Virus record (IMG/VR): IMGVR_UViG_3300028048_000083
Coordinates: 1-59,363 of that record
DNA: 59,363 nt
Source of the DNA: a virus
Taxonomy: Duplodnaviria; Heunggongvirae; Uroviricota; Caudoviricetes
Direction: 5' to 3' (one strand)
Part shown: piece by piece, positions 1-59,363 of the stretch
Numbering within the stretch: the stretch's first letter is position 1
Layout of the letters: each line of letters opens with the position of its first letter
Notes under the pieces: generated by a model
What the model saw: the letters and a program-made list of their open reading frames with translations, nothing else
What the model was told of the DNA's origin: nothing
The model's database searches: none
Made by a program: the position numbers and the translations under genes

Positions 1-51
1 CAGGGTTGGACGTGTTATTTTTAATATGTTTAATACTTCTTTTGATTTCAT
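1..51 (-). mobile_element. 5' end of IS607-family TnpA (serine recombinase) gene, truncated by window edge
   Basis: Minus strand reads MKSKEVLNILKITRPTL, resembling the MerR-like HTH N-terminus of IS607 TnpA. Only 17 aa visible. Confidence 0.55.
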
Positions 52-103
52 ACATATATAAATAGTATGTAATATTAAAAAATACTAATTTTTTAAAATA
101 TTT

Positions 104-238
104 TTAATAATTTTCCACATTATATGTTATTTTTCTTGCCTTGGCTGTTATTGTGTGCTTGTACACATGTTTGTACGCACCCCTGGGTTGCTTTTTGACC
201 CCGTTTCTGGCATCGTTGTTTGACTTGCATCCACACAT
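104..238 (-). CDS. small basic protein (44 aa, MCGCKS...)
   Basis: Open frame with a TATTTAT late-type motif upstream; below the ORF-track cutoff. Confidence 0.4.
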   Translation of the reverse strand: MCGCKSNNDARNGVKKQPRGAYKHVYKHTITAKARKITYNVENY

Positions 239-354
239 ATAGTCTCATTTGTTTTAATTACAAATAAATAGTTACATAATCAAAAAATTTTGAAAGAAAA
301 TAATTTTTGTCGAATTAAGGAAAAAATATGTATATTTTGGTTATATGTGTGATT

Positions 355-513
355 ATGGACAAAGAATTAAGAGAATACATATTAAAGGAATTGCGATTTA
401 CCACACATCCAAAGTATTACAAATACCTTGATGAGTTCATCAACAGTATAGATGATTACCACCTGCAGTATTGGAAAGCTTGGAGTGAGGGGAAAATGAG
501 TATTTATTCGTAA
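355..513 (+). CDS. hypothetical protein
   Basis: ORF; ATG at 355 preferred over 328. Confidence 0.6.
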   Translation: MDKELREYILKELRFTTHPKYYKYLDEFINSIDDYHLQYWKAWSEGKMSIYS

Positions 514-531
514 AAAAATATAGCATAATAA

Positions 532-789
532 ATGGAAAACCAAGTTAATCACAACAGCATCGCCATTTATGACCAAAATGGCGAATTCATTGGTATCGAC
601 AATGGACGTGTCCGCAATATCATCGATAGGGCTGTAGAGTATGGTGTCATGAAGCAGGGTGGAATCAAGAATGCTTTGGCTATTGAATTGGGGGCCATCT
701 GGCTTGAGGGCTGGATGATTGGGGCTGAAATGAAGCCAGTTGAACAGGTCGGCAAATTCTTCAACTCTTATATGTCAATTTTCAATTAA
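532..789 (+). CDS. hypothetical protein
   Basis: ORF in tightly packed plus-strand run. Confidence 0.7.
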   Translation: MENQVNHNSIAIYDQNGEFIGIDNGRVRNIIDRAVEYGVMKQGGIKNALAIELGAIWLEGWMIGAEMKPVEQVGKFFNSYMSIFN

Positions 790-800
790 AAAAAAAAACT

Positions 801-1070
801 ATGCGAAACAACAAACCAATAACAGACGCCTACGTTGGCATGAAAGTGAAGGTTGCACTGCCAACCAACTGGTGTCAAGTGAAATCTGATTCTCCCATAC
901 AGTGGCTTAAGGGAAAGGTTATCGAAATACCGATTGACAGAAGAACAGGTGAGCCATGTGACTTTAGTATAATTGTGTCTGTGTGGTCGAAGAAAGTAGG
1001 ACGTATAAGCAGATTGCAGTGTTTTAAAGACGAGGACGGCGTATACTACAAAATAATCAAACAACTGTGA
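801..1070 (+). CDS. hypothetical protein
   Basis: ORF in operon-like run. Confidence 0.7.
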   Translation: MRNNKPITDAYVGMKVKVALPTNWCQVKSDSPIQWLKGKVIEIPIDRRTGEPCDFSIIVSVWSKKVGRISRLQCFKDEDGVYYKIIKQL

Positions 1071-1074
1071 ACAT

Positions 1075-1437
1075 ATGGTACAGGAGATAGATAAAGAATT
1101 AACTGGGAAACTTACTGATGAATGGTGTGACAAAAAAGGCAAATTGTTAGCCATACAAAAAGAGATGAAGGGAATTGAAAGGGAGATGATAGCCCAGTTT
1201 GGTGAATATAAAGTCGGTGATGTTGTTCGGGATACAACTGATGGGAAAAGATATGTAATCAGCAGTGCCAGTGTTAGTTCACATATGCTTGAGATGTACA
1301 ACCAGGTCATGGTTGTATATGAGACCAGAAGGTTTAAAACGGACGGTACATTGTCAAGAAACCATTACAGCATACCTTACGGTCATAAAATCGAGCCTAC
1401 TGGAGAATACTATGAATTGCGAGCAAAACCAGTTTAA
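1075..1437 (+). CDS. hypothetical protein
   Basis: ORF in operon-like run. Confidence 0.75.
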   Translation: MVQEIDKELTGKLTDEWCDKKGKLLAIQKEMKGIEREMIAQFGEYKVGDVVRDTTDGKRYVISSASVSSHMLEMYNQVMVVYETRRFKTDGTLSRNHYSIPYGHKIEPTGEYYELRAKPV

Positions 1438-1458
1438 TTAATGGTGTATTTGTTGATG

Positions 1459-1538
1459 TGACATTTGTCAGTTTTTACCAGTTATGTCATAAATAATCTG
1501 CCAAATTGTCAGTAAATATGGTTTGGTATGGTTTATGC
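1459..1538 (+). promoter_or_regulatory. putative heat-shock operator/promoter of dnaK
   Basis: Inverted repeat TGACATTTGTCA (1459-1470), related CTGCCAAATTGTCAG (1498-1512) and TTGGTATGGTTTATGC. These resemble motifs I recall upstream of Bacteroidota chaperone genes. Confidence 0.45.
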
Positions 1539-1587
1539 ATAATATAATGTCGGAAATAATATTAATTAAATAAACATTAAATAAATC

Positions 1588-1605
1588 ATGAGTAAAGTAA
1601 TGTAA
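1588..1605 (+). pseudogene. duplicated dnaK start (MSKVM*)
   Basis: ATGAGTAAAGTAAT at 1588-1601 is identical to the dnaK start at 2694-2707. Confidence 0.75.
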
Positions 1606-1680
1606 AAGATAATAAAAAGTAGTGTTTGTACCTAATTTTTTAGTTCTTGGTACTATTTATAGTAAAAGGATTAAATTATT

Positions 1681-2691
1681 ATGAGTACAAAGAAAAAAAC
1701 TACAGAACAATTTATTAACGAAGCAAAACAAATTCATGGTGATAAGTATGACTATTCAAAAGTAGAATACGTAAACAATCTTACTAAAGTTTGTATAATA
1801 TGTCCAGAACATGGTGAATTCTGGCAGGTACCGAAACAACATTTAAGAGGCCAAGGATGTCCAAAATGCGGGTTATATAAAAATAAGAAACATGATGAGT
1901 TTAACGTTAGACCTAGGGGTAAAAAATATACACAAGAAGAGTTCATTAATAAATTAAAAGAAATATATGGCGACCAATATGATTATTCGAAAGTTGAATA
2001 CGTTAACATACATAGTAAAATAACTTTAATATGTAAAAAACACGGAGAGTTTGTAAAAACTGCTACTGATTTATTAAGCGCAAAAACAGGATGCTCCAAA
2101 TGTAATCTTGAAAGAAATGCGAATAAATGTAGGTTAGGTAAAGAGAAATTTATACAAAAGGCAAACGAAATTTTCCATGATTTGTATGATTATGATAGAG
2201 TAGAATATATAAATAATGCAACAAAAGTAGAGATTGGATGTAGAAAACATGGGTATTTTTTATGTACGCCGCAAAATCATTTGCACGGAAGAGGGTGCCC
2301 AATCTGTAAATCAGAGAATTTTGTATATGAAGATAGATTGTATAACTTTTTAAAGACAATATTTCATGAAGAAGATATAATAAGACAATATAGAAGTGAA
2401 TGGCTCACTAACAACAAATCATTAGATTTTTTAATACCAAAATATAATTTGTGTATAGAACATCAAGGAAGTCAGCACTATTATTTAACAAGATATGAGA
2501 ATGATAATACAAACAAACTTAAAAAAAGAATACAAAATGACGTAGATAAATATAATGAGTGCATTTCTAATGGTATAAGAATTCTATATTTTACATATGA
2601 ATTAAAGAAAATACCACACAATTGTTTTCATGAACTAATTTTAGACGAAAAAATATTAAAAGAAAAAATAATAAATTTAATACATAACTAA
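1681..2691 (+). CDS. free-standing homing-type endonuclease (repeated Zn-ribbon/DUF723-like units + C-terminal PD-(D/E)XK/Vsr-like domain)
   Basis: Three YDYSKVEY...CxxHG...GCxxC repeats; C-terminal LDFLIP...IEHQGSQHY; AT-rich; late motif upstream. Confidence 0.8.
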
Positions 2692-2693
2692 TT

Positions 2694-3278
2694 ATGAGTA
2701 AAGTAATTGGAATAGACCTTGGCACTACGTTTTCGTGCGTAGCGGTAATTGAGGGTAATGAACCCATTGTTGTAACCAATAGTGAAGGACGCAGAACCAC
2801 CCCGTCGGTTGTGGGTTTTACAGCCGATGGTGAGAGAAAGGTCGGCGACCCTGCGAAACGCCAGCAGGTGACCAATCCACAGAACACGGTATACAGCATC
2901 AAGCGTTTTATAGGTGAAACCTATGACAAGGTTGCGAATGATGTCAAGAACATGTCTTATAAGGTTGTTAAAGGCGCCAACAATTCGCCTTGCGTGGATA
3001 TCAACGGTCGCCAGTACCTGCCCCAGGAAATTTCGGCAATCGTTCTTCAGAAAATGAAGAAAACGGCTGAAGACTATCTTGGTGAGGAGGTAAAGGATGC
3101 TGTTATCACGGTTCCTGCCTACTTCAACGACAGCCAGCGTCAGGCAACCAAGGAGGCTGGTGAGATTGCGGGTCTCAACGTGCTGCGTGTTGTCAATGAG
3201 CCAACTGCTGCGGCTTTGGCTTACGGACTGGATAAGGAGAGCAAGGATATGAATGTTGCTGTATTTGACCTCGGTGGT
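2694..3278 (+). CDS. dnaK: DnaK exon 1
   Basis: [12 protein letters not shown]...[12 protein letters not shown]...FDLGG; 585 nt, in frame. Confidence 0.97.
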
Positions 3279-4727
3279 AAACAATGTACTGCCTCCGCGC
3301 TTGCTGCTTAAGTAAGTGAAAAATTAAAATCGGGTTAATTGCGGAAAAATCCACGGTGATAATCCGAAAAGAGAGTCTTAGGTACCGCACATAATGGTGA
3401 CATATATGGTAGCACGTAGCTTAATTACTACGGGATGGTAAAAAGCCTAAGAATTGGATAACCGAAATAAGCGCAGCCAAGCGTCTTAGAAATAAGATGA
3501 AGGTTCAACGACTAGAGAAAGTATTCTGACCGATAAAGACGAAGAAAAAATCTCCACGAATGCCCGATAAGTGGTGCAACTTTTGATGTTTTGTGATATT
3601 TATTTATATAAATAATATCACAAAATGTTGGAAGGATTAGAAAAAAGAGTTCTTAGAATTATTGATGAAAATGGTAACAATATTCAATATGAATGTTGTG
3701 AAATAAAACCATACAAACACAAATATTCATCAGCCGATAAAGAGAATCCAACTTTATTTGTAGATGGTGTTCCAATAACAGGAAAGAGGAAAACAAGTAA
3801 ATATAAAGTTGAATTTATTTGTGAATGTGGAAATACGAGTACAACTGTTTTATACAAGTTTTTGAATAAAACAAAAATGACTTGTATCCACTGTCGAGAG
3901 AATGAAGAAAAAACTGAATGGCATAAAGAGTTATTTAGACTTAAACGACTTGGAATTGTTAGGGGTAATAAAGAAAAGCCAAAACAAGTGAAAATTTTTG
4001 AAAATGAAAGTCCTGAGTTTAAAGAAAACTATTTTAGAAGAAACCTAACGTTAGAAGAATTTAATAAAGTAAAAAAACACATATATTCTATTGACGGGGT
4101 TTTGCTAAAAGATAAAAATGTTGAACTAATTGTGGCAGACAGTTGTAATAATGGAAAACGATATTCACAATCAGTAATAATCGATGGTGTAAAACATAAG
4201 TTGACAGATGTTTGTTTAAAATGTCCATTGTGTGGTCAAATATTTCATATAACTAGACAATTAAAAGAAAGAGTTATTTCAAATAATTTTGATTGTAAAG
4301 AATGTTATTTAGTAAATAACACATTTAAGATGTGCAAATATTCAGATTCACTAACATATCAAAGTAAACTCGAACTAACCTTCATTGAAATGTGCAAAGC
4401 TAATGGGATTGAGATTACAAATGGAGATAAAATAGAATATGTGTTTGATGGTAAAAAACATAAATATTCAATAGATTTTTATCTACCACAAAAACGTATG
4501 CAAGTCGAAATAAAAGGTGACCATGTTTGGCATAAAAACCAAATTAAAAGTGGTAAATGGAAAGCTAAAGAAACAGCGGCGATTGAATATTGCAAATCAA
4601 AAAGCCAAAAGTTTGTATTACTGTTTTCAAATAATTTTAATGAATTTTTTAACCACGAAAGAGATAGCCTGGCCATTGGTGAGAACCAATGAAGTTAAGA
4701 TAAAGAGCTTAACGATAACAACGAATG
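3279..4727 (+). mobile_element. group I intron in dnaK (1449 nt)
   Basis: Removal restores DLGG|GTFD. Exon ends in U, intron ends in G. P1 (CGGUGGU with GCCUCCG 3291-3297) has the U.G wobble; 8-bp P10 (3283-3290 with exon 2). P/Q/R/S-like cores: AATTGCGGAAAA, AAGCGCAGCC, GTTCAACGACTA, GAGATAGCCT. Confidence 0.93.
3625..4692 (+). CDS. intron-encoded endonuclease (Zn-ribbons + C-terminal PD-(D/E)XK-type domain)
   Basis: Lies between R and S; CxxC motifs; YQSKLE...IDFYLP...VEIKG; 3' end overlaps the S element. Confidence 0.8.
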   Translation: MLEGLEKRVLRIIDENGNNIQYECCEIKPYKHKYSSADKENPTLFVDGVPITGKRKTSKYKVEFICECGNTSTTVLYKFLNKTKMTCIHCRENEEKTEWHKELFRLKRLGIVRGNKEKPKQVKIFENESPEFKENYFRRNLTLEEFNKVKKHIYSIDGVLLKDKNVELIVADSCNNGKRYSQSVIIDGVKHKLTDVCLKCPLCGQIFHITRQLKERVISNNFDCKECYLVNNTFKMCKYSDSLTYQSKLELTFIEMCKANGIEITNGDKIEYVFDGKKHKYSIDFYLPQKRMQVEIKGDHVWHKNQIKSGKWKAKETAAIEYCKSKSQKFVLLFSNNFNEFFNHERDSLAIGENQ

Positions 4728-6020
4728 GGTACATTCGACATTTCAATCCTTAACCTTGGTGACGGTGTGTTTGAGGTTAAGAGCACAAACGGTAACACGC
4801 ACCTGGGTGGTGATGACTTTGACCAGAAGATTATCGACTGGCTGGCTGAGGAATTCAAGAGTGAAAAATCAATAGACCTTCGAAAAGACCCTATTGCATT
4901 GCAGCGTTTGAAAGAGGCGGCTGAAAAGGCTAAATGTGAGTTGTCCTCTTCAACTCAGACTGAGATTAATTTGCCGTATATTACGATTTCGGATGGCGTT
5001 CCTCAGCATTTGGTGAAAACTTTAACCCGCGCCAAATTCGAGCAGCTTTGCGACAGCCTTATTCAGGCAACCCTTGAACCATGCCGTCAGGCAATGAAGG
5101 ATGCTGGCATGACCAACAGTGACATTGACGAAGTCATACTTGTGGGCGGTTCGACTCGTATACCTGCTGTTCAGGCTGCTGTTGAGAATTTCTTCGGAAA
5201 GAAACCGTCAAAGAACGTGAATCCTGACGAAGTGGTGGCTGTAGGTGCTGCTATCCAGGGTGGTGTCTTGAGTGGTGATGTAAAAGATGTACTGTTGCTT
5301 GATGTCACTCCGTTGAATCTTGGCATGGAGACGCTTGGTGGTGTGATGACAACAATGATTGAAGCCAATACCACAATACCTTTCAAGTTTACCCAGACAT
5401 TTACCACGGCAACCGATAACCAGACGGCGGTGACAATCCACGTACTGCAGGGATGCCGTCCAATGGCAAGGGACAACAAGACAATCGGTGTTTTCAACCT
5501 TGAAGGCATTATGCCAGCGAAGAAGGGTGTGCCACAGATAGATGTAACATTTGATATTGACGCCAACGGTATCCTTTCGGTGTCAGCCAAAGACAAAGCC
5601 ACAAATAAGGAACAGAATATCCGAATCGAAGCCAGTACCAAACTTTCCGACGAGGAAATCGCCAGAATGAAGGCTGAAGCTGATGCCCATGCCGATGAAG
5701 ACAAAAAGGCAAAGGAGGAACTTGAGAAAGCAAACAAATGCGAAAGCTTGATTTACAGTATTGAGCAGATGGTTGAAAACCTTAAGGACAATCCAAATTT
5801 AACTGAAGAGGATAAGACATTTTTCAATGAGAAACTTGAGAAACTCAACTCAATGAAAGATGCCAAGAATTTCGATGAGTTCGACACAATCGAAAAGGAC
5901 GTTCAGGTGCGTATGTTCGCTATCAGCGCAAAGGCTTATGGACAGGGTCAGCCTGGTTCGGCTAGCAATCCTTTCGGATTTGACATGAACAATATGGGCG
6001 GTTTTACCCAGGAACAGTAA
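4728..6020 (+). CDS. dnaK: DnaK exon 2
   Basis: GTFDISIL...[11 protein letters not shown]...[14 protein letters not shown]...substrate-binding domain. Confidence 0.97.
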
Positions 6021-6027
6021 TATTGAG

Positions 6028-6058
6028 GTGTGCCCACATTCAAGTGGGCACATTTTTT
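6028..6058 (+). terminator. intrinsic terminator
   Basis: GTGTGCCCAC/GTGGGCACAT hairpin followed by T-run. Confidence 0.8.
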
Positions 6059-6125
6059 CTGTTTTTGATGAAAAAACGGGCATTTTCGGTTATAATCTGT
6101 GGAAATGAATAAAGAATAAGACATA

Positions 6126-7253
6126 ATGACAAATAAAAATTTATACTCAGTTTTGGGTTTACAGTCTGGTGCTTCAATTGATGAAGTGAAACGGGCCTTC
6201 AAGAAATTGGCTATATTATACCATCCAGATAAACAACGAAATAAATCTGAAGCTGAAAAAAAGGAAGCAGAAGAAAAATTCAAGGAGATTAACGAGGCAT
6301 ATTCCGTTTTGTCCGACCCCAAGAAAAAGCAGGATTATGACGCGTTTGGCTCAGTTGGTGGCGGTGGAATGAATATGGGTGATAATTTTGCTGATATGGC
6401 TGATTTTATCCGTAATATGCATTCAGCTGGTGGGTTCGCCAGTTCGTTTGGTGGTGGGTTTAACCCGTTCGGTGGCGGTTTTGACGATGATTTTGATGTT
6501 CGTCCGTCCCAGGTCAACGGTGCAGACGTTAAAATTAAACTGGATTGCACTTTAGAGGACATATATAACCAAATATCCAAGACAATACAGTATACACGTA
6601 AGGTAAAATGTCCTGATTGTAACGGTAGTGGGAGTAAAAGCGGTGAAAAGGTGGCATGCCCGTACTGCAATGGCACTGGCACACAAGTCACCACCCAACA
6701 TATGTTGAATGGTTTCATACAGAGTCGGCAGGTTTGTACACATTGCCATGGAACTGGTGTATCAGTGAAAGACCCGTGCCGTAAATGCCATGGAACTGGA
6801 TTGGTGGAGGATAAAGACACACTAAAATTTACCATACCAATTGATGCGCGTATCGGCACGACAATGATTATACCTGGTATGGGACATATGGCACCAAACA
6901 ATATGGGTGAGCCTGGCAATATGCATGTACATTTTAATGTATTACCGCACTCGGTATATACTTTGGCTGAAAACAATATTGACCTTGAATGCCATGTTAA
7001 GGTTGGTGTTCTCGATTGTATCACTGGATGTAATGTGACTGTTAGAACTATTAAGGGTACCGATGTAAAGGTTGAGATACCTGTTGGAACCAAGGATAAA
7101 CAGAAACTTGTTGTAAGTGGTTATGGTATGCCTGTGGGAAATGGTCGTTTCGGAAACATGGTTGTCATTATTGACCAGGTAATGCCACGTAAACTTAACA
7201 GCGATGAAACTGAGAAACTTAATGAATTGAAACATTCCAAAAACTTCAAATAA
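6126..7253 (+). CDS. dnaJ: chaperone DnaJ
   Basis: J-domain with HPD, G/F-rich region, four CxxCxGxG repeats, C-terminal domain. Confidence 0.97.
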   Translation: MTNKNLYSVLGLQSGASIDEVKRAFKKLAILYHPDKQRNKSEAEKKEAEEKFKEINEAYSVLSDPKKKQDYDAFGSVGGGGMNMGDNFADMADFIRNMHSAGGFASSFGGGFNPFGGGFDDDFDVRPSQVNGADVKIKLDCTLEDIYNQISKTIQYTRKVKCPDCNGSGSKSGEKVACPYCNGTGTQVTTQHMLNGFIQSRQVCTHCHGTGVSVKDPCRKCHGTGLVEDKDTLKFTIPIDARIGTTMIIPGMGHMAPNNMGEPGNMHVHFNVLPHSVYTLAENNIDLECHVKVGVLDCITGCNVTVRTIKGTDVKVEIPVGTKDKQKLVVSGYGMPVGNGRFGNMVVIIDQVMPRKLNSDETEKLNELKHSKNFK

Positions 7254-7537
7254 TGGCAAATAAAATAAAAAAGATTAAAGAGGAACTGCTTGGTCAGTAT
7301 TTGGAAACCACCTGGGTTAAGAATACACGTGAATATACTTCCGTGTGTCTTAAAGATTATGACCGAATGTCCATCAATGCTAGTATGACCAAAGCTTTCG
7401 AGCGTGGTTTTGGGAATTGTGAAGCTGTTTATGAGGAAGCCATTAGAAAATGGGCAAAGAAAAACAATCTGAATGCTGCGACTACATTGTTTCAAATTAA
7501 ACAGGAATTTAATGACGAAAAACTTAAATTGAAATAA
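7253..7537 (+). CDS. hypothetical protein
   Basis: TAATG stop/start overlap with dnaJ. Confidence 0.75.
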   Translation: MANKIKKIKEELLGQYLETTWVKNTREYTSVCLKDYDRMSINASMTKAFERGFGNCEAVYEEAIRKWAKKNNLNAATTLFQIKQEFNDEKLKLK

Positions 7538-7538
7538 T

Positions 7539-8009
7539 ATGGCAACATCTTGTGGAATTATACCATTTAGAATAAATGATAATGGTCAATATGAGTTTTT
7601 TGTAGGTCATCCTGGCGGCTACTACAATGCTAATAAAGACTATTGGGCATTATTGAAAGGCGGTTGTGAAAATGAGGATGATTCGTTGGAAGAAACGGCT
7701 ATTCGGGAGTTTCAGGAGGAATCATCGTATATGTTGACCGATGAGGATAAGAAACATCTTGTGTATGTCGGTTCAGTGAAACAAAATCCACGTAAGACGG
7801 TTCACGCGTTTGCATTGCCTATTGACAATATAGATTGTGAAAAGTGTCATTCGAATCTTTGTCCTGACGGGGTTACGCCAGAAATTGACAAATACCGTTG
7901 GATGACTTGGGATGAGCTGTTGAAAAAGACACACCGCACACATCGTCTTTTTTACGACAAAATTATACAGGCTGGAAATAGTTTAAGTGTTGATATTTAT
8001 AGTTTATGA
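7539..8009 (+). CDS. Nudix hydrolase
   Basis: Nudix box KGG-E...ETAIREFQEES. Confidence 0.88.
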   Translation: MATSCGIIPFRINDNGQYEFFVGHPGGYYNANKDYWALLKGGCENEDDSLEETAIREFQEESSYMLTDEDKKHLVYVGSVKQNPRKTVHAFALPIDNIDCEKCHSNLCPDGVTPEIDKYRWMTWDELLKKTHRTHRLFYDKIIQAGNSLSVDIYSL

Positions 8010-8200
8010 CAAAAGAAGATATAGAACAAATGCGCAAAGTGGCTCCAGACGTGGTTGAAAGGTTGGAACGCGGAGAGACCATCAAAGCGTCAAATTGTCT
8101 AAAATTTTTCCATCAGTTTCAACAGTTGAGTAAAGACGACCAGTTAAAGCTGGCTAATATGATTGCAGATTATTTAGAAAAACAGCATTATGAACAATAA
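8006..8200 (+). CDS. hypothetical protein
   Basis: Overlapping ORF in operon. Confidence 0.65.
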   Translation: MTKEDIEQMRKVAPDVVERLERGETIKASNCLKFFHQFQQLSKDDQLKLANMIADYLEKQHYEQ

Positions 8201-8654
8201 GCCTAAAGCATATTTGATGGTTGGCATCCCAGGTTCAGGAAAGTCGACTTGGATTAAGAACAATTTGCCTTCCGATATTCCAATTATATCTCGTGATATC
8301 ATACGTCACAAACTGGGCTTTACCGATAGTGTGGAACATAAAGCCGTTTTATCCAAGGATAAAGAAGATACCGTTACTGAATACGAAAACGGGTTGATTC
8401 ATAGGTATCTTTCCATGGGGCTTGATATAGTGATTGACGATATCAATACTGGCAAATACCGTAAAAAGATGATACAGTTTCTCCGTGACAACGGTGCCGA
8501 GGTTATCGGTGTCAGAATGAATACAGTACTGGAAACGTGTATCAAAAGGCGTGAAGGTCAGATTTCATCTGAAGTTATGTCAAACATCAGCAGTAAACTA
8601 ATCCCGCTTGCCGATGATGAGGTTGATAGTGTTATAGATGCAGTTGGTGAATGA
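8190..8654 (+). CDS. P-loop kinase (AAA_33/polynucleotide-kinase-like)
   Basis: MVGIPGSGKST Walker A; ISRDIIR; VIDDIN; CIKRR lid. Confidence 0.85.
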   Translation: MNNKPKAYLMVGIPGSGKSTWIKNNLPSDIPIISRDIIRHKLGFTDSVEHKAVLSKDKEDTVTEYENGLIHRYLSMGLDIVIDDINTGKYRKKMIQFLRDNGAEVIGVRMNTVLETCIKRREGQISSEVMSNISSKLIPLADDEVDSVIDAVGE

Positions 8655-8655
8655 T

Positions 8656-9231
8656 ATGAATATTGTTAGCGGAACAGACTTGATATGGGATACCGACAAA
8701 TTTGATGTGATACTTGTCGGTACCAGTATCTATAACCTGTTGACACAGGGGTTTCAATCCAAGATGAGTTTAAAATACCCCTACATAGTGGAACCAAACA
8801 ATTCAACCCCTTATGCCGACAAACGCAAATACGGCAAACGTTTGACGATAGAAGGTACACCTGTCATCAGTCTGATGTATATTTGCGGCTATCCGCATTC
8901 GAAACGCGATTATCTGAACTATGAGGCGTTGGAACATTGCTTGGCTACAGCCAATTCAGAATTCAAGGGTAAGAAAGTGGCGACGACGGTTCTCGGCAGT
9001 TCGCTGTTTGACGGTAACGGCGATAAACAAAAATGCCTGGATATTATAGAGTCGACAACCAAAGACCTTGATTTGACTGTATATGATTTTCCCCAATATA
9101 ATAGGAGAAAAGAGATTGCGATGGTGTGCAGTAAATGGAACGAATACGCAAAGAGAGGCGAGTGGAAAAAATGGAGGGAACTAAAAAACCATAAAGATGA
9201 AATTATTGCTAAATTATATTTAAAACACTGA
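8656..9231 (+). CDS. macrodomain-like protein
   Basis: GTDLI..., VGTSIYNLLTQGF, G-x-LFDG loops resemble a Poa1p/DarG-type macro fold. Confidence 0.55.
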   Translation: MNIVSGTDLIWDTDKFDVILVGTSIYNLLTQGFQSKMSLKYPYIVEPNNSTPYADKRKYGKRLTIEGTPVISLMYICGYPHSKRDYLNYEALEHCLATANSEFKGKKVATTVLGSSLFDGNGDKQKCLDIIESTTKDLDLTVYDFPQYNRRKEIAMVCSKWNEYAKRGEWKKWRELKNHKDEIIAKLYLKH

Positions 9232-9968
9232 TGTTAGAGCTTAATAGAATATACAATGAAGACTGCCTAAGCGGTATGAAGAAAATCGACAGCAAATCGG
9301 TCGATTGCATCATTTGTGATTTACCGTATGGCTGCACCAACAATTCATCCGATGTCATAATACCGTTTGAACCGTTATGGGAACAGTATGAAAGGGTTAT
9401 AAAGGACAATGGTGCAATCATACTTTTCGCTCAAGGCATGTTCACAGCCAAACTTATGTTCTCCAACCCTAAGTTGTGGCGTTACAACCTTATATGGAAA
9501 AAGGGTGACAGGACAAGCGGTTTTCTGAACGCGAAAAGGATGCCATTGCGCAACCATGAGGACATATGCGTCTTTTACAAAAAACAGCCAACATATAACC
9601 CGCAAATGCGCCAAGGAAAACCGTTGCATTCAAAAGGCAAAGGTGTGCATAAGTTCACGAACCGAAATTACGGCAATTTCAATGAGACTGATGATTCAAG
9701 GGCGGGATGTACTGAAAAATATCCTATTTCAATTCTGAATTTCGATAGACCGCATCCGCCGCTTCATCCGACACAGAAGCCAGTTGACCTGGTGAAATGG
9801 TTGGTCAAGACCTACACGAATGAAGGCGAGTTGGTTTTGGACAACTGCATAGGTGTTGGCACGACGGCAATTGCCTGCAAATTGACGGGCAGAAACTATA
9901 TAGGGTTTGAAATTAACCAGGAATATATAGATTTGGCGAATAACAGATTAAACAAATGTAATGGGTAA
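9231..9968 (+). CDS. DNA methyltransferase (N6A/N4C, beta class)
   Basis: DLPY catalytic motif, HPTQKP, LVLDNCIGVGTT, IGFEI. Confidence 0.93.
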   Translation: MLELNRIYNEDCLSGMKKIDSKSVDCIICDLPYGCTNNSSDVIIPFEPLWEQYERVIKDNGAIILFAQGMFTAKLMFSNPKLWRYNLIWKKGDRTSGFLNAKRMPLRNHEDICVFYKKQPTYNPQMRQGKPLHSKGKGVHKFTNRNYGNFNETDDSRAGCTEKYPISILNFDRPHPPLHPTQKPVDLVKWLVKTYTNEGELVLDNCIGVGTTAIACKLTGRNYIGFEINQEYIDLANNRLNKCNG

Positions 9969-10530
9969 CAAATTCAAATCAAAAAAGGACGAATTTCCGC
10001 AACCAAGAATTAATGGTGAACTTCGGGGTAACTACAATGTCAGAGTTGTATATCCTAAGGATTGTGGTGAAAACAATGTGTATAGTGAGAGGGAATATGA
10101 GAATAAGGTGATGAGTTTGGTGGAAGCAAAACGTTTATCCGACCAACTTAATCTGGATTTAATTGAAATAAACCCGAACCAGAATCCACCTATATTGAGG
10201 ATAGACGATTATGGCAAATGGCTTTACAATGAAAAGAAAAAACGTAAAGAAAATAAACAAACCAAAACCGAACTGAAAGAGATACAGTTATCAACCAATA
10301 TAGGCAAGCATGACCTTGAAATCAAGGTGAACAAAGCCAGGGAGTTTATACTTGGCGGTGATAAGGTAAAGGTTGTGCTGACAATGAGGAACAGGGAACT
10401 TAGTAGGCGTGAAGAATCAAAGAAATGCCTGTATGAATTTATTGTCATGATGGAAGACGTTGCAACGCCTGAGAGTATGCCTAAAGATGAAGGTACCAAG
10501 GCTATTGTGATACTTAAAAAGAAAAAGTGA
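9961..10530 (+). CDS. infC: translation initiation factor IF-3
   Basis: RINGEL, LDLIEI...PPILRIDDYGKWLY, KEIQL...HDLEIK, DKVKV. Confidence 0.92.
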   Translation: MGNKFKSKKDEFPQPRINGELRGNYNVRVVYPKDCGENNVYSEREYENKVMSLVEAKRLSDQLNLDLIEINPNQNPPILRIDDYGKWLYNEKKKRKENKQTKTELKEIQLSTNIGKHDLEIKVNKAREFILGGDKVKVVLTMRNRELSRREESKKCLYEFIVMMEDVATPESMPKDEGTKAIVILKKKK

Positions 10531-10531
10531 T

Positions 10532-10654
10532 ATGACGAAAGAAGAAATAGAAAAAGAAATTTCTGATTTAGAATATGATATTGCAATGGAGGCTGATATG
10601 TTTCTTGTAGGTTGCATGGAACGTAGACTTGCAGAATTAAAAGAACTATTGTAA
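10532..10654 (+). CDS. small hypothetical protein (40 aa)
   Basis: MTKEEIEKEIS... fills the gap after infC. Confidence 0.55.
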   Translation: MTKEEIEKEISDLEYDIAMEADMFLVGCMERRLAELKELL

Positions 10655-10671
10655 CATAACAAACAAAGAAT

Positions 10672-10917
10672 ATGGCGTATATCATAAAACGTTCTAAAAA
10701 CACAAATACATACACAACAGAATCTACTGGTGTATACAATTCTGTACGTGAAAATGATAGCAATACCATATCAACTATGGGAGAATATGAGTATTATGTC
10801 AATATTCCGAGAAGATGTAGTAGATGTAGAATGTATAATTGGGAACCAGGAACCTGCAAAAAGAAAAAAGACTGGAGAACCTGTAAGAAAAACTATAGCA
10901 TTAAAAAGAAAAAATAG
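10672..10917 (+). CDS. hypothetical Cys-rich protein
   Basis: ORF. Confidence 0.55.
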   Translation: MAYIIKRSKNTNTYTTESTGVYNSVRENDSNTISTMGEYEYYVNIPRRCSRCRMYNWEPGTCKKKKDWRTCKKNYSIKKKK

Positions 10918-11234
10918 TGGGTTATAATAATAGTACAGGGCATTGTGATGAAGTCTGTAGTAATTGTTTTTATACACAATGCGTAGAACATCCAGAACAC
11001 AATAAGTCAAATGGACATGAACTGAAAACTGATGTTGTTTGTAAAGTATGCGGTGGGGTGTTTGACCAAGACGAGCCGCGTCAGACAATATGTTTGTCCG
11101 AATGCCAAGCAATATGGGACATACAACAAGAAGATAGAATATCGGCACTCACTTGGATTAAACGTAGAGGCTACAAAAACAAAACAGAGTTTATCAAAGA
11201 ATGGGGTGAAGAAACCTGGAATGCAATACAGTAA
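10917..11234 (+). CDS. hypothetical Zn-finger protein
   Basis: Several CxxC pairs; GTG start overlaps upstream stop. Confidence 0.65.
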   Translation: MGYNNSTGHCDEVCSNCFYTQCVEHPEHNKSNGHELKTDVVCKVCGGVFDQDEPRQTICLSECQAIWDIQQEDRISALTWIKRRGYKNKTEFIKEWGEETWNAIQ

Positions 11235-11294
11235 TCATGTAATAAATAAATTAAGGCACTTTTAGAAAACTATACAATAAACTTCAAACAATCT

Positions 11295-12197
11295 ATGCAA
11301 AAAAAGAGACATAAACTTGATTATCGTTTAATGAACATCAATAACCTGAAAAAAAACAGGTTTGTTGACAACGATGACGAAAATTTGCTCAGGTATTTTC
11401 ATGACATGCACAACTACAAGCTATTGTCACAGGATGAGGAACAGGAAATTATCAGATGCATTAAAAACGGCGACAAGAATTCAGATGACCTTAAATCGAG
11501 ACTAATCGGCAGTCATCAACCGTTTGTCGTTACATTTGCCAAACGGCATTGCCCGCGGGAAAGCGGACAGTTGCTTGATTTGATACAGGAAGGCAACTAC
11601 GGTATGCTTATGGCGTTGGAGAATTTTGACATAACCGCCAACGTGAAGTTTATCACATATGCCAACGCCTGGATTGTCAAGTATATGTACAAGTTTTTGG
11701 AAAACAATGAACTTATACAGAAAAACAACAGGTCCAAAACTTTCGGTGTAGATATTAGGGTTCGTGAAAAGTTCATCAAGGATTATGGGTATGAGCCGTC
11801 TTCCGATGAAATGTGGGAAATATTCAACGAAATGGGTATCAGTATCAAATACAAGGAAGACCTTGACAAGGTAACCATAATGTCGTTGAACAACCCCCCA
11901 GTTGTGAAACAGGAAGGTGTTGATGAAGATGATGACCTGGTTGTTGAATTTGGTGAGGATAACACATTAAATGAGGATATTGACAGGCAGTTGGATGCTA
12001 TCAAAATACGCAGACTGTTGGATAAGCTGACTGATGTTGAATCTTGTGTAATAAAGAAGAAATACGGGATTGACGACGGGATTGAGGAAGATGTTTCAAC
12101 TATTGCATATGAATTGGGCACAAGTGTGTACAAGATTAACCAGATTATAAGCAGCACAATTTCCAAACTAAAACGTTACGGGTTTTTGTTTGAATGA
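11295..12197 (+). CDS. sigma70-family RNA polymerase sigma factor
   Basis: LLRYFHDM...LLSQDEEQE (region 1.2), DLIQEGNYGML..A..NFD...FITYANAWI (region 2), KYGI...IAYELG (region 4). Confidence 0.92.
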   Translation: MQKKRHKLDYRLMNINNLKKNRFVDNDDENLLRYFHDMHNYKLLSQDEEQEIIRCIKNGDKNSDDLKSRLIGSHQPFVVTFAKRHCPRESGQLLDLIQEGNYGMLMALENFDITANVKFITYANAWIVKYMYKFLENNELIQKNNRSKTFGVDIRVREKFIKDYGYEPSSDEMWEIFNEMGISIKYKEDLDKVTIMSLNNPPVVKQEGVDEDDDLVVEFGEDNTLNEDIDRQLDAIKIRRLLDKLTDVESCVIKKKYGIDDGIEEDVSTIAYELGTSVYKINQIISSTISKLKRYGFLFE

Positions 12198-12238
12198 ATT
12201 AATTTTGTATATTATTATATGAAAAAACAACATATATC

Positions 12239-12817
12239 ATGAAAATCAAACTTAAATTTACAGAAGAGCACATCGCATTGATTAAAGCCCTCAATTTTGC
12301 AAAGCTGGATATCCGCGAAATAATGAATTACTACAACTTCATTGACAAAAACATCACTTTGGTTGAAGATTTTGAAGGAAGGAAAGTAAAAAACAGTATG
12401 ACAGTCGGTGAATTTATGGACAAATACCATATCACGATAGAAGGTTTAAGTGGATTTGACACATTCAATCTTTGGGGTGGCACGTTTGTGTGGGAACAGA
12501 TGGCTTACATCCTAGGTTACCAAGATGCCATAATCCCATCAACAAAGGAAGACCCGTCTGGACCGAGGTTCTATGACAACGTGTATACAATGATTGGTGA
12601 AGACGGCAGGCGTGTTGTCAGCCTAGAGGAACGTGACGGCTTTGAAAAGGTCGACGTTATCGAACATTTCAAGGATTTGGATACATTTATGATAACAAAT
12701 CTTGAAAACATAATGGATTTGCTTCTTCAGTTTTGCACGGAGGGTATACAGCCTGGTGTCACATATTGGGCGTATGACTACCAGCGTATATGGCATAAGG
12801 AGGAATGTGGCGAATGA
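12239..12817 (+). CDS. hypothetical protein
   Basis: ORF after TTGTATATT promoter motif. Confidence 0.8.
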   Translation: MKIKLKFTEEHIALIKALNFAKLDIREIMNYYNFIDKNITLVEDFEGRKVKNSMTVGEFMDKYHITIEGLSGFDTFNLWGGTFVWEQMAYILGYQDAIIPSTKEDPSGPRFYDNVYTMIGEDGRRVVSLEERDGFEKVDVIEHFKDLDTFMITNLENIMDLLLQFCTEGIQPGVTYWAYDYQRIWHKEECGE

Positions 12818-12847
12818 TAAAAAAAGGCTCTGATTCCAGAGCCTTTG
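12818..12847. terminator. bidirectional terminator
   Basis: A-run, AAGGCTCTG/CAGAGCCTT hairpin, between convergent genes. Confidence 0.7.
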
Positions 12848-12880
12848 AATTTATGTGTTATGTGGCGACAGGGGGAGAAA

Positions 12881-13363
12881 TTATTCGGATATGACGTTGT
12901 TAAGCATGTTGTAGATTGATGAAATTTCCTCATCTGTGAATGATTCGCCGCTTTTTCCTTCAACTTTTTTGGAAAACCATGAACGGGCAGCGTCTTCAGA
13001 CATGTCTGGCCATAGCTTATAAGCGATAGGTGCATAGTCAATCTTTTTGTCTTTAAGACGTTGGGTTACGGTTCGGCGTTTGGCACCGTTTGACATGTTG
13101 TCAAGGGAAGAGTATTTTTTACCGTTCAGCTTTTCAGACCAGCCGTTGAAATCATCTTCATTGTTGAGATAGTCCTTCGCTATCTTTTTAAACTCTGGAT
13201 TGCTCATCAGTTTCTTGACCAATGCGCTGACCTTGATTTTCTTACCCTTCTCTTCCATCACAGCTTCCGCTACCATTGGACGAATCGCGTTTCTGAATCT
13301 ATCTTCTCTTATTTCTTCGATACTTTCGTTTACAATTCTTGTAATATATGATTTAATATTCAT
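12881..13363 (-). CDS. hypothetical late protein (possible head-packaged protein)
   Basis: TATTTAT motif upstream on the minus strand; N-terminal IVNES-type segment. Confidence 0.75.
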   Translation of the reverse strand: MNIKSYITRIVNESIEEIREDRFRNAIRPMVAEAVMEEKGKKIKVSALVKKLMSNPEFKKIAKDYLNNEDDFNGWSEKLNGKKYSSLDNMSNGAKRRTVTQRLKDKKIDYAPIAYKLWPDMSEDAARSWFSKKVEGKSGESFTDEEISSIYNMLNNVISE

Positions 13364-13458
13364 AACTATTGGGGTTTATATATAATAAATATATCCGTTT
13401 TTTTTTTATTGTAAACAAATTTTTTCTGTATATTACTATTGATAATAAAATATGATAA

Positions 13459-13965
13459 ATGGAAAATTGTAATATTTCTTTTTTAGACGAATATGGCAAC
13501 GAGGTGCCAGTGGAGAATGCACGTATCACTTTCATTCAAATGTTGTTACCCAGGGAAAATGCTGATAAAGACAATTTGTCATACAAAAACTGCGATTCTT
13601 TCGAAATAATGTTTGACAAAAGACAGCCTCAAGTGCTGTTTTATCTGGGTGATTATATGAAAAACGACAGTGAAGTCAAAAATGAAGGGCTCAAGCACAT
13701 GAACTATATCAAATTTAACGGTATTACTGCAGGCAGTGGTAATGGTTTAATGGAATCATACAACACTTGCGCTGCAATCAAGGATTGGTGCGAAAAGACA
13801 ATGTATCTGATTGGGGAGGAATGTGTCAAAGAGGTTGATGAGTATTGTGAAGAGTCCAGAAAAAATTTATTGGATGAACTTTATCGGTTAGGTAAAGAGG
13901 AATATGAAAAAAGAAAAACACCAGATTCAATATACAATAAACCACAAGATAATGAGAATAATTGA
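13459..13965 (+). CDS. hypothetical protein
   Basis: ORF after promoter motif. Confidence 0.8.
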   Translation: MENCNISFLDEYGNEVPVENARITFIQMLLPRENADKDNLSYKNCDSFEIMFDKRQPQVLFYLGDYMKNDSEVKNEGLKHMNYIKFNGITAGSGNGLMESYNTCAAIKDWCEKTMYLIGEECVKEVDEYCEESRKNLLDELYRLGKEEYEKRKTPDSIYNKPQDNENN

Positions 13966-14281
13966 AAATCCGAACCCAACACCAACATTTGTTTTTACGT
14001 GTGATAAATGTTCATGCAAATTTGAGTGTACCGACAATGAAATTAAACATGATAGCTGGAATGACGCTATGGGAAGAATAGGTGGTATGCACCACTGGAG
14101 TACAACGACATACATTAATTGTCCTAACTGTGGAGAAAAAATCGTGATTAGCAGAAAGTCTGGTTATGGCAGTTCCATGATTGACGATTACCATATAACA
14201 GAAGATTATCATATTGCACAGGGTAATCCAGATGACCCACAAATGTTAGATGAAATAAAAAATATTATTAATGCAAAATAA
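13952..14281 (+). CDS. Zn-ribbon protein
   Basis: CDKC...CPNC. Confidence 0.7.
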   Translation: MRIIENPNPTPTFVFTCDKCSCKFECTDNEIKHDSWNDAMGRIGGMHHWSTTTYINCPNCGEKIVISRKSGYGSSMIDDYHITEDYHIAQGNPDDPQMLDEIKNIINAK

Positions 14282-14288
14282 AATTAAT

Positions 14289-14941
14289 ATGGAAAATCAC
14301 ACACGTGGTATTAAGACCGAAAGAGAATTTTTTAAACGTAATGAAAACATTACGCTTGGCGTTGTAGGTGGTGAACCTTATGAACTTATCGCTATTACTG
14401 AATCTAATGATTATGTGATGCGTAATCTTATAAGCGGTGCTGTAAATGTTTATCGTGTATGGGATGTGAAGAATGGTTTTACACCAATTACTCAAGGTGA
14501 GGTTTTTGATTGCATCGACAACAATGACGATGAACAACATGCTAAGATGATGAAAGCTCTGGGTATTGGCTACATTTGCCCGTTCTGTGGCGGATATTTG
14601 CGCTGGGAAAGTGATTTTATGGCGTCAGAGGTGCATGGTACGTATGAGACGTATGTCAAAGTCGAGGGAGACGATAACATTGAGACAATTGAAAAATGTT
14701 TCAGTGAATATTGTTCACGTGGTATTGCAGGCGAAACTGACGACATTGAAAAGGAAAAGAGAAGGTCGATACCACTGGATATTACGATTACATGTATCTT
14801 CGTGAAACAAAAACAGTTGATGGTGAAACTGTAGTCACTTACTACGAGATAGATGATTCGGTGATTGGTATTTATTCGTGTATGCAGTGCGGTAAACACT
14901 ATGAAATACAAGACCCGTTGCCAAGCGAAATAAATAATTGA
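14289..14941 (+). pseudogene. Zn-ribbon protein with apparent -1 frameshift near 14755-14765
   Basis: The N-terminal CPFC part continues coherently in the -1 frame (VDTTGYYDY...YSCMQCGK, stop 14939-14941). Confidence 0.55.
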
Positions 14942-15085
14942 TATTTTTACTGAAAATTGTAATGGTTTTCGGTTATGTGTATGAATAATAACCGAAAACT
15001 TTATTGTATATGGGCTATTTCACGTGGGCAAACCGAATCATGATAGCAAAGGGACAACAAACGTTTAATATACTTAATTAAGAAT

Positions 15086-15544
15086 ATGGGAGAAACATTT
15101 GAAGACAGAAGATGGCGCAAATACAATGCCATGACTCATGACGAGTTGGTTGAAGAAATGATAAAGCGCGACAACACCCAAGATAAAACAACGCTTTACA
15201 ATACAGCCAAAGAAGTTTCAAGGGAAGAGTTGGTCAAAACATTGCAAGAAACTATAATCGAGAGAATGAAGGACCCGAAGTTAGTGGATGATGTGTTAAT
15301 ATACCACACTAATTATGGTACTAATGAACTTCGTGATTGGGTTTCTGATGTGTTTAAAACATCATTTAGCCATGATTTAATAAAAGAGTTTGAACAAGAT
15401 TTGGCTAAATACCTTAAGGAACACTATAAAGATATTTGTGAACGGACGATATATAATATTTTTCTGAATGGTCTGACCAATAACGATGTATTCAGGAATT
15501 CCGTAAGTGAAATAGTATGGAATATTGACAGAGACAGAGACTAG
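15086..15544 (+). CDS. hypothetical protein
   Basis: ORF. Confidence 0.8.
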   Translation: MGETFEDRRWRKYNAMTHDELVEEMIKRDNTQDKTTLYNTAKEVSREELVKTLQETIIERMKDPKLVDDVLIYHTNYGTNELRDWVSDVFKTSFSHDLIKEFEQDLAKYLKEHYKDICERTIYNIFLNGLTNNDVFRNSVSEIVWNIDRDRD

Positions 15545-15555
15545 TTTTACAATTT

Positions 15556-15855
15556 ATGGTTGAAACAACAATTAACATAACTGGCAAACACATATGCGCC
15601 GAATGCACCAAATGGAAGTGTGGCGACTATTGGGGAAGTGGTAGTGGAAAGCATGGTGTTTTGGTTGAGTCTAAAGGCTGGTGTCTGTTGAAAAAAAACA
15701 AGCGTAAACGCTGGAACTATCATAAAGCGTGTAATTGTCTGGATTTACGTGAACAAGACTCGTTTATAGTACATGGTTGCGGATTGCCGACACAAGAGGA
15801 TGTCGATTACATAAGCAAATGTGTTGAAACATTTATCAAAAACAGAAACAAATGA
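15556..15855 (+). CDS. hypothetical Cys-rich protein
   Basis: ORF. Confidence 0.7.
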   Translation: MVETTINITGKHICAECTKWKCGDYWGSGSGKHGVLVESKGWCLLKKNKRKRWNYHKACNCLDLREQDSFIVHGCGLPTQEDVDYISKCVETFIKNRNK

Positions 15856-16301
15856 AACACAAATACAGACCAAATTCCCAAAAAGCACTAATTGAAATGG
15901 CGCCATTCGAATCATACCAAATTGTTGAAATTATGAAAAAAGACATGTTCAATAAACATGAATTTTCAAATAGTTTTATGGTTTGGTACCTGATTTGTTC
16001 GGCATATGCAAGGTGTTGGGGGTATGAAAAATGCGGAAGGAAAAAGAAATGGTATGTAAAACAGATTATCAAATATTGGCAGCAAGGCGATTTGTTTTGG
16101 GGTGAGCTATATAAAGATGAATATCATTGGTATTGTGGCTCCAAACAGTGTGATTTTTTGAGAATCCCCAACCATCCCAATATGCGAATTCAGGATTTTA
16201 TCAAAATATACAACAAGTTTTCGAAGAAAAAGATTGAACTGAAAGATAAGTATCCAGGAATCACTTATTTAGGTAGAGAGTATGTTAACACAATCAAATA
16301 G
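15852..16301 (+). CDS. hypothetical protein
   Basis: ATGA overlap with upstream ORF. Confidence 0.75.
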   Translation: MKHKYRPNSQKALIEMAPFESYQIVEIMKKDMFNKHEFSNSFMVWYLICSAYARCWGYEKCGRKKKWYVKQIIKYWQQGDLFWGELYKDEYHWYCGSKQCDFLRIPNHPNMRIQDFIKIYNKFSKKKIELKDKYPGITYLGREYVNTIK

Positions 16302-16303
16302 AT

Positions 16304-16513
16304 ATGGAAAAATTTCTGGAATATACAATAAGCGACGCATATAATAGAGACTGTGCGACAAAAGCAGTCAACGATTATTTGGCTGAAGGCTGGACTGTCA
16401 AACATTTGACAGCGTTGGCTGGTGATAGCAGTGTTTATGGCAGCATATTCCTGGTTATTGAAAAAAAAGATGATATTAAAGATATAACAACACAGCAATG
16501 GGAAGAAAATTGA
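16304..16513 (+). CDS. hypothetical protein
   Basis: ORF. Confidence 0.7.
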   Translation: MEKFLEYTISDAYNRDCATKAVNDYLAEGWTVKHLTALAGDSSVYGSIFLVIEKKDDIKDITTQQWEEN

Positions 16514-17262
16514 AAAGAGTGCCAATGGATTTTGATTGGCCAATGAAAAAAGTATGGAAGGGGTATATCAATCCTTATAGAGGTATTGAATGTCCTTGGT
16601 GCTACGATGAAGATAGAGATTTTAGTAACGGCTATACCAAGGAGGCTAATGCTTACCGAAATACATTTTATGGTTTTATGAACGATTGGCCGTACGTTCC
16701 ACATCCATATAAACCGCGCCAGCAATATTGCCCCCAATCAAAGCCATATAACCTTGAAAGATGGGAGTATGACTTCCTTGTCAGCGACAATGAATGCCAA
16801 ACTAGAAAAAGGCTTTTCGGTGATGGTGAAGTACCTGCTTATGAGGATATTAAAGAATATTTCCTTAAACATGGAACTATGGATTTTGAGGGTGTAATAC
16901 AGTATGCTTTAACAGAAGAGTATTGCCGTCGTAATGGATATGAAGTTACTTGTCCCCATTGCAAAGGCAGTGGGACAATCTATATTAACGATGAAATTGA
17001 AAGATTGAATAACGAATGGGAACCTGTTGACCCTCCTGAGGGTGATGGTTACCAGCTATGGGAAACCACCTCTGAAGGAAGCCCATTAAGCCCAGTTTTT
17101 GGCACGCTAGAGGAACTTTGTGAATGGTGTGCTGATAATGCAACCACGTTTGCCAGTGAAAGAGCGACAAAAGACGAGTGGATGGCAATGTTGGGCGAAA
17201 ACTTTGTCTATCACAAAGATGATAATTTTAACAATTATAAAAGTAATAAGAAAAAGGAATAA
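16498..17262 (+). CDS. conserved phage hypothetical protein
   Basis: MGRKLKRVPMDFDWP...YQLWETTSEGSP.SPVF, a pattern recognised from phage hypotheticals. Confidence 0.8.
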   Translation: MGRKLKRVPMDFDWPMKKVWKGYINPYRGIECPWCYDEDRDFSNGYTKEANAYRNTFYGFMNDWPYVPHPYKPRQQYCPQSKPYNLERWEYDFLVSDNECQTRKRLFGDGEVPAYEDIKEYFLKHGTMDFEGVIQYALTEEYCRRNGYEVTCPHCKGSGTIYINDEIERLNNEWEPVDPPEGDGYQLWETTSEGSPLSPVFGTLEELCEWCADNATTFASERATKDEWMAMLGENFVYHKDDNFNNYKSNKKKE

Positions 17263-17264
17263 GT

Positions 17265-17672
17265 ATGCAATATTATACAACAATAGAACAGTCAAAGAAA
17301 CTTTTAGAATTAGGACTGAATCCTGATAGCGCTGATATGTTCTATAATGAAGAACCAGATGAATGTTATCCTAAAGATATTGTTGATACAAAATATCCAA
17401 TGGTGATAAGAGAAGGACAGAAACATTATCTTAAAGAATATGGCGTTCCTTGTTGGTCTCTTGGTGCATTATGGGAGGCTATGCCTAAAGAAGGTGTGAA
17501 ACCTTTTACAGACTCAAATCCTTTCGTTGGATATGGTAATGGACTATATAGATGTGTTTATCTTAACGCAGATTGGGAGTCTTCTCATCAAACAATAGGA
17601 TATACTCCTGTTGAAGCAGCCTATAATATGGTTTGCTGGCTTCTTAAGAATGGGTATTTAACGAAAGAATAA
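17265..17672 (+). CDS. hypothetical protein, distant member of the 19.3-20.8 kb paralog family
   Basis: TTIEQSKKLLELG...PCWSL...TPVEAAY. Confidence 0.75.
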   Translation: MQYYTTIEQSKKLLELGLNPDSADMFYNEEPDECYPKDIVDTKYPMVIREGQKHYLKEYGVPCWSLGALWEAMPKEGVKPFTDSNPFVGYGNGLYRCVYLNADWESSHQTIGYTPVEAAYNMVCWLLKNGYLTKE

Positions 17673-17673
17673 T

Positions 17674-18111
17674 ATGAAACAAAAAGAAAAGCAATTGTTA
17701 TTGATTGACCTTTGTGCAAGGCTGTCTTATGGCGTTTTATTTATGGTTCCTGACATAAATGAACCTGTAGAATTGTTATCTATTAATCCAAAACGTGATA
17801 AACCACTTGAAATAGATGATGGTCATGATGAAAATTCATCAACTTATTGGAATCTTGAAGATGTTACACCATATCTTCGTCCGATGGCAAGCATGACCGA
17901 GGAAGAGAAAGAAGATATATTTCAAGCATTAAATATTCATGGCGATATTGACACTGAAGGAAATCTTTTACTTGGTGTTGAATGTAATATTTTAACTTTA
18001 AAGGTGTGTAAAAAATATCTTGGAGAGTTAAATAAGCGAATGTTTGATGTATGCCACTTGATAGAAAAAGGATTAGCCTTAGAAGCACCAGAAGGAATGT
18101 ATAGCATATAA
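17674..18111 (+). CDS. Bacteroidota-phage hypothetical protein
   Basis: LLLIDLCARLSYGV...PYLRPMASMTEEE...GLALEAPEGMY. Confidence 0.8.
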   Translation: MKQKEKQLLLIDLCARLSYGVLFMVPDINEPVELLSINPKRDKPLEIDDGHDENSSTYWNLEDVTPYLRPMASMTEEEKEDIFQALNIHGDIDTEGNLLLGVECNILTLKVCKKYLGELNKRMFDVCHLIEKGLALEAPEGMYSI

Positions 18112-18121
18112 TTAAAAAAAA

Positions 18122-18304
18122 ATGAAACGTATTGTTAAATATGTTGCTATTGACCCGTTTTATAGCGATTTTGAGGAAACATATATCGGAACAACGTTAT
18201 ATGAAATCGATATGCAACAAGGAGAACTTGAAGAATATCTTGGTCATAATCATGAGAATGGTATTCAATCTATATATCGTCCAGAATTGGTTTTTGAAGG
18301 TTAA
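18122..18304 (+). CDS. hypothetical protein
   Basis: ORF. Confidence 0.6.
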   Translation: MKRIVKYVAIDPFYSDFEETYIGTTLYEIDMQQGELEEYLGHNHENGIQSIYRPELVFEG

Positions 18305-18319
18305 AAAACAATAAAGAAT

Positions 18320-19054
18320 ATGAAACTTGAACATGTTACATTTACAGGTCTCGATGAACACACTGATTTGAATAGGCTTGAAGACATTCAGGAAAAATAT
18401 CCATATGCTGAATTTGGTGTGCTGATGTCATATAACTGGAGTAAAAACGGGAACCGATACCCAAAACTAGACTCGTTCCTTTATAAACTTTATGCCAGAG
18501 GTCTGAATTTATCAGCCCATATTTGTGGACAAATGGCAAGGGATGTTGCCGCAGGAAAAATGGATAAAATATATAAAGAAATGTGTCACATGTCGCCATT
18601 ATTTAATCGATGCCAACTTAACATAAAAGTACCTGACAATATATTTAATCTACGCTCAATGAGACCGTTTACTATACAACTTAAAGAGGTTATATTACAG
18701 ATGAAGAGCCTTAATGAGTTGAAATGGTGGGAAACGGAAATATTGGGTGGTGGCAATATGCCAGGAATCTCATATCTAATTGACGGTTCTGGCGGAAAGG
18801 GGGTTGACACCAGTCTTGAAATATACCCGTATTCAGACATTACCGTTGGTTATGCTGGCGGTTTCAATCCTTCCAACGTGGAGGAAAAACTGAGAAAAAT
18901 ATATGATTCTGGGAACACAGGCAAATTCTGGATTGACATGGAAAGCGGCGTGCGTACAGATGATGACTGGCTTGACTTGGATAAGGTTGAGGAAGTGCTT
19001 AAAATCTGTGACCCTATTATTAAAGAATATGAACAAGATGAAAGCACCAGATAA
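18320..19054 (+). CDS. TrpF-like TIM-barrel protein
   Basis: TFTGLD, EFGVL, SAHICG, LIDGSGGKG, GYAGGF, WIDMESGVR. Confidence 0.7.
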   Translation: MKLEHVTFTGLDEHTDLNRLEDIQEKYPYAEFGVLMSYNWSKNGNRYPKLDSFLYKLYARGLNLSAHICGQMARDVAAGKMDKIYKEMCHMSPLFNRCQLNIKVPDNIFNLRSMRPFTIQLKEVILQMKSLNELKWWETEILGGGNMPGISYLIDGSGGKGVDTSLEIYPYSDITVGYAGGFNPSNVEEKLRKIYDSGNTGKFWIDMESGVRTDDDWLDLDKVEEVLKICDPIIKEYEQDESTR

Positions 19055-19268
19055 AGTTTATATTGATGACTTGGCAGTTGTCAACGATTGTGTTACGAAA
19101 ATATCATTAAAACAACTTCCAAACTTTTCCAAATACATTCGCAAGGACGCGCTGCTGGAGTGGGCGAAAGAATTAAAAGAAAGATGGGAGGAGCCGCCGA
19201 TGTCCAGACATTCTCCAGGTTGTGTGTATATGTTAGAGCAACTGATTAACAAACTAAACTCAATGTAA
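19038..19268 (+). CDS. hypothetical protein
   Basis: MKAPDKVYI...YIRKDALLEW. Confidence 0.7.
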   Translation: MKAPDKVYIDDLAVVNDCVTKISLKQLPNFSKYIRKDALLEWAKELKERWEEPPMSRHSPGCVYMLEQLINKLNSM

Positions 19269-19269
19269 T

Positions 19270-19668
19270 ATGGAAAAAGAAGAAGCATTAAAGATACTGC
19301 GCGAAGATTACGTTAGTTTTGAAACAGCAAAGCTATTAAAAGAAAAGGGGTTTGATGAACCTTGTTATGCTTATTGGAATGAAGATGAAAATAGGCTTAT
19401 AGTTAGCCAAAGTATGTATGCAATTCGGAATATTACTAATCCTTGTTTCTTTGGGCCAGCGGTTCCAACTCTTCAAATGGCAATGAAGTGGTTAAGGGAA
19501 ATACATAATTTCCATATTTGGGTTGAACCGAATCACGATAAAGAGGGTTTATATAATGCTCATGTGAAAGTTGGTTGGTGGTCAAACAATTGGGCTGGTA
19601 TTGGTTATAATACTCATGAAAAAGCTTGTGAAGCAGCCATAAAGTATTGTCTTGAAAATTTAATCTAA
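19270..19668 (+). CDS. paralog family member 1 (EDYVSFETAKLLKEKGF)
   Basis: Shares three conserved blocks with 20018 and 20382. Confidence 0.85.
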   Translation: MEKEEALKILREDYVSFETAKLLKEKGFDEPCYAYWNEDENRLIVSQSMYAIRNITNPCFFGPAVPTLQMAMKWLREIHNFHIWVEPNHDKEGLYNAHVKVGWWSNNWAGIGYNTHEKACEAAIKYCLENLI

Positions 19669-19682
19669 ATAAGTTTACGAAT

Positions 19683-20021
19683 ATGAATAAAATACTTAAT
19701 TTGGGTAAGATTAAACTTACTATGCACGATAATGGTTTTCCGAGAGGCTTTATACTCAAAAGAGAATTGACCGTTAAAGAGGCTCGTTATTTGATGTACG
19801 AACTTCTTGGGATAGACATAGGTGAAAGAGAAGATTACGAGTCTCAAGAGGAGTATAAAGAATACAATGATAGACTTTGTTGGGATGTCAACGCCTGGCT
19901 GCGTGGTGATGCTGACGAGTCGGTTATTGCGGAATATGCCTATGATTGTTCGGATGAGCAGCTTGGTATGCACAATATGCTTATCATCGCCCAATACCTT
20001 ATAAAGAAAGGAATAATATGA
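19683..20021 (+). CDS. hypothetical protein
   Basis: ORF. Confidence 0.75.
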   Translation: MNKILNLGKIKLTMHDNGFPRGFILKRELTVKEARYLMYELLGIDIGEREDYESQEEYKEYNDRLCWDVNAWLRGDADESVIAEYAYDCSDEQLGMHNMLIIAQYLIKKGII

Positions 20022-20380
20022 TTACAGAAGATTACGTTAGTTTTGAGACAGCAAAACTTTTAAAAGAAAAAGGGTTTGATGAACCGACTACAAAAAGTTA
20101 CTATACTGAAGGTTTTGAGATTCCTATGTTATTTTCACATGATTTGTTGCCACGTATTCGAACCGATGAATTTCTTTGCCCGACTCTTCAAATGGTAATG
20201 AAGTGGCTGCGAGAAGTTCATAAATATTTTATTGGTATTGGTTTTAAAAAAGGTAGTTATCTTTTTATAATAAAAGATATTAAAAAAAATTTAGAAATTG
20301 GTATATCTGATAAAGAATTTATAACTTACGAAGAAGCTTGTGAAGAAGCCATAAAGTATTGTTTGGAAAATCTTATTTGA
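20018..20380 (+). CDS. paralog family member 2
   Basis: As above. Confidence 0.85.
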   Translation: MITEDYVSFETAKLLKEKGFDEPTTKSYYTEGFEIPMLFSHDLLPRIRTDEFLCPTLQMVMKWLREVHKYFIGIGFKKGSYLFIIKDIKKNLEIGISDKEFITYEEACEEAIKYCLENLI

Positions 20381-20381
20381 T

Positions 20382-20798
20382 ATGATTACAGAAGATTATG
20401 TATCTTTTGAAGTTGCAAAACTTCTCAAAGAAAAGGGGTTTGATGGAAAATGTCATTCCCATTATTACCCTTGCCATTATCCAGATGGTAGTATTCAATA
20501 TCATAAATATGAATCGTCTGTTAAAGGAGATAAATGTTGGTATGATGTTTATTCATTGAAAACACTACCAGTAGACCATTATCTCGCCCCAACACTTCAG
20601 ATAGCAATGAAATGGTTGAGAGAAGTTCATTGTTTGACAATTGATATTTTCCACTATAGAGATTGGAAAGTGACTATTAAGACAATTCCTAATGATTACC
20701 TAAAAGCGGATTATAGTAATGATGAACTAAAGCCATCTGAAACTTATGAACAAGCCTGCGAAGCAGCCATAAAGTATTGTCTTGAAAATTTGGTTTAA
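20382..20798 (+). CDS. paralog family member 3
   Basis: As above. Confidence 0.85.
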   Translation: MITEDYVSFEVAKLLKEKGFDGKCHSHYYPCHYPDGSIQYHKYESSVKGDKCWYDVYSLKTLPVDHYLAPTLQIAMKWLREVHCLTIDIFHYRDWKVTIKTIPNDYLKADYSNDELKPSETYEQACEAAIKYCLENLV

Positions 20799-20800
20799 AC

Positions 20801-21187
20801 ATGGGTAAAATTATACGATACTGCAAATTGACAGAAGACCATGTCGGCGATAACGTGTTTGATGTATCACGTGCAGGGATTTTAGGTAATCCGTACACAC
20901 ACATCAAAGACCGCAACACCAAGGCTTTGATTAAAGTCAAGACCAGGGAACAGGCGATTGAACTTTACAAGGCTTATTTCAAGAAAATGATGAGTTCGAA
21001 AGATAAGGAGGCAATGCCGTTCCAGAGGGAATTCAGGCGAATTGTCGATGCGTACAAAAATTATGATACGGTGTATGTCGGGTGCTATTGCCACTTAAAC
21101 GAAGAATGTCACGGTGATTTCATAATAGACCAGGTTATAAAAACCGCTGTCAGGGAATGTATTTTGGAAAAAGCTAAACAACAATAA
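20801..21187 (+). CDS. DUF4326-family protein
   Basis: VSRAGILGNPY...AIELY...GCYC...CHGDFI. Confidence 0.8.
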   Translation: MGKIIRYCKLTEDHVGDNVFDVSRAGILGNPYTHIKDRNTKALIKVKTREQAIELYKAYFKKMMSSKDKEAMPFQREFRRIVDAYKNYDTVYVGCYCHLNEECHGDFIIDQVIKTAVRECILEKAKQQ

Positions 21188-21333
21188 AATGGATTTTAAT
21201 ACTTTGGAATGCAACAAATGTTTTGCCGACGACCCAGAAAGGGCACGGCTTTGTAATGAATGCAAGGCTGACACAATGTGTACAGCGTTCAGGGTTTGGT
21301 ATTATCGACTGAACAAACAGGACAAGAAATAGC

Positions 21334-21666
21334 CTATTTCAGGTTTTTCACAAAAAACGGGTTTTCTTTCAGCACTTCGATAATCTGTTCAGTCTTTTGG
21401 CAGACATGTGAGAAATGTATCACGTCATAGTCAGGCAAGGCAAACCATTCGCCGTGCGTTTTGTACTGGCTGTATTTTGAATGGAGCATTTTTTCCAGTC
21501 TGAAGGGATATTCAGTCTCGTAAAGGCAAGTGACATGGAGCTCGGTCGAGTTGCCTGTTTGGAGTTTAAGCAGCCTTTTGTCGACTTTGTCTTTGGTGAC
21601 ACCTATTTTGTAATGCTCGTTTAGCGGGTCACATATTAAATAAACAAAACCTTTATTTTTTTCCAT
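21334..21666 (-). CDS. GIY-YIG/T5orf172-domain protein
   Basis: VYLI...YKIGVT...RLLKLQTGN...LEKMLH...GEWF. Confidence 0.85.
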   Translation of the reverse strand: MEKNKGFVYLICDPLNEHYKIGVTKDKVDKRLLKLQTGNSTELHVTCLYETEYPFRLEKMLHSKYSQYKTHGEWFALPDYDVIHFSHVCQKTEQIIEVLKENPFFVKNLK

Positions 21667-21745
21667 AAAAATAATTAGGTTTGATTTGCGGAAAAATGCT
21701 GTAGTTTTCGGTTATATTGTTGAAATTTTTATAAAAACCAATTTT

Positions 21746-23149
21746 ATGACTCAAGAGAAATTCAAACAAATCATTTCATTTATAGGTAATTGCATTAAGG
21801 GAAGCGATTTTGAAAACCATGTATTTGCCGTCGGAGGATGTGTACGTGATAGCTACATGGGCAATGAAATCAAGGATATTGACTTATGTATTGATTTGCC
21901 AGATGGTGGCATAAAACTGGCTGAATTTCTTCATACAAAAAAGTTTCTCACCCGTCCCCCTGTAGTCTACCCTACTTATGGAACCGCAATGTTCAAGTTC
22001 AAGAAATTCAACCAGGATGAAATCGAGTGTGTCCATACTCGTGGAGAACAGTATCACGACAAGAACAGCCGTAATCCTGAGACTTGCTTTGCCACCATCC
22101 AGGATGACTGCGTCCGTCGTGACCTTACAATCAACGCTCTTTACATGAACGTCACCAGTGGTGAAGTTCTTGACCTGACTGGCAAAGGGCTTGACGATAT
22201 TAAAAATCACGTTTGCCGTGTAACCAACGAAAATCCTGATATTGTATTCAATGATGACCCTCTTCGTATACTTCGCGTTATTCGTTTCGCGTGCCGATAC
22301 AACTTTGACATCGAGGAAAACACTTGTGCTTCGATGATGAAGAATGTTGACCGATTGGAAATCATCACTCAGGAACGAATTACCGATGAGTTCAACAAAA
22401 TGCTTATGACAGATGAGCCAGCTCGTGCAATGGCTCTTATAAGACATATAAAAGCCATGAAGTATATCATTCCTGAGCTTATCGAAACATATGATATGGA
22501 GCAAAATGCATATCATTGTGCCAGTGTCTGGGACCATACAATGAGTCTTATGTGTAGTGAAGAATCGAACTATCAACCATATCTTCCCACAAGACTTGCC
22601 TGTGTTCTGCATGACATTGGTAAAATTAGAACCAAAACCGTTGGTGCTGATGGACGCATTCATTTCTACGACCATGAAACCGTTGGCGCTGATATGGTTC
22701 GCGATATTATGCATAGAATGCGTTATTCTAACGACATTACCGAGGAGGTGTGTTTCTATATCAGAAACCATATGATTACCAAGGGTTGGGGTGATGACCT
22801 TAGCCATATGAAAATGAAGTCTCTTCGTAAACTCATGTACAAGGCTAAGACTGAGGAGCGTTTCAACCACCTTATTGAAGTGATTAATTGCGATAACTGT
22901 AGCCACAAAAAGGAGCATTGTATGTGGAACCAGGGTGAAAATATCCTAAAAGTCGCTGCCAACGAAAAGAGAATGTTTGGTTATCAGCTTCCTATTAACG
23001 GAAATGAGGTTATGGAAGTACTTGGTATTGAGCCAGGTCCTAAGGTTAAGAAGTATCTTGACCATTGCATGAAACTTGCTTTCAATAATCCAGACATCAC
23101 CAAAGAAGATTGTATTAAGGAAATTAAACATTTTAAGATTAACGAATAA
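21746..23149 (+). CDS. cca: CCA-adding tRNA nucleotidyltransferase with HD domain
   Basis: AVGGCVRD...DIDL, RRDLTINAL, DDPLRILRVIRFA, LHDIGK, HETVGA; ATG at 21746. Confidence 0.92.
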   Translation: MTQEKFKQIISFIGNCIKGSDFENHVFAVGGCVRDSYMGNEIKDIDLCIDLPDGGIKLAEFLHTKKFLTRPPVVYPTYGTAMFKFKKFNQDEIECVHTRGEQYHDKNSRNPETCFATIQDDCVRRDLTINALYMNVTSGEVLDLTGKGLDDIKNHVCRVTNENPDIVFNDDPLRILRVIRFACRYNFDIEENTCASMMKNVDRLEIITQERITDEFNKMLMTDEPARAMALIRHIKAMKYIIPELIETYDMEQNAYHCASVWDHTMSLMCSEESNYQPYLPTRLACVLHDIGKIRTKTVGADGRIHFYDHETVGADMVRDIMHRMRYSNDITEEVCFYIRNHMITKGWGDDLSHMKMKSLRKLMYKAKTEERFNHLIEVINCDNCSHKKEHCMWNQGENILKVAANEKRMFGYQLPINGNEVMEVLGIEPGPKVKKYLDHCMKLAFNNPDITKEDCIKEIKHFKINE

Positions 23150-23167
23150 CATGATAAATAGGCGAAG

Positions 23168-23353
23168 ATGAGTAAGAAATCATGGCTTGAAAGCCCGACA
23201 CCAGAGGAAATGCATGAACCCACTATCAAGCATTTCTCACAAGGCAATATGCCCGAACCAGAATATGACACAAGTTTTATGCATCATAGCGATGACGATG
23301 AATACCCTTCAATGGAGGATTTGTATGAACCTATGAGGCATTTTCAGGATTAA
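23168..23353 (+). CDS. small acidic hypothetical protein
   Basis: ORF. Confidence 0.5.
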   Translation: MSKKSWLESPTPEEMHEPTIKHFSQGNMPEPEYDTSFMHHSDDDEYPSMEDLYEPMRHFQD

Positions 23354-23368
23354 TTAAAATTGAACAAT

Positions 23369-23815
23369 ATGCTTAGAGAGAAACTTAACAATTTAATCAA
23401 AAGCGCAATGCTTAACCATGAGACTGAGCGGTTGAATGTGATACGCTCAATCAAGACCGTGTTTACCAATTTCGAGAAAGAGGGCAAACAATTGACAGAT
23501 GGCGACGAGGTGAAACTGCTTCTTAAGATGGTCAGCCAGCGGGAGGATTCGATTGAACAATACAAAAACGGCGGACGCCAGGATTTGGTTGACAAGGAAA
23601 CCGTCGAGCTCAATATTTTGAAAGAATTCGTGCCGAAACAGCCGAGCGACGATGAAATTGCCGCTTATACAAAGGAGGTCATAATGCGTTTCGAGACAAC
23701 CAACAACAGAAGTGTTGAGATGAGGGACATGAAAAGCATACTGTCTACGGTACAGGAAAGATATCCGACCGCTAACGGCAAGATAGTCTCCACTGTCGTT
23801 AAATCGTCAATGTAA
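23369..23815 (+). CDS. GatB/YqeY domain protein
   Basis: KSAM...IRSIK...KMVSQREDSIEQYKNGGRQDLVDKE. Confidence 0.92.
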   Translation: MLREKLNNLIKSAMLNHETERLNVIRSIKTVFTNFEKEGKQLTDGDEVKLLLKMVSQREDSIEQYKNGGRQDLVDKETVELNILKEFVPKQPSDDEIAAYTKEVIMRFETTNNRSVEMRDMKSILSTVQERYPTANGKIVSTVVKSSM

Positions 23816-23883
23816 ATATAGTTTTTCTTTTACAATAAAATTTGTATATTATTATTGAATAATAATAAATAATACAAAGTAAT

Positions 23884-24105
23884 ATGGAATATCCTTATTT
23901 GGGATTTATAAACGAAGACAACACACACACAGTCAACCCGCACAGTATAATCGTTTTTTTCATAAGCGAGAACAAAGGCGTTGTGGTTCATAACATTAAC
24001 GAAAACAATCAGAACAGTAGTTTTGCTTTTGGTAAATACGGCGATTTCATTGAAGACGACTTTGATTTTTATCCAGAAGAGAACACAGTGATTCTGCAGA
24101 ACTAA
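23884..24105 (+). CDS. hypothetical protein
   Basis: ORF after promoter motif. Confidence 0.7.
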   Translation: MEYPYLGFINEDNTHTVNPHSIIVFFISENKGVVVHNINENNQNSSFAFGKYGDFIEDDFDFYPEENTVILQN

Positions 24106-24111
24106 ACATGT

Positions 24112-24621
24112 ATGGAAGTAAGTATTGACAGATTATCTTCAGATGATTTTCTTTTAAGTGAAGTTGCCAGATTGTCAAACCGTGGCATCAGCATTGCGGT
24201 TGATTTTGACAGCACATTGTGTTTAACCGACGGTTTTCCGCATATTGTGGCTCAAAACGGGAGATGTTTTGATATATTGCACAAATGGCAAGATGCTGGA
24301 TGCAAAATCATACTGTATACAATGCGCCACGACGACGACTTGGACGATGCAGTTGAATGGTGCAAGGAATGCGGGTTTGTGTTTGACGGTATAAACAAAA
24401 ACCAGGAAAACGATGAACGAGACCCTGAATGTGACAAACTGTATGCGGTTTTCTATATAGACGACAAGGCTTTTGGCGTGCCTCTCTTGCATGATACGGA
24501 AGGGAAAGTCAGAGACCATGTCGACTGGGATAAAATCGATTCAGTATTTACTCCATTGATATCCGAAATAAACGAAAAAATTAAAACTGAAAAATGGTTA
24601 GGAAAAGATTTGTATTTGTAA
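24112..24621 (+). CDS. HAD-superfamily phosphatase (BT0820-like)
   Basis: IAVDFDSTL, IILYTMR, YIDDKA. Confidence 0.85.
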   Translation: MEVSIDRLSSDDFLLSEVARLSNRGISIAVDFDSTLCLTDGFPHIVAQNGRCFDILHKWQDAGCKIILYTMRHDDDLDDAVEWCKECGFVFDGINKNQENDERDPECDKLYAVFYIDDKAFGVPLLHDTEGKVRDHVDWDKIDSVFTPLISEINEKIKTEKWLGKDLYL

Positions 24622-24827
24622 AAGATTTTTCAAATGTCGCTGGCGGCATTATCAATGCTGGTACAACCATTGACATTGTTGGACAAAACATATTCATGGA
24701 AAGCAACACTTTTGGTGGACAGGTGATAGACCCGTATATGTATGAGTCGCTACACAAGTTCATTGAGCAGGAATATGCAAGACCGAACTATCTCAGAGAA
24801 GTTCCAGTACCTTATAACAAAGCATAA
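24594..24827 (+). CDS. hypothetical protein
   Basis: ORF. Confidence 0.7.
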   Translation: MVRKRFVFVKDFSNVAGGIINAGTTIDIVGQNIFMESNTFGGQVIDPYMYESLHKFIEQEYARPNYLREVPVPYNKA

Positions 24828-24839
24828 AAGATTATCATT

Positions 24840-25415
24840 ATGAGTACATATTGCCATAGAATTGTCGAATTTTACGATAAAAACGAGCAATGGGTCAGAT
24901 GTGGTGAATTTGTCGACAATTTTCACGGATTTGACCAGTGGAAAAACGAAGATTATTATAACAGGGGTTTTCCAGAAAACACAACAGTCAAACAAGAGGA
25001 AATAACTAATAGCGAAGACGGACGAGAGTATGTGTGGGGCAAGTCTTACGTGACAATGACCGAACTCAACGCGTGGATTGACAAGGAAAAAGAAGAATCC
25101 ATGTCATACCTTTTCAACACAATAAAGGATGGTATGTTTTATCGGATGATAAACAAAATCAATGATATACATACTGTTGTTGTAGACCACGCCGAACCGT
25201 CGAAACAGGATAACAGCGAATCTGATGACGATATTAGGTATGACCCGTTGTCGAATTATGATTATTTCAAAGACAATGTCAATGAAATATTCGAACAATA
25301 TGAATCGTTGTGTGGTGAGTCGATTGCAGCCTGGAGTGTTGTTGAAACAATGAAGGCTGAGGATGAATACTGGATTGAGCCAGAAAGAGTGAGAATTGTC
25401 TTTTATTTTGATTGA
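24840..25415 (+). CDS. hypothetical protein
   Basis: ORF. Confidence 0.8.
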   Translation: MSTYCHRIVEFYDKNEQWVRCGEFVDNFHGFDQWKNEDYYNRGFPENTTVKQEEITNSEDGREYVWGKSYVTMTELNAWIDKEKEESMSYLFNTIKDGMFYRMINKINDIHTVVVDHAEPSKQDNSESDDDIRYDPLSNYDYFKDNVNEIFEQYESLCGESIAAWSVVETMKAEDEYWIEPERVRIVFYFD

Positions 25416-25416
25416 T

Positions 25417-25737
25417 ATGGCAATTGATGAAATGAAATCCGAATCCCCCGCTGATGAAATTGCTCGACTGGCTGATGAATACCATGACAATTTCATACCA
25501 GAAAACAGTTCTGGTTTGTCACCTGTCTTGAATGACATTACGGACATATGCAGCGATTTGTATGGCAAACTGCAGGATTTTGTCAATATCCATAACAGTT
25601 TGAAGGATTATGAGCCAAATGCGGACACTATTTGTGATGCAAGTTATGGCTTTCATAAAATATCATACATGTTGTCCGAGTGTGTAAAATATGTCAGTGA
25701 AAATATAGACACTAGTTGGTACAATAGTAATAAATAA
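25417..25737 (+). CDS. hypothetical protein
   Basis: ORF; ATG at 25417. Confidence 0.7.
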   Translation: MAIDEMKSESPADEIARLADEYHDNFIPENSSGLSPVLNDITDICSDLYGKLQDFVNIHNSLKDYEPNADTICDASYGFHKISYMLSECVKYVSENIDTSWYNSNK

Positions 25738-25743
25738 ATCAAT

Positions 25744-26448
25744 ATGACATCAAAAAACATTGAAAATAGTCCGATTGTGAAGAAAATGCCTCAGGTGTTC
25801 TTCACATCGGACCTTTAACTCCATTTTGGGCATAAAAACATTTTGAAATATTGCCCTGGCCGTATACTTAAAATACGCGAGTATTGTGAATCTAAAGGAT
25901 ACGTATTGACCGAGGACAATGTTGTTGAAATGATGGATAAATGGTTGGTTGACTTGTGGAATTCACAAGTCACCAAAAAGGACACTGTATATATCCTTGG
26001 TGACTTTTCGTTCCATACGGCTGAGGAAAACAAACAGTTGCTTGGCAAACTGAACGGCAACAAGTTCCTTATTTTAGGCAACCACGACGGGAATTCCGAC
26101 AGTCTGGTTAATTATTTCAGACAGATAACACAAATAAAGGAAGTCAAGTATAAGGATGAAAGCGGTGAAACATTCTTTTTTGAGTTATGCCATTATGCCA
26201 TGGTAACATGGAACCGCAAGGAACACGGTACTATCCAGTTGCATGGTCATTCCCATGGGAATCTCGACGGGTTTAACGAAGAAAACCCTGACCTTAGGGT
26301 TGATGTGGGGCTTGACGGGAAATTGGCTGATTATAGTTTCCTGACGCCTGACGACATACTCTTTTATTTTTATGAAAAGGCTGCGACAAGGGATTTCGAA
26401 AAATATGTTCAAGCCTTGCGCACCAGGGAAAACAGTGAAAATCAATAA
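25744..26448 (+). pseudogene. calcineurin-like phosphoesterase with a 6-nt in-frame insertion containing TAA in motif I
   Basis: Reads FTSDL*LHFGHKNI instead of FTSDLHFGH; LGDF, GNHD and LHGHSH intact. Confidence 0.8.
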
Positions 26449-26471
26449 GTATTACAAGAAAACAATTGAAT

Positions 26472-27251
26472 ATGGCAGGAGGTGGATTTAGAACTTTGCT
26501 GGTGATTGGTGAAAACCATCTTGAAATTGCACAGAAATACAGCCTTGACACTAAGGTTGACCCTTATATACGATATCGTTTTGACGATGCTGAACAATTG
26601 CATATCAAATATCTGAAAGTACTTGAGGGTTTAATCAAGAAGACCCAGAACAATAACAAGAAACTGGCTGACAAGTACAAGGAGATGTATGACGAGTATC
26701 GTGAAATGGACGATTTCGAGTATTACCAGCAGTTGACATACGGATGCAAATATGACGACAACGGTGATGCCTGGTCGGATGAAAACCCGAATGCGCATTA
26801 CCAATATGAGAAATGCTACGACAAACGGATAAAGCAAGACCAGTCGAACGAGTCAAGTTTCAGTAACCCGTTGATACTAAAAAGCGGTAAAAAGGCATAT
26901 TCTGCATTGATGAGTGAAATTGATTGGTCCAAAAACCATATGTACAATACCGAAATATACAAATCCGCATGGGATATCTGCGTCAACGGCAGGGAACCAG
27001 TTACCAAAGAAGAAAAACTCATCAAACAAAACTTTGGAAGACGTAACGACTACTTTGCCAATTTCAAGAACGCCGACGAATATATCAAACACAATTGTTC
27101 ATTCTGGTGCTATGGTGTGGCAACCAATGACGATTATACCTGCGCTGACACCTCAGACCCGATAAAATGGACGGGAGATTTTTTTGACAGGTTCATTAAA
27201 GGATTGCCTGATAATGAACGTTTGTCCATATATGAAATCAAACTATTGTAA
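26472..27251 (+). CDS. hypothetical protein
   Basis: Long ORF. Confidence 0.8.
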   Translation: MAGGGFRTLLVIGENHLEIAQKYSLDTKVDPYIRYRFDDAEQLHIKYLKVLEGLIKKTQNNNKKLADKYKEMYDEYREMDDFEYYQQLTYGCKYDDNGDAWSDENPNAHYQYEKCYDKRIKQDQSNESSFSNPLILKSGKKAYSALMSEIDWSKNHMYNTEIYKSAWDICVNGREPVTKEEKLIKQNFGRRNDYFANFKNADEYIKHNCSFWCYGVATNDDYTCADTSDPIKWTGDFFDRFIKGLPDNERLSIYEIKLL

Positions 27252-27334
27252 ATGTTAAAAAACGTTAAATTTGTTTAGTTTAAATTGCGCAAAATGTATA
27301 TTGTGTTTATAATAACCAAACAAATTTTAGACAA

Positions 27335-27556
27335 ATGGTAGTTTTTGAAATTGAAGGCAATGCCAATGACTTACATGCAATTGAGCATAACGGAAAAATG
27401 GAATCGATAAGCCTGGTGAAACTGAACGGTGACACAGAACCAGATATCGAAATGACAATCTCGTCTTTTAACATTGGATGTGAGGATTTTGAACACAAAC
27501 TGATAAAAGGATTACTGGGTCATAAGATACGTTTTACTGTTGAAACATTAGACTGA
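27335..27556 (+). CDS. hypothetical protein
   Basis: ORF. Confidence 0.7.
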   Translation: MVVFEIEGNANDLHAIEHNGKMESISLVKLNGDTEPDIEMTISSFNIGCEDFEHKLIKGLLGHKIRFTVETLD

Positions 27557-28374
27557 TGAACAATATTGAGATACAAACAAACGCCACATATGCAGTAGGG
27601 GACATACACGGTAATTTCAATTCACTCATATCAATGATTAAACGGTATGGCATAACCGATTCCTGCATTATAGTATGCGGCGATTGCGGCTTAGGGTTTA
27701 ACAAGTGGTCAGCCACGAAAAAGCTTGTTTCAAAACTGGATAAGTTGTGTGTGAAGAACAATATAACCGTCGTTATGGTTCGCGGAAATCACGACGACCC
27801 CGACTTTTTCATTCAAGGCAATCTTACTCCCAGAATTGTGCCTGTACCCGATTACACGGTCATAAACGGTAGTATTCTGTGTATTGGTGGTGCCATTTCA
27901 ATTGACCGTAAATACAGAATGTCGGTCAAAGACAAATACTACCTGGATTATATCAAATACCATCCAGGAGCCAGTCTTGAAACAGCCATCAGTAACACGC
28001 CTAATCTCTACTGGAGCAACGAACCGCCAGTTTATGACGAGGAAAAGTTGGATGAAATCAAGGAGGCTGGGTTAAATATAACGACAGTTTGTACCCATAC
28101 CTGTCCAGGCTTTTGTGACCCAGTGACCAAAGACGGTATTGGGTCATGGCTAAAGGCTGACCCTGAATTAGAGACCGACATTAATGCGGAACGCAAGGTA
28201 ATGGACTTGGTTTATGAAAAACTTATATCGGACGGGCATACGGTGAAAGACTGGATTTATGGTCATTATCACCGCCACAGCATGATGGTTGTTGACAATA
28301 CGCGTTTTTTGATGTTAGGTGCGGTTGTCTGTGAGAACGACAATGTGGATTGGGTTGAAATATTAAGAACTTAA
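27556..28374 (+). CDS. calcineurin-like metallophosphoesterase
   Basis: GDIHG, CGDCG, RGNHD, THTCP, YGHYH. Confidence 0.92.
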   Translation: MNNIEIQTNATYAVGDIHGNFNSLISMIKRYGITDSCIIVCGDCGLGFNKWSATKKLVSKLDKLCVKNNITVVMVRGNHDDPDFFIQGNLTPRIVPVPDYTVINGSILCIGGAISIDRKYRMSVKDKYYLDYIKYHPGASLETAISNTPNLYWSNEPPVYDEEKLDEIKEAGLNITTVCTHTCPGFCDPVTKDGIGSWLKADPELETDINAERKVMDLVYEKLISDGHTVKDWIYGHYHRHSMMVVDNTRFLMLGAVVCENDNVDWVEILRT

Positions 28375-28378
28375 TTTT

Positions 28379-29047
28379 ATGGAAAAAATACATATTATGT
28401 CATACACAGAATTTATTAAACAAGGTAAGATTACCAATGCAAGAGATTTTATGAAATTGTGTTTGCGCAATTTCGGTATTATGCAAGAACATTATCAAGA
28501 CCCACTTTCTCTTGAATCTGTTTTGGATAAAAATTTTGATGTTGAGACTAACAGTGATTATCAACGTTATGTAAAGTATCTCGATGATGAGTATCAGAGG
28601 CTCAAAGAACTTATTCACCAAAAAGAGGATGAGACGAGTTACGATATAGCTTTTACGGAATTTGTCGCGGACATTGAAAAGTCCATTGTTGATTATAAAA
28701 AGGCTATGGCCGAGCGAATCAAGGAGAATGAGATGTATAAAAAATATATTGAGAAAATCCAGAAATGGAATTGTTCACCTCAATATGAAAACATCAAGAA
28801 ATTTGCTATTGAACAGTGTACTAATGCATTGAATGATGTAAGCTTTTATGAAGGAGAGATAAAGAGATATGAAGAGCTGTTGGTTAACCCAAAGTCTAGT
28901 TTTGACGATTATTTGAAAACCATGATAGATGTTACAAGACATACTATTGACATGTATAGTAAATCAATTAATATGTGTGTACACTCACTGAAAGAAAGAA
29001 AAGAATTTTTTGACGGATTTATGAATGAATTGAATAAAATAAATTAA
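28379..29047 (+). CDS. coiled-coil hypothetical protein
   Basis: ORF. Confidence 0.8.
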   Translation: MEKIHIMSYTEFIKQGKITNARDFMKLCLRNFGIMQEHYQDPLSLESVLDKNFDVETNSDYQRYVKYLDDEYQRLKELIHQKEDETSYDIAFTEFVADIEKSIVDYKKAMAERIKENEMYKKYIEKIQKWNCSPQYENIKKFAIEQCTNALNDVSFYEGEIKRYEELLVNPKSSFDDYLKTMIDVTRHTIDMYSKSINMCVHSLKERKEFFDGFMNELNKIN

Positions 29048-29048
29048 A

Positions 29049-29240
29049 ATGAGTGACAGTAAAAAAATTACAGTAAGTGTTGGTGGTTTGCCAACGTTGC
29101 TTCTAGTGGCTTTTATTGTATTGAAGCTATGTAAAGTGATAACCTGGTCTTGGATATGGGTGCTAAGCCCGTTATGGATACCACTTGTGTTATCAACAAT
29201 TGTTGGCATTGTTTTACTACTATTATTCTTGAAAATTTAA
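29049..29240 (+). CDS. small membrane protein
   Basis: LLLVAFIVLKLCKVITWSWIWVLSPLWIP. Confidence 0.8.
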   Translation: MSDSKKITVSVGGLPTLLLVAFIVLKLCKVITWSWIWVLSPLWIPLVLSTIVGIVLLLLFLKI

Positions 29241-29306
29241 TTTCAAGTGGCGGAGAGACTCTAAATAGAATTAAATTAAAAGAATAATAATTAAATAAAA
29301 TTAAAC

Positions 29307-30866
29307 ATGTTTACTAAAAGCGAAAATTTTAAAGAGGAGTATTGTGCCCAAATTGTGAAAATCGGTCCACTGGAGCCTATCGAGAATTCAGATTTCCTTG
29401 CACGTACCACAATTAACGGTTTTAATGTTGTTGTGGGTAAGAATGACGTGAAAGAGGGCGACATTATGGTATACGCTAAACTTGAAACTGAGGTTAATAC
29501 TGATTTTCTTTCAGTTAACAATCAGTTTGAGATTGGTGAGCGTCACTTGAATAAGAATTACAATGAGGTTCAGGCCCTTATTGATGAGGGTAAGGATGAT
29601 GAGGCTAAGAAACTTGTTGGTTATTTCAATAAGTATGGCCGTGTCCGCATTGTGAAACTTCGTAAATGTCCGTCAGAGGGTTGTTTGTTCACTGTTGATT
29701 CCCTTGTCAAATGGAAACCAGAGTTGGCAAATTATGACTTTAATCAGTGTTTTATTCCAAATGCTGACGGCGTGGTTGAGCCATTCTGTTTCGATACCAT
29801 CGGTAAAGACCTTTTTGTCAAGGCTTATGTTCCAAGAATTTCAAACCGTGAGCAAACTAGGACTAACAAAGATGCCAAACGTAACCGTCGTTTGAAGAGG
29901 TTTGACCGTATGATTGAGGGTCAGTTCTCATTCCATTACACAACAAACCAACTCCAGGATAATATGTGGCGTATTAATCCAACTACACCAATTTTTGTCT
30001 CAGTTAAGGAACATGGAACAAGTGTGTGTATTGGAAGACTTTTAATTAAAAAGCCGCTTCCCGCTTCACTTCCTCGTAAGATAGAGAATAAGAGGAAAGC
30101 CCGTCAGTTGAGATACCTTTACAAGGCCGAGCGCCGTTTCTACTGGCAGAAGCTCGTTGTGAAAAACAAAATCAATTCAATCAAGAATTATCTCAACAGC
30201 CAGTACACCGTGGATTATGGTAATGTTACATCGTCACGTACTGTAATTAAAAATCGGTATATCAATAATGGGGTGCAACAGCATTTCTACGGTACTGATA
30301 TATGGTCAAAGTATGGTGATTTGATTTATCCGTATTTACTTGATGGTATGACTCTGTATGGTGAAATTTGTGGATATGTTGACGGTTCGCAATCAATGAT
30401 TCAGAAGGGTTATGACTACGGTTGTAAGCCAGGTACCAGTTATTTGATGCCTTATCGTATAACGTTTACTGACCACGAAGGAAATCACACTGAGTGGGAA
30501 CTTAATGAAGTGTTTGGGTGGACTAAGAAATTAATCGAGGAACACCCAGAACTGGCTGATAAAGTACACCCAATAAACATTCTTTATCACGGAACCCTTG
30601 GTGATTTGTATCCTGATATTGACCCGTCTGAGCACTGGAATGAAAACGTTCTTAAGGCTATGGCAGCTGACCATGAGCACTTTGGTATGGAAGAAAACGA
30701 ACCGTTGTGTAAAAACAAGTGTTACAGAGAAGGGATTGTAGTTAGGATTGAAAATGATAAAAATTTTGAGGCATTTAAATTAAAATGTAAAAACTTTTTA
30801 TTTGCGGAGTCAAAACTAATAGATTCTGGAAATATTGATATTGAAATGGAAAATACGTATCAATAA
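29307..30866 (+). CDS. ATP-dependent RNA ligase (DRB0094/Rnl2-like family)
   Basis: N-terminal OB-like module (PIENSD...VVVGK...EGD..VY); nucleotidyltransferase motifs KEHGTS, LYGEI, EGIVVR, AFKLK. Confidence 0.82.
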   Translation: MFTKSENFKEEYCAQIVKIGPLEPIENSDFLARTTINGFNVVVGKNDVKEGDIMVYAKLETEVNTDFLSVNNQFEIGERHLNKNYNEVQALIDEGKDDEAKKLVGYFNKYGRVRIVKLRKCPSEGCLFTVDSLVKWKPELANYDFNQCFIPNADGVVEPFCFDTIGKDLFVKAYVPRISNREQTRTNKDAKRNRRLKRFDRMIEGQFSFHYTTNQLQDNMWRINPTTPIFVSVKEHGTSVCIGRLLIKKPLPASLPRKIENKRKARQLRYLYKAERRFYWQKLVVKNKINSIKNYLNSQYTVDYGNVTSSRTVIKNRYINNGVQQHFYGTDIWSKYGDLIYPYLLDGMTLYGEICGYVDGSQSMIQKGYDYGCKPGTSYLMPYRITFTDHEGNHTEWELNEVFGWTKKLIEEHPELADKVHPINILYHGTLGDLYPDIDPSEHWNENVLKAMAADHEHFGMEENEPLCKNKCYREGIVVRIENDKNFEAFKLKCKNFLFAESKLIDSGNIDIEMENTYQ

Positions 30867-30963
30867 TGTAACATTTATTTTGAATAAAACTATATATAAA
30901 TGGAGTAAAAACTAAATACTACACTATTTATATATAGTTTTTTATTAGAATAGATTTAAAATT

Positions 30964-31971
30964 ATGAGAAATGGATTATCAAAAGATGATGTTTTAACAA
31001 TTATTGACTATGCATGTAAGAATAATGTTTCGGAATCTGTGGCTTGTTGTGAACTTGGGTTTCCAAAATTTACGAACATGTCAAGATACAAGAAAAAATA
31101 TTGTATTGAAATTAAAAACACACAAAACTCAACAGGCTACAAAAAAAGAAAATATGATGTCAATGATTGTTTTTTTTCAAAACCAAACGTAATAAATTCA
31201 TATTATGCTGGGTTTATTGCTGCTGATGGGTATATTTGTGGTCGAAAATCAGAACAGAGAACATTAAAAATAGAATTATCAACAAAAGATAAAGAATGGC
31301 TATACAAATTTAAGGAAAATGTTAATTCCGAAAGTCCGATAAAAGAAAGAGTACAAAAAAATAAATTTAGTTTTTGCGGGATAACGATAACATCAAAACA
31401 AATAATAGATGATTTGAAAACAAATTTTAATATAACTAATAAAAAATCATTGATATTAACACCGCCAAATATAAATGACGAAATGCTAAGATATGCATAT
31501 ATTTTAGGCTATATTGATGGTGATGGCAGTTTATTCATAAGTAGCAGAAAAGAACTCATATTATCAATATTAGGTACGAAAGAAATTTGTGAATGGGTTA
31601 AATTCGTGTTTTCTAATATAACGAATAATTGTGGTTCAATAAAACAAAAGCCAAATACAAAAATTTATAGGTTAGATTATTCTAGTAGAGCCGCAAGAGA
31701 AATAGTGAAAAAACTTTCAAAAATTGATGTACCAAAGTTAAATAGAAAAATGACTAATGAAATTATTGAATATTCAAAGTCATATACAAAACGCCACAAT
31801 CATACATTTAAAAAAGTTTTTGTCTATAGAAATGGTAATCTTATAAAAAAATGTGACTCGTTAAAAGAAGCGAGTAACTTTACGGGTGTTTCTTATAGTA
31901 TTGTTTCTCGTATTTTGCACAAAAAAGTGAAACAAAGCAATGGGTTCACTTTTTATTTTGAAAACATATAA
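30964..31971 (+). CDS. free-standing LAGLIDADG endonuclease with C-terminal NUMOD1-like HTH
   Basis: YAGFIAADG and ILGYIDGDG; C-terminal DSLKEAS.F.G. Confidence 0.88.
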   Translation: MRNGLSKDDVLTIIDYACKNNVSESVACCELGFPKFTNMSRYKKKYCIEIKNTQNSTGYKKRKYDVNDCFFSKPNVINSYYAGFIAADGYICGRKSEQRTLKIELSTKDKEWLYKFKENVNSESPIKERVQKNKFSFCGITITSKQIIDDLKTNFNITNKKSLILTPPNINDEMLRYAYILGYIDGDGSLFISSRKELILSILGTKEICEWVKFVFSNITNNCGSIKQKPNTKIYRLDYSSRAAREIVKKLSKIDVPKLNRKMTNEIIEYSKSYTKRHNHTFKKVFVYRNGNLIKKCDSLKEASNFTGVSYSIVSRILHKKVKQSNGFTFYFENI

Positions 31972-32044
31972 TTTTTTATTAAATCTAAAATATTTTGTAT
32001 ATTATTGTTGAAGGAAAAATATAATATTAATTAATAAACCTTTT

Positions 32045-33199
32045 ATGAAAAATAAATTTGAATTGTTACCAAGCCGTTCGAACAAACTTGTTGACGAAAA
32101 CGGCAAAACTTATGAAAGCCTTAGAGAGTTGGAGAGGGAAATCGGTGTACAGCACAGTGTCATTGGCGTAAAACTTAAAAAAGACGGATATTTTAAGTTT
32201 AATGGTGTTACCTATTATGCTGTGAATACAAAACCCGTTGTTAATGACAAAGACAATAAGGAAAATGAATCCCCGATTTCAGCTGAGGATAAGGCTGATT
32301 TCGAAGATTTCAAAAAGATGAAGGACATTAAAAACCTTGGATTTACCACTTATAATTTTAATTATACGCGTAAACCAAGTGGTTCGCGTTATGCAGTTGC
32401 ACTGTTTTCAGATGCACACATTGAGGAAACAGTACTTCCGTCGTCTGTTCTTGGTATGAATGAATATAACATCCATATAGCCGAAAAGCGAATCCAGGCT
32501 TATTTCCAAAACCTTTGTGAGTGCCTTAAAGAGGATAAGGTAGATGATTTGATTTTTGCGTCGTTAGGCGACACAATTTCAGGCTATATACATGAAGAAT
32601 TAGCTCAATCCAACGGTTTGTCTCCACTTGAAGCCACCTATAAAGCCCAGAGCCTTATTTATGGCGGTTTGAAGTATCTCTGTGAGGAAACCAAACTTAA
32701 TTCAATCAAATTTATCGGTATTGTCGGTAACCATGGACGTACAACCAAAAAAATCCAGCATGCAAACGGTTTCAAAATGAGTTATGAATGGTTAATGTAC
32801 CAAAATATCAAGAAATTCTGTGAAATGGATAACCTGCCGATTGAATTTTGTATACCAGAGGCTGAAGTTGCAATAGTCAACACGCCAGACGGTCAGAAAT
32901 TCATTTTTGCACATGGTTTCCAAATCAAAGGCAGCGGAACTGGCACGGTATGCGGTATTTATCCAGCCCTGAATCGTTTGGCACTCAAATGGGGCAAGGT
33001 GTTCGGTCAGGACAAAATTTATATCGGTCACTTCCATCAGTGTGTGTCAATCGCCAATGCGGTTGTAAACGGTTCAATCATTGGTTTCAACACGTTTGCT
33101 TTGTCAAACGGTATGGCGGCTGAGGAACCAGCACAAATGTATGAGGTGTATGATACGGTTATCGGTCAACTTTTAACCAGGAAAATTTATTGTAAATAA
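32045..33199 (+). CDS. metallophosphoesterase with N-terminal HTH
   Basis: SDAH, LGD, VGNHG, FAHG, GHFH. Confidence 0.85.
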   Translation: MKNKFELLPSRSNKLVDENGKTYESLRELEREIGVQHSVIGVKLKKDGYFKFNGVTYYAVNTKPVVNDKDNKENESPISAEDKADFEDFKKMKDIKNLGFTTYNFNYTRKPSGSRYAVALFSDAHIEETVLPSSVLGMNEYNIHIAEKRIQAYFQNLCECLKEDKVDDLIFASLGDTISGYIHEELAQSNGLSPLEATYKAQSLIYGGLKYLCEETKLNSIKFIGIVGNHGRTTKKIQHANGFKMSYEWLMYQNIKKFCEMDNLPIEFCIPEAEVAIVNTPDGQKFIFAHGFQIKGSGTGTVCGIYPALNRLALKWGKVFGQDKIYIGHFHQCVSIANAVVNGSIIGFNTFALSNGMAAEEPAQMYEVYDTVIGQLLTRKIYCK

Positions 33200-33229
33200 T
33201 AACTTAAATTAAAATAACTAATCAAAAAA

Positions 33230-34348
33230 ATGAAGAAACTAACTATTTTACTTGCATTTATTGCAATGGCATTCAGTATGAACGCCCAAAATTTTGAAAA
33301 CGATTATACCTACGGCTTTTGGAGCAACTGGTCGGCTGGACTGGGAATCCAATATAGCAAGAATTTCACTGATAACTGGGGTTTTGGCGAAGGCTCAAAC
33401 CTTGGTTTTGAACTCCGTGGTCAAAAGCAGCTTGGCAGACATTGGGACATGAGGATTATCGCAAACGTGCCTGGTGTTTTTACCAGTGACACCAACCAGT
33501 TCGACCGTTATGCAATGGGTCTTGTGGGATTCAGCTGGACTCCTTGGAACCATTTCTATCTGTTTGCCGACGGTGGAATTGGCGTGAAACGCGATTCATT
33601 CAATTGGCTAGCTTTGGCTGCCGATGCTGGTATTGGCGTTAAATTTGATGTATGCAAGGCTTCAACCATTTACGGTGAACTTGGACTTGACTGTATTGCC
33701 GATATCACTGAGGATATGACATATAACAACGTTTTTGTGAAGGTTGGCTGGATGCACCGTTTCGGTTTGACCAAGGTGGACGAGGAAATTCTTGCCCAGC
33801 GCAAGATGCTGGCTGTGGAAAAAGCTGTGGCTAACACAACAAATTGCGATTCACTGGTAAACCAGCTTGCAAAATACAACAATCGTGAACTTGAACTGGT
33901 TAACAGAATTAATGTACTTGAAGAACACGATGTTGAGTTAACCAAACGTATTGAAGGTTTGACAAAAGAGAACGACAGTTTGTCCAGCATTATCGAATCA
34001 CTGCATAATGACCAGACCAACTTTTTCGCATTACCGTTTAGTGTAATTTTCGATAACAACAGTTATACTGTAAATGCAAGCGAATACGACAAAATCAAGG
34101 CTGTTGCCTCTATCATGAAAGACGACACTACAATCCATTATTCAGTAGTCGGTTTTTGTGACAAAACTGGTTCACAGGAATATAACCAGAAACTGTCCGA
34201 GAAACGTGCCGAAGCAGTGAAAAAGCTTCTTGTCAAATATGGTGTGAAGGAAGAACAGATTACCACTAGTGGAAATGGTTATGAAAAGCCTTTCAGCAAC
34301 GGTAAACTGGCTGTAAACCGCAGGGTTTCTTTTTATAAAAATTTCTAA
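33230..34348 (+). CDS. OmpA-family outer-membrane protein
   Basis: Signal peptide, beta-barrel, coiled coil, C-terminal OmpA domain (GFCD..G..YNQKLSEKRA...NRRV). Confidence 0.92.
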   Translation: MKKLTILLAFIAMAFSMNAQNFENDYTYGFWSNWSAGLGIQYSKNFTDNWGFGEGSNLGFELRGQKQLGRHWDMRIIANVPGVFTSDTNQFDRYAMGLVGFSWTPWNHFYLFADGGIGVKRDSFNWLALAADAGIGVKFDVCKASTIYGELGLDCIADITEDMTYNNVFVKVGWMHRFGLTKVDEEILAQRKMLAVEKAVANTTNCDSLVNQLAKYNNRELELVNRINVLEEHDVELTKRIEGLTKENDSLSSIIESLHNDQTNFFALPFSVIFDNNSYTVNASEYDKIKAVASIMKDDTTIHYSVVGFCDKTGSQEYNQKLSEKRAEAVKKLLVKYGVKEEQITTSGNGYEKPFSNGKLAVNRRVSFYKNF

Positions 34349-34361
34349 AGCTAATTTATTT

Positions 34362-34802
34362 ATGGATACAACAAACGGTAACTTAAGTTATAACGCAACA
34401 GAAGGAAAGAGTGATTTTGAGCAAAGGGTTGAAAAATATCTCAGACTGTCACATCAGACTTTAGCTGAAATACTGGCTATGCGTGATGAAGAATTCAACA
34501 GGAATAACCAAACACCAAACCAGCCAAATTACCCTTACTCTCCATTGGAGCCAAACACACCGTGGAGTATACCATGGCAGGTTAAATGGTGTCCATTTGG
34601 TATTGGTACTGTTTGCACAAACCAATTCGGGGATTGTATCAACTGTCCATATCATAATTCGGGGGTATATTACACAACCACAACATGTTCAACTGACAAT
34701 TCCGACAGTTCAACAAATAAAGACGCTAACGTTGGTAAACAGTTTTTTGACAAGTTTGGCGAACCGAGAAACCAAAACAAAAAGAAAAGCGACTTAAATT
34801 AA
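34362..34802 (+). CDS. hypothetical protein
   Basis: ORF followed by a terminator hairpin (AAAGCG...CGCTTT and T-run). Confidence 0.7.
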   Translation: MDTTNGNLSYNATEGKSDFEQRVEKYLRLSHQTLAEILAMRDEEFNRNNQTPNQPNYPYSPLEPNTPWSIPWQVKWCPFGIGTVCTNQFGDCINCPYHNSGVYYTTTTCSTDNSDSSTNKDANVGKQFFDKFGEPRNQNKKKSDLN

Positions 34803-34898
34803 GCCGCTTTTTTTGTTTTTCAATGTTCCAAAAGTATTTTAATGACATTTTTATTTATTAATTTATTATTATATTTATATAATATAAAAGTTTTGAAC

Positions 34899-36572
34899 AT
34901 GAAATTATTTGAATCAATATTGAATAGCTTGTTGAACGAGTCCTTGGGTGAAGTAATTGTTAACCCAAATGACACATCAAAAAACGTTTTTGATTATAAA
35001 TGCAGGGATAATAATTTGCATATTTTTGCAAATGTCGATAGTGATGATTTGAAAAAAATATCAGAAATTGACCAATCTTTGATTAAAGGTAAATGGGCTA
35101 GAATTATAATACCACTTAAAGATTTACAATCTACCGATTCGGAAGGATATCGAAAATTAAGTAGTTTCTGTGAGATTATAAACAATCTTGGCAAATATGG
35201 TACGTTTACTCCTGAACAATTGATTGATGATGCTGGTCAGTATATAAAGGATAGAGTAAGACCAGAAACAGCAAAAGAGATTACCCAGTCCGAAGACGAA
35301 TTATTTAATGAGCTGATAAATAAGTTCGGCGAACCAAGGATTAAGGAATTACTTCAGTCGTTAAAAAAACACACCAACATACCAGTAAAAGGACTTGACA
35401 ACAATATGAGTGTAAAAAATATAATGCGTATATTATCTCAGGATAGTAAACGCATTGCCGCTGGAAAACCAGCAGCTACATATGTAGCAAAACCAGATGA
35501 TTGGCGTGTATTCAATAGGCAAATCAATAGAGATGCAATGCCGATTTATTTGTGGTATAAGGTGGCTGCAAGTAATCCGTCTGATAAGGCAATTGACCAA
35601 GGAGCAACCAATATTTACGGGTCGGAAAAAGGCAATATACTGAAAGGCAGGACAGCAACACAAACACTTAACGATTTTATGAAAGGCGGGTCAAAAACCC
35701 TTGGCCCAGCAAGAGGATTAAAGTATGCAGCCCAAAAAGTGTGGAATACCAATAATAGATTTGAAATTGGTCCGTATTACGATATAAGCGACACTTCTGT
35801 CATACCAGGTCTCGAAGATAAATTTAACGACCCTGAAAGAATCGGATTCGTCAACAACATAAAGATGGTGCCAACACAAGCATCGCTTAATAAAGTTGTC
35901 AATGATAAAGGACAATCGGTGGAAGATTTGCTAAGGGATGAATTAGGCGGTACTGATGACAAATGCACGATAGATGTATACAATGCGCTTAGAAGGATTT
36001 TCAGGAAACAGGACTCAATACCTGTCGGTCAGGATGGCAAACCTGATATGGACGGTATCAGAAAAAGTGTATATGACACAATTGTCGATTATTTGGCAAA
36101 TAACAATAAAGAAATGGTAAGTTTGTATGCAAAGCCAGAAACCAGGACAGCAATTGCCCAAGTAATCGCTTGCCTTTATATGAGTATTCACCGTATTGCC
36201 CCCGAAATACTCATTAAAACACTTTACGATGGAGTGAATCAGAATGACTTACAACAAGAGGCTGAAAAGGCTAGGTTCACTACCAGAAATGTATATAATT
36301 CATTGGCTAATATGATAGAAGCCGAAGTTTTACGTGGTAATTCCGACGCAACCCAGGTACAGCAAAACAACCAAAGTAATAAGAAAATTATGGAAGAATC
36401 GACGAATAATATGATTGACCCGTTAGATGCAATTAAACGTGCGTGGGGGATAGAAGACAACACCCTGAACAATGCACCAGATGACGGCATTAATTTGACA
36501 AATGAAGAACGTAAGTTGACTGAAGCTAAATTTTACAGCGTGTTAAATAAAATGAATAATACAAAGTTCTAA
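34899..36572 (+). CDS. large late protein with ArdC-N-like ssDNA-binding segment
   Basis: NIMRILSQD...ATYVA...W...R.I...PIYLW and YYDISDT resemble ArdC-N motifs. Confidence 0.5.
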   Translation: MKLFESILNSLLNESLGEVIVNPNDTSKNVFDYKCRDNNLHIFANVDSDDLKKISEIDQSLIKGKWARIIIPLKDLQSTDSEGYRKLSSFCEIINNLGKYGTFTPEQLIDDAGQYIKDRVRPETAKEITQSEDELFNELINKFGEPRIKELLQSLKKHTNIPVKGLDNNMSVKNIMRILSQDSKRIAAGKPAATYVAKPDDWRVFNRQINRDAMPIYLWYKVAASNPSDKAIDQGATNIYGSEKGNILKGRTATQTLNDFMKGGSKTLGPARGLKYAAQKVWNTNNRFEIGPYYDISDTSVIPGLEDKFNDPERIGFVNNIKMVPTQASLNKVVNDKGQSVEDLLRDELGGTDDKCTIDVYNALRRIFRKQDSIPVGQDGKPDMDGIRKSVYDTIVDYLANNNKEMVSLYAKPETRTAIAQVIACLYMSIHRIAPEILIKTLYDGVNQNDLQQEAEKARFTTRNVYNSLANMIEAEVLRGNSDATQVQQNNQSNKKIMEESTNNMIDPLDAIKRAWGIEDNTLNNAPDDGINLTNEERKLTEAKFYSVLNKMNNTKF

Positions 36573-36577
36573 CTTAC

Positions 36578-38659
36578 ATGAAACTACTTTCTGAAGACAT
36601 AAGTGAATATGTTGACGGTATCAACAGTCTCGATGATTTATATAATCGTTCTGGTAGCCAATATCTTTATCATAGAACGCCTGGTGACCTTAATAACATA
36701 CGTGATACAGGATTATCAAGAGAATTTAAAAATGTACAGTCTTATGGATATGGATTATATACTTCATTAAGACTGGAGGATTGTATCAATAATAGGGCAT
36801 ATGGTCCTAAAATTATTAAAGTATGGGTTCCTGGATTTGGCAGATGTATTATTGATAGAGGATGCCGTGTTTATGGACATGATTTGGCTGAAATGATACA
36901 TGGACGCAATGCTTCAGTAGGAGACCAGATTAGAAAATTGTTTAAGCCAGAATACGCAGCTAAATTAAGTCACATTAATTCTGTTAGAGGTTCAGTTTTG
37001 ACCAGTCGAGATATTGAACCAATACTTCAAGAGAATGACATTGACGGTGTTATCTACGATTGGGGTGGCGGACACTGGGTATGTGTGTGGAAAGACTATA
37101 AAAAGGCTTTCCCTATGGAAGTAAGTTTGGATGACGGCAGACATTTCAAACCACTAGGTAATGAAACAACCATTAAAAATGTTTTGAACACTTGGGAACC
37201 TAACAGAATTCTTGGTACCGATATCAACAACTACCAAAACAGCGAGATGGCAAGAGTTCAAAACGGTTATATGGCTTTATCCCGCAAAAGCGACGGAAGA
37301 TACAATTATTTTAATCCAGAAACAGGCAAAAAACCATTATCTTCCGTTTGGTTTGATATTGCCAGCCCAGCTGACGAAAACGGCGTAGGTGTGGTTAAAT
37401 TTAACGGTCAGAATTTCTGGTATTACATACCAGAAGACGAAATATATGAAATAACTGGTGACGATACCGAGGAAGCCCTGATGATGGACGACCCAATCGG
37501 ACATTCTGCGGATTTGCCAAAATTGGTTATGGAAGATGTTAAACCAGTTTTTGGTGATTTATTAACTGAGGCATTGGATGAATATGTACCTAATGTTAGC
37601 CGAGATAGTTTGGATAACAGAAATGGTGATTTGACATATTTTTATAGATTAAGCTTACCAAAACAAATAGAAAGCATTGCCGCAAACGGTTTCAGTAAGG
37701 AATTCAGAGGAAGCGGTAATGATAACAGTGACTTTTTGGGTTCTGGTACTTATGGTGTTGTATTCCCATCAAATGGTGTACACCCTAATTACGGAAATAT
37801 ATTGTGGAAATATGCTACGCCAACGGAATTGGTTAGAAATACATATATTTCACCAGACCCATATCTGGCAAAGAAATTTGGTATTAAAGGTAGTTTTGCG
37901 GAACAATTGAAAAGATTTTTCCCAGACTTATATCCAAAATGGGAATCAAGTGGCATGTTAAGAAGGATTTTGGCACCAACATATTCGGGAAGTGCTATGA
38001 TTAGACAACTTAATGATATAGCTTTTAACGGTACAGGCGGTAAATCAGATTATGCCTATCATTCACACGGAATCAATGGTATTATATATAACGGTAAAAT
38101 TGACCATAACGCCGTTATAACATTTGATGACAGTACGCTTATCCCAGTTTCCTGGAAGGATAATGCCAAGCCACATGATAACTGGCATCCAGTTGAAATT
38201 ACAGATACATTATGGAATAGAACTTTCAACGGATACGACCCATTGCCATTTTTGAAAGGCACATATAAAGATTACACCGATAACCCTAATGAGATATCCC
38301 AAAAATATAGGGTAATTAACGGTTATATGCTTGTTTGCAGAAAAAAAGACCATAAATACAACTACATAAAAGCACCTGAAGGCGGTAGAAACTTTGCGTC
38401 GTCTGTTTGGTTTGATTTAGCTAGCCCTATTGATGAAAATGGTATGGGTACAGTTAAAATTAATGGTCAGAAATTTTGGTATTATGCCCCAGAAGATGAA
38501 ATCTACGAAATAGACGGCAGTGATACCGAGGAAGCGCTGATGATGAACGACCCGATAGGGCATTCAAAAGACCTTCTGATGCTGACATCCAGACCAGCAA
38601 TGGAAGAAAGCAAGCCAGTTTTTGGCGCACTACTTGAAGATATTTTGAAAAAACAATGA
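36578..38659 (+). CDS. internally duplicated protein: 2 x [ADP-ribosyltransferase-like domain + beta-repeat domain]
   Basis: YLYHRT...GYGLYTS...YG and YFYRLS...GSGTYG...YG; near-identical SVWFD.ASP.DENG.G.VK.NGQ.FWYY...DTEEALMM.DPIGHS tails. Confidence 0.55.
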   Translation: MKLLSEDISEYVDGINSLDDLYNRSGSQYLYHRTPGDLNNIRDTGLSREFKNVQSYGYGLYTSLRLEDCINNRAYGPKIIKVWVPGFGRCIIDRGCRVYGHDLAEMIHGRNASVGDQIRKLFKPEYAAKLSHINSVRGSVLTSRDIEPILQENDIDGVIYDWGGGHWVCVWKDYKKAFPMEVSLDDGRHFKPLGNETTIKNVLNTWEPNRILGTDINNYQNSEMARVQNGYMALSRKSDGRYNYFNPETGKKPLSSVWFDIASPADENGVGVVKFNGQNFWYYIPEDEIYEITGDDTEEALMMDDPIGHSADLPKLVMEDVKPVFGDLLTEALDEYVPNVSRDSLDNRNGDLTYFYRLSLPKQIESIAANGFSKEFRGSGNDNSDFLGSGTYGVVFPSNGVHPNYGNILWKYATPTELVRNTYISPDPYLAKKFGIKGSFAEQLKRFFPDLYPKWESSGMLRRILAPTYSGSAMIRQLNDIAFNGTGGKSDYAYHSHGINGIIYNGKIDHNAVITFDDSTLIPVSWKDNAKPHDNWHPVEITDTLWNRTFNGYDPLPFLKGTYKDYTDNPNEISQKYRVINGYMLVCRKKDHKYNYIKAPEGGRNFASSVWFDLASPIDENGMGTVKINGQKFWYYAPEDEIYEIDGSDTEEALMMNDPIGHSKDLLMLTSRPAMEESKPVFGALLEDILKKQ

Positions 38660-38914
38660 CTTTTTACATAAAATTCGGTCACTTTTGAAATTTGCACACT
38701 ATTTATAAATTGCTATGACGAAAAATTACAATACATTGGAACATGAGAATCTACAATCACTCATTGATACAAAGAGCGATTGCGGATTTGCGTATTCACC
38801 AAAATGGATTGGATGCAACGTTAAGCATAAAGAGAAATAGAACAACAATTTACCTCAACATATATTCCCCCGCTGGCTTGACGTTCGACATAAAGAAAGT
38901 TAAGCCTATTTTTT

Positions 38915-39200
38915 TGTAATTCGGAAAAAGTTGTATATTTGAAAACAGAGAGTACATTGAAATAAAAAAAAACAGAAACTTTGCGGAAAATCCGTGGCAC
39001 TTTCGGTTATACATTTGTCTTTTGAAAACAGACAAGGTTTTGGAAAAAAATCGAAAAAAAATATAGCCGTTCACGGAAAAAACAAAAAAGTTTCGGTTAT
39101 ATAAAAGTCTGAACAAAGAGAGAACATTGAAAATTGAGACTTTTGGAAAAATTTTGAAAAATGTTTTTCGTTTTTGGAAAAAAGTTGTATATTTGAAATG
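38915..39200 (+). promoter_or_regulatory. tandem promoter array driving the RNA-gene cluster
   Basis: At least four copies of (C)GGAAAA...(GTTGTATATTTG or TTTCGGTTATA). The same motifs precede many early-type ORFs. Confidence 0.7.
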
Positions 39201-39202
39201 TC

Positions 39203-39263
39203 GGTTCTTTAAAAAGACACGAAGGTTCTTTGACATATTGATGATTGGATACAAATAGGAGAA
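39203..39263 (+). promoter_or_regulatory. boxA-like antitermination leader
   Basis: GTTCTTTAAAA and GTTCTTTGACAT; 35-nt block repeated at 42851-42885 (32/35 identical). Confidence 0.65.
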
Positions 39264-39304
39264 ACAAGACAGGATGACAAGAAATTGCCGCCTGTCTTCA
39301 ATAT

Positions 39305-39377
39305 GCGGACATAGCTCAATGGGTAGAGCGGGAGTTTTCCAAACTTCAGGTTGTGGGTTCGAGCCCCGTTGTCCGCT
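39305..39377 (+). tRNA. tRNA-Gly(TCC)
   Basis: Full cloverleaf; loop TTTCCAA; U73. Confidence 0.92.
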
Positions 39378-39455
39378 CAAGGCGGTTGCCATTGTTTTAG
39401 ACTTCGTAATGGGGGAACACATAAACCCAAAGGATTTTTCTTGGCAGCCAAAATG

Positions 39456-39537
39456 AAACCCGTACAGCAATTGAATTCATTCTTATTCCAAAAAATTGTT
39501 TAACGGAAGAGCGAGACGTAAAACAGCCTGGGTTTTG
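39456..39537 (+). ncRNA. ACAGCAA-stem RNA element E1
   Basis: AAACCC...GGGTTT-TG closing stem; ACAGCAA at 39464. Confidence 0.6.
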
Positions 39538-39542
39538 TATAT

Positions 39543-39629
39543 GGAGGGGTGGCAGAGCGGTTGATTGCAACGGCCTTGAAAACCGTCGACCTCGCAAGGG
39601 GTCCGAGGGTTCGAATCCCTCCCCCTCCG
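39543..39629 (+). tRNA. tRNA-Ser(TGA)
   Basis: Cloverleaf with long variable arm; G73. Confidence 0.92.
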
Positions 39630-39729
39630 CTAAATTTCCTGAACCCACAGTCGTTAAGCGGGCAACGGTCGTCCTTGATGTTGAACCTTCGGTTGGTAAC
39701 GACAGCCGATGCGGAATGCTGATAGGATA

Positions 39730-39807
39730 AGTACGGTCGTCTAGTGGTCTAGGACAGCCCCCTTATCGGGGGGCAGACGTGGTGTTCGAATCCCGTCCGT
39801 AGTTCCA
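39730..39807 (+). tRNA. degenerate tRNA-like gene (8-nt anticodon loop CTTATCGG)
   Basis: D-arm and GC anticodon stem present; T stem imperfect; encoded CCA. Confidence 0.55.
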
Positions 39808-39815
39808 AATCAAAG

Positions 39816-39880
39816 GAAGTCATACAGCAAGCAAAATTAACTCTGAACCATTTCTTTCGGAAAAGTAAATTGACTTCTGA
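39816..39880 (+). ncRNA. ACAGCAA-stem RNA element E2
   Basis: GAAGTCA...TGACTTC-TGA; near copy of E4. Confidence 0.7.
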
Positions 39881-39883
39881 AAT

Positions 39884-39965
39884 GGGTAGGTATACCGTAA
39901 TTGGTAGCGGGCCTGACTGTAAATCAGGTGCTTCGGCTCTGGGGGTTCAAGTCCCTCCCTGCCCA
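39884..39965 (+). tRNA. tRNA-Tyr(GTA)
   Basis: Cloverleaf; CTGTAAA loop. Confidence 0.92.
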
Positions 39966-39970
39966 CAAAA

Positions 39971-40064
39971 CACATCATCATAGTTTAATGTTAGGTACCT
40001 TAGAAAATTTAGAACGCCAGAATGGTAATCTGGAGGTTGCGGTTGGATTCCGTAGTTGATGTGA
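39971..40064 (+). tRNA. tRNA-Thr(GGT)-like gene with ~16-nt D-loop insertion
   Basis: CACATCA/TGATGTG; CCAGA-ATGGTAA-TCTGG; T loop TTGGATT. Confidence 0.55.
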
Positions 40065-40367
40065 CTGATAGAACCTTTTCCTGATAAATCATCAGGTGGC
40101 ATACAAATAAGGCGAAGTCAGTTTTCCTTAACACTTGTTGCACTGATAAAGCCTGATGAATGCTTGGGTGAAAGAATGGGTTAGATTCCCAACTTCTCAA
40201 TCAGCGTATAATGATTGTAGAGACAGTAGTAAGTTAGGTAGTATGACCAACAAGTATTTTTTTTTTAGTTAATAATTAAGTTTTGGTGGTAAACAAAAAA
40301 TAAACCCAAACAGTTAGTCTGTTAGCCAAAGTTGTGGGTTGGACAGCACATCGATAGAAAGATATAG

Positions 40368-40445
40368 TGCGGGGTGGACTGGAGTTGGTTCCAGCTTGGT
40401 CTCATAAGCCAAATCACGGAGGTTCGAATCCTCCCCCCGCTACCA
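40368..40445 (+). tRNA. tRNA-Met(CAT), possibly initiator-type
   Basis: CTCATAA loop, 1:72 mismatch, encoded CCA; lacks the three consecutive G-C anticodon-stem pairs. Confidence 0.85.
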
Positions 40446-40562
40446 AATCTTTTGACAATTTCAATATTCGCGATAAACAATTGTCGAAAGCACACGTATT
40501 TTAACAAGAATATCCCAGAATGGGAAGGTCTAGGTAATCAATCCTTGCGTGTGTAAAAAATT

Positions 40563-40790
40563 AAAGAAAACAGTAGGTGGGCTTGGAAGTAGCCATCCTT
40601 TAAAGAGTGACAGACTGTAACGGAGGACAAAAATCCTGGTGCAATACAAGCTTTAAAAGCCAGGATTCCTTATCGGCAGCAAGTAAACGTGAAACGTGAC
40701 GTGAAACCTATGATTACTACATTGTAAAATGATAATGCTTACCCATAACTAGTAGGCGGTCTTTGGTGTAACAACACACTGGTTTTCTTT
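40563..40790 (+). ncRNA. 23S rRNA H43-H44 (L11/GTPase-associated centre) mimic with internal insertion
   Basis: GGCTTGGAAGTAGCCATCCTTTAAAGAGTG...GTAACAACACACTGG closed by AAAGAAAAC/GTTTTCTTT. Confidence 0.8.
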
Positions 40791-40796
40791 TTTAAT

Positions 40797-40941
40797 GTAT
40801 CTGTGACGGGGAATTGGTATACCCGCGCTTTAAAAGTAGAGACTTCCGTGAAAGACGGATACACATCGTAAAAATTACGGTGAGGTCGAACGGTCATGTA
40901 AATGATGCCAGTTAATGATGGTTCAAATCCATCCAGGTACG
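40797..40941 (+). tRNA. Leu-type tRNA-like gene with greatly expanded anticodon/variable region
   Basis: GTATCTG/CAGGTAC acceptor, GGAATTGGTATA D loop, canonical T arm; anticodon not assignable. Confidence 0.55.
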
Positions 40942-41012
40942 CCCAAAGGCTGTACTGTTAAGCGATTTAGGTGCCAAAGACAATAAGTGTACTGAAACGG
41001 AGCAAAACAGGG

Positions 41013-41235
41013 TTGTAAACAGTTCGTCTAAAGTCTAAGAAATAATATGAACGCCGCAATAAATATCCTCAAAGAGGGGGAAAGAATAATAGGGTCCCGT
41101 AGACCCGAATTCACGCTTGTGGAGAACCCAACCGTGGACGACCGTCAGGCAGAGCCTGACCTAAGAAGCGGTGGTTCGTTGAAACAAGAAGCGGAAACTT
41201 GGGAATCATAAGATTTCATAGGTTTTTGTGTACGG
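41013..41235 (+). mobile_element. minimal non-autonomous IS607-like element retaining the tnpB 3' end / omegaRNA scaffold
   Basis: 41047-41211 encodes NAAINILKEGERIIGSRRPEFTLVENPTVDDR...LRSGGSLKQE, a typical TnpB C-terminal tail. GG at both inferred junctions. Confidence 0.7.
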
Positions 41236-41359
41236 TTTGTCATGTATTGACCATATAAATCATGACCCTATCATCGGTGGAAACGGTGGTCAAAACCAAG
41301 ATGGAGTACTACATCAGCAAGTGAGGGTTTCGAGTTAACGTTAGTAGCTTGCAAATTTT

Positions 41360-41432
41360 GGGAGCATAGCTCAGCTGGTAGAGCGTCGGACTGTTAATCC
41401 GCAGGTCGTAGGTTCGAACCCTACTGCTCCCG
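41360..41432 (+). tRNA. tRNA-Asn(GTT)
   Basis: Canonical cloverleaf. Confidence 0.95.
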
Positions 41433-41440
41433 CAAATTAT

Positions 41441-41507
41441 GGAACCCGTACAGCAAACAATATTTTAGGACCGAACTTTTAATTCGATATTCTACTTTGG
41501 GTTCTGA
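41441..41507 (+). ncRNA. ACAGCAA-stem RNA element E3 with Lys-like anticodon hairpin
   Basis: GGAACCC...GGGTTCT-GA; internal CGAA-CTTTTAA-TTCG. Confidence 0.7.
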
Positions 41508-41536
41508 CGAGAAATTTACCTCGACTTGGCAAGATG

Positions 41537-41601
41537 GAAGTCGTACAGCAAACAAAATTAATTCTGAACCATTTATATCGGAAATGTAAATCGACTTCTG
41601 A
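41537..41601 (+). ncRNA. ACAGCAA-stem RNA element E4
   Basis: GAAGTCG...CGACTTC-TGA; compensatory A-T to G-C change relative to E2. Confidence 0.72.
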
Positions 41602-41678
41602 AAAAAATTAAAAATATTTAAGTTCACAAGCATTATTTTCCACAAATAAGATATTTATATTAAACAATAGTTATAAAT

Positions 41679-42578
41679 ATGCTTAATATAGATATTTCAA
41701 CGGAAGAGAAGCGTAAAGAAACTTTTGAACTTTTTGATAAAATGTTATCAAAAGGAGATATTTTTAAATATTATGGAGTTTCGGATAACACAAAAAATAC
41801 AAATGAATTAAATAGAATTGGTGATATAATAGGTTTTGATTTTTCAATTTATAATAGAAGAAAACATCCAGATAGATTTTGTAAATTATGCGGTAAAAAA
41901 CTTAATTATGGCCAAGATTTATTTTGTTCTAAAAGCTGCTCAGCAAAATATAATAATAAACATCACGTTAGAACCGAAGAAAGTAAACGTAAAACATCTA
42001 AAAGTTTGATTAATTATCACAAAAATAATATAGAAAATAGTGATAAAATATTAATTATAACTGAAGATGGTGATGAAAAGATTTTACATGAACACGTTTG
42101 TGAATGTTGTGGTAAGATTTTCCATAGTAAGAAAAAAAACCGAAAATTCTGTTCTAGAAAATGCTCAGTTAAAAATAGAAGTGATAGATATCGAAACAAT
42201 ATAGATGAATACAAAATATATCATATAGCTTGTGATTTTAAATTTTCGCTAAATGATTATCCTAATGAATTCAATTTTCAGTTGATTGAGGAATATGGGT
42301 GGTATAAAGCAAAAAATCATGGCAACAATTTAAATGGAATAAGTAGAGACCATATATTGTCAGTTCGTGATGGGTTTGAGAATAAAATTGACCCTTATTA
42401 TTTATCTCATCCAGCTAATTGTAATCTTATGATACATAATGATAATATATCAAAACATAAACATTCAGATATTACTTTCGAAGAACTTTTAGAGAGAATA
42501 AAAGAATGGGAAAATAAATATGGCATATATGAAAATAAAATTTCATATGTTGGTATAGAAAGTTTTCAAACAAAATAA
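41679..42578 (+). CDS. His-Me (HNH-like) endonuclease with Zn-finger repeats
   Basis: IDISTEEK N-terminal module; CxxC...FCSxxC repeats; SRDH...HPANC..M.HNDN. Confidence 0.75.
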   Translation: MLNIDISTEEKRKETFELFDKMLSKGDIFKYYGVSDNTKNTNELNRIGDIIGFDFSIYNRRKHPDRFCKLCGKKLNYGQDLFCSKSCSAKYNNKHHVRTEESKRKTSKSLINYHKNNIENSDKILIITEDGDEKILHEHVCECCGKIFHSKKKNRKFCSRKCSVKNRSDRYRNNIDEYKIYHIACDFKFSLNDYPNEFNFQLIEEYGWYKAKNHGNNLNGISRDHILSVRDGFENKIDPYYLSHPANCNLMIHNDNISKHKHSDITFEELLERIKEWENKYGIYENKISYVGIESFQTK

Positions 42579-42583
42579 AATAT

Positions 42584-42655
42584 GGGGTCTTCATATAACG
42601 GCTATTATGAGTGGTTTGCAACCACTTCATGTGGGTTCGATTCCCACAGACTCCA
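42584..42655 (+). tRNA. tRNA-Ala(TGC)
   Basis: Loop TTTGCAA; G3.U70; A73. Confidence 0.85.
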
Positions 42656-42701
42656 CAAATTTAGTTACTTATGACATGGATTAACTAGGTGACAGATAAT
42701 T

Positions 42702-42776
42702 GGTCCATTGGTCTAGTGGTTAGGATACGTGACTGTCTATCACGGGGCGAGGGTTCGATTCCCTCATGGACCGCCA
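42702..42776 (+). tRNA. tRNA-Asp(GTC)
   Basis: Canonical; G73; encoded CCA. Confidence 0.95.
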
Positions 42777-42890
42777 AAAAAAAATTAAAATTTTTGTGGA
42801 AAAAACATGAAGATTTTGGTTATGTATGTGTCTTTGATAGACAAGAGGTATTTGACATGTTGAAGATTGGATACAAATAAGAGAATAAGT

Positions 42891-43023
42891 GTTTTTGTAT
42901 GCAAGAGGCTGAAGCAGGAGGTTGTTAAGGATGCGTCCCTAAAACCGCCAGAGTTTTTCCGAGACACGTTCATTCGGAATTAAAAAAGTTACTCTCACGT
43001 TGGTTCAAATCCAACCAAAAGCA
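42891..43023 (+). tRNA. expanded tRNA-like gene ending its anticodon loop in CTAAA (possible second amber suppressor)
   Basis: GTTTTTG/CAAAAGC acceptor, D arm and T arm present; 21-nt anticodon loop; ~50-nt variable arm. Confidence 0.45.
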
Positions 43024-43356
43024 CAAAAAGGCATATGGTGGCGTTATGCGACGTACCCAAAGCTAATAGATGGTGATACTAGTGAAAAGTCGTGTTGGAT
43101 ATGGGTATGAGGAATTCCAACTTAGGATAGGTCACCCGCAACGTGCCTTTTATTTTTCAAGTTATTGGCAGTCAGAAAGAAGTTGCAAATTCTTTTAAAG
43201 CCGAAGTAGAATGTCCCTTATGTTCTGACACATAAGGTTCGGGGATAGGGATGATGTTCTTCGGTAATGTTAAAGAAGTCGTAATCCAGTAACGGACGTG
43301 ATATAAGTGTACACATATCACGGAAGGCTACGTCGGTAACGTTACAACCATAAATT

Positions 43357-43428
43357 CGAGGATGTAGTGTAATTGGCAACACACGTCATTTGGGATGACG
43401 AGTTGGCGTTCGAGTCGCACATCCTCGA
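43357..43428 (+). tRNA. tRNA-Pro(TGG)
   Basis: CGTCA-TTTGGGA-TGACG; T stem imperfect. Confidence 0.8.
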
Positions 43429-43485
43429 CAAGTTTTAGTTCGAAATTTGTTTTTCCGACTATTTATAATTAAATTAAGTTTAATT

Positions 43486-44139
43486 ATGGATAGTATAATA
43501 AAAGAACAAATTTTAAATTGTAAAAGTTATGCAGAAGCGATTCGTATATTGTATGGTAAAAATTATACAAATGGAAAATTGCAAGAAAAAGTTAGACAAG
43601 ATTGTTTAAATAATGGTATCGATTTTCAATCTGTTTTAGAAAAAAATAATACAAAACATTGTTTAAATTGTGGGAAAATTCTTGAATTAAAATCGCAATC
43701 CAAATTCTGTTCATCTTCATGCGCAGCTAAAATCAATAATACAAAACGCAAAAAAGAGAAGTATTGTATTAATTGTGGAACACAGATAGATAATAACCAA
43801 AAATTTTGTTCAAATAAATGTCAATGTGAGTTTAAAGCTAAAGAAATTACAAATCAATGGCTAAATAATGAACATAGTGGATGCGATAAAAATGGTGAAT
43901 TAAGTGAATTCGTTAGAAGGTATGTTTTAGAATTACATGAACATAAATGTGATGTGTGTGGTTTTAATGAAAAAAACCCATTTAGTGGTAATGAAATATT
44001 AGAAATACATCATATTGATGGTGATTGTTTTAATAATAACTTATCAAATTTACAAGTTCTTTGTCCAACACATCACGCAATGACATATAATTATGGTCGT
44101 AGAAATTACAATTGCACTAGAAAACGTTATAAAAAATAG
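43486..44139 (+). CDS. HNH endonuclease with Zn-finger repeats
   Basis: LEIHHIDGD..NN..SNLQVLCPTHHA; ATG at 43486. Confidence 0.9.
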   Translation: MDSIIKEQILNCKSYAEAIRILYGKNYTNGKLQEKVRQDCLNNGIDFQSVLEKNNTKHCLNCGKILELKSQSKFCSSSCAAKINNTKRKKEKYCINCGTQIDNNQKFCSNKCQCEFKAKEITNQWLNNEHSGCDKNGELSEFVRRYVLELHEHKCDVCGFNEKNPFSGNEILEIHHIDGDCFNNNLSNLQVLCPTHHAMTYNYGRRNYNCTRKRYKK

Positions 44140-44170
44140 CGGGTCGCGGGTTCAAGTCCCGTCTTCCGCT
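44140..44170 (+). pseudogene. orphan 3' half of a tRNA (Gly-like)
   Basis: GGTC-GCGGG-TTCAAGT-CCCGT-CTTCCGC-T directly after the HNH stop; no matching 5' half found. Confidence 0.75.
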
Positions 44171-44192
44171 CTAACCAAAAAACAAATCTAAA

Positions 44193-44585
44193 ATGAAGTT
44201 AATAAGTGTTATTTTGTTGTTATGGGAATTACCCCAAATTTTGTTGGGCAGGATGTTATCCAGAAAAACTGGCAGGTATGCTCATACGGTCGACGGTGTC
44301 CGTATTTATGTAACTGACAAGTTTGACGGAATGTCATTGGGCGACACAGTGTTTGTTAACCCAAATGCAAGTGAAGGAACGTGGCTAGTCAAACATGAGT
44401 TTGGTCATGTGAAACAAAGCCGATATCTTGGGTGGCTGTATTTGCCGTTGATTTTCGTGCCGTCATATGTTTGGAACAAATTCATTTCGTTTGTTGATGG
44501 TCTGAATGTCATGGAAGACTGGCGTTTAACTTATGTTTATCATCAGTTTTACACGGAATGGTGGGCAAACTGGCTTATAGCTTAG
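44193..44585 (+). CDS. putative Zn-metallopeptidase-like membrane protein
   Basis: HEFGH (HExxH) motif; hydrophobic segments; TEWWAN. Confidence 0.7.
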   Translation: MKLISVILLLWELPQILLGRMLSRKTGRYAHTVDGVRIYVTDKFDGMSLGDTVFVNPNASEGTWLVKHEFGHVKQSRYLGWLYLPLIFVPSYVWNKFISFVDGLNVMEDWRLTYVYHQFYTEWWANWLIA

Positions 44586-44591
44586 TATAAT

Positions 44592-44664
44592 TGTCCCATT
44601 GCATAAGGGTAGTGCGGCGGGTTTTGGTCCCGCGTCTGTCGAGGTTCGAATCCTCGTGGGACAA
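44592..44664 (+). tRNA. tRNA-Gln(TTG)
   Basis: Cloverleaf; TTTTGGT loop; U1-A72. Confidence 0.9.
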
Positions 44665-44787
44665 CAAAATCGCATATGGCAATAAAATCCCCAAAATAAA
44701 ATAGTATCGGCAAGTGCTAGAATAGCCACGGGGATATGCGTTGGACGTTAACTGTATAAAATTGCCGTTTTATATGGGGTCGAAAAA

Positions 44788-44858
44788 AATGCTTTGGTGT
44801 AACGGCAGCACGTCCGTCGTGGAGACGGAAGGTCTGGGTTCGAATCCCAGTAGTGTTC
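44788..44858 (+). tRNA. His-like tRNA with aberrant anticodon loop (CGTGGAG)
   Basis: D and T arms normal; C73; GTG off-register and no U33. Confidence 0.55.
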
Positions 44859-44860
44859 AA

Positions 44861-45125
44861 AGTGACGGTTGTTGATAGTCATTCGAATGTATGTAAGACT
44901 TCGGTTCGAATCCGAACAGGTCCACGATGTTACCGATATTAAAAAGGGGCATGAAGGTCGCGGTCACCTTAAGACCGTATTTGGGCTTGACTTGGTTTTG
45001 ATTGCATATTAGTAGGGTGGAAGTAGACTGTTACTGAAGTTGTTTAAACGGCAACACAAACTATTCTTATCGCATGGCTGCCTAAGTTGGGCACCCACAG
45101 CGGGGCTGGCAACGAGCCAAATCGT
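44861..45125 (+). ncRNA. ssrA: circularly permuted (two-piece) tmRNA
   Basis: Acceptor piece 44861-44924 (T arm + CAGGTCC-A) precedes coding piece from 44983 (GGGCTTG...GGTTTTGA). G3.U70 present. Tag GNTNYSYRMAA* at 45050-45085. Confidence 0.88.
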
Positions 45126-45334
45126 TGCTTTATTTTGAAAACTTGACAGTCCCCCACACATACATTAAAATTGACAGTGCAGGCTCAGACCGTTTGTGTG
45201 TTATACAGACGTGGCTGACCAATGACCATTGCCTTGTATGACCAGGTGGGAACGATGCGCCAGACTATAGTGGTACATCGTTGAAGCGGGCACACCAGCG
45301 TGGAAGCAAGAGCTTTTCTGGTGTTTTCTTTTTT

Positions 45335-45415
45335 GGAGGACTGGTGAAATTGGCAGACACGTGGGGTTTAAGCTCCCATGCCTAGTGCGTCTGGGTTCGA
45401 GTCCCAGGTCCTCTA
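45335..45415 (+). tRNA. tRNA-Leu(TAA)
   Basis: Cloverleaf with variable arm; TTTAAGC loop. Confidence 0.9.
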
Positions 45416-45920
45416 CATTCAAGCATTAAAAATAATTGATTGACAGATAACAAAAAATATAACCTAAATTGAAATTTGTGTAATTGATAGTATAGAGCCA
45501 GTTGTCCCAAACTATCGTTAATACTTGGTGGTGAATCAAGAAGCGCAGGGAAATGCGGGCATCGCAGGAGTAGCGCTATTATGCTTACTTGCAAGAATTT
45601 CGATATAGGTTTTTTTCAAGTTGCTGGGTCGCGCCCAGCCATCGGATTAATTTTCGGAAAAGTTTGGTCTTCCGATGCTAAATGACTACAAACTCCCTTT
45701 GTATTACGATACCAACGTGGATGTAATATGAAGTATAAGCTGGTTATAAGAATACAGTCTTATTCGAAGCCAGATAGCGATACGTTGGTCTTTTGACTCT
45801 GTGGGTATTTGAGAGCATATTCAAACCCAATCAGATAGGACATGCACTGGAAGATACGGATGAAGGAGACTCCGAAGCATTTATAGAGTGTGCGGTAAAC
45901 CGTATTAAGACGCACAAATT

Positions 45921-46005
45921 GGAGGGGTGGCAAAGCGGTTGATTGCGGTGCTTTTGAAAAGCATTGGGTGTTACAGCCCTGTAGGTTCGAATCCTATACC
46001 CTCCG
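45921..46005 (+). tRNA. tRNA-Ser(TGA), second copy
   Basis: Cloverleaf with variable arm; G73. Confidence 0.9.
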
Positions 46006-46085
46006 CGACTGTAACTTTTTTTTTTTACTCGAATCATTATTTTTCCGCAGAAGAGACTATTTATATTATATAGGATTTTAGTAAT

Positions 46086-46931
46086 ATGAATAGGATTGAT
46101 ATTAGCACGGAAGAAAAAAAACAAGAAGTTTATGATTTATTCAAAAATTTCAAGAATAAGTCACAAATACATGTGTATTATGGAATAAGTGACAATTCGC
46201 AAGGTTGTCAGTATATAAAAGAGGTTGCTGATGAGATTGGTTTTGATTTAAGTTCATATAAAAAGAAAGAAACAAGATATTGTTTGGAGTGTGGTGCTGA
46301 GTTAAAAAAAGGCCAAACCAAGTTTTGTTGCAAATCATGTGCGGTTGCTTATAATAATAGACAGCGTGATAAATCGGTATATGAAAAAGTTGCATCAAAA
46401 TTAAGGAAAAACCAAAAACATAATAAGAAAGAGGATAAATATTGTGTTGTTTGTGGTAAACCGTTAATTGGTAGACAACACAAATTTTGTTCTAAAAGCT
46501 GTAGAAATAAATATTATTATTCAAACAATGGATATGAAGTAGTATGTGTTGAATGCGGTAAAATATTTAAAGCCACTGATTCTGAAAGAAGGTTTTGTTC
46601 AAATTCGTGTTGTACGAAGTATAAACAGGAAAAACTTATAGAGGAATGGTTGAAAGGAAATTTAGAAATAAACGGAAACTCTGGATTATGTGATAGTATA
46701 AGAAAATTCCTTTTTGATAAAACAAAATATAAATGTCAAAAGTGTGGTTTTGAAGGATATAATGAAGTAACTGGTAATACAATATTGCAAATTCATCATA
46801 AAGATGGTGATTGTAATAATAACACACCAGAAAATTTAGAAGTTTTATGTCCAAATTGTCATGCTATGACTGAAAACTATATGGGATTAAATCGTGGAAA
46901 GTCAACAAGAATTAAAAGATATTATAAATAG
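46086..46931 (+). CDS. HNH endonuclease with IDISTEEK module and Zn-finger repeats
   Basis: LQIHHKDGD..NN...NLEVLCPNCHA. Confidence 0.9.
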   Translation: MNRIDISTEEKKQEVYDLFKNFKNKSQIHVYYGISDNSQGCQYIKEVADEIGFDLSSYKKKETRYCLECGAELKKGQTKFCCKSCAVAYNNRQRDKSVYEKVASKLRKNQKHNKKEDKYCVVCGKPLIGRQHKFCSKSCRNKYYYSNNGYEVVCVECGKIFKATDSERRFCSNSCCTKYKQEKLIEEWLKGNLEINGNSGLCDSIRKFLFDKTKYKCQKCGFEGYNEVTGNTILQIHHKDGDCNNNTPENLEVLCPNCHAMTENYMGLNRGKSTRIKRYYK

Positions 46932-47017
46932 AGGGTTACCCAAGTTGGTGAAGGGGACAGACTGCTAATTTGTTAGGACGCTTCGGTGTCTCGTGGGTTC
47001 GAATCCCACCCCCTCCG
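46930..47017 (+). tRNA. tRNA-Ser(GCT)
   Basis: CTGCTAA loop; 5' end overlaps the HNH stop codon; A1.C72 mismatch. Confidence 0.85.
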
Positions 47018-47112
47018 CAATGGGGTCGTCTTCCATGTTATCCGACCACAAAATATAAATAAGATGCTTGGTGACATTGGTACCGTTCGAATAAGGTGAA
47101 TGGTACAACTGT

Positions 47113-47249
47113 AGGAGTGTAGTTTAACGGTAGAATGACGGTCTCCGTACAGGGTGGCTCCTGAGAGAGGCTTAAATCAACGAATATTGTTTAGAGATAG
47201 ACAATATTTGACAAAACCGTAGATGTTGGTTCGATTCCAGCCACTCCTG
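47113..47249 (+). tRNA. tRNA-Trp(CCA) with 66-nt insertion in the anticodon
   Basis: ACGGT-CTCC[insert 47147-47212]AAA-ACCGT; G73. Confidence 0.82.
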
Positions 47250-47386
47250 CAAAATGCTAGCAAACGTTGCATAAGGATAAGGTTTCAAGCCCCACTGAAT
47301 CCGTTCAAGTCGGATTGAAATTAACTTGGAGTTGTTTCCAGGGACTGCAACGAGTCTGTATAGTGGGGATAGAGGCAGACAAATAT

Positions 47387-47509
47387 TGGGAAGTCGTCTA
47401 GTGGTAGGACGCGGATAAATGGTGACTTTTGGTTATGAAAGTCGGACAGCAATTGATTCTATACATGCTTTGGGTGCCCGTTACGCTGGTTCGAATCCAG
47501 CCTTCCCAG
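47387..47509 (+). tRNA. tRNA-Pro(TGG) with 52-nt insertion at 29/30
   Basis: CGG[47415-47466]GC-TTTGGGT-GCCCG; removal gives a perfect 5-bp stem. Confidence 0.85.
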
Positions 47510-47710
47510 CAAAAAATGTTATTTTGCAGAGTTGCATAACTGCATAGTTGGCATTAAAATGTACATGAAACACGATGAGAACGCGGGGTGGGTTCCACAC
47601 CAATAAAAAGGGTCTTGTTGCCGTGGTGATAATAAGCAAGAGTTGAGGCTTGTGGAGAACGGAATACATAGTTTATATATTAAAACGGTACATTGTAACA
47701 TTTTTTTAAC

Positions 47711-47915
47711 GGTCCCTTAGCTCAGTTGGTTAGAGCGGCTGACTCGTGAAGGTCGTATAATGGTAGTACGACATCACAGCTAAGATTGTGAAGTAGGTGT
47801 GAGTTCGATTCTCACTCTTTGCACTAATTTTTTATGATTTGTTTCATAATTTTGAGGTATCATAAAGAAATAAACCATAATCAGCGGGTCGGGGGTTCAA
47901 GTCCCTCAGGGACCA
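47711..47915 (+). tRNA. tRNA(CAT) (Met or Ile2) with 131-nt anticodon insertion
   Basis: GCTGA-CTC[47746-47876]ATAA-TCAGC; GGTCCCT/AGGGACC acceptor. Confidence 0.82.
47746..47823 (+). tRNA. nested tRNA-like gene (anticodon AAG?) inside tRNA(CAT)
   Basis: GTGAAGG/TCTTTGC acceptor, GTAT/GTAC D stem, TCACA/TGTGA arm, GTGAG-TTCGATT-CTCAC. Confidence 0.7.
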
Positions 47916-47921
47916 CTTTCT

Positions 47922-48027
47922 GATTCCTTAGCTCAGTGGTTAGAGCGTCGCACGTAAAGGTTAACATGACAGAAGCGTGCGGTAATAGTCGGTTTTAGAG
48001 ACGCTGGTTCGAATCCAGCAGGAATCA
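47922..48027 (+). tRNA. tRNA-like gene with enlarged anticodon loop and variable region, anticodon unassigned
   Basis: Perfect acceptor, D and T arms; TCGCACG/CGTGCGG stem. Confidence 0.6.
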
Positions 48028-48145
48028 CCCAGTTTAATAACGTTCGATTGCTGGAGCTTCGCCTATGGAAGTTTGTGAGCATAGGTAGTTACACACTTAT
48101 AGGTAAAGTGGCGTTGGGTGTCCCCAAACGATATGTGGGGAATGT

Positions 48146-48284
48146 ATCCGTTTAGTTCAGTCAGGTTAGAACAGGCAAGCCCAAGATACATGCCGTAAAA
48201 CGAGAGCAACCAGGAGTGAGTAAAAGCAGATTAAGGACGGCACCGTTGTCACTCTTTACCCAGGTTCGAATCCTGGAACGGGTA
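48146..48284 (+). tRNA. tRNA-like gene with 13-nt anticodon loop and ~70-nt variable arm
   Basis: ATCCGTT/AACGGGT; GTTC/GAAC D stem; CCAGG-TTCGAAT-CCTGG. Confidence 0.6.
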
Positions 48285-48455
48285 CTATTTTTTCATTAAT
48301 CCATTAATATTGTCTGTGCGCTGTTTCTGGCTTTCAGTGTAAATCTGCGCTCTGTGTACAGGTATAAGACCGTAACTTATGAAGCTCTGGGGGATTTATC
48401 CGAAAAACTTTGCAAAGCATCTTCATTCGTCGGAAAACAGGGATATTAATGAATT

Positions 48456-48475
48456 TGCCCTGGTAGCTCAGGGCA
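48456..48475 (+). pseudogene. collapsed tRNA stub (GCCCTGGTAGCTCAGGGCA)
   Basis: tRNA 5' end GCCCTGGTAGCTCAG fused to acceptor 3' strand; matches remnant at 49704. Confidence 0.6.
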
Positions 48476-48482
48476 TTTATTT

Positions 48483-48556
48483 GGGGTGATGGTGTAGTTG
48501 GTTGGTCACGCTGGTCTGAAAAACCAGAGGCGGTATTTTCGATAATCCTCGCCCCA
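48483..48556 (+). tRNA. tRNA-Phe(GAA)
   Basis: CTGGT-CTGAAAA-ACCAG; T arm degenerate. Confidence 0.7.
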
Positions 48557-48636
48557 CAAAAATTTTTGAAAATTTAAGTTCAAAACCACATTTTTCCGCA
48601 GAAGATACTATTTATATTATATAAGGCATTATTAAT

Positions 48637-49704
48637 ATGAATAAGATTGACATTAGTACAGAAGAAAAGAAACAAGAGGTTTACAATTTATTTGCCTCAT
48701 TTAAAAAGAAGGGTGATATTCACAAGTATTTTGGAATAAGTGACAATTCACAAGGATGTAAGCATATCAAGGAGGTTGCTGATGAAATTGGGTTTGACTT
48801 AAATTCATATAAAAAGAAATACTGTCTAGAATGTGGTAAAGAGATTACATCAAAATATGGTAATAAATTTTGTTCATGTTCTTGTTCCATTTCACATCGT
48901 AATAAAAATAGTAAACATAGTGAAATAACTAAGAAGAAAATTAGCGAATCATTAAAAAAATTAAAGATAAACAAACCAACAATAAAAAAAGTGTGTAGAT
49001 GCTGTGGTCAAGAGGTGTGTGAGCATAATGAAATTTGTAAACATAGTCATGCTCTTTTTGAAAATCTAACCTATTTTGGATTTAATATTAATACGTATGG
49101 GACAAAAGATGTATATAATGAATATTATAAAACAAAAGCATTATTAGAAGAAGAATATTATAATAATGGATTAAATTCAAGGGAACTTAAAGAAAAGTAT
49201 GATTATCCCAAAACTTTTGAAAATATTACTCATATTTTAAAACATTTGGGAATAAAGGTAAGAAATGAAAGAGAAAGTCAAATAAACTTGATTATACGAA
49301 ATAAAGTTACGCCCCAAAATGCATTTAATACTTATCCATTTAAACACGGGTGGCATATAACATGGGATAACAATAAGATTTATTATAGAAGCTCATATGA
49401 ATTAGAATATGCTGAAGAATTAGATAAACAAAAAATTCATTATGAGGTAGAAAGTCTTAGAATATTATATTATGATACAGTATTACAGAGTGAAAGAGTG
49501 GCGATACCTGATTTTTATCTCCCCAAATCTAATGAAATTATTGAAGTTAAATCCAGGGTTACTTTTTTAAAACAAAACGTAGTAGATAAGTTTAAAAAAT
49601 ATATTGAATTAGGTTATACACCAAAATTATTATATGAGAATAAATTATATAAGTTAGAAGATATTGAAAGTTTAGAAGAATTTAAATATGTTTTGAACAC
49701 ATAG
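48637..49704 (+). CDS. PD-(D/E)XK (TnsA-like) endonuclease with IDISTEEK module
   Basis: YRSSYELEYA...PDFYLP...IIEVKS. Confidence 0.85.
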   Translation: MNKIDISTEEKKQEVYNLFASFKKKGDIHKYFGISDNSQGCKHIKEVADEIGFDLNSYKKKYCLECGKEITSKYGNKFCSCSCSISHRNKNSKHSEITKKKISESLKKLKINKPTIKKVCRCCGQEVCEHNEICKHSHALFENLTYFGFNINTYGTKDVYNEYYKTKALLEEEYYNNGLNSRELKEKYDYPKTFENITHILKHLGIKVRNERESQINLIIRNKVTPQNAFNTYPFKHGWHITWDNNKIYYRSSYELEYAEELDKQKIHYEVESLRILYYDTVLQSERVAIPDFYLPKSNEIIEVKSRVTFLKQNVVDKFKKYIELGYTPKLLYENKLYKLEDIESLEEFKYVLNT

Positions 49705-49763
49705 CCCTGTCTGGTGATTGGGGCAAGAGCCCCGCGTCGGTGGTTCAATTCCATCCCAGGGCA
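49704..49763 (+). pseudogene. decayed tRNA-Phe-like remnant
   Basis: GCCCTG/CAGGGC acceptor, GGGGC-AAGA-GCCCC (4-nt loop), intact T arm, scrambled D arm. Confidence 0.65.
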
Positions 49764-50063
49764 CGACCGACTTGGCAAAGCGAATTAATTCGCAACTCGT
49801 GATAGGCGGTAGTTGGGAAGACCACCTTGCGAGTATAAAGCAGAACTTCGCGCGTCTGCTGGCTGTTTCCAATAGGAAATGGTGACAACAAGACCCCGCC
49901 TGGTATGCACCTTCACAGAGCGTTAAATATCAGTAAGGCAGTTTGTTTCAGACAATACGGTGAGTCTGGAACAAGAGGTTATGGCATTAATCGCCTCGTT
50001 AATCAATTGAGATGACCACAATCGGTTGGAGTATAACCGTAACCGTTAAAATATACTCTATTT

Positions 50064-50191
50064 GGACAGGTAGCTCAGTTGGTTTAGAGCGACGTAATGA
50101 ATGACTTTTGGCGATTGAAAGTCGTACAGCAATTAATAAAATTCTATGGTCACCAACCCGTAGGTCGGAGGTTCGAATCCTTCCCTGCCCT
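50064..50191 (+). tRNA. tRNA-Gly(ACC) with 53-nt insertion at 29/30
   Basis: ACG[50095-50147]GG-TCACCAA-CCCGT; U73; atypical C33. Confidence 0.75.
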
Positions 50192-50347
50192 CGAAGCTTT
50201 AGCATAAAAACCGTCAAGGAAATCAAACCATATCCTGACACTGGGTAGTGACCATATACAGTGCGGCATGGGTAAAGGTGAGGAACTTGTAAAAATTTGC
50301 GCCTCCAGGGGGAGGAGATGCGGGTTGGTGAACCGACGGCTTTAACA

Positions 50348-50422
50348 CCTGTGGTAGCTCAGTTGGTTTAGAGCAATCGCCTGATACGCGATAGGTCGGT
50401 AGTTCGAGTCTACCCCACAGGA
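50348..50422 (+). tRNA. tRNA-Ile(GAT)
   Basis: Canonical cloverleaf. Confidence 0.93.
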
Positions 50423-50507
50423 CTGATTTTTTATAATAAATTAAAACAGTTTTTATGAACTTGAAATTTAAATGTGGTTTTATGTAATATACAAATTACA
50501 TAAAAAC

Positions 50508-51290
50508 ATGAAGATTAAAAATTTAGAAAAAGCCGAGAACCTTCCAATGAAGGAATCGATGAGGAGAAGTTCAGATTACGACTCCTGGGATTGCTATCAT
50601 GTCTGTGGACATGGCTATTATTCATGGTTAAGAGGTTTTGTCGCTAAAAATGTAGGACAACCTTTTAACGATGTTTATTCAAAATTCAAGAAATCCTTGT
50701 CAAAAAAACATGTTGGCAGTGAGACAAAGTATGAATTGATTCAATATTTTCGTGGTTTAATTGAAACCAGAAGATACAGAAGCTATTGGATTGCCGATTA
50801 TTATGTAGATGAGGATGGTATTCTATGCAAAGAGCCTAGGAAAACCAAATCAAGGGATATTACCATTAGATATGGTGAACCTGTGACTGTCTATAAATTC
50901 AGAAGAGAATACAGTGAAACCGTTTTTGGTTGTATGGCAGTATGTTTTGGCTATAAAAGGGCTAAATCAATGATTGAAAATGGTATATCAGAAAAGGAAT
51001 TCCACACCGAAACCAATGAAGTACGTCGATACAACAATTTGGTACGCCAAAAGTTCTACGATGAGAACAATTTTAATTGCTACAATATGTGTTGGATAAG
51101 TTTGTGGATAGGCTATTCCACATATCCATATAGCGTGACTTTGAAATATAGGTCACGTGAGTATTACAAGTATTGGTATGAAAGACAGGATGCAACAAGA
51201 AAGTATCAACGAAAAAGATACCAGGAACTTATTGACAGGTTCAATCGTTGCGAACTCCAACACAGTGAACATCCTTTTCTGTTTGAATAA
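50508..51290 (+). CDS. hypothetical protein
   Basis: ORF; ATG at 50508. Confidence 0.8.
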   Translation: MKIKNLEKAENLPMKESMRRSSDYDSWDCYHVCGHGYYSWLRGFVAKNVGQPFNDVYSKFKKSLSKKHVGSETKYELIQYFRGLIETRRYRSYWIADYYVDEDGILCKEPRKTKSRDITIRYGEPVTVYKFRREYSETVFGCMAVCFGYKRAKSMIENGISEKEFHTETNEVRRYNNLVRQKFYDENNFNCYNMCWISLWIGYSTYPYSVTLKYRSREYYKYWYERQDATRKYQRKRYQELIDRFNRCELQHSEHPFLFE

Positions 51291-51305
51291 ATACTGTTTA
51301 ATCAT

Positions 51306-51377
51306 GGTGACTATGGTGTAATGGTAACACGCGACATTGTGGATGTTGAATTCTGGGTTCGAGCCCCAGTTGTCACC
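51306..51377 (+). tRNA. tRNA-His(GTG)
   Basis: G-1:C73; TTGTGGA loop. Confidence 0.92.
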
Positions 51378-51397
51378 CAAAATTTTAAGGAAAAAAT

Positions 51398-51619
51398 ATG
51401 CAAAATCTGGTTATATATCAAAAAAAAATAGAAATGGCTAAAATATCAAAAGAGGACATGGAGGAATATCTCCTTGACAGAGAAATGACTAGCATTGAAA
51501 CATTTGAGAATTTCTGCAATGCTTGTGACAACTTCGGCACACTTGAATGCCCATATAATGGAAAGGTTGTGCTTAGTACGGATTGGAGAAACATCGGATG
51601 TTCTAATTTTGAAGATTAA
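51398..51619 (+). CDS. small Cys-rich hypothetical protein
   Basis: ORF; true start may be MAKISK. Confidence 0.6.
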   Translation: MQNLVIYQKKIEMAKISKEDMEEYLLDREMTSIETFENFCNACDNFGTLECPYNGKVVLSTDWRNIGCSNFED

Positions 51620-51631
51620 AAATAAGTTGTT

Positions 51632-52168
51632 ATGGTAGTAGTACACATGGATACACGGTTTGACACTGTAGACTTAGCAAGGGTTTACGATGGGTTGGAT
51701 TGTACGTTGTTTTATACTCCGACACGTGGGGATAGACGTGCCATTATGGATGCTATCCGTAATGATGAAGGTCCTGTGATATTACTCGGTCATGGTACAC
51801 CAAGAGGTTTGCTTGACCCTACTTTCTGTGATTACATAATTGAATCCAGTGATGTTGATTTGTTAAGGCAAAGAACTATTATCGGTATTTGGTGTTATGC
51901 TTCAGAATTTGCCGATAGGTATGGTTTGCATGGTTTTTTCTCTTCAATGTTTGTGTCAAACATTAATGAGGCAGTCGAACTTCAAGTAGACCGTTTAGCC
52001 ACTGAAGAGAATATTGCTGAAGAATTTGAGTTATTCTGCCGTACAATCAATTGTTTTATCCGTGCCGAGTTACCAATGGATGAATGGGTTGAGAATTTAC
52101 AGGGAATGTGTAATCGTGAACTGCCTTTTGTAAGGTATAACTATGAAGCATTATCGTATTTTGAATGA
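51632..52168 (+). CDS. hypothetical protein
   Basis: LLGHGTPRGL...GIWCYASEF. Confidence 0.8.
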   Translation: MVVVHMDTRFDTVDLARVYDGLDCTLFYTPTRGDRRAIMDAIRNDEGPVILLGHGTPRGLLDPTFCDYIIESSDVDLLRQRTIIGIWCYASEFADRYGLHGFFSSMFVSNINEAVELQVDRLATEENIAEEFELFCRTINCFIRAELPMDEWVENLQGMCNRELPFVRYNYEALSYFE

Positions 52169-52381
52169 AAATATTTTTGCTTATATGAGACAAAAATTGT
52201 ATATTACATATAGACAAATATAATAACAAATAAAAATTAAAGTTTATGGGCACAGATTTTATGTAGATGAAATTCACGTAGGTTGATATTAATGCTCCTC
52301 CGTAACATTCTAATTTAATGAAAATGATTGGATGTTAAATAAAACAAAAACAATTAATAATAAATTTAAATTAGAATTAAA

Positions 52382-53116
52382 ATGAATATCTTAAAAATTT
52401 TCAATAGTAAAAACAATGCAGAAAAAAGCACGGAGTTGAACAGCAACATCAATACTGAAAGAATTAACAATAAAGACGGTATCCTTGAATTCAAGGAAGT
52501 AATCAAAAAGGTTGCTAATGAACAAAAGGAAATCAGGAAAACAACAAGAAGTTCACACAATAAAACCGATTGTATTGTATTAGCACAATTTCAAAACAAT
52601 GAAAGGGAGAACAGTAAATGGTTGTTTCAGGCAAATACCGCTTATTACATAGTCAAACATTATTTGTGGCTTGATGAAAACAAGGATAAAAAAGCCGAGT
52701 ATCTGAATAAGGTGGTCGAAGAAGCAAAACGAGTGTTCAAAACCGACCGAACCGATAAGGACAAATGGTTTGTTGAAAAATTCCTTGATGGGGTTGATAA
52801 TTTTGTCAAAGCGTATATCCCGAACGAATAGAGTGAATCAAGACTGTATGTATTGGTTTCAAAAGATTTAGACCCTGTTTACGGGTGCGTGCAGGGAGGT
52901 CATGCTGTGGCACAATGGCTGCTTGAGCATGACACTGGATGGAAAAACAACTATCTGATTTACCTTTACGCCGATGTTGACGAATGGGTAGAAAAACTAA
53001 ATCGAGGCAAAATCGACTATTCGATATTCAGAGAACCCGACCTGGCAAACAAAATAACCGCAATTGCAGTAGAGAATGACGGCGAGTTGTTCAAGAAACT
53101 GCAGTTAGTGAAATGA
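52382..53116 (+). CDS. protein with in-frame TAG (52829-52831) and C-terminal Pth2-like domain
   Basis: Frame continues ...PNE*SESRLYVLVSKDLDPVYGCVQGGHAVAQW...FREPDL.NKITAIAV; no ATG for the second part. Confidence 0.65.
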
Positions 53117-53166
53117 AAATCTCGCAAAAAGGCATGATGCCGACCTTTCCAAAACGGCATCAAATT

Positions 53167-53239
53167 GCGCCCGTGGCTGAGTGACTTAGGCGACCGTCTC
53201 TAAAACGGTACTACACGGGTTTGAATCCTGTCGGGCGCA
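53167..53239 (+). tRNA. amber suppressor tRNA (CTA)
   Basis: ACCGT-CTCTAAA-ACGGT; complete cloverleaf; T loop TTTGAAT. Confidence 0.9.
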
Positions 53240-53462
53240 CAAAGAGGTTGGAGGTTAACATTTACGCCATACCAGCTGTCAGTGCCGTTTGAGCCTAGAG
53301 CAGCGAATTTTTAGGCGAAAATGCAAATGACTTTTGATTAAGCGGTGACGAGCCAAACTGGTCATTAGCCAGATTGCCTCTGGCAAAAGCCAGATGTCCG
53401 TGAAAGTCGGAGGAGAGTCTTCCAGTGTATCGTGTTCTACTCCTTAAACAAGTAACAAGTAC

Positions 53463-53546
53463 GCCCAGGTGGTGGAATTGGTAGACACGCTTGGCTAAGG
53501 ACCAAGTGCCCGAAAGGGCTTGTGGGTTCGAGTCCCACCCTGGGTA
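53463..53546 (+). tRNA. tRNA-Leu(AAG)
   Basis: CTTGG-CTAAGGA-CCAAG; long variable arm; A73. Confidence 0.88.
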
Positions 53547-53639
53547 CAAACAACATTTTACATTGAATATATTTACTTGTATGATGTTCGGGGAGAAGCA
53601 AAAAAGAATATCAAGCCAATGGTAGATGCTCCCCATAAT

Positions 53640-53714
53640 GACCGAGTACCTGAGTGGTTTAAAGGCCAAGTCTGCAAAACTTCGGATTCGGGGGTTCGAA
53701 TCCCTCCTCGGTCA
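53640..53714 (+). tRNA. tRNA-Cys(GCA)
   Basis: CTGCAAA loop. Confidence 0.88.
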
Positions 53715-53722
53715 CTAAATAT

Positions 53723-53756
53723 GCCCAGGTGGTGGAATTGGTAGACACGAGAGTCT
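53723..53756 (+). pseudogene. 5' half of a Leu tRNA, truncated at the anticodon
   Basis: First 27 nt identical to 53463; ends at ...AGAGT-CT just before the HNH promoter. Confidence 0.8.
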
Positions 53757-53845
53757 AAAATAAGTAGACATGTAAAAAAAATATTATGCGTGTCTACTCT
53801 TTTTTTAATTTCTTGATATTTATATATAAGTAAAAATATTGAGAA

Positions 53846-54652
53846 ATGAAGAAAAATGAAAGAACGGAACAGGAATACAGAGATGCTGCTAAAAATTCAT
53901 TTAGTTTTGCTGGAATGTGTCGCTATTTAGGATTGGGCGCTTTTGGGGCTAATTACAGAAGATTACACAAAGCAATCGATGAATACGGAATTGATGTATC
54001 ACATTTTACAGGTCAAGGTTGGAATGTTGGTATGATTTTTAATCCAATGGATAAAAAAAAGAAGTCTCTTGATGAAATTTTAATTGAAAATTCAGATTAT
54101 GACAACACTAACACATTAAAAAATCGTTTATTCAATGAGGGAGTAAAAGAAGAAAGATGTGAAAAATGTGGACTAACTGAATGGAATGGAGAACCAATAC
54201 CATTACAACTACATCATATTAATGGTAATAGAAGAGATAATAGATTGGAAAATTTACAGATATTATGTCCAAACTGTCATGCACAAACTGACAATTTTTG
54301 TGGGAAAAATGTAGATAAACCTAAACGTAGAAATCTAAATAAAATTGAACGTTATGAAAAAGTAAAAGAAGCATATGGTGAAGAATTTGCTATTAAAACT
54401 TTTGGTATAATTGAACAAAAAAAGAATAAGTCAAAACAGAAAAAAATTTGTCCTGTATGTGGGAAAGAACTTAAAAAAAGTGAATATACGTACTGTTCAC
54501 TTGAATGTTCACATAAGTCAACAAAAAAATTACCTGAAGATAGCATAATTATTAATCACATTAAAAATGGTTTAACCAATCAGGAAATTGGTGACATATA
54601 TGGCGTAACAGAAGCTTGTGTTAGAAAATGGAAGAAAAAACATAATATATGA
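53846..54652 (+). CDS. HNH endonuclease with C-terminal HTH
   Basis: LQLHHINGNRRDNRLENLQILCPNCHA. Confidence 0.92.
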   Translation: MKKNERTEQEYRDAAKNSFSFAGMCRYLGLGAFGANYRRLHKAIDEYGIDVSHFTGQGWNVGMIFNPMDKKKKSLDEILIENSDYDNTNTLKNRLFNEGVKEERCEKCGLTEWNGEPIPLQLHHINGNRRDNRLENLQILCPNCHAQTDNFCGKNVDKPKRRNLNKIERYEKVKEAYGEEFAIKTFGIIEQKKNKSKQKKICPVCGKELKKSEYTYCSLECSHKSTKKLPEDSIIINHIKNGLTNQEIGDIYGVTEACVRKWKKKHNI

Positions 54653-54657
54653 TTAAT

Positions 54658-54732
54658 GGCTCAGTAGGAGAACTGGAATATCCGCTTCACTCAAAATGAA
54701 GAGTTCTGTGGGTTCGAATCCCACCTGAGCTA
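54658..54732 (+). tRNA. tRNA-Leu(CAA), short variable region
   Basis: CTTCA-CTCAAAA-TGAAG. Confidence 0.85.
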
Positions 54733-54897
54733 CAAAGCAAATATCAATCGTTAGACAATAAGAACCGTGAGCGACGGAGTGGTTAAACGGTAAATGCGTT
54801 TGGGTGGAATTCCCTTGGATAAGATGCCTCTGCTTGAGACCACATTCAAGATTAAAACGTTAAATCAGCGCGGTGTCATAAGGTATTTGTTTTTTAT

Positions 54898-54969
54898 TGA
54901 CCCATAGTGTAGTGGCTAGCACGTCAGATTCTGGCTCTGATAACGGAGGTTCGAATCCTCCTGGGTCAA
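54898..54969 (+). tRNA. tRNA-Gln(CTG)
   Basis: TCAGA-TTCTGGC-TCTGA; U1-A72. Confidence 0.92.
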
Positions 54970-55061
54970 CAAATAAATAAGCATAATTTAATAAAAAATA
55001 TTTCAAAACGTATATACTTTTTGAAAGTTTATGATATTTATTGATATAAAGATTAAATATT

Positions 55062-55820
55062 ATGAACGAAAAAAGGGAATATATAAGAGAAAATTTGGGT
55101 ATTATAAACAAAATGATAGAAAATAAACGACCTAAATTTGAAATTGCTAGAGTTTTAGGTGTTAAATATGAAACATTAAATAAGTATTTAAAAGAGTTTG
55201 GAATTAAATATGAGGGAAACCCTAACAGAAAAGGTATTCCACATTTAGAAGGTAGAACCTTTATGGAGGAATATTTTAATGGGAATATAAATGTATCAGC
55301 ATCTACGTTACGAAGAAAATTAATAAAAAACGGGTTTAAAGATGAAAGATGTGAGTGTTGCGGATTAACAGAATGGATGGGTAAAAAAATACCATTAGAA
55401 CTGCATCATATTAATGGTAACCATAATGATAACAGATTAGAAAATTTACAAATATTATGTTCTAATTGTCATTCACTGGCACATGAATATAGTAATAGTA
55501 ACAATAAATCAAAAAATGTGGTTAATACAACCCTTTTAGAAAAGTGTTTATCTGGTGACAATAATACCGAAAGGCAAAAGAAAGAAAAAGAAAAAAATAT
55601 ACGATATTGTAAACACTGTGGGAAAAAATTAAAAAGTAACCAAAAAAATTACTGTTCACAAAATTGTGCTCATGCTCATGTTGCTAAAATACCATCCAAA
55701 AATGAATTAGTTAATAAATTAAATGAGTTTAATTGGAATAAAACGAAAACTGGTAAATATTTTGATGTTAGCGGTAACACTGTTAATAAATGGATTAAAA
55801 AATACGATATAATAAAATAA
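55062..55820 (+). CDS. HNH endonuclease with HTH domains
   Basis: LELHHINGNHNDNRLENLQILCSNCHS; paralog of 53846. Confidence 0.92.
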   Translation: MNEKREYIRENLGIINKMIENKRPKFEIARVLGVKYETLNKYLKEFGIKYEGNPNRKGIPHLEGRTFMEEYFNGNINVSASTLRRKLIKNGFKDERCECCGLTEWMGKKIPLELHHINGNHNDNRLENLQILCSNCHSLAHEYSNSNNKSKNVVNTTLLEKCLSGDNNTERQKKEKEKNIRYCKHCGKKLKSNQKNYCSQNCAHAHVAKIPSKNELVNKLNEFNWNKTKTGKYFDVSGNTVNKWIKKYDIIK

Positions 55821-55821
55821 T

Positions 55822-55898
55822 GCCACTGTGGGCAAAGTGGGAAAGTCGGCTATTTTAGGGGTAGCGTCATGTTGTCGGTTCGATTCCGACCAGTGGCA
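55822..55898 (+). tRNA. tRNA-Leu(TAG)
   Basis: GCTAT-TTTAGGG-GTAGC; perfect acceptor stem. Confidence 0.85.
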
Positions 55899-55990
55899 CA
55901 AAAACAATTTTCTGCAATTCACTGAAAAATTACTCAATTTACGGTTATTGTTTTGTAATTTGTATTTTTAAACCAATCATCAATTTGTTT

Positions 55991-56494
55991 ATGAAGAAAT
56001 TAATTATCATTCTTTTATGTTTAGTTTTTGCCAGTTGCCATGCGACGTATGATGTGACAATGCAGGATGATTTCACCAAAGCCAAGAACAATATGCTGTC
56101 GGTTTCCAGCGGATATGGTTACAGCTGGGTGAATGCGAACGCGCTTGACACAACCCTTTACGTATCTGAAGACCAATATACGCCAATTGGATATTTCACA
56201 CATGAACAACATGTTTTCTCGTCAGGAAAGGATACTGTTTTGCTTGATTTGCGGTATCGCCACAGGGCAATTACGGAAGTGAGGACAATCCCTTATGTGG
56301 AACAGATAACGGTCGGTTGTTCTGGAAACGCGGAACTGTGTGATACTTTATGTAATCTGTTCACAAACCCGCCAAAAACCAAAACCAGGGTGGTTACGGA
56401 AGAATCGCTTGTTGGTACATTGATTGGAGCCATGATACTGCCGATAATTTCCTTTCTAACCTTTACGGTGGTCAACGACGGACATTCTTTTTAA
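55991..56494 (+). CDS. putative lipoprotein with C-terminal TM segment
   Basis: MKKLIIILLCLVFASC lipobox. Confidence 0.75.
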   Translation: MKKLIIILLCLVFASCHATYDVTMQDDFTKAKNNMLSVSSGYGYSWVNANALDTTLYVSEDQYTPIGYFTHEQHVFSSGKDTVLLDLRYRHRAITEVRTIPYVEQITVGCSGNAELCDTLCNLFTNPPKTKTRVVTEESLVGTLIGAMILPIISFLTFTVVNDGHSF

Positions 56495-56571
56495 TTTTTG
56501 AAAAAAAATTTGTATATTAGAAATTAGAATATTTAATTAAATAATAACTAATAAAATTTAAATAAACTTTT

Positions 56572-57198
56572 ATGAAGAAAATTCTAATTCTGTTTATGGG
56601 TGTTGCTATGATGGGCATGATGTCATGCAACTCCTGCGGTCACAAGAAAGCCGTGTTCAACGGTTATGATGCCAATACCGTTATGGCAGCCGACAAAGCT
56701 GTTGCGGTCAGCATGTACGGTGACAGTGTGAGACACTATGAATGTCAAGTGAACTACAACAACACTTTCGACAGTGTTGATGGTGACAACATGATTGTCA
56801 AGGTCATGAACGTGTTCCAGTACAGCGATACGTCGCTTATGATTTACCATTTTGCTGATACTAGCGAAATCGGAAAACTGGTTGAATACGCAAACTCCAT
56901 TGAGAGCTATCACACCTATACAATCGACACCAACAAGACTGACTACACGTTTACTCTTATTGTAAACGACATTTGGTTGGAAGACCAGAATATGGGTATT
57001 GACAGTATCAATTTCACACTCGCCGACGCTTACGATATCTACATGAACTCAGACTATGTCAAGCCACATTCCAACTTTGTGGTTATCCGCCAGCCATTGT
57101 TCCCACCATTCCCAACAGCACCTTATTACATTTTTGGCAACATGTATGAATGTGCTGCAATCGACAGCAAAACTGGCGAATTTGTAGAGAATTTCTAA
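56572..57198 (+). CDS. putative lipoprotein
   Basis: MKKILILFMGVAMMGMMSC lipobox. Confidence 0.8.
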   Translation: MKKILILFMGVAMMGMMSCNSCGHKKAVFNGYDANTVMAADKAVAVSMYGDSVRHYECQVNYNNTFDSVDGDNMIVKVMNVFQYSDTSLMIYHFADTSEIGKLVEYANSIESYHTYTIDTNKTDYTFTLIVNDIWLEDQNMGIDSINFTLADAYDIYMNSDYVKPHSNFVVIRQPLFPPFPTAPYYIFGNMYECAAIDSKTGEFVENF

Positions 57199-57243
57199 AC
57201 AAACATAATATCCCATTCTGAAATATGGATGGGATTAAATTTT

Positions 57244-57314
57244 GCCCTCATCGTTCAACGGAAGGACATGGCCCTTCTAAAGCTAGAATTGGGGTTCGAA
57301 TCCCTATGGGGGTA
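57244..57314 (+). tRNA. tRNA-Arg(TCT)
   Basis: CTTCTAA loop; cloverleaf. Confidence 0.82.
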
Positions 57315-57340
57315 CAAAAATTCAAAATAAAAGTTGACCT

Positions 57341-57381
57341 CCTATTAGTTTTTATTGTCGTGTTCCTATTAGTTTTTATTG
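57341..57381 (+). repeat. 17-bp direct repeat (CCTATTAGTTTTTATTG x2)
   Basis: Copies at 57341 and 57365. Confidence 0.8.
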
Positions 57382-57514
57382 CTAAAAATATATAAATAAG
57401 AATAATTATCAGTAAATTATGACAATATTTGATGAAGAATTTTGGAAAGATAACGGTTATATATTAAATTGATAGTGTTGTTTATGAGCTAATAATTAAC
57501 TAAACATATAAATC

Positions 57515-57937
57515 ATGATTACAATTGAAATGTTGACTGCTGCGGTTTACAGTTTTATGGGACTGGCTGCTTTGGTTGTGGCTTTAACCCAGATTTTCAA
57601 AAACTGGTCAGCTGACAAGAAATGGTACAAGATTCCCGTATCCGAAAACAAGAAATGGCCAGGACACCTGCTTTCATTCATTGCCTCGTTCATTTGCAAT
57701 GCATGTGTTTTGGGTATTGGTCTCTACTATAACGTCGGAATATTCACCGCGTTCTGCTTGACCTGCCTGTCAAGTTGGTTGCTGTTTGTGGGCAGTTTTG
57801 TGTGCTGTGCACTGGTGGCTAACGGAACCTGGTCATATGAGTTTATGCAGAAAATACTGGAATGGATTAGGTTGCTCCCAACACCGACAAAAGCCAAGTC
57901 TCTTATTGTTGAGGACAAAGAGAAAGAACAACAATAA
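57515..57937 (+). CDS. holin-like multi-TM membrane protein
   Basis: 3-4 hydrophobic segments, charged C-terminal tail, near a cell-wall hydrolase; terminator follows. Confidence 0.55.
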   Translation: MITIEMLTAAVYSFMGLAALVVALTQIFKNWSADKKWYKIPVSENKKWPGHLLSFIASFICNACVLGIGLYYNVGIFTAFCLTCLSSWLLFVGSFVCCALVANGTWSYEFMQKILEWIRLLPTPTKAKSLIVEDKEKEQQ

Positions 57938-58031
57938 TATCCAATCATCAACACGAAAAGCCGCTCGTAATCGGGCGGCTTTTTTATTTTCCATTGTAAT
58001 GATATTTATTATATATATAACAACAATATCT

Positions 58032-58211
58032 ATGACATGGGTTGTCTTAATCGCATTAATAACAACAACGGTATCACTATCGTTGATGGTTAAGTACCGC
58101 AGGGAAGCCAGGAAACTGACTCATGCACTGACAAAACTGCGGGCAGACTATGCGAACATGGTTTACGACTGTTGCGTTCTGCAGGAAAAGGTCAACAGTA
58201 TGGAACAATAA
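58032..58211 (+). CDS. small membrane/coiled-coil protein
   Basis: MTWVVLIALITTTV...; late motif upstream. Confidence 0.6.
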   Translation: MTWVVLIALITTTVSLSLMVKYRREARKLTHALTKLRADYANMVYDCCVLQEKVNSMEQ

Positions 58212-58462
58212 AAGCGACCGCACCTACTTTACCTGCAACAACACTGACTGAACATTGTTATCATGATATGTTCTATTATTGCTCTAACCTTAACTACATT
58301 AAATGTCTGGCAACTGATAAATCAGCATCAGATTGTACCCTTGCCTGGGTTAGTGGCGTTGCCTCGACAGGTACATTTGTTAAAGCAGCATCTATGACAG
58401 ATTGGACTACTGGTGCAAGTGGCATACCTTCAGGATGGACAACTCAAAACGCAACGGTATAA
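58212..58462 (+). pseudogene. orphan 3' fragment of a BspA/LRR-like surface or fibre protein
   Basis: APTLPATTLTEHCYHDMF...IKCLAT...GTFVK...GIPSGWT; no credible start codon. Confidence 0.7.
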
Positions 58463-58636
58463 CACTCAAACTACCATCTTCACGTCACAGTAGTCAAACA
58501 TACTGGATATATGGATTAAGCGGACAATATTGTCCGCTTTTTTTCATTTTTTCAATTAACAAATTTTTTGTATATTAATACAGAAAAAATGGATTGAATT
58601 CGGTTATTCCTATGTAAATTTCAAAAATATCAGATT

Positions 58637-59363
58637 ATGGAAGACATAGAAATGAAAGAAGTTTTCTCTTTATGGAAATCGGCGATTGTATCCACGGCAA
58701 AGCTCATATGGAAACACACCGTGGTATTCAGCAAATGGTTTGCTGGGGAAGTCAAGGCTTTTGTGAAAGGTGCAACTTGGATTACATGTTTTTTCGTGTT
58801 ACTTGCAATATCGTTGTTGTGCATTAGTTTTTCCAACGCAACAAGGTATACCAAATTAGTCGGAAAATATGAAGACAAGATAGATTCATTGGGCAACTGC
58901 ATTGACTCGCTGGACTACATAAACAAAAACGAGATTTTGGCTGTCAAGGCTGGGGAGTATCACATGACACCGCACAATTCGACCGAGAAAATCACCAAGG
59001 ACAGTGTCGCATCGCTGTTGAACTCCCTTCAGGCTTGGTACCCCGACATAATAATGGCACAAATTCAGACTGAAAGCTGTTTCGGCACTTCTGACGTGGC
59101 TAAGAATGCAAACAACCTTGTTGGCATGAAAAAGACAAACAAGCGCAGGACAACACAAATCAAAAACCAGGATTACAAAGGGTATGGGATGTACAACAAC
59201 TGGGAGTCGTGCGTCATTGACCGAGTGATGTGGGACTATGCCTGTTTCGGGAAGAAGAAACCGTCGAGAAAGGCTTATGTTGAGCATTTGAATTCATGCT
59301 ATGCCAAAAGCCGACAATACGGCACAACGATGGACGAATACAGCAAATCATACAAAAAGTATC
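58637..59363 (+). CDS. membrane-anchored glucosaminidase/FlgJ-like cell-wall hydrolase (3'-truncated by window)
   Basis: Open to the window end (absent from ORF track); TM segment, then IMAQIQTESCFG...NNLVGMK...YNNWESCVID. Confidence 0.8.
   Translation, partial: MEDIEMKEVFSLWKSAIVSTAKLIWKHTVVFSKWFAGEVKAFVKGATWITCFFVLLAISLLCISFSNATRYTKLVGKYEDKIDSLGNCIDSLDYINKNEILAVKAGEYHMTPHNSTEKITKDSVASLLNSLQAWYPDIIMAQIQTESCFGTSDVAKNANNLVGMKKTNKRRTTQIKNQDYKGYGMYNNWESCVIDRVMWDYACFGKKKPSRKAYVEHLNSCYAKSRQYGTTMDEYSKSYKKY

What the first reader, a model, noticed from the sequence alone, without database searches (positions are those of the whole stretch)
39300..57314. Synthesis: an 18-kb array of translation-machinery RNAs and mimics paired with an RNA end-repair toolkit
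Seen: about 30 tRNA or tRNA-like genes, of which about a third are interrupted, expanded or truncated, plus a permuted tmRNA, an rRNA-domain mimic, ACAGCAA elements and many unexplained structured spacers. All are co-oriented behind rrn-like promoters. The same window encodes a CCA enzyme, RNA ligase, P-loop kinase, phosphoesterases, HAD phosphatase, YqeY, IF3 and a Pth2-like domain. Inference: a coordinated system supplying, shielding and repairing translation RNAs against host anti-translation defences, where several functional RNAs exist only after cut-and-join processing. The individual parts are directly visible; the coordination is a hypothesis.
Basis: inference. Interest (0 to 1): 0.75.

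Follow-up and report, generated by a model that had tools for sequence, protein, structure and literature searches.

The report
Jumbo-phage tRNA island with Ro60-partner RNAs
This stretch of a giant phage genome holds about 30 tRNA-type genes, a ribosome-rescue RNA and RNA-repair enzymes (a known phage strategy against host attacks on translation), and its oddly "interrupted" tRNAs mostly belong to a widespread, apparently undescribed RNA family that travels with a Ro60-like protein rather than being shown to need cutting and rejoining.

Summary
On the + strand, 39305-57315 carries about 31 tRNA or tRNA-like genes. About 10 are aberrant. There is also a permuted tmRNA, six homing-endonuclease ORFs and six stem+ACAGCAA elements. 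Upstream lie a polynucleotide kinase, a phosphatase, an RNA ligase, two phosphoesterases, a CCA enzyme, YqeY and IF3. "rrn-like promoters", "HAD" and "Pth2" were not verified.

The supply-plus-repair theme is already published for jumbo phages (PMC7824862). The cut-and-join claim is not supported.

- The ACAGCAA module marks at least 120 loci in IMG/VR.
- It co-occurs with a Ro60-like DUF2828 protein: 26/32 records against 4/20 controls, p=3e-5.
- It does not co-occur significantly with this RNA ligase family: 11/32 against 3/20, p=0.2.
- This genome encodes such a protein 6 kb past the array. Its model matches Ro60 structures.

The interrupted genes are conserved in relatives, with compensatory changes, so they are not junk. 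One tRNA body with the insert swaps only its anticodon loop between relatives: Lys-UUU, Thr-UGU, Asn-GUU. These are the three tRNAs cut by PARIS AriB.

Whether inserts are kept or removed remains open. This scan has noted the same RNA/Ro60-like pairing before in many other phage genomes. I found no paper or Rfam family for it.

The parts
39305..57315 (+). tRNA/small-RNA array: about 21 ordinary tRNAs, about 10 aberrant tRNA-like genes, tmRNA and homing-endonuclease ORFs
39456..39535 (+). free-standing ACAGCAA element E1 (closing stem AAACCC/GGGUUU)
39815..39878 (+). free-standing ACAGCAA element E2 (8-bp closing stem GGAAGUCA/UGACUUCU)
40563..40790 (+). structured spacer; 40572-40618 resembles the 23S rRNA L11/GTPase-centre region
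   Evidence: region conserved in G001
41441..41505 (+). free-standing ACAGCAA element E3
41536..41599 (+). free-standing ACAGCAA element E4; its closing stem differs from E2 by a compensatory pair
   Evidence: weak Rfam RF01414 hit below cut-off
42891..43024 (+). oversized tRNA-like gene, conserved in G001
44835..45176 (+). permuted (two-piece) tmRNA, tag GNTNYSYRMAA
   Evidence: same tag in G001
47113..47250 (+). tRNA-like (Trp-CCA if joined) with a 66-nt structured insert in the anticodon loop
   Evidence: fold z -2.9
47387..47510 (+). tRNA-Pro(UGG) body with a 52-nt hairpin+ACAGCAA insert between positions 29 and 30
47711..47916 (+). tRNA-Met(CAU) split in the anticodon by a 131-nt insert that begins with an inner tRNA-like gene (47746-47823)
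47921..48031 (+). tRNA-like with an extended anticodon arm and a long variable arm
   Evidence: fold z -3.8
48146..48285 (+). oversized tRNA-like gene
50064..50192 (+). tRNA body with a 53-nt hairpin+ACAGCAA insert at 29/30; the anticodon loop is hypervariable among relatives
53167..53240 (+). amber-suppressor-type tRNA (anticodon CUA)
   Evidence: present in G001 and L362-L365
41679..42578 (+). HNH-type homing-endonuclease ORF
43447..44139 (+). zinc-ribbon/HNH endonuclease ORF; no G001 match across 43025-44590
46086..46931 (+). HNH endonuclease ORF
48637..49704 (+). endonuclease-like ORF (resolvase/HNH PHROG hits); no G001 match across 48031-49724
53846..54652 (+). HNH endonuclease ORF
55062..55820 (+). 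HNH endonuclease ORF
8190..8654 (+). P-loop polynucleotide kinase (AAA_33; phrog_505)
8638..9231 (+). phosphatase-family ORF overlapping the kinase gene end; not shown to be HAD
9961..10530 (+). translation initiation factor IF3
21686..23149 (+). CCA-adding/poly(A) polymerase-family enzyme with HD domain
23360..23815 (+). YqeY-like protein
25843..26448 (+). phosphoesterase (phrog_547)
27556..28374 (+). calcineurin-like metallophosphoesterase
29307..30866 (+). ATP-dependent RNA ligase (phrog_968), followed by a LAGLIDADG ORF at 30964-31971

Best explanation
This is the tRNA/small-RNA island of a jumbo phage. CheckV puts the 123-kb record at 32% complete, and relatives' contigs reach 380-400 kb. 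Three layers sit together.

(1) Ordinary supply. About 21 normal tRNAs (including an amber suppressor) and a two-piece tmRNA are interspersed with six mobile homing-endonuclease ORFs.

(2) A T4-like end-healing and sealing set lies in the same early, co-oriented region: polynucleotide kinase, phosphatase, phosphoesterases and ATP-dependent RNA ligase. A CCA enzyme, IF3 and YqeY lie there too.

(3) A set of tRNA-derived and small structured RNAs are not ordinary tRNAs. At least six carry a 'stem + ACAGCAA' module. Two carry it as a 52-53-nt graft between positions 29 and 30 of a tRNA anticodon stem. Four are free-standing RNAs in which the same stem closes a small cargo.

I infer that this module is a retained protein handle for the Ro60-like DUF2828/DUF7788 protein encoded 6 kb beyond the array, and not an intron. 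On this reading the RNAs are Y-RNA-like tRNA mimics, acting as decoys, tethers or quality-control partners.

Shown here: the genes, their conservation, the Ro60-like fold and the genome-level co-occurrence. Inferred: binding, retention of the insert, and the anti-defence role.
For: Gene content.

Conservation of the insert-bearing genes in G001 and L362-L365. The Pro(UGG) exons are invariant around the insert while the insert hairpin changes compensatorily (GACUUU/AAAGUC against GCUUU/AAAGC and GGCU/AGCC). Acceptor-stem pairs also change compensatorily.

Layouts. The free-standing and grafted forms are circular permutations of one architecture. E2 and E4 differ by a compensatory pair in the closing stem.

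Spread. The pattern ACAGCAA-N28-45-GGTTCGAATCC hits at least 120 IMG/VR loci on many unrelated large contigs. It occurs once in 20 control records of 100-608 kb, and that record also has DUF2828.

Co-occurrence with DUF2828: 26/32 motif-bearing records against 4/20 controls, p=2.7e-5. Among records at least 90% complete: 17/19 against 3/11.

This genome. It encodes a DUF2828+DUF7788 protein at G000:C1:63530-64978(-). The AF2 model has pLDDT 83. All ten top Foldseek PDB hits are Ro60/TROVE structures, including Thermus phage phiLo Ro60 (TM 0.55).

Literature. Jumbo phages combine tRNAs, RNA ligases, PNK, phosphatases, CCA enzymes and sometimes a TROVE protein 'with a tRNA-like partner' (PMC7824862).
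Against: No binding or expression data exist.

In this genome the Ro60-like gene is 6-25 kb from the ACAGCAA elements and on the other strand. It is not adjacent to them.

Pfam TROVE does not match anywhere in the genome. The RNAs do not match Rfam YrlA (21.9 bits against a 69-bit cut-off). They lack the CGAA motif of the phiLo Y-like RNAs.

With the insert removed on paper, the anticodon stems are perfect. 63 of 75 family members with a readable loop keep canonical U33 and purine-37. In G001 the insert-bearing gene is the only Thr tRNA. These three features are what true introns would also give.

A kept graft would leave only a 2-bp helix under the anticodon loop.

Six of 32 motif-bearing records have no DUF2828 match, two of them at least 90% complete.
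Confidence: 0.55

Rival explanations
1. The inserts are true introns of a new, protein-dependent kind: the ACAGCAA class at 29/30, the 131-nt tRNA-bearing insert in tRNA-Met and the 66-nt insert in tRNA-Trp. An endonuclease (for the nested case perhaps RNase P at the inner tRNA's 5' end) cuts them out. The phage kinase/phosphatase and RNA ligase rejoin the halves into decoding tRNAs.
For: Deleting each insert restores a perfect 5-bp anticodon stem and a 7-nt loop.

The Met insert is a precise presence/absence polymorphism. W and L364 have it; G001 and L362 have the uninterrupted gene. In W the split gene still changed acceptor pair 3-70 compensatorily.

The insert starts exactly at position 1 of the inner tRNA-like gene.

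Family-wide, loops are canonical: U33 in 66/75 and R37 in 70/75.

The insert-bearing gene supplies the only Thr tRNA in G001.

Healing and sealing enzymes are encoded in the same window.
Against: No group I or known self-cleaving ribozyme match at E<=1.

The inserts are 52-131 nt and end in A/U, not G.

For the 29/30 class the 3' junction lies 11 nt from the outer helix, so on reading the junctions no bulge-helix-bulge can form. This was by inspection only.

No EndA-like gene appeared among the ORFs scanned.

The RNA ligase family co-occurs only weakly with the motif: 11/32 against 3/20, p=0.2; 7/19 complete motif-bearing genomes have it.

Free-standing permuted versions of the module make no sense as introns.

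No joined (insert-free) copy of the Pro gene exists in the viral or metagenome contigs.

The Pro(UGG) insert-bearing gene is redundant with a normal Pro(UGG) at 43357.
Confidence: 0.25
2. Nothing coordinated. This is an ordinary jumbo-phage tRNA array churned by homing endonucleases. The aberrant tRNA-like genes are decaying pseudogenes hit by small mobile insertions, and the repair genes merely lie in the same early region.
For: Six endonuclease ORFs sit in the array and the G001 alignment breaks around them.

Some aberrant genes have odd loops (UCACCAA in 50064-50192) or a degenerate T arm (48483-48556).

Fold z-scores of several are unremarkable.
Against: Insert-bearing genes are conserved across relatives at 70-96% protein identity. 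The tRNA bodies are nearly invariant and stems change compensatorily.

The inner tRNA-like gene is 77/78 identical between W and L364 while its AT-rich tail drifts.

The module recurs in at least 120 loci with canonical anticodon loops.

The module has a non-random link to one protein family.
Confidence: 0.1

Closest known systems
Ro60 (Rsr/TROVE) with Y RNAs, especially the tRNA-mimicking YrlA type and phage phiLo Ro60/Yrl1-2 (PMC4201824; PMC12135203; Rfam RF02553)
   Same: A ring-shaped Ro60-like protein (fold match) is encoded in a genome rich in small RNAs that combine a short conserved stem module with a tRNA-like body. In the literature these sit in an RNA-repair context (rsr-yrlBA-rtcBA operon, PMC7790460, abstract seen; TROVE in jumbo phages, PMC7824862).
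   Different: The protein belongs to DUF2828/DUF7788 and is not matched by Pfam TROVE. The RNA module is stem+ACAGCAA, not the bulged helix or CGAA motif. The RNAs miss RF02553. Many members keep a full anticodon loop and real tRNA ends, with the module grafted into the anticodon stem. No binding has been shown.
Phage T4 tRNA cluster plus Pnk/Rnl1 repair of PrrC-cleaved tRNA-Lys; the jumbo-phage RNA-repair repertoires surveyed by Iyer et al. 2021 (PMC7824862)
   Same: Own tRNAs plus polynucleotide kinase, phosphatase, ATP-dependent RNA ligase and CCA enzyme in one phage. The accepted role is countering host attacks on tRNAs.
   Different: The array here is larger, with a tmRNA, IF3, an amber suppressor and about 10 non-canonical tRNA-like RNAs. 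The kinase and phosphatase are separate overlapping ORFs. Substrates are untested.
[quoted passage not shown]
   Same: The same three anticodons appear, one per relative, in the hypervariable loop of the 50064-50192 gene family. As in the T5 variants, position 39 differs from the U36-A-A-U39 AriB determinant; here it is C39.
   Different: Here one tRNA body carries a 50-nt graft opposite the AriB cut site and swaps loops between relatives. T5 has three separate normal tRNAs. The host and its defences are unknown. The link is an inference.
Archaeal BHB introns at non-canonical positions, and group I introns in bacterial tRNA anticodon loops
   Same: tRNA genes are interrupted in or near the anticodon arm, including position 29/30. 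Deleting the insert restores the tRNA. One insert shows presence/absence polymorphism.
   Different: No BHB geometry, no EndA, no group I core, and sizes of 52-131 nt. The insert family also exists as free-standing permuted RNAs.
Dictyostelium Class I RNAs (Rfam RF01414)
   Same: From my own knowledge, these are short RNAs with a terminal stem followed by a conserved CCUUACAGCAA box. Three free-standing elements give sub-threshold hits of 26-30 bits.
   Different: The hits are below the 41.5-bit cut-off and the organisms are unrelated. This is probably a chance or convergent resemblance.

Membership tests
tRNA (Rfam RF00005) | Cloverleaf matching the covariance model above gathering score | tested here: met
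   26 matches of at least 29 bits in the array and 28 in the whole record. Five of these need 20-70 extra nt in the anticodon arm.
tRNA (decoding function) | Uninterrupted 5-bp anticodon stem and 7-nt loop with U33 and purine-37 in the mature RNA | tested here: inconclusive
   Met only after deleting the inserts on paper. 50064-50192 would have loop UCACCAA with C33. The mature RNAs are unknown.
Permuted tmRNA (Rfam RF04321) | Two-piece tRNA-like domain in permuted order, plus a tag reading frame | tested here: met
   63.7 bits against a 47-bit cut-off, over the full model length. ARAGORN calls a permuted tmRNA with tag GNTNYSYRMAA. G001 has the same tag.
Ro60/TROVE - Y RNA particle | Ring of HEAT-like repeats plus a vWA domain (Ro60 fold) | tested here: met
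   AF2 model of G000:C1:63530-64978(-) has pLDDT 83. Top Foldseek hits are Ro60 structures 9nep, 9kop, 9l5y, 1yvr and 2nvo, E 1e-7 to 3e-5.
Ro60/TROVE - Y RNA particle | Sequence membership in Pfam TROVE (PF05731) | tested here: not met
   No match in the genome at E<=10. The protein matches DUF2828 and DUF7788 instead.
Ro60/TROVE - Y RNA particle | Partner RNA with the conserved Ro-binding helix (Y RNA/YrlA model) | tested here: not met
   The only YrlA hit is 21.9 bits against a 69-bit cut-off and lies on a tRNA half. The module here is stem+ACAGCAA, not the CGAA motif.
Ro60/TROVE - Y RNA particle | RNA genes travel with the protein gene | tested here: met
   Genome-level: 26/32 against 4/20, p=2.7e-5. 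In this genome they are 6-25 kb apart and not adjacent.
Ro60/TROVE - Y RNA particle | Physical binding of RNA to protein | not testable with these tools
   No RNA-protein modelling or experimental data were available.
Group I intron | Catalytic core (P3-P9), about 200 nt or more, U before the 5' splice site, G at the intron 3' end | tested here: not met
   No Rfam intron hit at E<=1. The inserts are 52-131 nt and end in AU or CC.
Archaeal/eukaryal protein-spliced (BHB) tRNA intron | Two 3-nt bulges separated by a 4-bp helix at the junctions; EndA-type endonuclease | tested here: not met
   By inspection of the sequences, 11 exon nt lie between the 3' junction and the outer helix for the 29/30 class. 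No EndA family appeared among the ORFs scanned. The scan was not exhaustive.
T4-type RNA healing and sealing (Pnkp + Rnl) | P-loop 5'-kinase, 3'-phosphatase and ATP-dependent RNA ligase encoded by the phage | tested here: met
   PF13671 and phrog_505 (polynucleotide kinase); phrog_335 (phosphatase); phrog_968 (RNA ligase, E 1.5e-35). I saw no HAD motif.
T4-type RNA healing and sealing (Pnkp + Rnl) | Acts on cleaved tRNAs | not testable with these tools
   This needs biochemistry.

The most novel reading that the evidence does not exclude
The insert-bearing tRNA bodies are programmable decoys, or protected stand-ins, for host nucleases that cut the anticodon stem. One conserved tRNA body with a Ro60-like-protein handle grafted at 29|30 lies exactly across the helix from the 40|41 bond that PARIS AriB cleaves. 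Between close relatives it swaps only its anticodon loop among Lys-UUU, Thr-UGU and Asn-GUU, the three AriB targets. On this reading the phage lineage retunes a protein-tagged bait to whichever tRNA its host's defence attacks.
Probability: 0.2. Interest if true: 0.85.

Novelty: new variant of a known kind. Interest (0 to 1): 0.6.

Why it matters
The general idea is already in the literature: a jumbo phage brings its own tRNAs and RNA-repair enzymes to survive host attacks on translation.

What is not, as far as I could search, is the RNA side of the phage Ro60-like proteins. A large family of small RNAs is marked by stem+ACAGCAA. The module is often built into otherwise normal-looking tRNA genes that standard annotation either misses or calls intron-containing.

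If these are kept handles, they define a new Ro60/Y-RNA-type particle in hundreds of phages, with tRNA mimics as partners. If they are removed, they are a new kind of bacterial-virus tRNA intron.

Either way, the loop swapping among exactly the PARIS target anticodons gives a concrete, testable link between these RNAs and tRNA-targeting immunity.

Tried and rejected
- Megablast of the array and tblastn of the upstream 693-aa ORF against GenBank phages: no relative, apart from one tRNA-sized match.
- A 14-mer scan (AAGTCGTACAGCAA) of IMG/VR returned only scattered single hits on unrelated contigs; I treated them as chance.
- AF2 of ORF 34842-36572, first suspected as the Ro60-like partner, without an alignment: pLDDT 36, unusable. 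Its PDB sequence search found nothing.
- Pfam TROVE in the genome: no hit.
- My own hairpin/closing-stem classifier had a high random background (34% and 28% of random positions), so I did not use its counts.
- ARAGORN intron mode misplaces inserts that lie in the stem, so I used it only to locate genes.
- Exact search for an insert-free (joined) copy of the Pro gene in viral and metagenome contigs: none.
- Search for an insert-free copy of the 50064-type body: only an unrelated tRNA-Asn with the same anticodon stem.
- Search for the inner tRNA-like gene elsewhere in IMG/VR: none.
- PDB sequence searches with the RNA ligase and with the DUF2828 protein: nothing useful.
- Sigma-70 promoter scan: only a mild excess, which cannot support 'rrn-like promoters'.
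- Known ribozymes, group I introns and the L10 leader as explanations for the inserts or spacers: no Rfam support.

Full report
**What the window is.** The window is the first 59 kb of a 123-kb IMG/VR virus record that CheckV rates 32% complete. Close homologues of its proteins lie on contigs of 380-400 kb. It is therefore a piece of a jumbo phage. The gene-sized ORFs I scanned in the window are all on the + strand.

**The RNA genes are real.**
- ARAGORN tRNAs and a permuted tmRNA between 39305 and 57315.
- Rfam gives 26 tRNA matches above gathering score, and tmRNA_permuted at 63.7 bits against a 47-bit cut-off.
- Several Rfam matches are far too long for a tRNA. The alignments show 20-70 extra bases in the anticodon arm.
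- ARAGORN in intron mode, and reading the sequence, add 42891-43024, 47113-47250, 47387-47510, 47711-47916, 47921-48031, 48146-48285 and 50064-50192.
- Six ORFs in the array are HNH or related homing endonucleases. The alignment to the relative G001 has gaps across two of them and only weak fragments at two others.

**The enzymes are mostly real.**
- Polynucleotide kinase, 8190-8654
- An overlapping phosphatase-family ORF, 8638-9231
- IF3, 9961-10530
- A CCA/poly(A)-polymerase-family enzyme with an HD domain, 21686-23149
- YqeY, 23360-23815
- Two phosphoesterases, 25843-26448 and 27556-28374
- An RNA ligase, 29307-30866

Three claims were not verified. I saw no HAD motif in 8638-9231. The 'Pth2-like' domain has only a weak hydrolase hit. 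The sigma-70-type promoter scan is only mildly above shuffles, 83 against 65 +/- 7, so 'rrn-like promoters' stays unverified.

**The rRNA-like piece.** 40572-40618 aligns to E. coli 23S positions 1053-1106 (the L11/GTPase-centre region) with score 49, against 21 +/- 3.5 for shuffles. The region is conserved in G001. I did not pursue its function.

**Relatives.** One IMG/VR contig (G001, 245 kb) is 81% identical in the flanking 693-aa protein. It carries the array at its very end. Four short metagenome contigs (L362-L365) were reached through the array-internal ORF 50472-51290.

**Conservation of the ACAGCAA-bearing genes.**
- The Pro(UGG) gene with its insert is present in W, G001, L362 and L364.
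- The exon bases around the insert are invariant.
- The insert hairpin differs compensatorily between relatives.
- Acceptor pairs 1-72 and 6-67 also differ compensatorily.
- Removing the insert on paper gives CGG|GC paired to GCCCG, so the insert lies between positions 29 and 30 of the stem.
- The 50064-50192 gene has the same insert at the same place.

**Conservation of the nested Met gene.** tRNA-Met(CAU) 47711-47916 is split inside the anticodon by 131 nt. The insert begins exactly at base 1 of an inner tRNA-like gene. L364 has the same insert. G001 and L362 have the uninterrupted gene. The inner gene is 77/78 identical between W and L364, while the AT-rich tail drifts. Acceptor pair 3-70 of the split gene is U-A in W and C-G elsewhere. 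These genes are therefore under selection and are not debris.

**The ACAGCAA module is a widespread family.**
- In the window the extended motif occurs 8 times against 1.6 expected, six of them in the array.
- Two copies are the tRNA inserts: A/U linker, 6-8-bp hairpin, 1-2 nt, ACAGCAA, A/U linker.
- Four are free-standing RNAs. In these an 8-bp stem whose 5' strand directly precedes (U)ACAGCAA closes a 40-60-nt cargo.
- E2 and E4 differ by a compensatory pair in that stem.
- The hits are tRNA genes of many isoacceptors with the same insert in the 5' strand of the anticodon arm. The rest have the layout 'tRNA end, RGGAANNNN-ACAGCAA, 3' half of a tRNA'.
- In 20 control phage records of 100-608 kb that carry tRNAs, the looser pattern occurs once.
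- Of 75 members with a readable anticodon hairpin, 66 have U33 and 70 have a purine at position 37. Thr-UGU (9) and Lys-UUU (8) are the commonest anticodons.
- No Rfam family reaches threshold on these elements.
- Four paper searches found no description.

**The partner lead and my test of it.** Earlier notes of this scan on other genomes proposed that the module is the handle of a Ro60-like DUF2828 protein. I tested this here.
- Pfam TROVE finds nothing in the genome.
- DUF2828 does match: a 482-aa DUF2828+DUF7788 ORF at G000:C1:63530-64978, minus strand, 6 kb beyond the array.
- With a 26-sequence alignment its AF2 model has pLDDT 83.
- The best PDB matches are all Ro60: human and Xenopus Ro60, D. 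radiodurans Rsr, and Thermus phage phiLo Ro60 at TM 0.55.
- Across IMG/VR records of at least 100 kb, 26 of 32 with the motif encode DUF2828, against 4 of 20 controls (p=2.7e-5). Among records at least 90% complete it is 17/19 against 3/11.
- The one control with the motif is DUF2828-positive.
- G001 shows no DUF2828, but its contig ends inside the array, before the place where the gene lies in G000.

The RNA ligase family of this window (phrog_968) is found in 11/32 motif-bearing records and 3/20 controls (p=0.2). Only 7 of 19 complete motif-bearing genomes have it. Other ligase families and host RtcB were not surveyed, so this weakens the splicing idea but does not exclude it.

**Kept handle or intron?**
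For a kept handle:
- the link to a Ro60-like protein
- the permuted free-standing forms
- no ribozyme, group I or BHB features
- redundancy of the Pro gene with a normal Pro(UGG) at 43357

For an intron:
- perfect stems after deletion on paper
- canonical loops across the family
- the insert-bearing gene being the only Thr tRNA in G001
- the clean presence/absence polymorphism of the Met insert

I put about 55% on kept handles (Y-RNA-like tRNA mimics), 25% on true introns and 10% on decay.

**An unexpected pattern.** Five copies of the 50064-type gene are 93% identical. The tRNA body is nearly invariant, yet all five columns of loop positions 32-36 vary: UCACC (W and L365), CUGUU (L363), AUUGU (G001) and CUUUU (L362). 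That is 5/5 variable columns against 22/124 elsewhere (p=3e-4).

The three canonical loops are Asn-GUU, Thr-UGU and Lys-UUU. These are exactly the tRNAs that the PARIS nuclease AriB cleaves. They are also the ones phage T5 must supply as resistant variants (PMC12409363). AriB cuts between positions 40 and 41. The insert sits between 29 and 30, the bond directly across the helix. Position 39 is C here, not the U that AriB needs.

This is post hoc, and the host is unknown. It does suggest that the loop identity of this RNA matters in a conflict over tRNAs, whether as a bait or as a replacement.

**Comparison with what is known.** Iyer et al. 2021 already describe jumbo phages as combining tRNA provisioning with RNA ligases, polynucleotide kinases, phosphatases and CCA enzymes. 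In a few phages they also note a TROVE protein 'with a tRNA-like partner' (PMC7824862).

The known phage Ro60 (phiLo) binds Y-like RNAs with a CGAA motif (PMC12135203), not ACAGCAA. Three things go beyond what I could find published: the module and its grafting into tRNA genes, the nested tRNA, and the loop swapping. This scan has noted the module in at least 37 other genomes.

**Verdict.** The system is a known kind (phage translation support plus RNA repair) with a new variant of the Ro60/Y-RNA theme inside it. The cut-and-join mechanism is unproven.

Noticed in passing
window 2694-6020: The DnaK (Hsp70) gene is in two ORFs: 2694-3311 covers profile positions 1-203 and 4725-6020 covers 196-597. 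They are separated by a 355-aa ORF (3625-4692) with a weak phage endonuclease I hit, so a mobile element probably splits the chaperone gene. DnaJ follows at 6126-7253.
   Followed up: no
window 29307-31971: The RNA ligase ORF is 519 aa against a 398-position PHROG profile. A LAGLIDADG homing-endonuclease ORF (30964-31971) follows directly.
   Followed up: no
window 40572-40618 (within 40563-40790): A segment resembles the 23S rRNA L11/GTPase-associated-centre region (E. coli 1053-1106): local alignment score 49 against 21 +/- 3.5 for shuffles, with a 27-nt core 89% identical. The surrounding region is conserved in G001.
   Followed up: partly
window 52382-53240: ORF 52382-52831 ends in TAG and the frame continues to 53116 if TAG is read through. 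An amber-suppressor-type tRNA(CUA) lies 50 nt downstream (53167-53240). The same tRNA is present in all five relatives.
   Followed up: partly
window 50064-50192; L365:1236-1364; L363:820-948; L118:4144-4269(-); L362:2381-2504: The anticodon loop (positions 32-36) is the only hypervariable block of an otherwise 93%-identical RNA. The loops UUU, UGU and GUU equal the three PARIS/AriB target tRNAs.
   Followed up: partly
window 39455-39537, 41442-41506, 41537-41600: Three free-standing ACAGCAA elements give sub-threshold Rfam hits (26-30 bits, cut-off 41.5) to Dictyostelium Class I RNA. From memory, that RNA has a terminal stem followed by CCUUACAGCAA.
   Followed up: no
L362:597-719: In one relative the motif reads ACCGCAA instead of ACAGCAA in the Pro(UGG) insert, so the third base is not absolutely fixed.
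   Followed up: no
G000:C1:65621-65704 (-), outside the window: A lone tRNA-like gene (36.9 bits) lies on the minus strand just upstream of an SSB gene and of the Ro60-like DUF2828 gene. It is the only tRNA match outside the array.
   Followed up: no
window 8190-9231: The polynucleotide-kinase ORF and the phosphatase-family ORF overlap by 17 nt in different frames. In T4 the two activities are one protein. I saw no DxDxT motif in the second ORF.
   Followed up: partly
window 50348-50423 vs G001 (rc 10413-10486) and L362-L364: Neighbouring ordinary tRNA genes also change anticodon between relatives. The ARAGORN lists give GAU (Ile) in the window and L365 but CAU in G001, L362, L363 and L364 at the corresponding place.
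   Followed up: no
window 11295-12197: A phage-encoded sigma-70-family factor (regions 1.2 and 2) lies in the same early region. This makes a host sigma-70 consensus scan a poor test of the array's promoters.
   Followed up: no

What the first reader, a model, noticed from the sequence alone, without database searches (positions are those of the whole stretch)
39456..41601. Four free-standing ACAGCAA-stem RNAs are circular permutations of the tRNA inserts and carry anticodon-like hairpins
Seen: E1 (39456), E2 (39816), E3 (41441) and E4 (41537) share the layout closing-stem 5' strand, (T)ACAGCAA, A/T linker, internal region, closing-stem 3' strand, TG(A). E2 and E4 differ by a compensatory pair (GAAGTCA/TGACTTC vs GAAGTCG/CGACTTC). 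Joining the ends of E2/E4 gives the order seen in the tRNA inserts (GACTTY-TG...GAA(A)GTC-NN-ACAGCAA). ACAGCAA lies ~15-25 nt 5' of an anticodon loop or anticodon-like loop in all six cases: Lys-like CTTTTAA in E3, TTCCAAA in E1, TCGGAAA in E2/E4, and the real Pro/Gly loops in the inserts. Inference: ACAGCAA plus stem is a protein-binding tag presenting an anticodon loop, e.g. decoys for host anticodon nucleases or substrates/guides for an RNA-repair complex. From memory, similar ACAGCAA stems occur near Ro60/TROVE genes (Y-RNA/YrlA-like); no such gene is in this window and the link is unverified.
Basis: partly seen in the sequence, partly recalled or inferred. Interest (0 to 1): 0.85.

Follow-up and report, generated by a model that had tools for sequence, protein, structure and literature searches.

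The report
Phage Y-RNA-like small RNAs, ACAGCAA handle
Four small RNA genes in this rumen megaphage's tRNA array share a covarying clamp helix followed by unpaired UACAGCAA, a tag that in many unrelated phages lies beside a Ro60-shaped protein gene, so they are most likely an uncatalogued type of Y-RNA-like partner RNA.

Summary
The four elements exist as described: E1 39455-39537, E2 39815-39879, E3 41441-41506, E4 41536-41600, all on the + strand. Each has a 7-8 bp closing stem, N-UACAGCAA, a variable interior and a 3' UG.

A covariance model found 49 distinct relatives in large phage contigs, mostly 4-10 nt from tRNA genes. The stem covaries strongly. Interiors vary: short hairpins (six with the Lys-like loop CUUUUAA, as in E3), T-arm hairpins, or whole circularly permuted tRNA mimics. 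Two window tRNAs carry the same module as an insert at nt 29/30, so the permutation idea holds. The anticodon-like loop holds for E3 only.

This genome encodes a DUF2828/DUF7788 protein 4.2 kb past the window end, and its predicted fold matches Ro60. In 11 cultured phages with a homologue, 21 handles lie near the gene on its strand and none on the other.

Best reading (about 0.6): Y-RNA-like partners of a phage Ro60-like protein. Binding and function were not tested. The handle differs from the known Ro-binding motif (GNCGAA) and matches the hallmark of Dictyostelium Class I RNAs.

This scan has found the same family before on other DNA. I found no paper describing it.

The parts
39455..39537 (+). 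E1, 83 nt. 5' strand 39455-39461, UACAGCAA 39463-39470, interior 39471-39529, 3' strand 39530-39536, G 39537. It ends 5 nt before tRNA-Ser.
   Evidence: (43.8 bits). A relative, L155:2208-2299, has GAAAGCC/GGCUUU, which is a compensatory change. Exact-match contigs from rumen RNA libraries cover it.
39815..39879 (+). E2, 65 nt. 5' strand 39815-39822, UACAGCAA 39823-39830, inner hairpin UCUGAA/UUCGGA, 3' strand 39871-39878, G 39879. It starts 10 nt after a tRNA-like gene and ends 4 nt before tRNA-Tyr.
   Evidence: (68.2 bits). An RNA-library contig spans 39646-39874 with no differences.
41441..41506 (+). E3, 66 nt. 5' strand 41441-41447, UACAGCAA 41449-41456, Lys-like stem-loop 41472-41486 (CGAA-CUUUUAA-UUCG) nested in AGGA/UUCU, 3' strand 41499-41505, G 41506. 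It starts 7 nt after tRNA-Asn.
   Evidence: (57.5 bits).
41536..41600 (+). E4, 65 nt. 5' strand 41536-41543, UACAGCAA 41544-41551, inner hairpin 41562-41583 (loop ACCAUUUAUA), 3' strand 41592-41599, G 41600.
   Evidence: (74.7 bits). It is the best Rfam Dicty_Class_I_RNA match at 30.3 bits. A near-identical copy occurs in a 245-kb relative.
47415..47466 (+). The same handle in permuted (hairpin) topology, as a 52-nt insert between nt 29 and 30 of a tRNA-Pro(UGG)-shaped gene (47387-47509). Hairpin 47423-47444, GACAGCAA 47445-47452.
   Evidence: (tRNA model, 3-bp anticodon stem around a 63-nt insertion). Two uninterrupted tRNA-Pro(UGG) genes exist at 43357 and 44788.
50095..50147 (+). The same handle as a 53-nt insert at nt 29/30 of a Gly(ACC)-like tRNA-shaped gene (50064-50191). 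Hairpin 50102-50124, UACAGCAA 50125-50132. The loop UCACCAA has C in place of the near-universal U33.

Best explanation
E1-E4 are small non-coding RNAs cut out of the phage's long tRNA-array transcript. They belong to a large, apparently undescribed phage RNA family.

The family is defined by a 'handle': a 7-8 bp helix that clamps the two ends, an unpaired N-UACAGCAA directly after the 5' strand, and a 3' UG.

The handle is most likely the binding site for the phage's own Ro60-shaped protein (DUF2828/DUF7788; G000:63530-64978, minus strand). That would make these RNAs functional counterparts of Y RNAs.

The variable interior is cargo displayed on the ring protein. It can be a short hairpin (E1, E2, E4), a tRNA-Lys-like anticodon stem-loop (E3), a T-arm, or a whole tRNA body. 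When the handle sprouts from nt 29/30 of the anticodon stem, the result is either the window's two 'intron' tRNAs or, in relatives, circularly permuted YrlA-like tRNA mimics.

By analogy with Ro60/Y RNA, the RNP would tether or gate RNA-processing, repair or decay enzymes. It might alternatively offer tRNA look-alikes to host tRNA-directed nucleases.

Shown here: family membership, stem covariation, the three topologies, the Ro60 fold of the protein, and the gene-RNA neighbourhood in many phages.
Inferred: binding, processing sites and function.
For: 1. Family and structure. A model built from 18 members finds 3-6 copies in each of five large phage records and 49 distinct sequences. In the closing helix, 94.6% of cells are paired against 79% in shuffles. 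It has 64 double-change cells against 20, and 7 of 8 pairs have changes on both sides. Slid controls pair 40-53%.

2. Setting. Members sit 4-10 nt from flanking tRNAs, on the tRNA strand.

3. Partner gene. DUF2828 matches occur in 4 of the 5 handle-bearing records, including this genome. Pfam confirms DUF2828 plus DUF7788. The AlphaFold model has pLDDT 85.6 and pTM 0.86. Its 13 best PDB matches are all Ro60, Rsr or phage phiLo Ro60 (E 2e-8 to 2e-5, TM up to 0.56, full length). The Swiss-Prot models give the same result.

4. Reverse test. tblastn finds homologues in 706 cultured-phage records. In 11 of them (Felix O1, Campylobacter, Listeria P100, Staphylococcus, Enterococcus, mycobacteriophage, Sinorhizobium and others), the gene plus 4-6 kb on each side holds 21 stem+ACAGCAA handles on the gene's strand and 0 on the other. 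Shuffles give 3.4 for both strands together. Lak-B5 has a model hit 80 nt upstream of its gene.

5. Control. In five tRNA-rich large phages without a homologue, the model hit 1 of 5 at E<=0.1. It hit 8 of 10 homologue-bearing phages.

6. Y-RNA likeness. Long family members with tRNA cargo give full-length sub-threshold YrlA matches of 30-47 bits.

7. Evidence that the insert-bearing tRNAs are not decoders. The Pro copy is a third, redundant gene. The Gly-like loop has C33.
Against: - No binding, expression boundary or phenotype was measured.
- In this genome the protein gene is about 22 kb from E1-E4 and on the opposite strand. Adjacency holds only in relatives.
- One handle-bearing record (G001, 69% complete) shows no DUF2828 gene.
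- Pfam TROVE itself does not match in any of the five records.
- The handle lacks the GNCGAA/CGAA motif that known Ro60 proteins contact (PMC4201824, PMC12135203), so 'binds like a Y RNA' is analogy.
- The control sample is small (8/10 against 1/5).
- The model alignment is fitted to the helix, which inflates pairing counts somewhat.
- RNA-library contigs over E1 and E2 are low depth and could be DNA carry-over.
Confidence: 0.6

Rival explanations
1. The handle is a processing or splicing signal, a bacterial or phage analogue of the bulge-helix-bulge motif. An endonuclease and a ligase would remove it. The insert-bearing and permuted genes would then mature into working tRNAs, and the free-standing elements would release or circularise a mini-RNA.
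For: - The handle sits at the same tRNA position (nt 29/30, once 28/29) in the insert topology and in the permuted topology.
- Removing it restores a perfect 5-bp anticodon stem.
- The genome carries Rnl2-type RNA ligase and phosphoesterase genes.
Against: - The restored stem can equally form as a three-way junction without any cutting.
- The Gly-like loop has C33, and the Pro copy is redundant.
- In relatives the permuted 'acceptor' is closed by a 4-nt UACG loop, and the RNA scores as YrlA-like.
- The splice-site flanks can form at most 3 bp, so there is no bulge-helix-bulge by inspection.
- No RtcB and no splicing endonuclease was found.
- Most family members carry no tRNA at all.
Confidence: 0.12
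2. The RNAs act independently of the Ro60-like protein. They would be stand-alone decoys or sponges for a host factor, such as an anticodon nuclease aimed at tRNA-Lys(UUU) or an RRM-type RNA-binding protein. The handle would serve only as a stabilising clamp or as that factor's site.
For: - Lys-like CUUUUAA loops recur in six members from five phage records, 14-22 nt after ACAGCAA.
- Dictyostelium Class I RNAs, which share the handle, bind an RRM protein (PMC7919456).
- In this genome the Ro-like gene is not adjacent.
Against: - Two thirds of members have no anticodon-like loop.
- It does not explain the tight, strand-specific neighbourhood with DUF2828 genes across Proteobacteria, Firmicutes, Actinobacteria and Campylobacter phages.
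Confidence: 0.15
3. The elements are decaying relics of tRNA genes or of a small mobile element, or a DNA-level signal such as a promoter, an operator or a homing-endonuclease site. In this reading they have no RNA function.
For: - HNH and LAGLIDADG homing-endonuclease genes are interleaved with the array.
- An extra copy of the 3' strand lies just upstream of E4.
- Cargo is very variable.
Against: - Compensatory changes keep the helix in 49 distinct sequences while the motif stays invariant.
- Orientation always follows the tRNAs.
- The same design persists in phages of unrelated hosts.
Confidence: 0.05

Closest known systems
Bacterial and phage Y RNAs bound by Ro60/Rsr: YrlA/YrlB (Rfam RF02553; Chen et al. 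2014, PMC4201824) and phiLo Yrl1/Yrl2 (PMC12135203)
   Same: - Small RNAs whose ends are clamped by a stem.
- Encoded in one or several copies beside a ring-shaped Ro60-fold protein.
- Often carry a tRNA-like module whose 'anticodon stem' continues into the stem.
- Found in phages.
   Different: - The conserved element is unpaired UACAGCAA after the 5' strand, not GNCGAA/CGAA in a bulged helix.
- E1-E4 give no Rfam Y_RNA or YrlA hit.
- The protein is DUF2828/DUF7788, not Pfam TROVE.
- Copies are many and are embedded in tRNA arrays.
- Cargo ranges from a bare hairpin to a whole tRNA.
- The handle can also sit inside an otherwise normal tRNA gene.
Class I RNAs of dictyostelid social amoebae (Rfam RF01414; Kjellin et al. 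2021, PMC7919456)
   Same: [quoted passage not shown]
- The unpaired motif CCUUACAGCAA sits directly after the 5' strand.
- An A/U-rich variable rest and a 3' CUG.
- All nine RF01414 matches found in 84 kb searched fall on handle elements.
   Different: - Scores are 22.6-30.3 bits, below the gathering score of 41.5.
- 8 of the 11 motif letters match.
- These are phage genes processed from tRNA arrays, not amoebal genes with DUSE promoters.
- The published partner of Class I RNA is an RRM protein.
- The paper reports the class as unique to Dictyostelia.
Permuted and intron-bearing tRNA genes processed through bulge-helix-bulge motifs (archaea, Cyanidioschyzon; reviewed in PMC4090602)
   Same: One RNA module occurs both as an insert and as the leader-trailer helix of circularly permuted tRNA-shaped genes.
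   Different: - No bulge-helix-bulge motif.
- The position is 29/30, inside the anticodon stem.
- A bacterial virus with no splicing endonuclease found.
- Most members contain no tRNA.

Membership tests
Y RNA / YrlA (Rfam RF00019, RF02553) | Reaches the Rfam gathering score | tested here: not met
   No Y_RNA or YrlA match on E1-E4 at E up to 5-10. Long relatives reach 30-47 bits against a gathering score of 69.
Y RNA / YrlA (Rfam RF00019, RF02553) | Ro-binding stem with GNCGAA/CGAA (PMC4201824, PMC12135203) | tested here: not met
   The conserved element is UACAGCAA. The CGAA in E3 lies in the inner hairpin and is not conserved in relatives.
Y RNA / YrlA (Rfam RF00019, RF02553) | Encoded with a Ro60 orthologue | tested here: met
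   A Ro60-fold DUF2828/DUF7788 gene is in the same genome. It is adjacent in 9 of the 11 cultured phages by the motif scan, and in Lak-B5 by the model. Caveat: the protein does not match Pfam TROVE.
Y RNA / YrlA (Rfam RF00019, RF02553) | Physically bound by the Ro60 protein | not testable with these tools
   No protein-RNA assay or co-fold is available here.
Dictyostelium Class I RNA (Rfam RF01414) | Reaches the gathering score of 41.5 bits | tested here: not met
   E4 30.3, E1 26.7, E3 25.9, E2 22.6 bits. All are full-length alignments.
Dictyostelium Class I RNA (Rfam RF01414) | Short terminal stem, 5' G, and the 11-nt motif CCUUACAGCAA next to the 5' strand | tested here: inconclusive
   The stem, the 5' G and the 3' (C/U)UG are present. 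8 of the 11 motif letters (UACAGCAA) are identical (PMC7919456).
Dictyostelium Class I RNA (Rfam RF01414) | Dictyostelid gene with an upstream DUSE promoter | tested here: not met
   This is a phage record. The elements lie 4-10 nt from tRNA genes.
Bulge-helix-bulge tRNA introns / permuted tRNAs | Two 3-nt bulges around a 4-bp helix at the exon-intron junctions | tested here: inconclusive
   By inspection, the junction flanks of 47415-47466 and 50095-50147 can form at most 3 bp. No dedicated search was run.
Ro60/TROVE proteins (for the partner P0001) | HEAT-repeat ring plus vWA domain | tested here: met
   Foldseek gives Ro60, Rsr and phiLo Ro60 as the top 13 PDB hits, full length. Ro60 proteins from five species rank first in the Swiss-Prot models. 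Sequence-level TROVE is not matched.

The most novel reading that the evidence does not exclude
The stem-UACAGCAA handle may be the cognate ligand of the whole DUF2828/DUF7788 branch of Ro60-like proteins, which also occurs in giant viruses and eukaryotes. If so, the unexplained Class I RNAs of social amoebae would be Y-type RNAs of an amoebal member of that branch. Phages would use the same RNP, loaded with tRNA parts such as the tRNA-Lys anticodon arm, to counter host tRNA-cleaving defences.
Probability: 0.15. Interest if true: 0.85.

Novelty: new variant of a known kind. Interest (0 to 1): 0.6.

Why it matters
Ro60-like DUF2828 genes occur in hundreds of cultured phages, including Felix O1, Listeria P100 and the Lak megaphages, and have no assigned RNA partner. 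A recognisable handle would give these proteins candidate ligands. It would also reinterpret many odd 'tRNAs with introns' and 'permuted tRNAs' in phage annotations as non-decoding mimics. It extends the Ro60/Y RNA idea to a second recognition code. The identity of the handle with the hallmark of Dictyostelium Class I RNAs, whose mechanism is unknown, gives a concrete hypothesis to test in that system.

Tried and rejected
- The 14-base pattern GAAGTCNTACAGCAA in viral contigs returned mostly chance matches. Only those with the closing strand were real.
- The insert-type pattern GAAAGTCGNACAGCAATT gave three hits, all in coding-like sequence with no tRNA context.
- My first reading, a splicing signal for permuted and intron-bearing tRNAs, was demoted after the Ro60-like gene, the YrlA-like scores, the C33 loop and the redundant Pro copy came to light.
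- Pfam TROVE and RtcB: no match in the five handle-bearing records.
- Contigs from four rumen RNA libraries were laid on 39250-41650. No cover over E3 or E4, no joints, and no ends can be read from contigs.
- No insert-type handle was found in the other loci fetched.
- My strict Python handle scanner missed E1, E3 and E4 through greedy G-U extension, so whole-genome counts rest on the covariance model instead.
- Whether Dictyostelium has a DUF2828 protein could not be settled. AlphaFold cluster hits hide organisms, and Atlas clusters are viral.
- Literature searches for ACAGCAA, DUF2828, and permuted tRNA in phages found nothing relevant.
Full report
**Where the window lies.** The window is the first 59 kb of a 123-kb IMG/VR virus record judged about one third complete. 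It shows weak DNA similarity to the Prevotella Lak megaphages. From 39.3 to 57.3 kb it carries an array of about 30 tRNA or tRNA-like genes, a permuted tmRNA and a suppressor tRNA, all on the + strand. Homing-endonuclease genes are interleaved with the array. Two copies of a 17-mer containing a Bacteroidota-type TAnnTTTG box precede it.

**The observation.** Each has a 7-8 bp helix joining the ends, then one spacer base (none in E2 and E4 if their innermost pair forms), then UACAGCAA. A variable interior follows, then the 3' strand and a final G. Every element ends in UG, and the U of that UG can pair with the first G of the element.
- E1 ends 5 nt before tRNA-Ser.
- E2 lies 10 nt after a tRNA-like gene and 4 nt before tRNA-Tyr.
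- E3 starts 7 nt after tRNA-Asn.
- E4 follows E3 by 29 nt.

A full-model scan finds only these four in the window.

**A real RNA family.** A pattern search of viral contigs gave 22 loci. About 15 of them lie between tRNA genes of 90-245 kb phage contigs. A covariance model built from 18 sequences found 3-6 copies in each of five large phage records and 49 distinct sequences overall. These include stems my pattern could not have selected: GAAGCC/GGCUUC, GAAGAC/GUCUUC, GAAAUC/GAUUUC, GAAUGG/CCAUUC, GAUAAC/GUUAUC and AGUCUC/GAGACU.

The helix is paired in 94.6% of cells, against 79% in shuffles and 40-53% when slid. It has 64 double-change cells against 20 in shuffles. The E2/E4 A-U versus G-C difference is real. 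That innermost position pairs in only 31 of 49 members, so the core is the outer seven pairs.

**Cargo and topology.** Interiors differ widely.
- Seventeen of 49 members hold a 7-nt Y-U-NNN-R-N loop on a stem of at least 4 bp. Shuffles give a mean of 3.2 and a maximum of 9. Some of these are T-loops.
- Six members from five phage records, E3 among them, have CUUUUAA, the tRNA-Lys(UUU) loop, 14-22 nt after ACAGCAA.
- Others carry T-arm hairpins.
- Three carry a whole tRNA in permuted order: nt 30 to the 3' acceptor strand, a short linker, then the 5' acceptor strand to nt 29. The handle forms the leader-trailer helix.

The window's tRNA-Pro(UGG) and Gly(ACC)-like genes carry the same handle closed into a hairpin, as an insert at nt 29/30.

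The claim that all six cases present an anticodon-like loop is not correct. E2 and E4 fold as UCUGA/UCGGA with a 10-nt loop, and a relative keeps that hairpin through a compensatory change. E1 has nothing of the kind.

**The partner.** My first reading was a splicing signal. Earlier notes of this scan pointed instead to a Ro60-like protein, and I tested that myself.
- Pfam TROVE finds nothing in the five handle-bearing records.
- DUF2828 matches in four of the five. In this genome it matches a 482-aa ORF at G000:63530-64978 on the minus strand, 4.2 kb past the window end. Pfam calls it DUF2828 plus DUF7788.
- An AlphaFold model built from 39 homologues has pLDDT 85.6 and pTM 0.86.
- Its 13 best PDB matches are Xenopus and human Ro60, Deinococcus Rsr and Thermus phage phiLo Ro60, all full length. 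Ro60 proteins also lead the Swiss-Prot models.

**The reverse test.** tblastn finds homologues in 706 cultured-phage records. I fetched the gene with 4-6 kb of flank from 11 phages of very different hosts.
- A simple scan found 21 stem+ACAGCAA handles on the gene's strand and none on the opposite strand. Shuffled sequence gives 3.4 for both strands together.
- Felix O1 has four, just downstream of ORF86. Campylobacter CJLB-7 has two, just upstream. Mycobacteriophage Archie has three, just downstream of its 'Ro-like RNA binding protein'. Listeria P100, a Staphylococcus phage and an Enterococcus phage each have two or three.
- Lak-B5 has a model hit 80 nt upstream of its gene.
- In five tRNA-rich large phages without a homologue, the model hit one of five at E<=0.1. 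It hit eight of ten homologue-bearing phages. This is a small sample but points the expected way.

**Comparison with known families.** Known Ro60 ligands use GNCGAA or CGAA (PMC4201824, PMC12135203). E1-E4 lack this motif and give no Rfam Y_RNA or YrlA match. The long, tRNA-bearing relatives do give full-length YrlA alignments at 30-47 bits, below the gathering score of 69.

The only Rfam family that touches E1-E4 is Dicty_Class_I_RNA, at 22.6-30.3 bits against a gathering score of 41.5. It has the same architecture and eight identical motif letters. All nine such hits in 84 kb fall on handle elements, including one in Listeria P100. The Class I paper reports that class as unique to Dictyostelia and of unknown mechanism. 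I found no paper on the ACAGCAA handle, on DUF2828 function, or on permuted tRNAs in phages.

**Expression.** Exact-match contigs from rumen metatranscriptome libraries of two studies cover E1 (39396-39552 and 39391-39648) and E2 (39646-39874). They run on into the neighbouring tRNA genes and are at low depth. This is compatible with a precursor transcript, but it does not prove transcription and shows no ends.

**Verdict.** The best reading is Y-RNA-like partner RNAs of a phage Ro60-like protein, with the handle as the binding site and the interior as displayed cargo (confidence about 0.6). Three points argue against the splicing rival for the insert-bearing tRNAs:
- The Pro gene is a third, redundant copy.
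- The Gly-like loop has C33.
- Permuted relatives close their 'acceptor' with a UACG loop and look like YrlA.

The recurrent tRNA-Lys loop, together with nearby ligase and phosphoesterase genes, makes a role in conflicts over tRNA cleavage attractive, but this is untested.

This scan has found the same family repeatedly on other DNA. What this window adds is both topologies (free-standing and tRNA insert) in one genome, the Lys-loop cargo class, and a case where the protein gene is not adjacent.

Noticed in passing
window 41520-41543: Ten nt upstream of E4 lies a second copy of the 3'-strand word (CGACUU). It can pair with E4's 5' strand and reproduce the hairpin-plus-ACAGCAA topology of the tRNA inserts. 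It could be an alternative fold or a trace of how the two topologies interconvert.
   Followed up: partly
window 38928-38944 and 39182-39198: An exact 17-mer, AAGTTGTATATTTGAAA, occurs twice just ahead of the RNA array (0.15 matches expected by chance). It contains a TAnnTTTG box like the Bacteroidota -7 promoter element.
   Followed up: no
window 39730-39804: A tRNA-shaped gene just below the Rfam threshold (27.4 bits against 29), with an oversized anticodon loop. It lies directly upstream of E2.
   Followed up: no
window 40575-40609: High-depth RNA-library contigs from other organisms match only these 35 nt and then diverge. This fits a conserved rRNA-like segment embedded in the spacer, which another first-stage note calls a 23S GTPase-centre mimic.
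   Followed up: partly
window 41050-41191: A non-coding stretch about 77% identical to Prevotella Lak-A1 and Lak-C1 phages. It is the only non-tRNA part of 39200-41700 conserved at the DNA level.
   Followed up: no
L181 (Listeria phage P100) 2000-2551: A near-threshold ROOL RNA match (86 bits, gathering score 99.1) lies about 650 nt upstream of the handle RNAs and the DUF2828 gene gp165.
   Followed up: no
L185 (Enterococcus phage phiSHEF16) 283-633 and 3357-3657: A full tmRNA and two sub-threshold YrlA-like RNAs (34 and 47 bits) sit upstream of the DUF2828 gene, overlapping or beside the handle elements.
   Followed up: partly
window 27556-28374 and 29307-30866: A metallophosphoesterase ORF, and an ORF with a PHA02142 OB-fold plus a weak RNA-ligase match, lie 9-12 kb upstream of the RNA array. 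A clear Rnl2-type ligase is at G000:111960-112607.
   Followed up: partly
window, whole: 17 of the 19 ACAGCAA occurrences are on the + strand, and many fall inside ORFs (for example 35268-36365). This is probably a codon-usage effect and unrelated to the handle.
   Followed up: no

Follow-up and report, generated by a model that had tools for sequence, protein, structure and literature searches.

Our results show that the tRNA array of a large rumen phage carries a non-coding RNA gene of ~226 nt that reproduces, in split form, the GTPase-associated centre (GAC) of 23S rRNA (E. coli positions 1051-1108). The element lies at 40564-40790 on the + strand of the window, as we call the whole stretch of 59,363 nt that was analysed, and it is almost certainly an RNA with the GAC fold. 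It belongs to an RNA family that is real and well supported and, apparently, undescribed: Rfam 15 has no such family, only a local LSU match appearing, and no description of a phage GAC-like RNA was found in the openly accessible full-text literature. A preliminary description, made from the sequence alone, had proposed a stand-alone look-alike of the GAC with an insert in H44; the sequence that it gave for 40563-40790 is as quoted, and the observation was confirmed, by a local cmscan match to rRNA and by R1, a covariance model of the family.

The source record covers 123 kb of a large rumen phage, with a completeness estimate of 32%, and a complete relative bearing the same element measures 372,793 bp. 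The tRNA array spans 39.3-57.3 kb and, according to Rfam and ARAGORN, contains 26 Rfam tRNA matches, a permuted tmRNA gene (44835-45176) and a tRNA with the anticodon CUA, of the amber suppressor type (53167-53240); the element is held in an ORF-poor gap of 914 nt inside this + strand array. Four of the tRNA genes (47113-47249, 47387-47509, 47922-48027 and 50064-50191) show, when ARAGORN is run with introns, anticodon-loop inserts of 16-66 nt, which are too short for group I introns. Among the tRNAs there are also ORFs with HNH endonuclease and zinc-ribbon domains (43447-44139, 46086-46931, 53846-54652 and 55062-55820), and an ORF at 41679-42578 that has no Pfam match and is absent from the syntenic relative L023, as expected of a mobile gene. 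Despite this tRNA-CUA, the idea that the RNA aids amber recoding through a weaker RF1 finds no support, as reading TAG as sense hardly lengthens the frames in the 123-kb record.

At the sequence level the likeness to rRNA is local. A cmscan of 921 nt (40440-41360) aligned 40570-40618 to positions 1093-1148 of LSU_rRNA_bacteria (RF02541), which correspond to H43/H44, with 17.9 bits and an E value of 0.0038; this score does not reach the family's gathering score, 50, which is no surprise for a piece of 50 nt, and neither a match at the gathering score nor a full-length 23S gene was found. Nothing else from Rfam was returned for 40440-41360, and there is no further LSU match across the 123-kb record, in agreement with the earlier statement that no other rRNA sequence flanks the element. 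The 31/40 identity of the 40-mer to E. coli that had been reported is consistent with the E. coli 23S sequence. Compared by eye with the true 23S stretch found in the record of Paenibacillus phage Pd_22F (L007; MZ092003.1, near 83.9 kb), the 40-mer has 7 differences in 40 positions. The stretch in this phage record is continuous true 23S rRNA and not a split element, and could be either host DNA included in the record or a real capture. When compared by blastn with E. coli genomes, in a database too large for a similarity of 40 nt, the element gave no match at E values up to 1. Some core variants had been taken as typical of Bacteroidota, an attribution that is not supported: the exact 30-nt H43 core was found in none of 185,579 species genomes, and GAGUG is a general bacterial consensus, present also in the Pseudomonas phage copies. 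Single-sequence folding gave z = -0.99, and the z-scores are insignificant on both strands.

Table 1. Parts of the element and its upstream neighbour, in window coordinates.
Feature	Positions	Strand	Remark
Upstream tRNA gene, same direction	40368-40445	+	Rfam tRNA 34.5 bits; ARAGORN
Closing helix, 5' strand	40564-40573	+	Pairs with 40779-40789
H43 equivalent including the 1067 loop (23S 1057-1081)	40575-40599	+	From the cmscan LSU alignment
Junction UUUAAAG and H44 base, 5' strand (23S 1082-1090)	40600-40608	+	Sequence UUAAAGAGU
Junction proper	40600-40604	+	
H44 base strand, G-A-G-U	40605-40608	+	
Insert domain, 153 nt, between 23S 1090 and 1091	40609-40761	+	
Hairpin in the insert, 8 bp	40632-40639/40660-40667	+	One compensatory change in L062
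Conserved motif AGUAAACG-UGAAA-CGUGAC in the insert	40682-40700	+	Short irregular hairpin
Linker UUUG, insert to H44 hairpin	40762-40765	+	
H44 hairpin and 3' strand (23S 1091-1104), GU-GUAACA-AC-ACAC	40766-40779	+	
H44 hairpin, GU-GUAACA-AC	40766-40775	+	
H44 3' strand, ACAC	40776-40779	+	
Closing helix, 3' strand	40779-40789	+	R1 match ends at 40790

The closing helix is formed by 10 pairs with one bulged G, and its inner three pairs (C40571, A40572 and G40573 side) correspond to 23S 1053-1055/1104-1106, the end of H42; the earlier claim that the unit is closed by a helix of its own is therefore correct, but the helix is not entirely new. H44 resumes, as had been noticed, about 155 nt downstream, after the insert and its linker. 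The insert is also closed by a helix, the register of which is ambiguous in this copy: AGACUG/CGGUCU had been proposed, and the family consensus register is G40609-C40761, followed by A-U and C-G. The GAC secondary structure, the 1058-1080 pair (here G1058-C1080) and the triple of 1072 with 1092-1099 (here U1072 with U1092-A1099) are all present in the window copy, which has a G at 1067.

The element is shared by many phages. The same split architecture was found in >60 viral contigs, and the cultured carriers are Pseudomonas, Aeromonas, Xanthomonas and Cronobacter phages. When the gap was compared with cultured phages by blastn, it matched two unrelated Pseudomonas phages, UNO-G1W1 and pf16, in both cases in unannotated gaps in tRNA arrays and on the tRNA strand, and the split architecture is also present in Aeromonas 4_4572, Pseudomonas Astolliot, Xanthomonas XacN1 and XaC1, and Cronobacter GAP32. 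The window's own exact 31-mer core had no match in the IMG/VR scan; a degenerate core pattern excluding true rRNA gave 52 IMG/VR loci, and junction-specific patterns led to close relatives of the window copy (L023, L062, L064 and L068). Only 18 matches to a junction-type pattern were obtained in the 185,579 species genomes, all but one of them in MAG contigs; R1 recognises 15 of these 18 as full-length elements, and of the 7 matches that were scanned for tRNAs, 5 carry clusters of the phage type, which reach 24 tRNAs in 4.6 kb.

R1 was built from 14 short members, the window copy being left out, and it matches 40564-40790 (+) over model positions 1-174 of 174, with 79.8 bits and an E value of 9.5e-23. 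Chance is excluded, because a model built from 14 other members matches the window full length, and the window copy has the layout of the family, with the insert between 1090 and 1091, a G-C closure and then a C-UUU-G/A linker. With R1, a single copy was found in each of UNO-G1W1, GAP32 and two relatives of the rumen phage, and no copy in the 540-kb Lak-C1, so the element is dispensable for at least some megaphages. A related phage keeps it: the syntenic L023, which shares the flanking genes at 76-78% identity, has the element in the same place, at 78% identity and with a compensated closing helix. A rumen metagenome contig (L064:2672-3158, -) holds two tandem divergent copies of the GAC mimic, with 78 and 64 bits, the first of them 92% identical to the window copy.

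The substitutions seen in the family are specific to the GAC fold. Among the 33 members aligned with R1, 94% of cells pair, versus 71% in shuffles, and the covariation score is 0.575 versus 0.17 in the shuffled alignments, none of 500 shuffles reaching the observed value and slid controls staying at or below 0.123. Double changes occur in 9 of 9 outer closing-helix pairs of the family alignment, and the closing-helix sequences of L023, L062 and L068 are different yet complementary. The pairs that close the insert show double changes in 4 of 4 cases; across the family the first is GC 44, UA 2 and GU 1, the second AU 24, GC 20, UA 2 and UG 1, and the third GC 16, CG 13 and AU 8 plus wobbles. In a fixed-register table of 47 distinct members, the 1058-1080 pair is GC in 22, AU in 11, UA in 11, CG in 2 and GU in 1, and the 1092-1099 pair is CG in 33, UA in 12 and UG in 2. 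Unpaired position 1072 tracks this last pair, with C accompanying C-G in 33 members and U accompanying U-A in 11 (Fisher 1e-10, phylogeny-uncorrected), and the switch between the C/C-G and U/U-A forms of the triple, of which the window copy has the latter, even separates the close relatives L031 and L045. Contacts C1072/C1092 and C1072-G1099 belong to the tertiary structure of the GAC (PMC2952862), and the covariation of 1072 with 1092-1099 in the family is, as read from the sequences, the known base triple of the GAC (PMC2952862). The covarying positions had been left free in the search patterns, and covariation across phage copies outside rRNA operons, which the preliminary description had put forward as a check, supports the GAC fold.

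Invariant in the 47 members are G1071, G1091, C1100, U1060 and A1088, of which U1060-A1088 is presumably the tertiary pair of the GAC, and the junction stretch UUAAAGAGU is 96-100% conserved; the search patterns themselves fixed positions 1068-1090 and some of both motifs, so that invariance there is partly by construction. In the H44 loop, G1093, U1094 and A1098 are present in 47/47 members and A1095 in 45/47, and A1070 is largely kept. The linker is equally constant (U 47/47, U 47/47, U 46/47, and G 42 or A 5 at its last position). UUUG is complementary to AAAG 1084-1087, and an alternative pairing is predicted; the AAAG/CUUU pairing that RNAalifold gave for six close relatives was discarded, because the wider family supports the rRNA-like structure instead.

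The insert, measured from GAGUG to the hairpin, has 81-303 nt in 40 distinct members and always occupies the same point. It has no Rfam match, 40605-40775 has no LSU match at E values up to 10, and no sarcin-ricin loop of the AGUACGAGAGGAC type was found within 4 mismatches in the 40 inserts. The stem of the AGUAAACG-UGAAA-CGUGAC motif is invariant in the window copy, L064a, L068, L062, L023 and the divergent L064b, and occurs also in L043, while a pair flanking the motif covaries (AU 4, GC 2). With its AGUA...GAC around a hairpin, an extra A and a different loop, the motif only resembles a sarcin-ricin loop. The Pseudomonas/Aeromonas group has another insert motif, GGCA-CCCCG-GNRA-CGG-UAAGG, and across subfamilies the inserts have no common sequence.

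The element is present in RNA libraries. Rumen RNA-library contigs from several studies contain its insert-specific part: one metatranscriptome contig of 206 nt is identical to 40577-40782, others cover 40597-40754 and 40676-40754, and some extend from the 3' part of the element to 41010; such contigs cannot show the ends, the strand or the level of the transcript. Their 5' ends are uninformative on the 5' end of the RNA because they coincide with the start of the similarity to true rRNA, and contigs of true rRNA from the same samples can be aligned to 40571-40613. In four RNA runs 40440-40567 and 41016-41079 are uncovered, a hole that proves nothing, and the pf16 element has 0.40 of its words in one wastewater metatranscriptome run, which is a word share only and no evidence. 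In RNA-library contigs from two studies, 41010 is joined directly to 41234, and the 223 nt thus skipped (41011-41233) comprise a 54-aa ORF (41047-41211); at 41088-41191 lies the sole Lak-phage-like part of the gap, ~78% identical to Lak-C1 and Lak-A1. Candidate explanations for the skipped segment are an intron, a strain indel and a small mobile insert.

The placement among tRNAs holds across the family. A total of 175 tRNAs lie up to 1.5 kb from the 47 elements, every one of them on the strand of the element; for 30 of the 47 the distance to a tRNA does not exceed 150 nt, many elements have tRNAs just 2-10 nt from either end, and in L062, L064 and L068 a tRNA ends 6 nt upstream of the element. 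For the window copy the nearest called tRNA is 119 nt upstream. The element fills a tRNA-like slot in the precursor, from which we infer that it may be excised by the tRNA-processing enzymes. The upstream tRNA gene of the window (40368-40445) has an irregular anticodon loop, to which ARAGORN assigns a 2-nt 'anticodon'. Starting 7 nt 3' of the element, 40797-40941 (+) can be drawn as a tRNA-like fold with an acceptor-like GUAUCUG/CAGGUAC, a D-arm-like CGGG/CCCG, a T-arm GAUGGUUCAAAUCCAUC and ~75 extra nt mid-fold, which was called neither by Rfam nor by ARAGORN with introns allowed (40781-41365). In Xanthomonas phage XacN1 (L006) the element is directly 3' of an annotated 2'-5' RNA ligase gene, and no tRNA occurs within 1.3-1.5 kb of it.

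What could be the role of an imitation of the GAC in the phage cycle? Our preferred reading, which we hold tentatively, is that of a stable non-coding RNA that binds host uL11 and so alters the behaviour of the ribosome and of the stringent response. We rank it first because the 58-nt domain is conserved to its tertiary contacts and because the carriers encode no uL11: the uL11 RNA-binding domain PF00298 is absent from the record and from 4 complete carrier phages, so the uL11 partner would be that of the host. In this model, a stable RNA of ~226 nt would be transcribed together with the phage tRNA array, and the enzymes that trim the neighbouring tRNAs would cut it out. Its two ends would fold as the 23S GAC (end of H42, H43 and H44), the minimal 58-nt uL11 site, with the variable domain of 80-300 nt projecting from H44. 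The free RNA would then bind host uL11, in competition with some 10^4 ribosomes, and the protein would be withdrawn from ribosomes or fail to be delivered to them. Ribosomes short of uL11 would not activate RelA, which would blunt the stringent response to infection or to tRNA damage, and would terminate less well with RF1. We infer the binding from the conserved fold, since uL11 binding needs the tertiary fold of the GAC (PMC6239185). Of the predicted consequences, the first would follow from the requirement of uL11 for RelA activation (PMC13448080 and references therein), and the second from the contact of RF1 domain 1 with the N-terminal domain of uL11 (PMC3677378), by which a shortage of uL11 would weaken RF1 action. 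A1095, kept in almost all members, contacts cofactors and not the fold (PMC6239185), and its conservation is a hint of a partner in place of, or in addition to, uL11.

The main rival explanation, which we think unlikely, is that the free GAC copy is a target decoy that soaks up site-directed attackers and spares the ribosomes that the phage needs; the attackers envisaged are an RNA ADP-ribosyltransferase or nuclease of a host defence or of a competitor, or a thiopeptide antibiotic. The location of the element among phage tRNAs fits this idea, phage tRNA arrays being often read as spare parts against tRNA-directed defences. The literature searched describes no phage defence directed at the GAC, and we are not aware of one. 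Besides, position 1067, where an A is a key thiostrepton contact, is G in 9 of the 47 members, the window copy included. The Tre23 toxin ADP-ribosylates H44 around 1095-1098 and thiopeptides bind H43/H44 (PMC8661411), and the loop of H44 is well conserved, even at A1095, a base that the fold does not require (PMC6239185). Against an enzyme, however, a stoichiometric decoy works poorly, and a decoy would leave the insert unaccounted for.

The ubiquity of the insert, its subfamily motifs and the conservation of the UUUG linker are not accounted for by a simple uL11 sponge either. They would fit a scaffold, in which the GAC fold, perhaps with uL11 as a chaperone, is only a stable handle and the variable insert does the work, for example by binding some further factor of the host or the phage: every one of the 40 distinct members has an insert (81-303 nt) at the same point, motifs are shared within subfamilies (the window group, L064b and L043 have AGUAAACG..CGUGAC, and Pseudomonas/Aeromonas the GNRA-containing one), and the junction linker is invariant. 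We nevertheless consider this scaffold quite unlikely, as the inserts share no sequence across subfamilies and match nothing in Rfam, whereas the GAC part is conserved to its tertiary contacts, which points to the GAC as the common function.

It is improbable that the RNA, as an imitation of the stalk base, binds a translational GTPase or RelA directly and reduces the availability of the factor. The GAC does contact RelA and RF3; to bind on the ribosome, factors require bL12 and the sarcin-ricin loop as well. No sarcin-ricin loop copy was found within 4 mismatches in the 40 inserts, the insert of the window has no LSU match, and position 1067 is variable. Contacts of the GAC with EF-G and EF-Tu are established (PMC8661411), and it would suit such a factor decoy that A1095 and A1070 are largely kept.

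Very improbable is a cis-acting leader, in which an r-protein would regulate a downstream gene through an rRNA-like mRNA leader. There is precedent for rRNA mimicry in mRNA leaders (PMC3616713); here, the neighbours of the element are tRNAs, often only 2-10 nt away at either end, neither an r-protein gene nor a conserved ORF follows it, and no Rfam leader family (e.g. L10_leader) matches. For the first two of these reasons the r-protein autoregulation suggested in the preliminary description is unlikely. The binding of uL10 that it also put forward is unlikely too, as the element has only the 58-nt uL11 domain and a sequence-variable helix, the longer part of H42, which we take to be what uL10 binding needs, being missing.

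A non-functional relic, either a host rRNA fragment captured with an insertion or an assembly chimera of rRNA reads, would agree with a core very like true 23S and with the alignment of true rRNA contigs of the same samples, but is already refuted by the covariation and has a negligible probability: compensatory changes affect all helices and the tertiary triple across unrelated phages, there is one copy per carrier genome (4 searched whole), always on the tRNA strand, the same junctions recur in independent assemblies and in cultured phage genomes, and the exact core is absent from all the species genomes. The preliminary description had argued against a random captured fragment from the clean closure of the helices, and the homologues with compensatory changes, in the syntenic relative and in many unrelated phages, bear it out. 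An assembly chimera is excluded because DNA runs from other studies independently contain the stretch, with 57-85% of its sampled words.

Taken more broadly, we lean towards the view that large phages of many bacterial phyla carry a dedicated uL11/GAC-mimic RNA gene that would reprogram host translation or stress signalling in trans, through uL11 capture or as a decoy. If so, this would be the first natural free-standing mimic of an rRNA domain and a new class of phage counter-host RNA. Should the RNA bind uL11 or a site-directed ligand, phages would manipulate the ribosome with imitation rRNA, in addition to the known means of tRNAs, factors and r-proteins, and phage tRNA arrays would be linked to the control of the stringent response or to ribosome-directed immunity. 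The family would also offer hundreds of natural variants of a classic RNA tertiary fold and a new three-way junction, and testing should be easy in the cultured carriers pf16 and UNO-G1W1 (Pseudomonas), GAP32 (Cronobacter) and XacN1 (Xanthomonas).

How does the element compare with known systems? With the bacterial 23S GAC (H42 end, H43 and H44; the 58-nt uL11/thiostrepton domain) it shares the secondary structure, the near-invariant nucleotides, the 1058-1080 pair and the triple of 1072 with 1092-1099, including the alternative between C/C-G and U/U-A (PMC2952862). However, the GAC is part of a 2.9-kb rRNA, whereas the element is a free-standing gene in a phage tRNA array, in which a short helix of arbitrary sequence replaces H42, H44 is split between 1090 and 1091 by a domain of 80-300 nt and a UUUG/A linker, position 1101 is an A pairing with U1090 instead of the U of the GAC, and 1067 may be G. 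The leaders of r-protein operons (L10, L1) likewise reproduce an r-protein site of rRNA outside the ribosome, although they are cis-acting parts of mRNAs, located upstream of r-protein genes, and copy only local features (PMC3616713). The phage element, in contrast, is probably a discrete RNA between tRNAs, and it reproduces an entire tertiary domain. Phage T4 too encodes small RNAs within its tRNA cluster, on the tRNA strand, namely the stable RNAs C and D (species 1 and 2), which are said to be processed together with the tRNAs; they are not related to the element in sequence or structure, R1 reaching at most 11.3 bits in the T4 tRNA region with filters off, in a match inside segB. The laboratory analogue of the proposed titration of uL11 by a free GAC would be the plasmid-expressed L11-binding rRNA fragments of E. 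coli, a free fragment of this kind reportedly limiting L11 and altering termination (Van Dyke, Xu and Murgola, 2002, J Mol Biol 319:329, cited in PMC13448080). Those fragments are artificial and have no insert, whereas the element described here is a natural gene that carries one.

Follow-up and report, generated by a model that had tools for sequence, protein, structure and literature searches.

Among the rare rearrangements of RNA genes, permutation of tmRNA is a textbook case; it has so far been attributed to three lineages of bacteria and to some mitochondria. The two-piece tmRNAs of Alphaproteobacteria, some Betaproteobacteria and Cyanobacteria are covered by one merged Rfam model, RF04321 (PMC11915505). 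Of 133 unique phage tmRNAs in one survey, 53 were two-piece, most of them from aquatic phages (PMC9004378), a count that does not agree with the rarity outside bacterial lineages and mitochondria which a preliminary description of the locus analysed here had assumed. Methylophilales phage Melnitz and the pelagimyophages, lytic-type phages, possess a complete permuted ssrA beside tRNA genes; their tmRNAs are of the alpha type and agree with, or go back to, alphaproteobacterial hosts, and Melnitz carries a glutamine riboswitch and no reported SmpB (PMC9004378). Equally, the presence of tmRNA and SmpB in huge phages has been recognized (PMC7162821), and a tmRNA database from 2025 contains 48 permuted instances in Bacteroidota bins, which have been left uncommented (PMC11915505).

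A complete permuted ssrA beside tRNA genes, as in Melnitz and the pelagimyophages, is also present in the window, the whole stretch of 59,363 nucleotides that was analysed, which sits in a 123,363-bp virus record with a CheckV completeness estimate of 32%. In contrast to those aquatic systems, the window phage is of a gut/rumen Bacteroidota type and possesses SmpB. Most likely, the gene is a working ssrA in circularly permuted form that belongs to an uncultured rumen megaphage.

Two detectors, the use of which had been proposed in the preliminary description, call a permuted tmRNA at this locus. ARAGORN independently reports a permuted tmRNA with the tag GNTNYSYRMAA in the window, and RF04321 (tmRNA_permuted) is matched over the whole model (positions 1-213) with 63.7 bits against a gathering score of 47 (E 5e-10). 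The tRNA-like 3' half (to 44924) is located upstream, followed by a 58-nt spacer and subsequently by the 5' half (from 44983); if the two pieces are rejoined in silico, ARAGORN recognizes a standard tmRNA of 216 nt with the same tag. In the tRNA-Ala-like domain, G3.U70 lies within the 7 bp of the acceptor stem, the loop of the T arm is of the GTTCGAATC type and the discriminator base is A. The tag frame opens with the resume codon, which a single-stranded leader precedes, and it reaches an in-frame stop behind a C-terminal Ala-Ala. The 14-nt leader is the sole gap between the outer P2 helix and the resume codon. Upon re-reading, the fully paired acceptor stem with G3.U70 and A73, the P2a pairing, the length of the spacer and the tag frame were all found as first described (Table 1), and the circularly permuted two-piece tmRNA in a phage is thereby confirmed.

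Table 1. Features of the permuted tmRNA locus and of associated genes in the window
Feature	Position	Strand	Remarks
CCA-adding-type nucleotidyltransferase	21686..23149	+	PF01743, 88 bits
Sigma-70-like promoter match TGGGCA-18-TATAAT	44562..44591	+	immediately ahead of tRNA-Gln; the unit ending with the tmRNA may start here
tRNA-Pro(TGG)	44788..44858	+	ARAGORN, Rfam tRNA; ends 3 nt ahead of acceptor piece
Acceptor piece	44861..44924	+	~64 nt before CCA addition; helices kept with compensatory changes in 7 phage genes
P2 3' strands in acceptor piece	44861-44870 (outer helix), 44879-44882 (middle), 44889-44896 (P2a)	+	
T arm TTCGG/TTCGAAT/CCGAA	44900-44916	+	sequence reading
Acceptor 3' strand CAGGTCC	44917-44923	+	discriminator A at 44924
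Intervening segment	44925..44982	+	58 nt; small hairpin CGGTC/GACCG inside
Coding piece	44983..45128	+	~146 nt; ARAGORN, Rfam alignment, RNAalifold
Acceptor 5' strand GGGCTTG	44983-44989	+	pairs 7/7, including G3.U70 and U5.G68 wobble
Loop ACTTGGTTTTGA in place of D arm	44990-45001	+	
P2a 5' strand TTGCATAT	45002-45009	+	pairs with GTATGTAA (44889-44896)
P2 5' strands in coding piece	45002-45009, 45017-45020, 45026-45035	+	
Tag frame GNTNYSYRMAA	45050..45085	+	resume codon GGC at 45050, stop TAA 45083-45085; ARAGORN
Helix 5	45075..45097 (45075-45083 with 45089-45097)	+	tag end TGGCTGCCT pairs with GGGCACCCA; RNAalifold and pair counts
H-type pseudoknot	45104..45128	+	S1 GGCT 45104-45107/AGCC 45115-45118; S2 GCAACG 45109-45114/CGTTGC 45123-45128
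T-run TTTATTTT	45129..45136	+	after S2 hairpin; intrinsic-terminator-like 3' end of coding piece

A conventional 3' end downstream of the coding piece is absent, as had been claimed: ARAGORN finds no standard-form tmRNA in the window, and a search of the whole 123,363-bp record for the standard one-piece tmRNA (RF00023) gave two weak matches of ~20-25 bits, both of which coincide with tRNA genes. Equally, the gene stays below the gathering scores of the models for alpha-, beta- and cyanobacterial tmRNAs (RF01849, RF01850 and RF01851; 50, 84 and 70 bits, respectively), with the best match, to the cyanobacterial model, at 34.9 bits. Control phage tmRNAs in the same run scored 96-143 bits on beta_tmRNA or 88.7 bits on alpha_tmRNA, such that the aquatic-type phage genes of the control set reach the beta or alpha cut-off whereas the window gene is below both.

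The permuted order is not an assembly artefact, because contigs from four independent metatranscriptome libraries of three studies run across the spacer (44925-44982), and an artefact in this segment, which the preliminary description had named as grounds for its own dismissal, is thus excluded. The same gene order is furthermore found in other IMG/VR records. Contigs end near 45135-45152 in two runs, a weak signal from a type of data, assembled contigs, in which RNA ends and processing are not visible.

Conservation among relatives provides the major evidence for the RNA structure. Relatives were identified by an IMG/VR pattern scan combined with ARAGORN, followed by an RF04321 search of SmpB-bearing huge viral contigs. 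The closest, a 245-kb rumen viral contig (G035), possesses a near-identical tmRNA gene with the identical tag GNTNYSYRMAA; its T arm is compensated with respect to the window (TTCGG/CCGAA in the window versus GGCGG/CCGCC), as is the 3' hairpin, and the spacer is unrelated. The tag GNTNYRYAMAA occurs in a complete 373-kb genome (G011) and in two further contigs (G029 and G030), and the RF04321 search added another permuted relative (G006) and two more distant ones (G007 and G005). RNAalifold with seven megaphage genes predicts 51 pairs, 32 of which have changes on both sides. They build the acceptor stem, the T arm, P2a, a short middle helix and a 10-bp outer helix (44861-44870/45026-45035), besides two hairpins, one where the tag ends and one on the 3' side. 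G3.U70 is invariant across the seven genes, and the tag frame with its resume context and stop is kept in the megaphage relatives. The fold of the single sequence, on the other hand, is not significantly more stable than that of shuffled sequence (z = -1.27).

Two H-type pseudoknots had been proposed downstream of the tag. One of them is supported, with a different first stem; the other, a CCC/GGG stem, is replaced by helix 5, in the GGGCACCCA strand of which the CCC at 45094-45096 is located. In this helix, the usual helix 5 of tmRNAs, the stem is closed by a U.G pair formed with the first base of the stop codon UAA, and the two A's lie in the loop. The originally proposed stems CCC/GGG and GGC(45108)/GCC were rejected, as they are broken in three of five sequences of relatives. 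In the supported pseudoknot, changes on both sides are observed at two pairs of S1 and three pairs of S2, with 95% and 100% of the cells paired, respectively; S1 reads AACT and AGTT in G011, G030 and G006 (in the latter AGTC, with the fourth pair lost), such that two of the four pairs in this stem differ on both sides, and the geometry is that of a classic H-type pseudoknot. Pseudoknot 1 is absent from the rejoined window RNA, and pseudoknots 1 to 4 are missing from a total of ~216 nt. The predicted RNA is thus a minimal tmRNA, in which a single small pseudoknot at the 3' side is present and pseudoknot 1 is not.

The spacer ranges from 58 to 116 nt across the relatives and is not conserved in sequence in the closest one. 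The window and the 373-kb genome share a small spacer hairpin (CGGTC/GACCG versus CGGCC/GGTCG). The ~115-nt spacers of G030 (L221:1560-1690) and G006 (L223), both on the minus strand, are conserved with each other and contain the hairpins GTGCCCAGGGCAC and GCATTGCAG..TGATGC.

The genes around the tmRNA are all tRNAs on the same strand, and the neighbouring tRNA-Pro is also present in the closest relative. In two relatives (G011 and G030) a tRNA follows directly after the same 3' hairpin, in place of the T-run. The promoter upstream of tRNA-Gln is a consensus match of a kind no commoner in this region than in shuffled sequence, and promoters of Bacteroidota or phages may differ from this consensus. 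Right after the terminator-like end of the tmRNA another near-consensus promoter, TTGACA-17-TAAAAT (11/12), for the next unit is seen in the window at 45143-45334, a segment of which ~160 nt up to tRNA-Leu (45335) are without ORF or known RNA match and the start is conserved in the closest relative. A dedicated SmpB gene is located on the same phage record ~47 kb downstream (G000:91557-91982; 147 aa, PF01668 with 158.8 bits) and provides the partner that a tmRNA requires.

The protein genes indicate the likely host. A single SmpB protein as query recovered no relatives from IMG/VR, whereas an alignment of homologues found them. The closest relatives of SmpB share 60-97% identity, some of them on contigs of up to ~400 kb, while the nearest named sequences are from Bacteroidota with ~50-54%; equally, the best 80 SmpB matches in bacterial genomes are nearly all Bacteroidota. 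The DnaK-like protein has ~60% identity to huge phages of the Al-Shayeb study and ~50% to Prevotella Lak phages. Together, SmpB and the DnaK-like gene tie the phage to Bacteroidota and to Lak-type megaphages, in agreement with the Bacteroidota-type phage proposed at the outset. DNA runs that contain the stretch come from bovine, sheep and other gut metagenomes. The host can reasonably be taken to belong to the Bacteroidota, probably the Bacteroidales. In GenBank, by comparison, blastn of the tmRNA gene against 50,697 phage records gave no match, nor did the 693-aa ORF at 36578-38659 match in the GenBank phage records.

Bacteroidota hosts had been stated to possess one-piece tmRNAs, which holds for the genomes sampled: a standard tmRNA was detected in 26 of 30 (114-167 bits) and a permuted one in none of 36. 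Host tags follow G[EN]xNYA[LM]AA, and the phage tag, as first noticed, differs from the host type G[EN]xNYALAA in ending on RMAA and not ALAA. The lack of an encoded CCA, on the other hand, had been read as consistent with the phage CCA enzyme. In the window CGA follows the discriminator A at 44924, and CCA is not encoded by the tmRNA gene; however, the sampled Bacteroidota tmRNA genes are equally without CCA, and the missing CCA is therefore a trait common to phage and hosts. The phage CCA-adding-type enzyme could supply the CCA, and so could the host enzyme. One Bacteroides tmRNA has the exact GGGCTTG/CAGGTCC acceptor stem, no CCA and a tag that, like the phage tag, starts with GN.NY. A one-piece host-type tmRNA in a rumen Bacteroidales bin (yak omasum; L346:1501-1897) has the tag GNYNYSYAC, which ends in Cys and not in Ala-Ala, and the middle of which, NYSY, resembles that of the phage tag.

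How does the gene compare with described tmRNAs? Statements about lineage-specific features rest on the Rfam models and on PMC11915505. With the alpha-, beta- and cyanobacterial two-piece tmRNAs it shares the order of acceptor piece, spacer and coding piece, the joining of the pieces by acceptor stem and P2, G3.U70 and the Ala-Ala tag end. Unlike these, it has a glycine and not an alanine resume codon, no encoded CCA, no pseudoknot 1 and a length of ~216 nt, and it sits in a phage for which the likely hosts possess the one-piece form. Nearer in probable host range are the crAss-like phage cr273_1 (NC_055904, Suoliviridae) and Chryseobacterium phage MA9V-3 (PV245944), which infect Bacteroidota or are placed in a Bacteroidota-infecting group. 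Their genes, annotated in GenBank as 'tmRNA', are permuted according to ARAGORN, and permuted genes thus go under the plain label 'tmRNA' in public records. Their tags, GNINVVDYTGLQEAA and GNVIDINKYVAKLEVAA, start with glycine as in the window and otherwise differ, and the two phages belong to other groups than the window phage, with genomes of roughly 100 kb. MA9V-3 passes RF04321 only (64.7 bits), whereas cr273_1 reaches no tmRNA model cut-off; related IMG/VR genes on two complete ~100-kb genomes (G036 and G037) pass RF04321 with 60.5 and 49.4 bits, and SmpB was not found in these two genomes. No paper that discusses the permuted form of the cr273_1 or MA9V-3 tmRNAs was found, nor one that describes a lineage of two-piece tmRNAs in Bacteroidota phages. 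Phage contigs with permuted genes may account for some of the 'permuted' tmRNAs reported from Bacteroidota genome bins.

One-piece tmRNAs occur in the Lak-type megaphages, namely Prevotella phage Lak-B5 (MK250024) and the IMG/VR records G018 and G026, with the tags DDEIEFRMAA, DDEIDFRMAA and DDTTTYRMAA, respectively, and the tag ending (F/Y)RMAA is common to these and to the window. The Lak-type and host one-piece genes are colinear, 354-410 nt long and aligned by RF00023 over the whole 374-position model, whereas the window gene is permuted and ~140-190 nt shorter. RF04321 found nothing in Lak-B5 and four huge phages of the Al-Shayeb study, in which a standard tmRNA or weak matches only were detected, and in no phage record searched did a standard tmRNA occur together with a permuted one at scores beyond the Rfam cut-offs.

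The origin of the permutation can be read in more than one way. The compact Bacteroidota-phage tmRNA fits none of the three described two-piece lineages, and its predicted traits, the glycine resume codon, the Bacteroides-like acceptor stem and the lack of an encoded CCA, are of the Bacteroidota type. The one-piece tmRNA of G026 resembles that of the window in all three segments compared (27/33 on the P2a and T-arm side, 16/18 in the 5' domain and 19/20 at the tag end). The chances that the megaphage lineage derives from one-piece Lak-type or host tmRNAs and not from alpha-, beta- or cyanobacterial ones are about even; the likeness of the tag to those of the hosts could be convergent. More specifically, and tentatively, with somewhat less than an even chance, a separate minimal two-piece lineage may have become permuted in formerly one-piece megaphages, where SmpB and the non-host ending RMAA would establish a phage-ruled protein quality control. 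Alternatively, the permuted gene may have been acquired by horizontal transfer from an alpha-type or another phage-borne permuted lineage and subsequently adapted to Bacteroidota hosts, a course of events that likewise has somewhat less than an even chance. An alpha-type permuted phage tmRNA (L371; 88.7 bits on alpha_tmRNA) has its leader, the tag end TATGCAATGGCTGCCT and, in helix 5, the strand GGCACCC in common with the window, and in leader, tag end and helix 5 the window is closer to it than to any one-piece tmRNA (43 versus 35), in a comparison of short segments where scores beyond the immediate clade are near background. This helix-5 motif recurs among other permuted phage tmRNAs from the environment, and similar 5' domains in the permuted tmRNAs of unrelated phages, of roughly 100 kb and megaphages, suggest transfer of the gene from phage to phage. 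In its tRNA-like parts, however, L371 does not match the window (scores of 14 and 15, the background level), the scores on the alpha, beta and cyanobacterial models are all below the gathering scores, the glycine resume codon and the CCA-less, Bacteroides-like acceptor stem fit Bacteroidota, and the one-piece tmRNA of G026 matches in all three segments.

The SmpB tree leaves both courses of events with some room. Permuted-bearing phages are located in one weakly supported half, alongside some standard-bearing phages, and the number of events is not fixed by the tree: four changes of form are needed, only two of which are forced by well-supported branches, and the window SmpB is on a long branch. 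The independent permutation claimed in the preliminary description is plausible in view of the failure of the lineage models, the glycine resume codon, the RMAA ending and the likeness to G026, while the SmpB tree and the mosaic similarity provide no proof. A further phage-borne lineage, in viruses of hosts that all retain the one-piece form, would be a natural experiment on the minimal tmRNA of ~216 nt with one small pseudoknot and no pseudoknot 1, and the rearrangement would be traceable through one-piece and two-piece forms in related genomes. A testable link between the phage takeover of translation by tRNA arrays, SmpB and CCA enzyme and the rescue of ribosomes would equally be provided.

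A sequence of steps can be proposed for a working two-piece tmRNA. The tmRNA would be transcribed at the end of a tRNA-Gln/tRNA-Pro unit, and 3' maturation of tRNA-Pro would leave the acceptor piece with its 5' end near 44861; 3'-end processing and CCA addition at A44924 would complete this piece. RNase P would cut before G44983, with the 58-nt spacer discarded. The resulting pieces (~64 nt plus CCA and ~146 nt) would be held together by the 7-bp acceptor stem and ~22 bp of P2, a pairing that is shown by covariation. By the identity rule of AlaRS, G3.U70, together with A73, alanine charging would be expected. Phage SmpB and host EF-Tu would then deliver the tmRNA to ribosomes stalled on broken mRNAs, where translation would resume at GGC 45050 and add (A)GNTNYSYRMAA until UAA is reached; the tag-derived peptide expected on a rescued protein is AGNTNYSYRMAA. 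Processing, charging and tagging are in this way deduced from the features of the gene.

Active tmRNAs do not usually lack pseudoknot 1. Its absence would also be in line with an RNA that serves mainly as a decoy or modulator, not for ordinary rescue followed by degradation, and that soaks up host SmpB, EF-Tu or AlaRS, or adds a tag unread by host proteases. A precedent is the tmRNA of mycobacteriophage DS6A, which is cited in PMC11915505 as having no tag frame and as inhibiting the host tmRNA when expressed in E. coli, and the ending RMAA, common to Lak-type phages and different from the host ALAA, suggests a phage-specific selection on the tag. Such a role is nevertheless unlikely for the window RNA, in which the tag frame is intact, with resume context and stop kept in the megaphage relatives, the terminal Ala-Ala is retained and the phage brings its own SmpB, as fits a working rescue system. 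Even less can be said for a one-piece gene rearranged by accident or in decay, and without function, a reading that has a very slim chance indeed: the unremarkable stability of the fold against shuffled sequence and the shortness of an RNA without pseudoknots 1 to 4 would be in line with decay, whereas the compensatory changes in 32 of 51 pairs over seven genomes, the conserved tag frame, the co-occurrence of SmpB in the record and the separate occurrence of standard and permuted genes in the searched phage records speak against it. A functional permuted tmRNA thus remains the preferred reading of the locus.

The tRNA array in which the tmRNA gene is embedded displays additional features. Two ORFs within the array (window 43447-44139 and 46086-46931) code for zinc-ribbon (DUF2116-type) and HNH endonuclease domains and resemble homing-type nucleases. 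Rfam tRNA matches of 106-137 nt at window positions 47113-47249, 47387-47509, 47922-48027 and 50064-50191 are far longer than a tRNA, so that insertions are present in several of the array's tRNA genes. A tRNA with the anticodon CTA, an amber suppressor labelled 'Pyl' by ARAGORN, is located at window 53167-53240. In the window no signal of TAG recoding was detected, with TAG as a sense codon barely lengthening ORFs and eight of 65 long ORFs ending on TAG; any recoding would therefore act elsewhere in the genome. A tie between the suppressor tRNA and a need for rescue is speculative.

A tRNA can even be found inside a permuted gene. In an IMG/VR contig (3300029319_000114; L376:3480-3844, minus strand) with a permuted phage tmRNA and the tag GEQVEMAMAA, the spacer reads by eye as a complete tRNA gene, such that processing enzymes would cut both ends of a real tRNA nested in the tmRNA gene.
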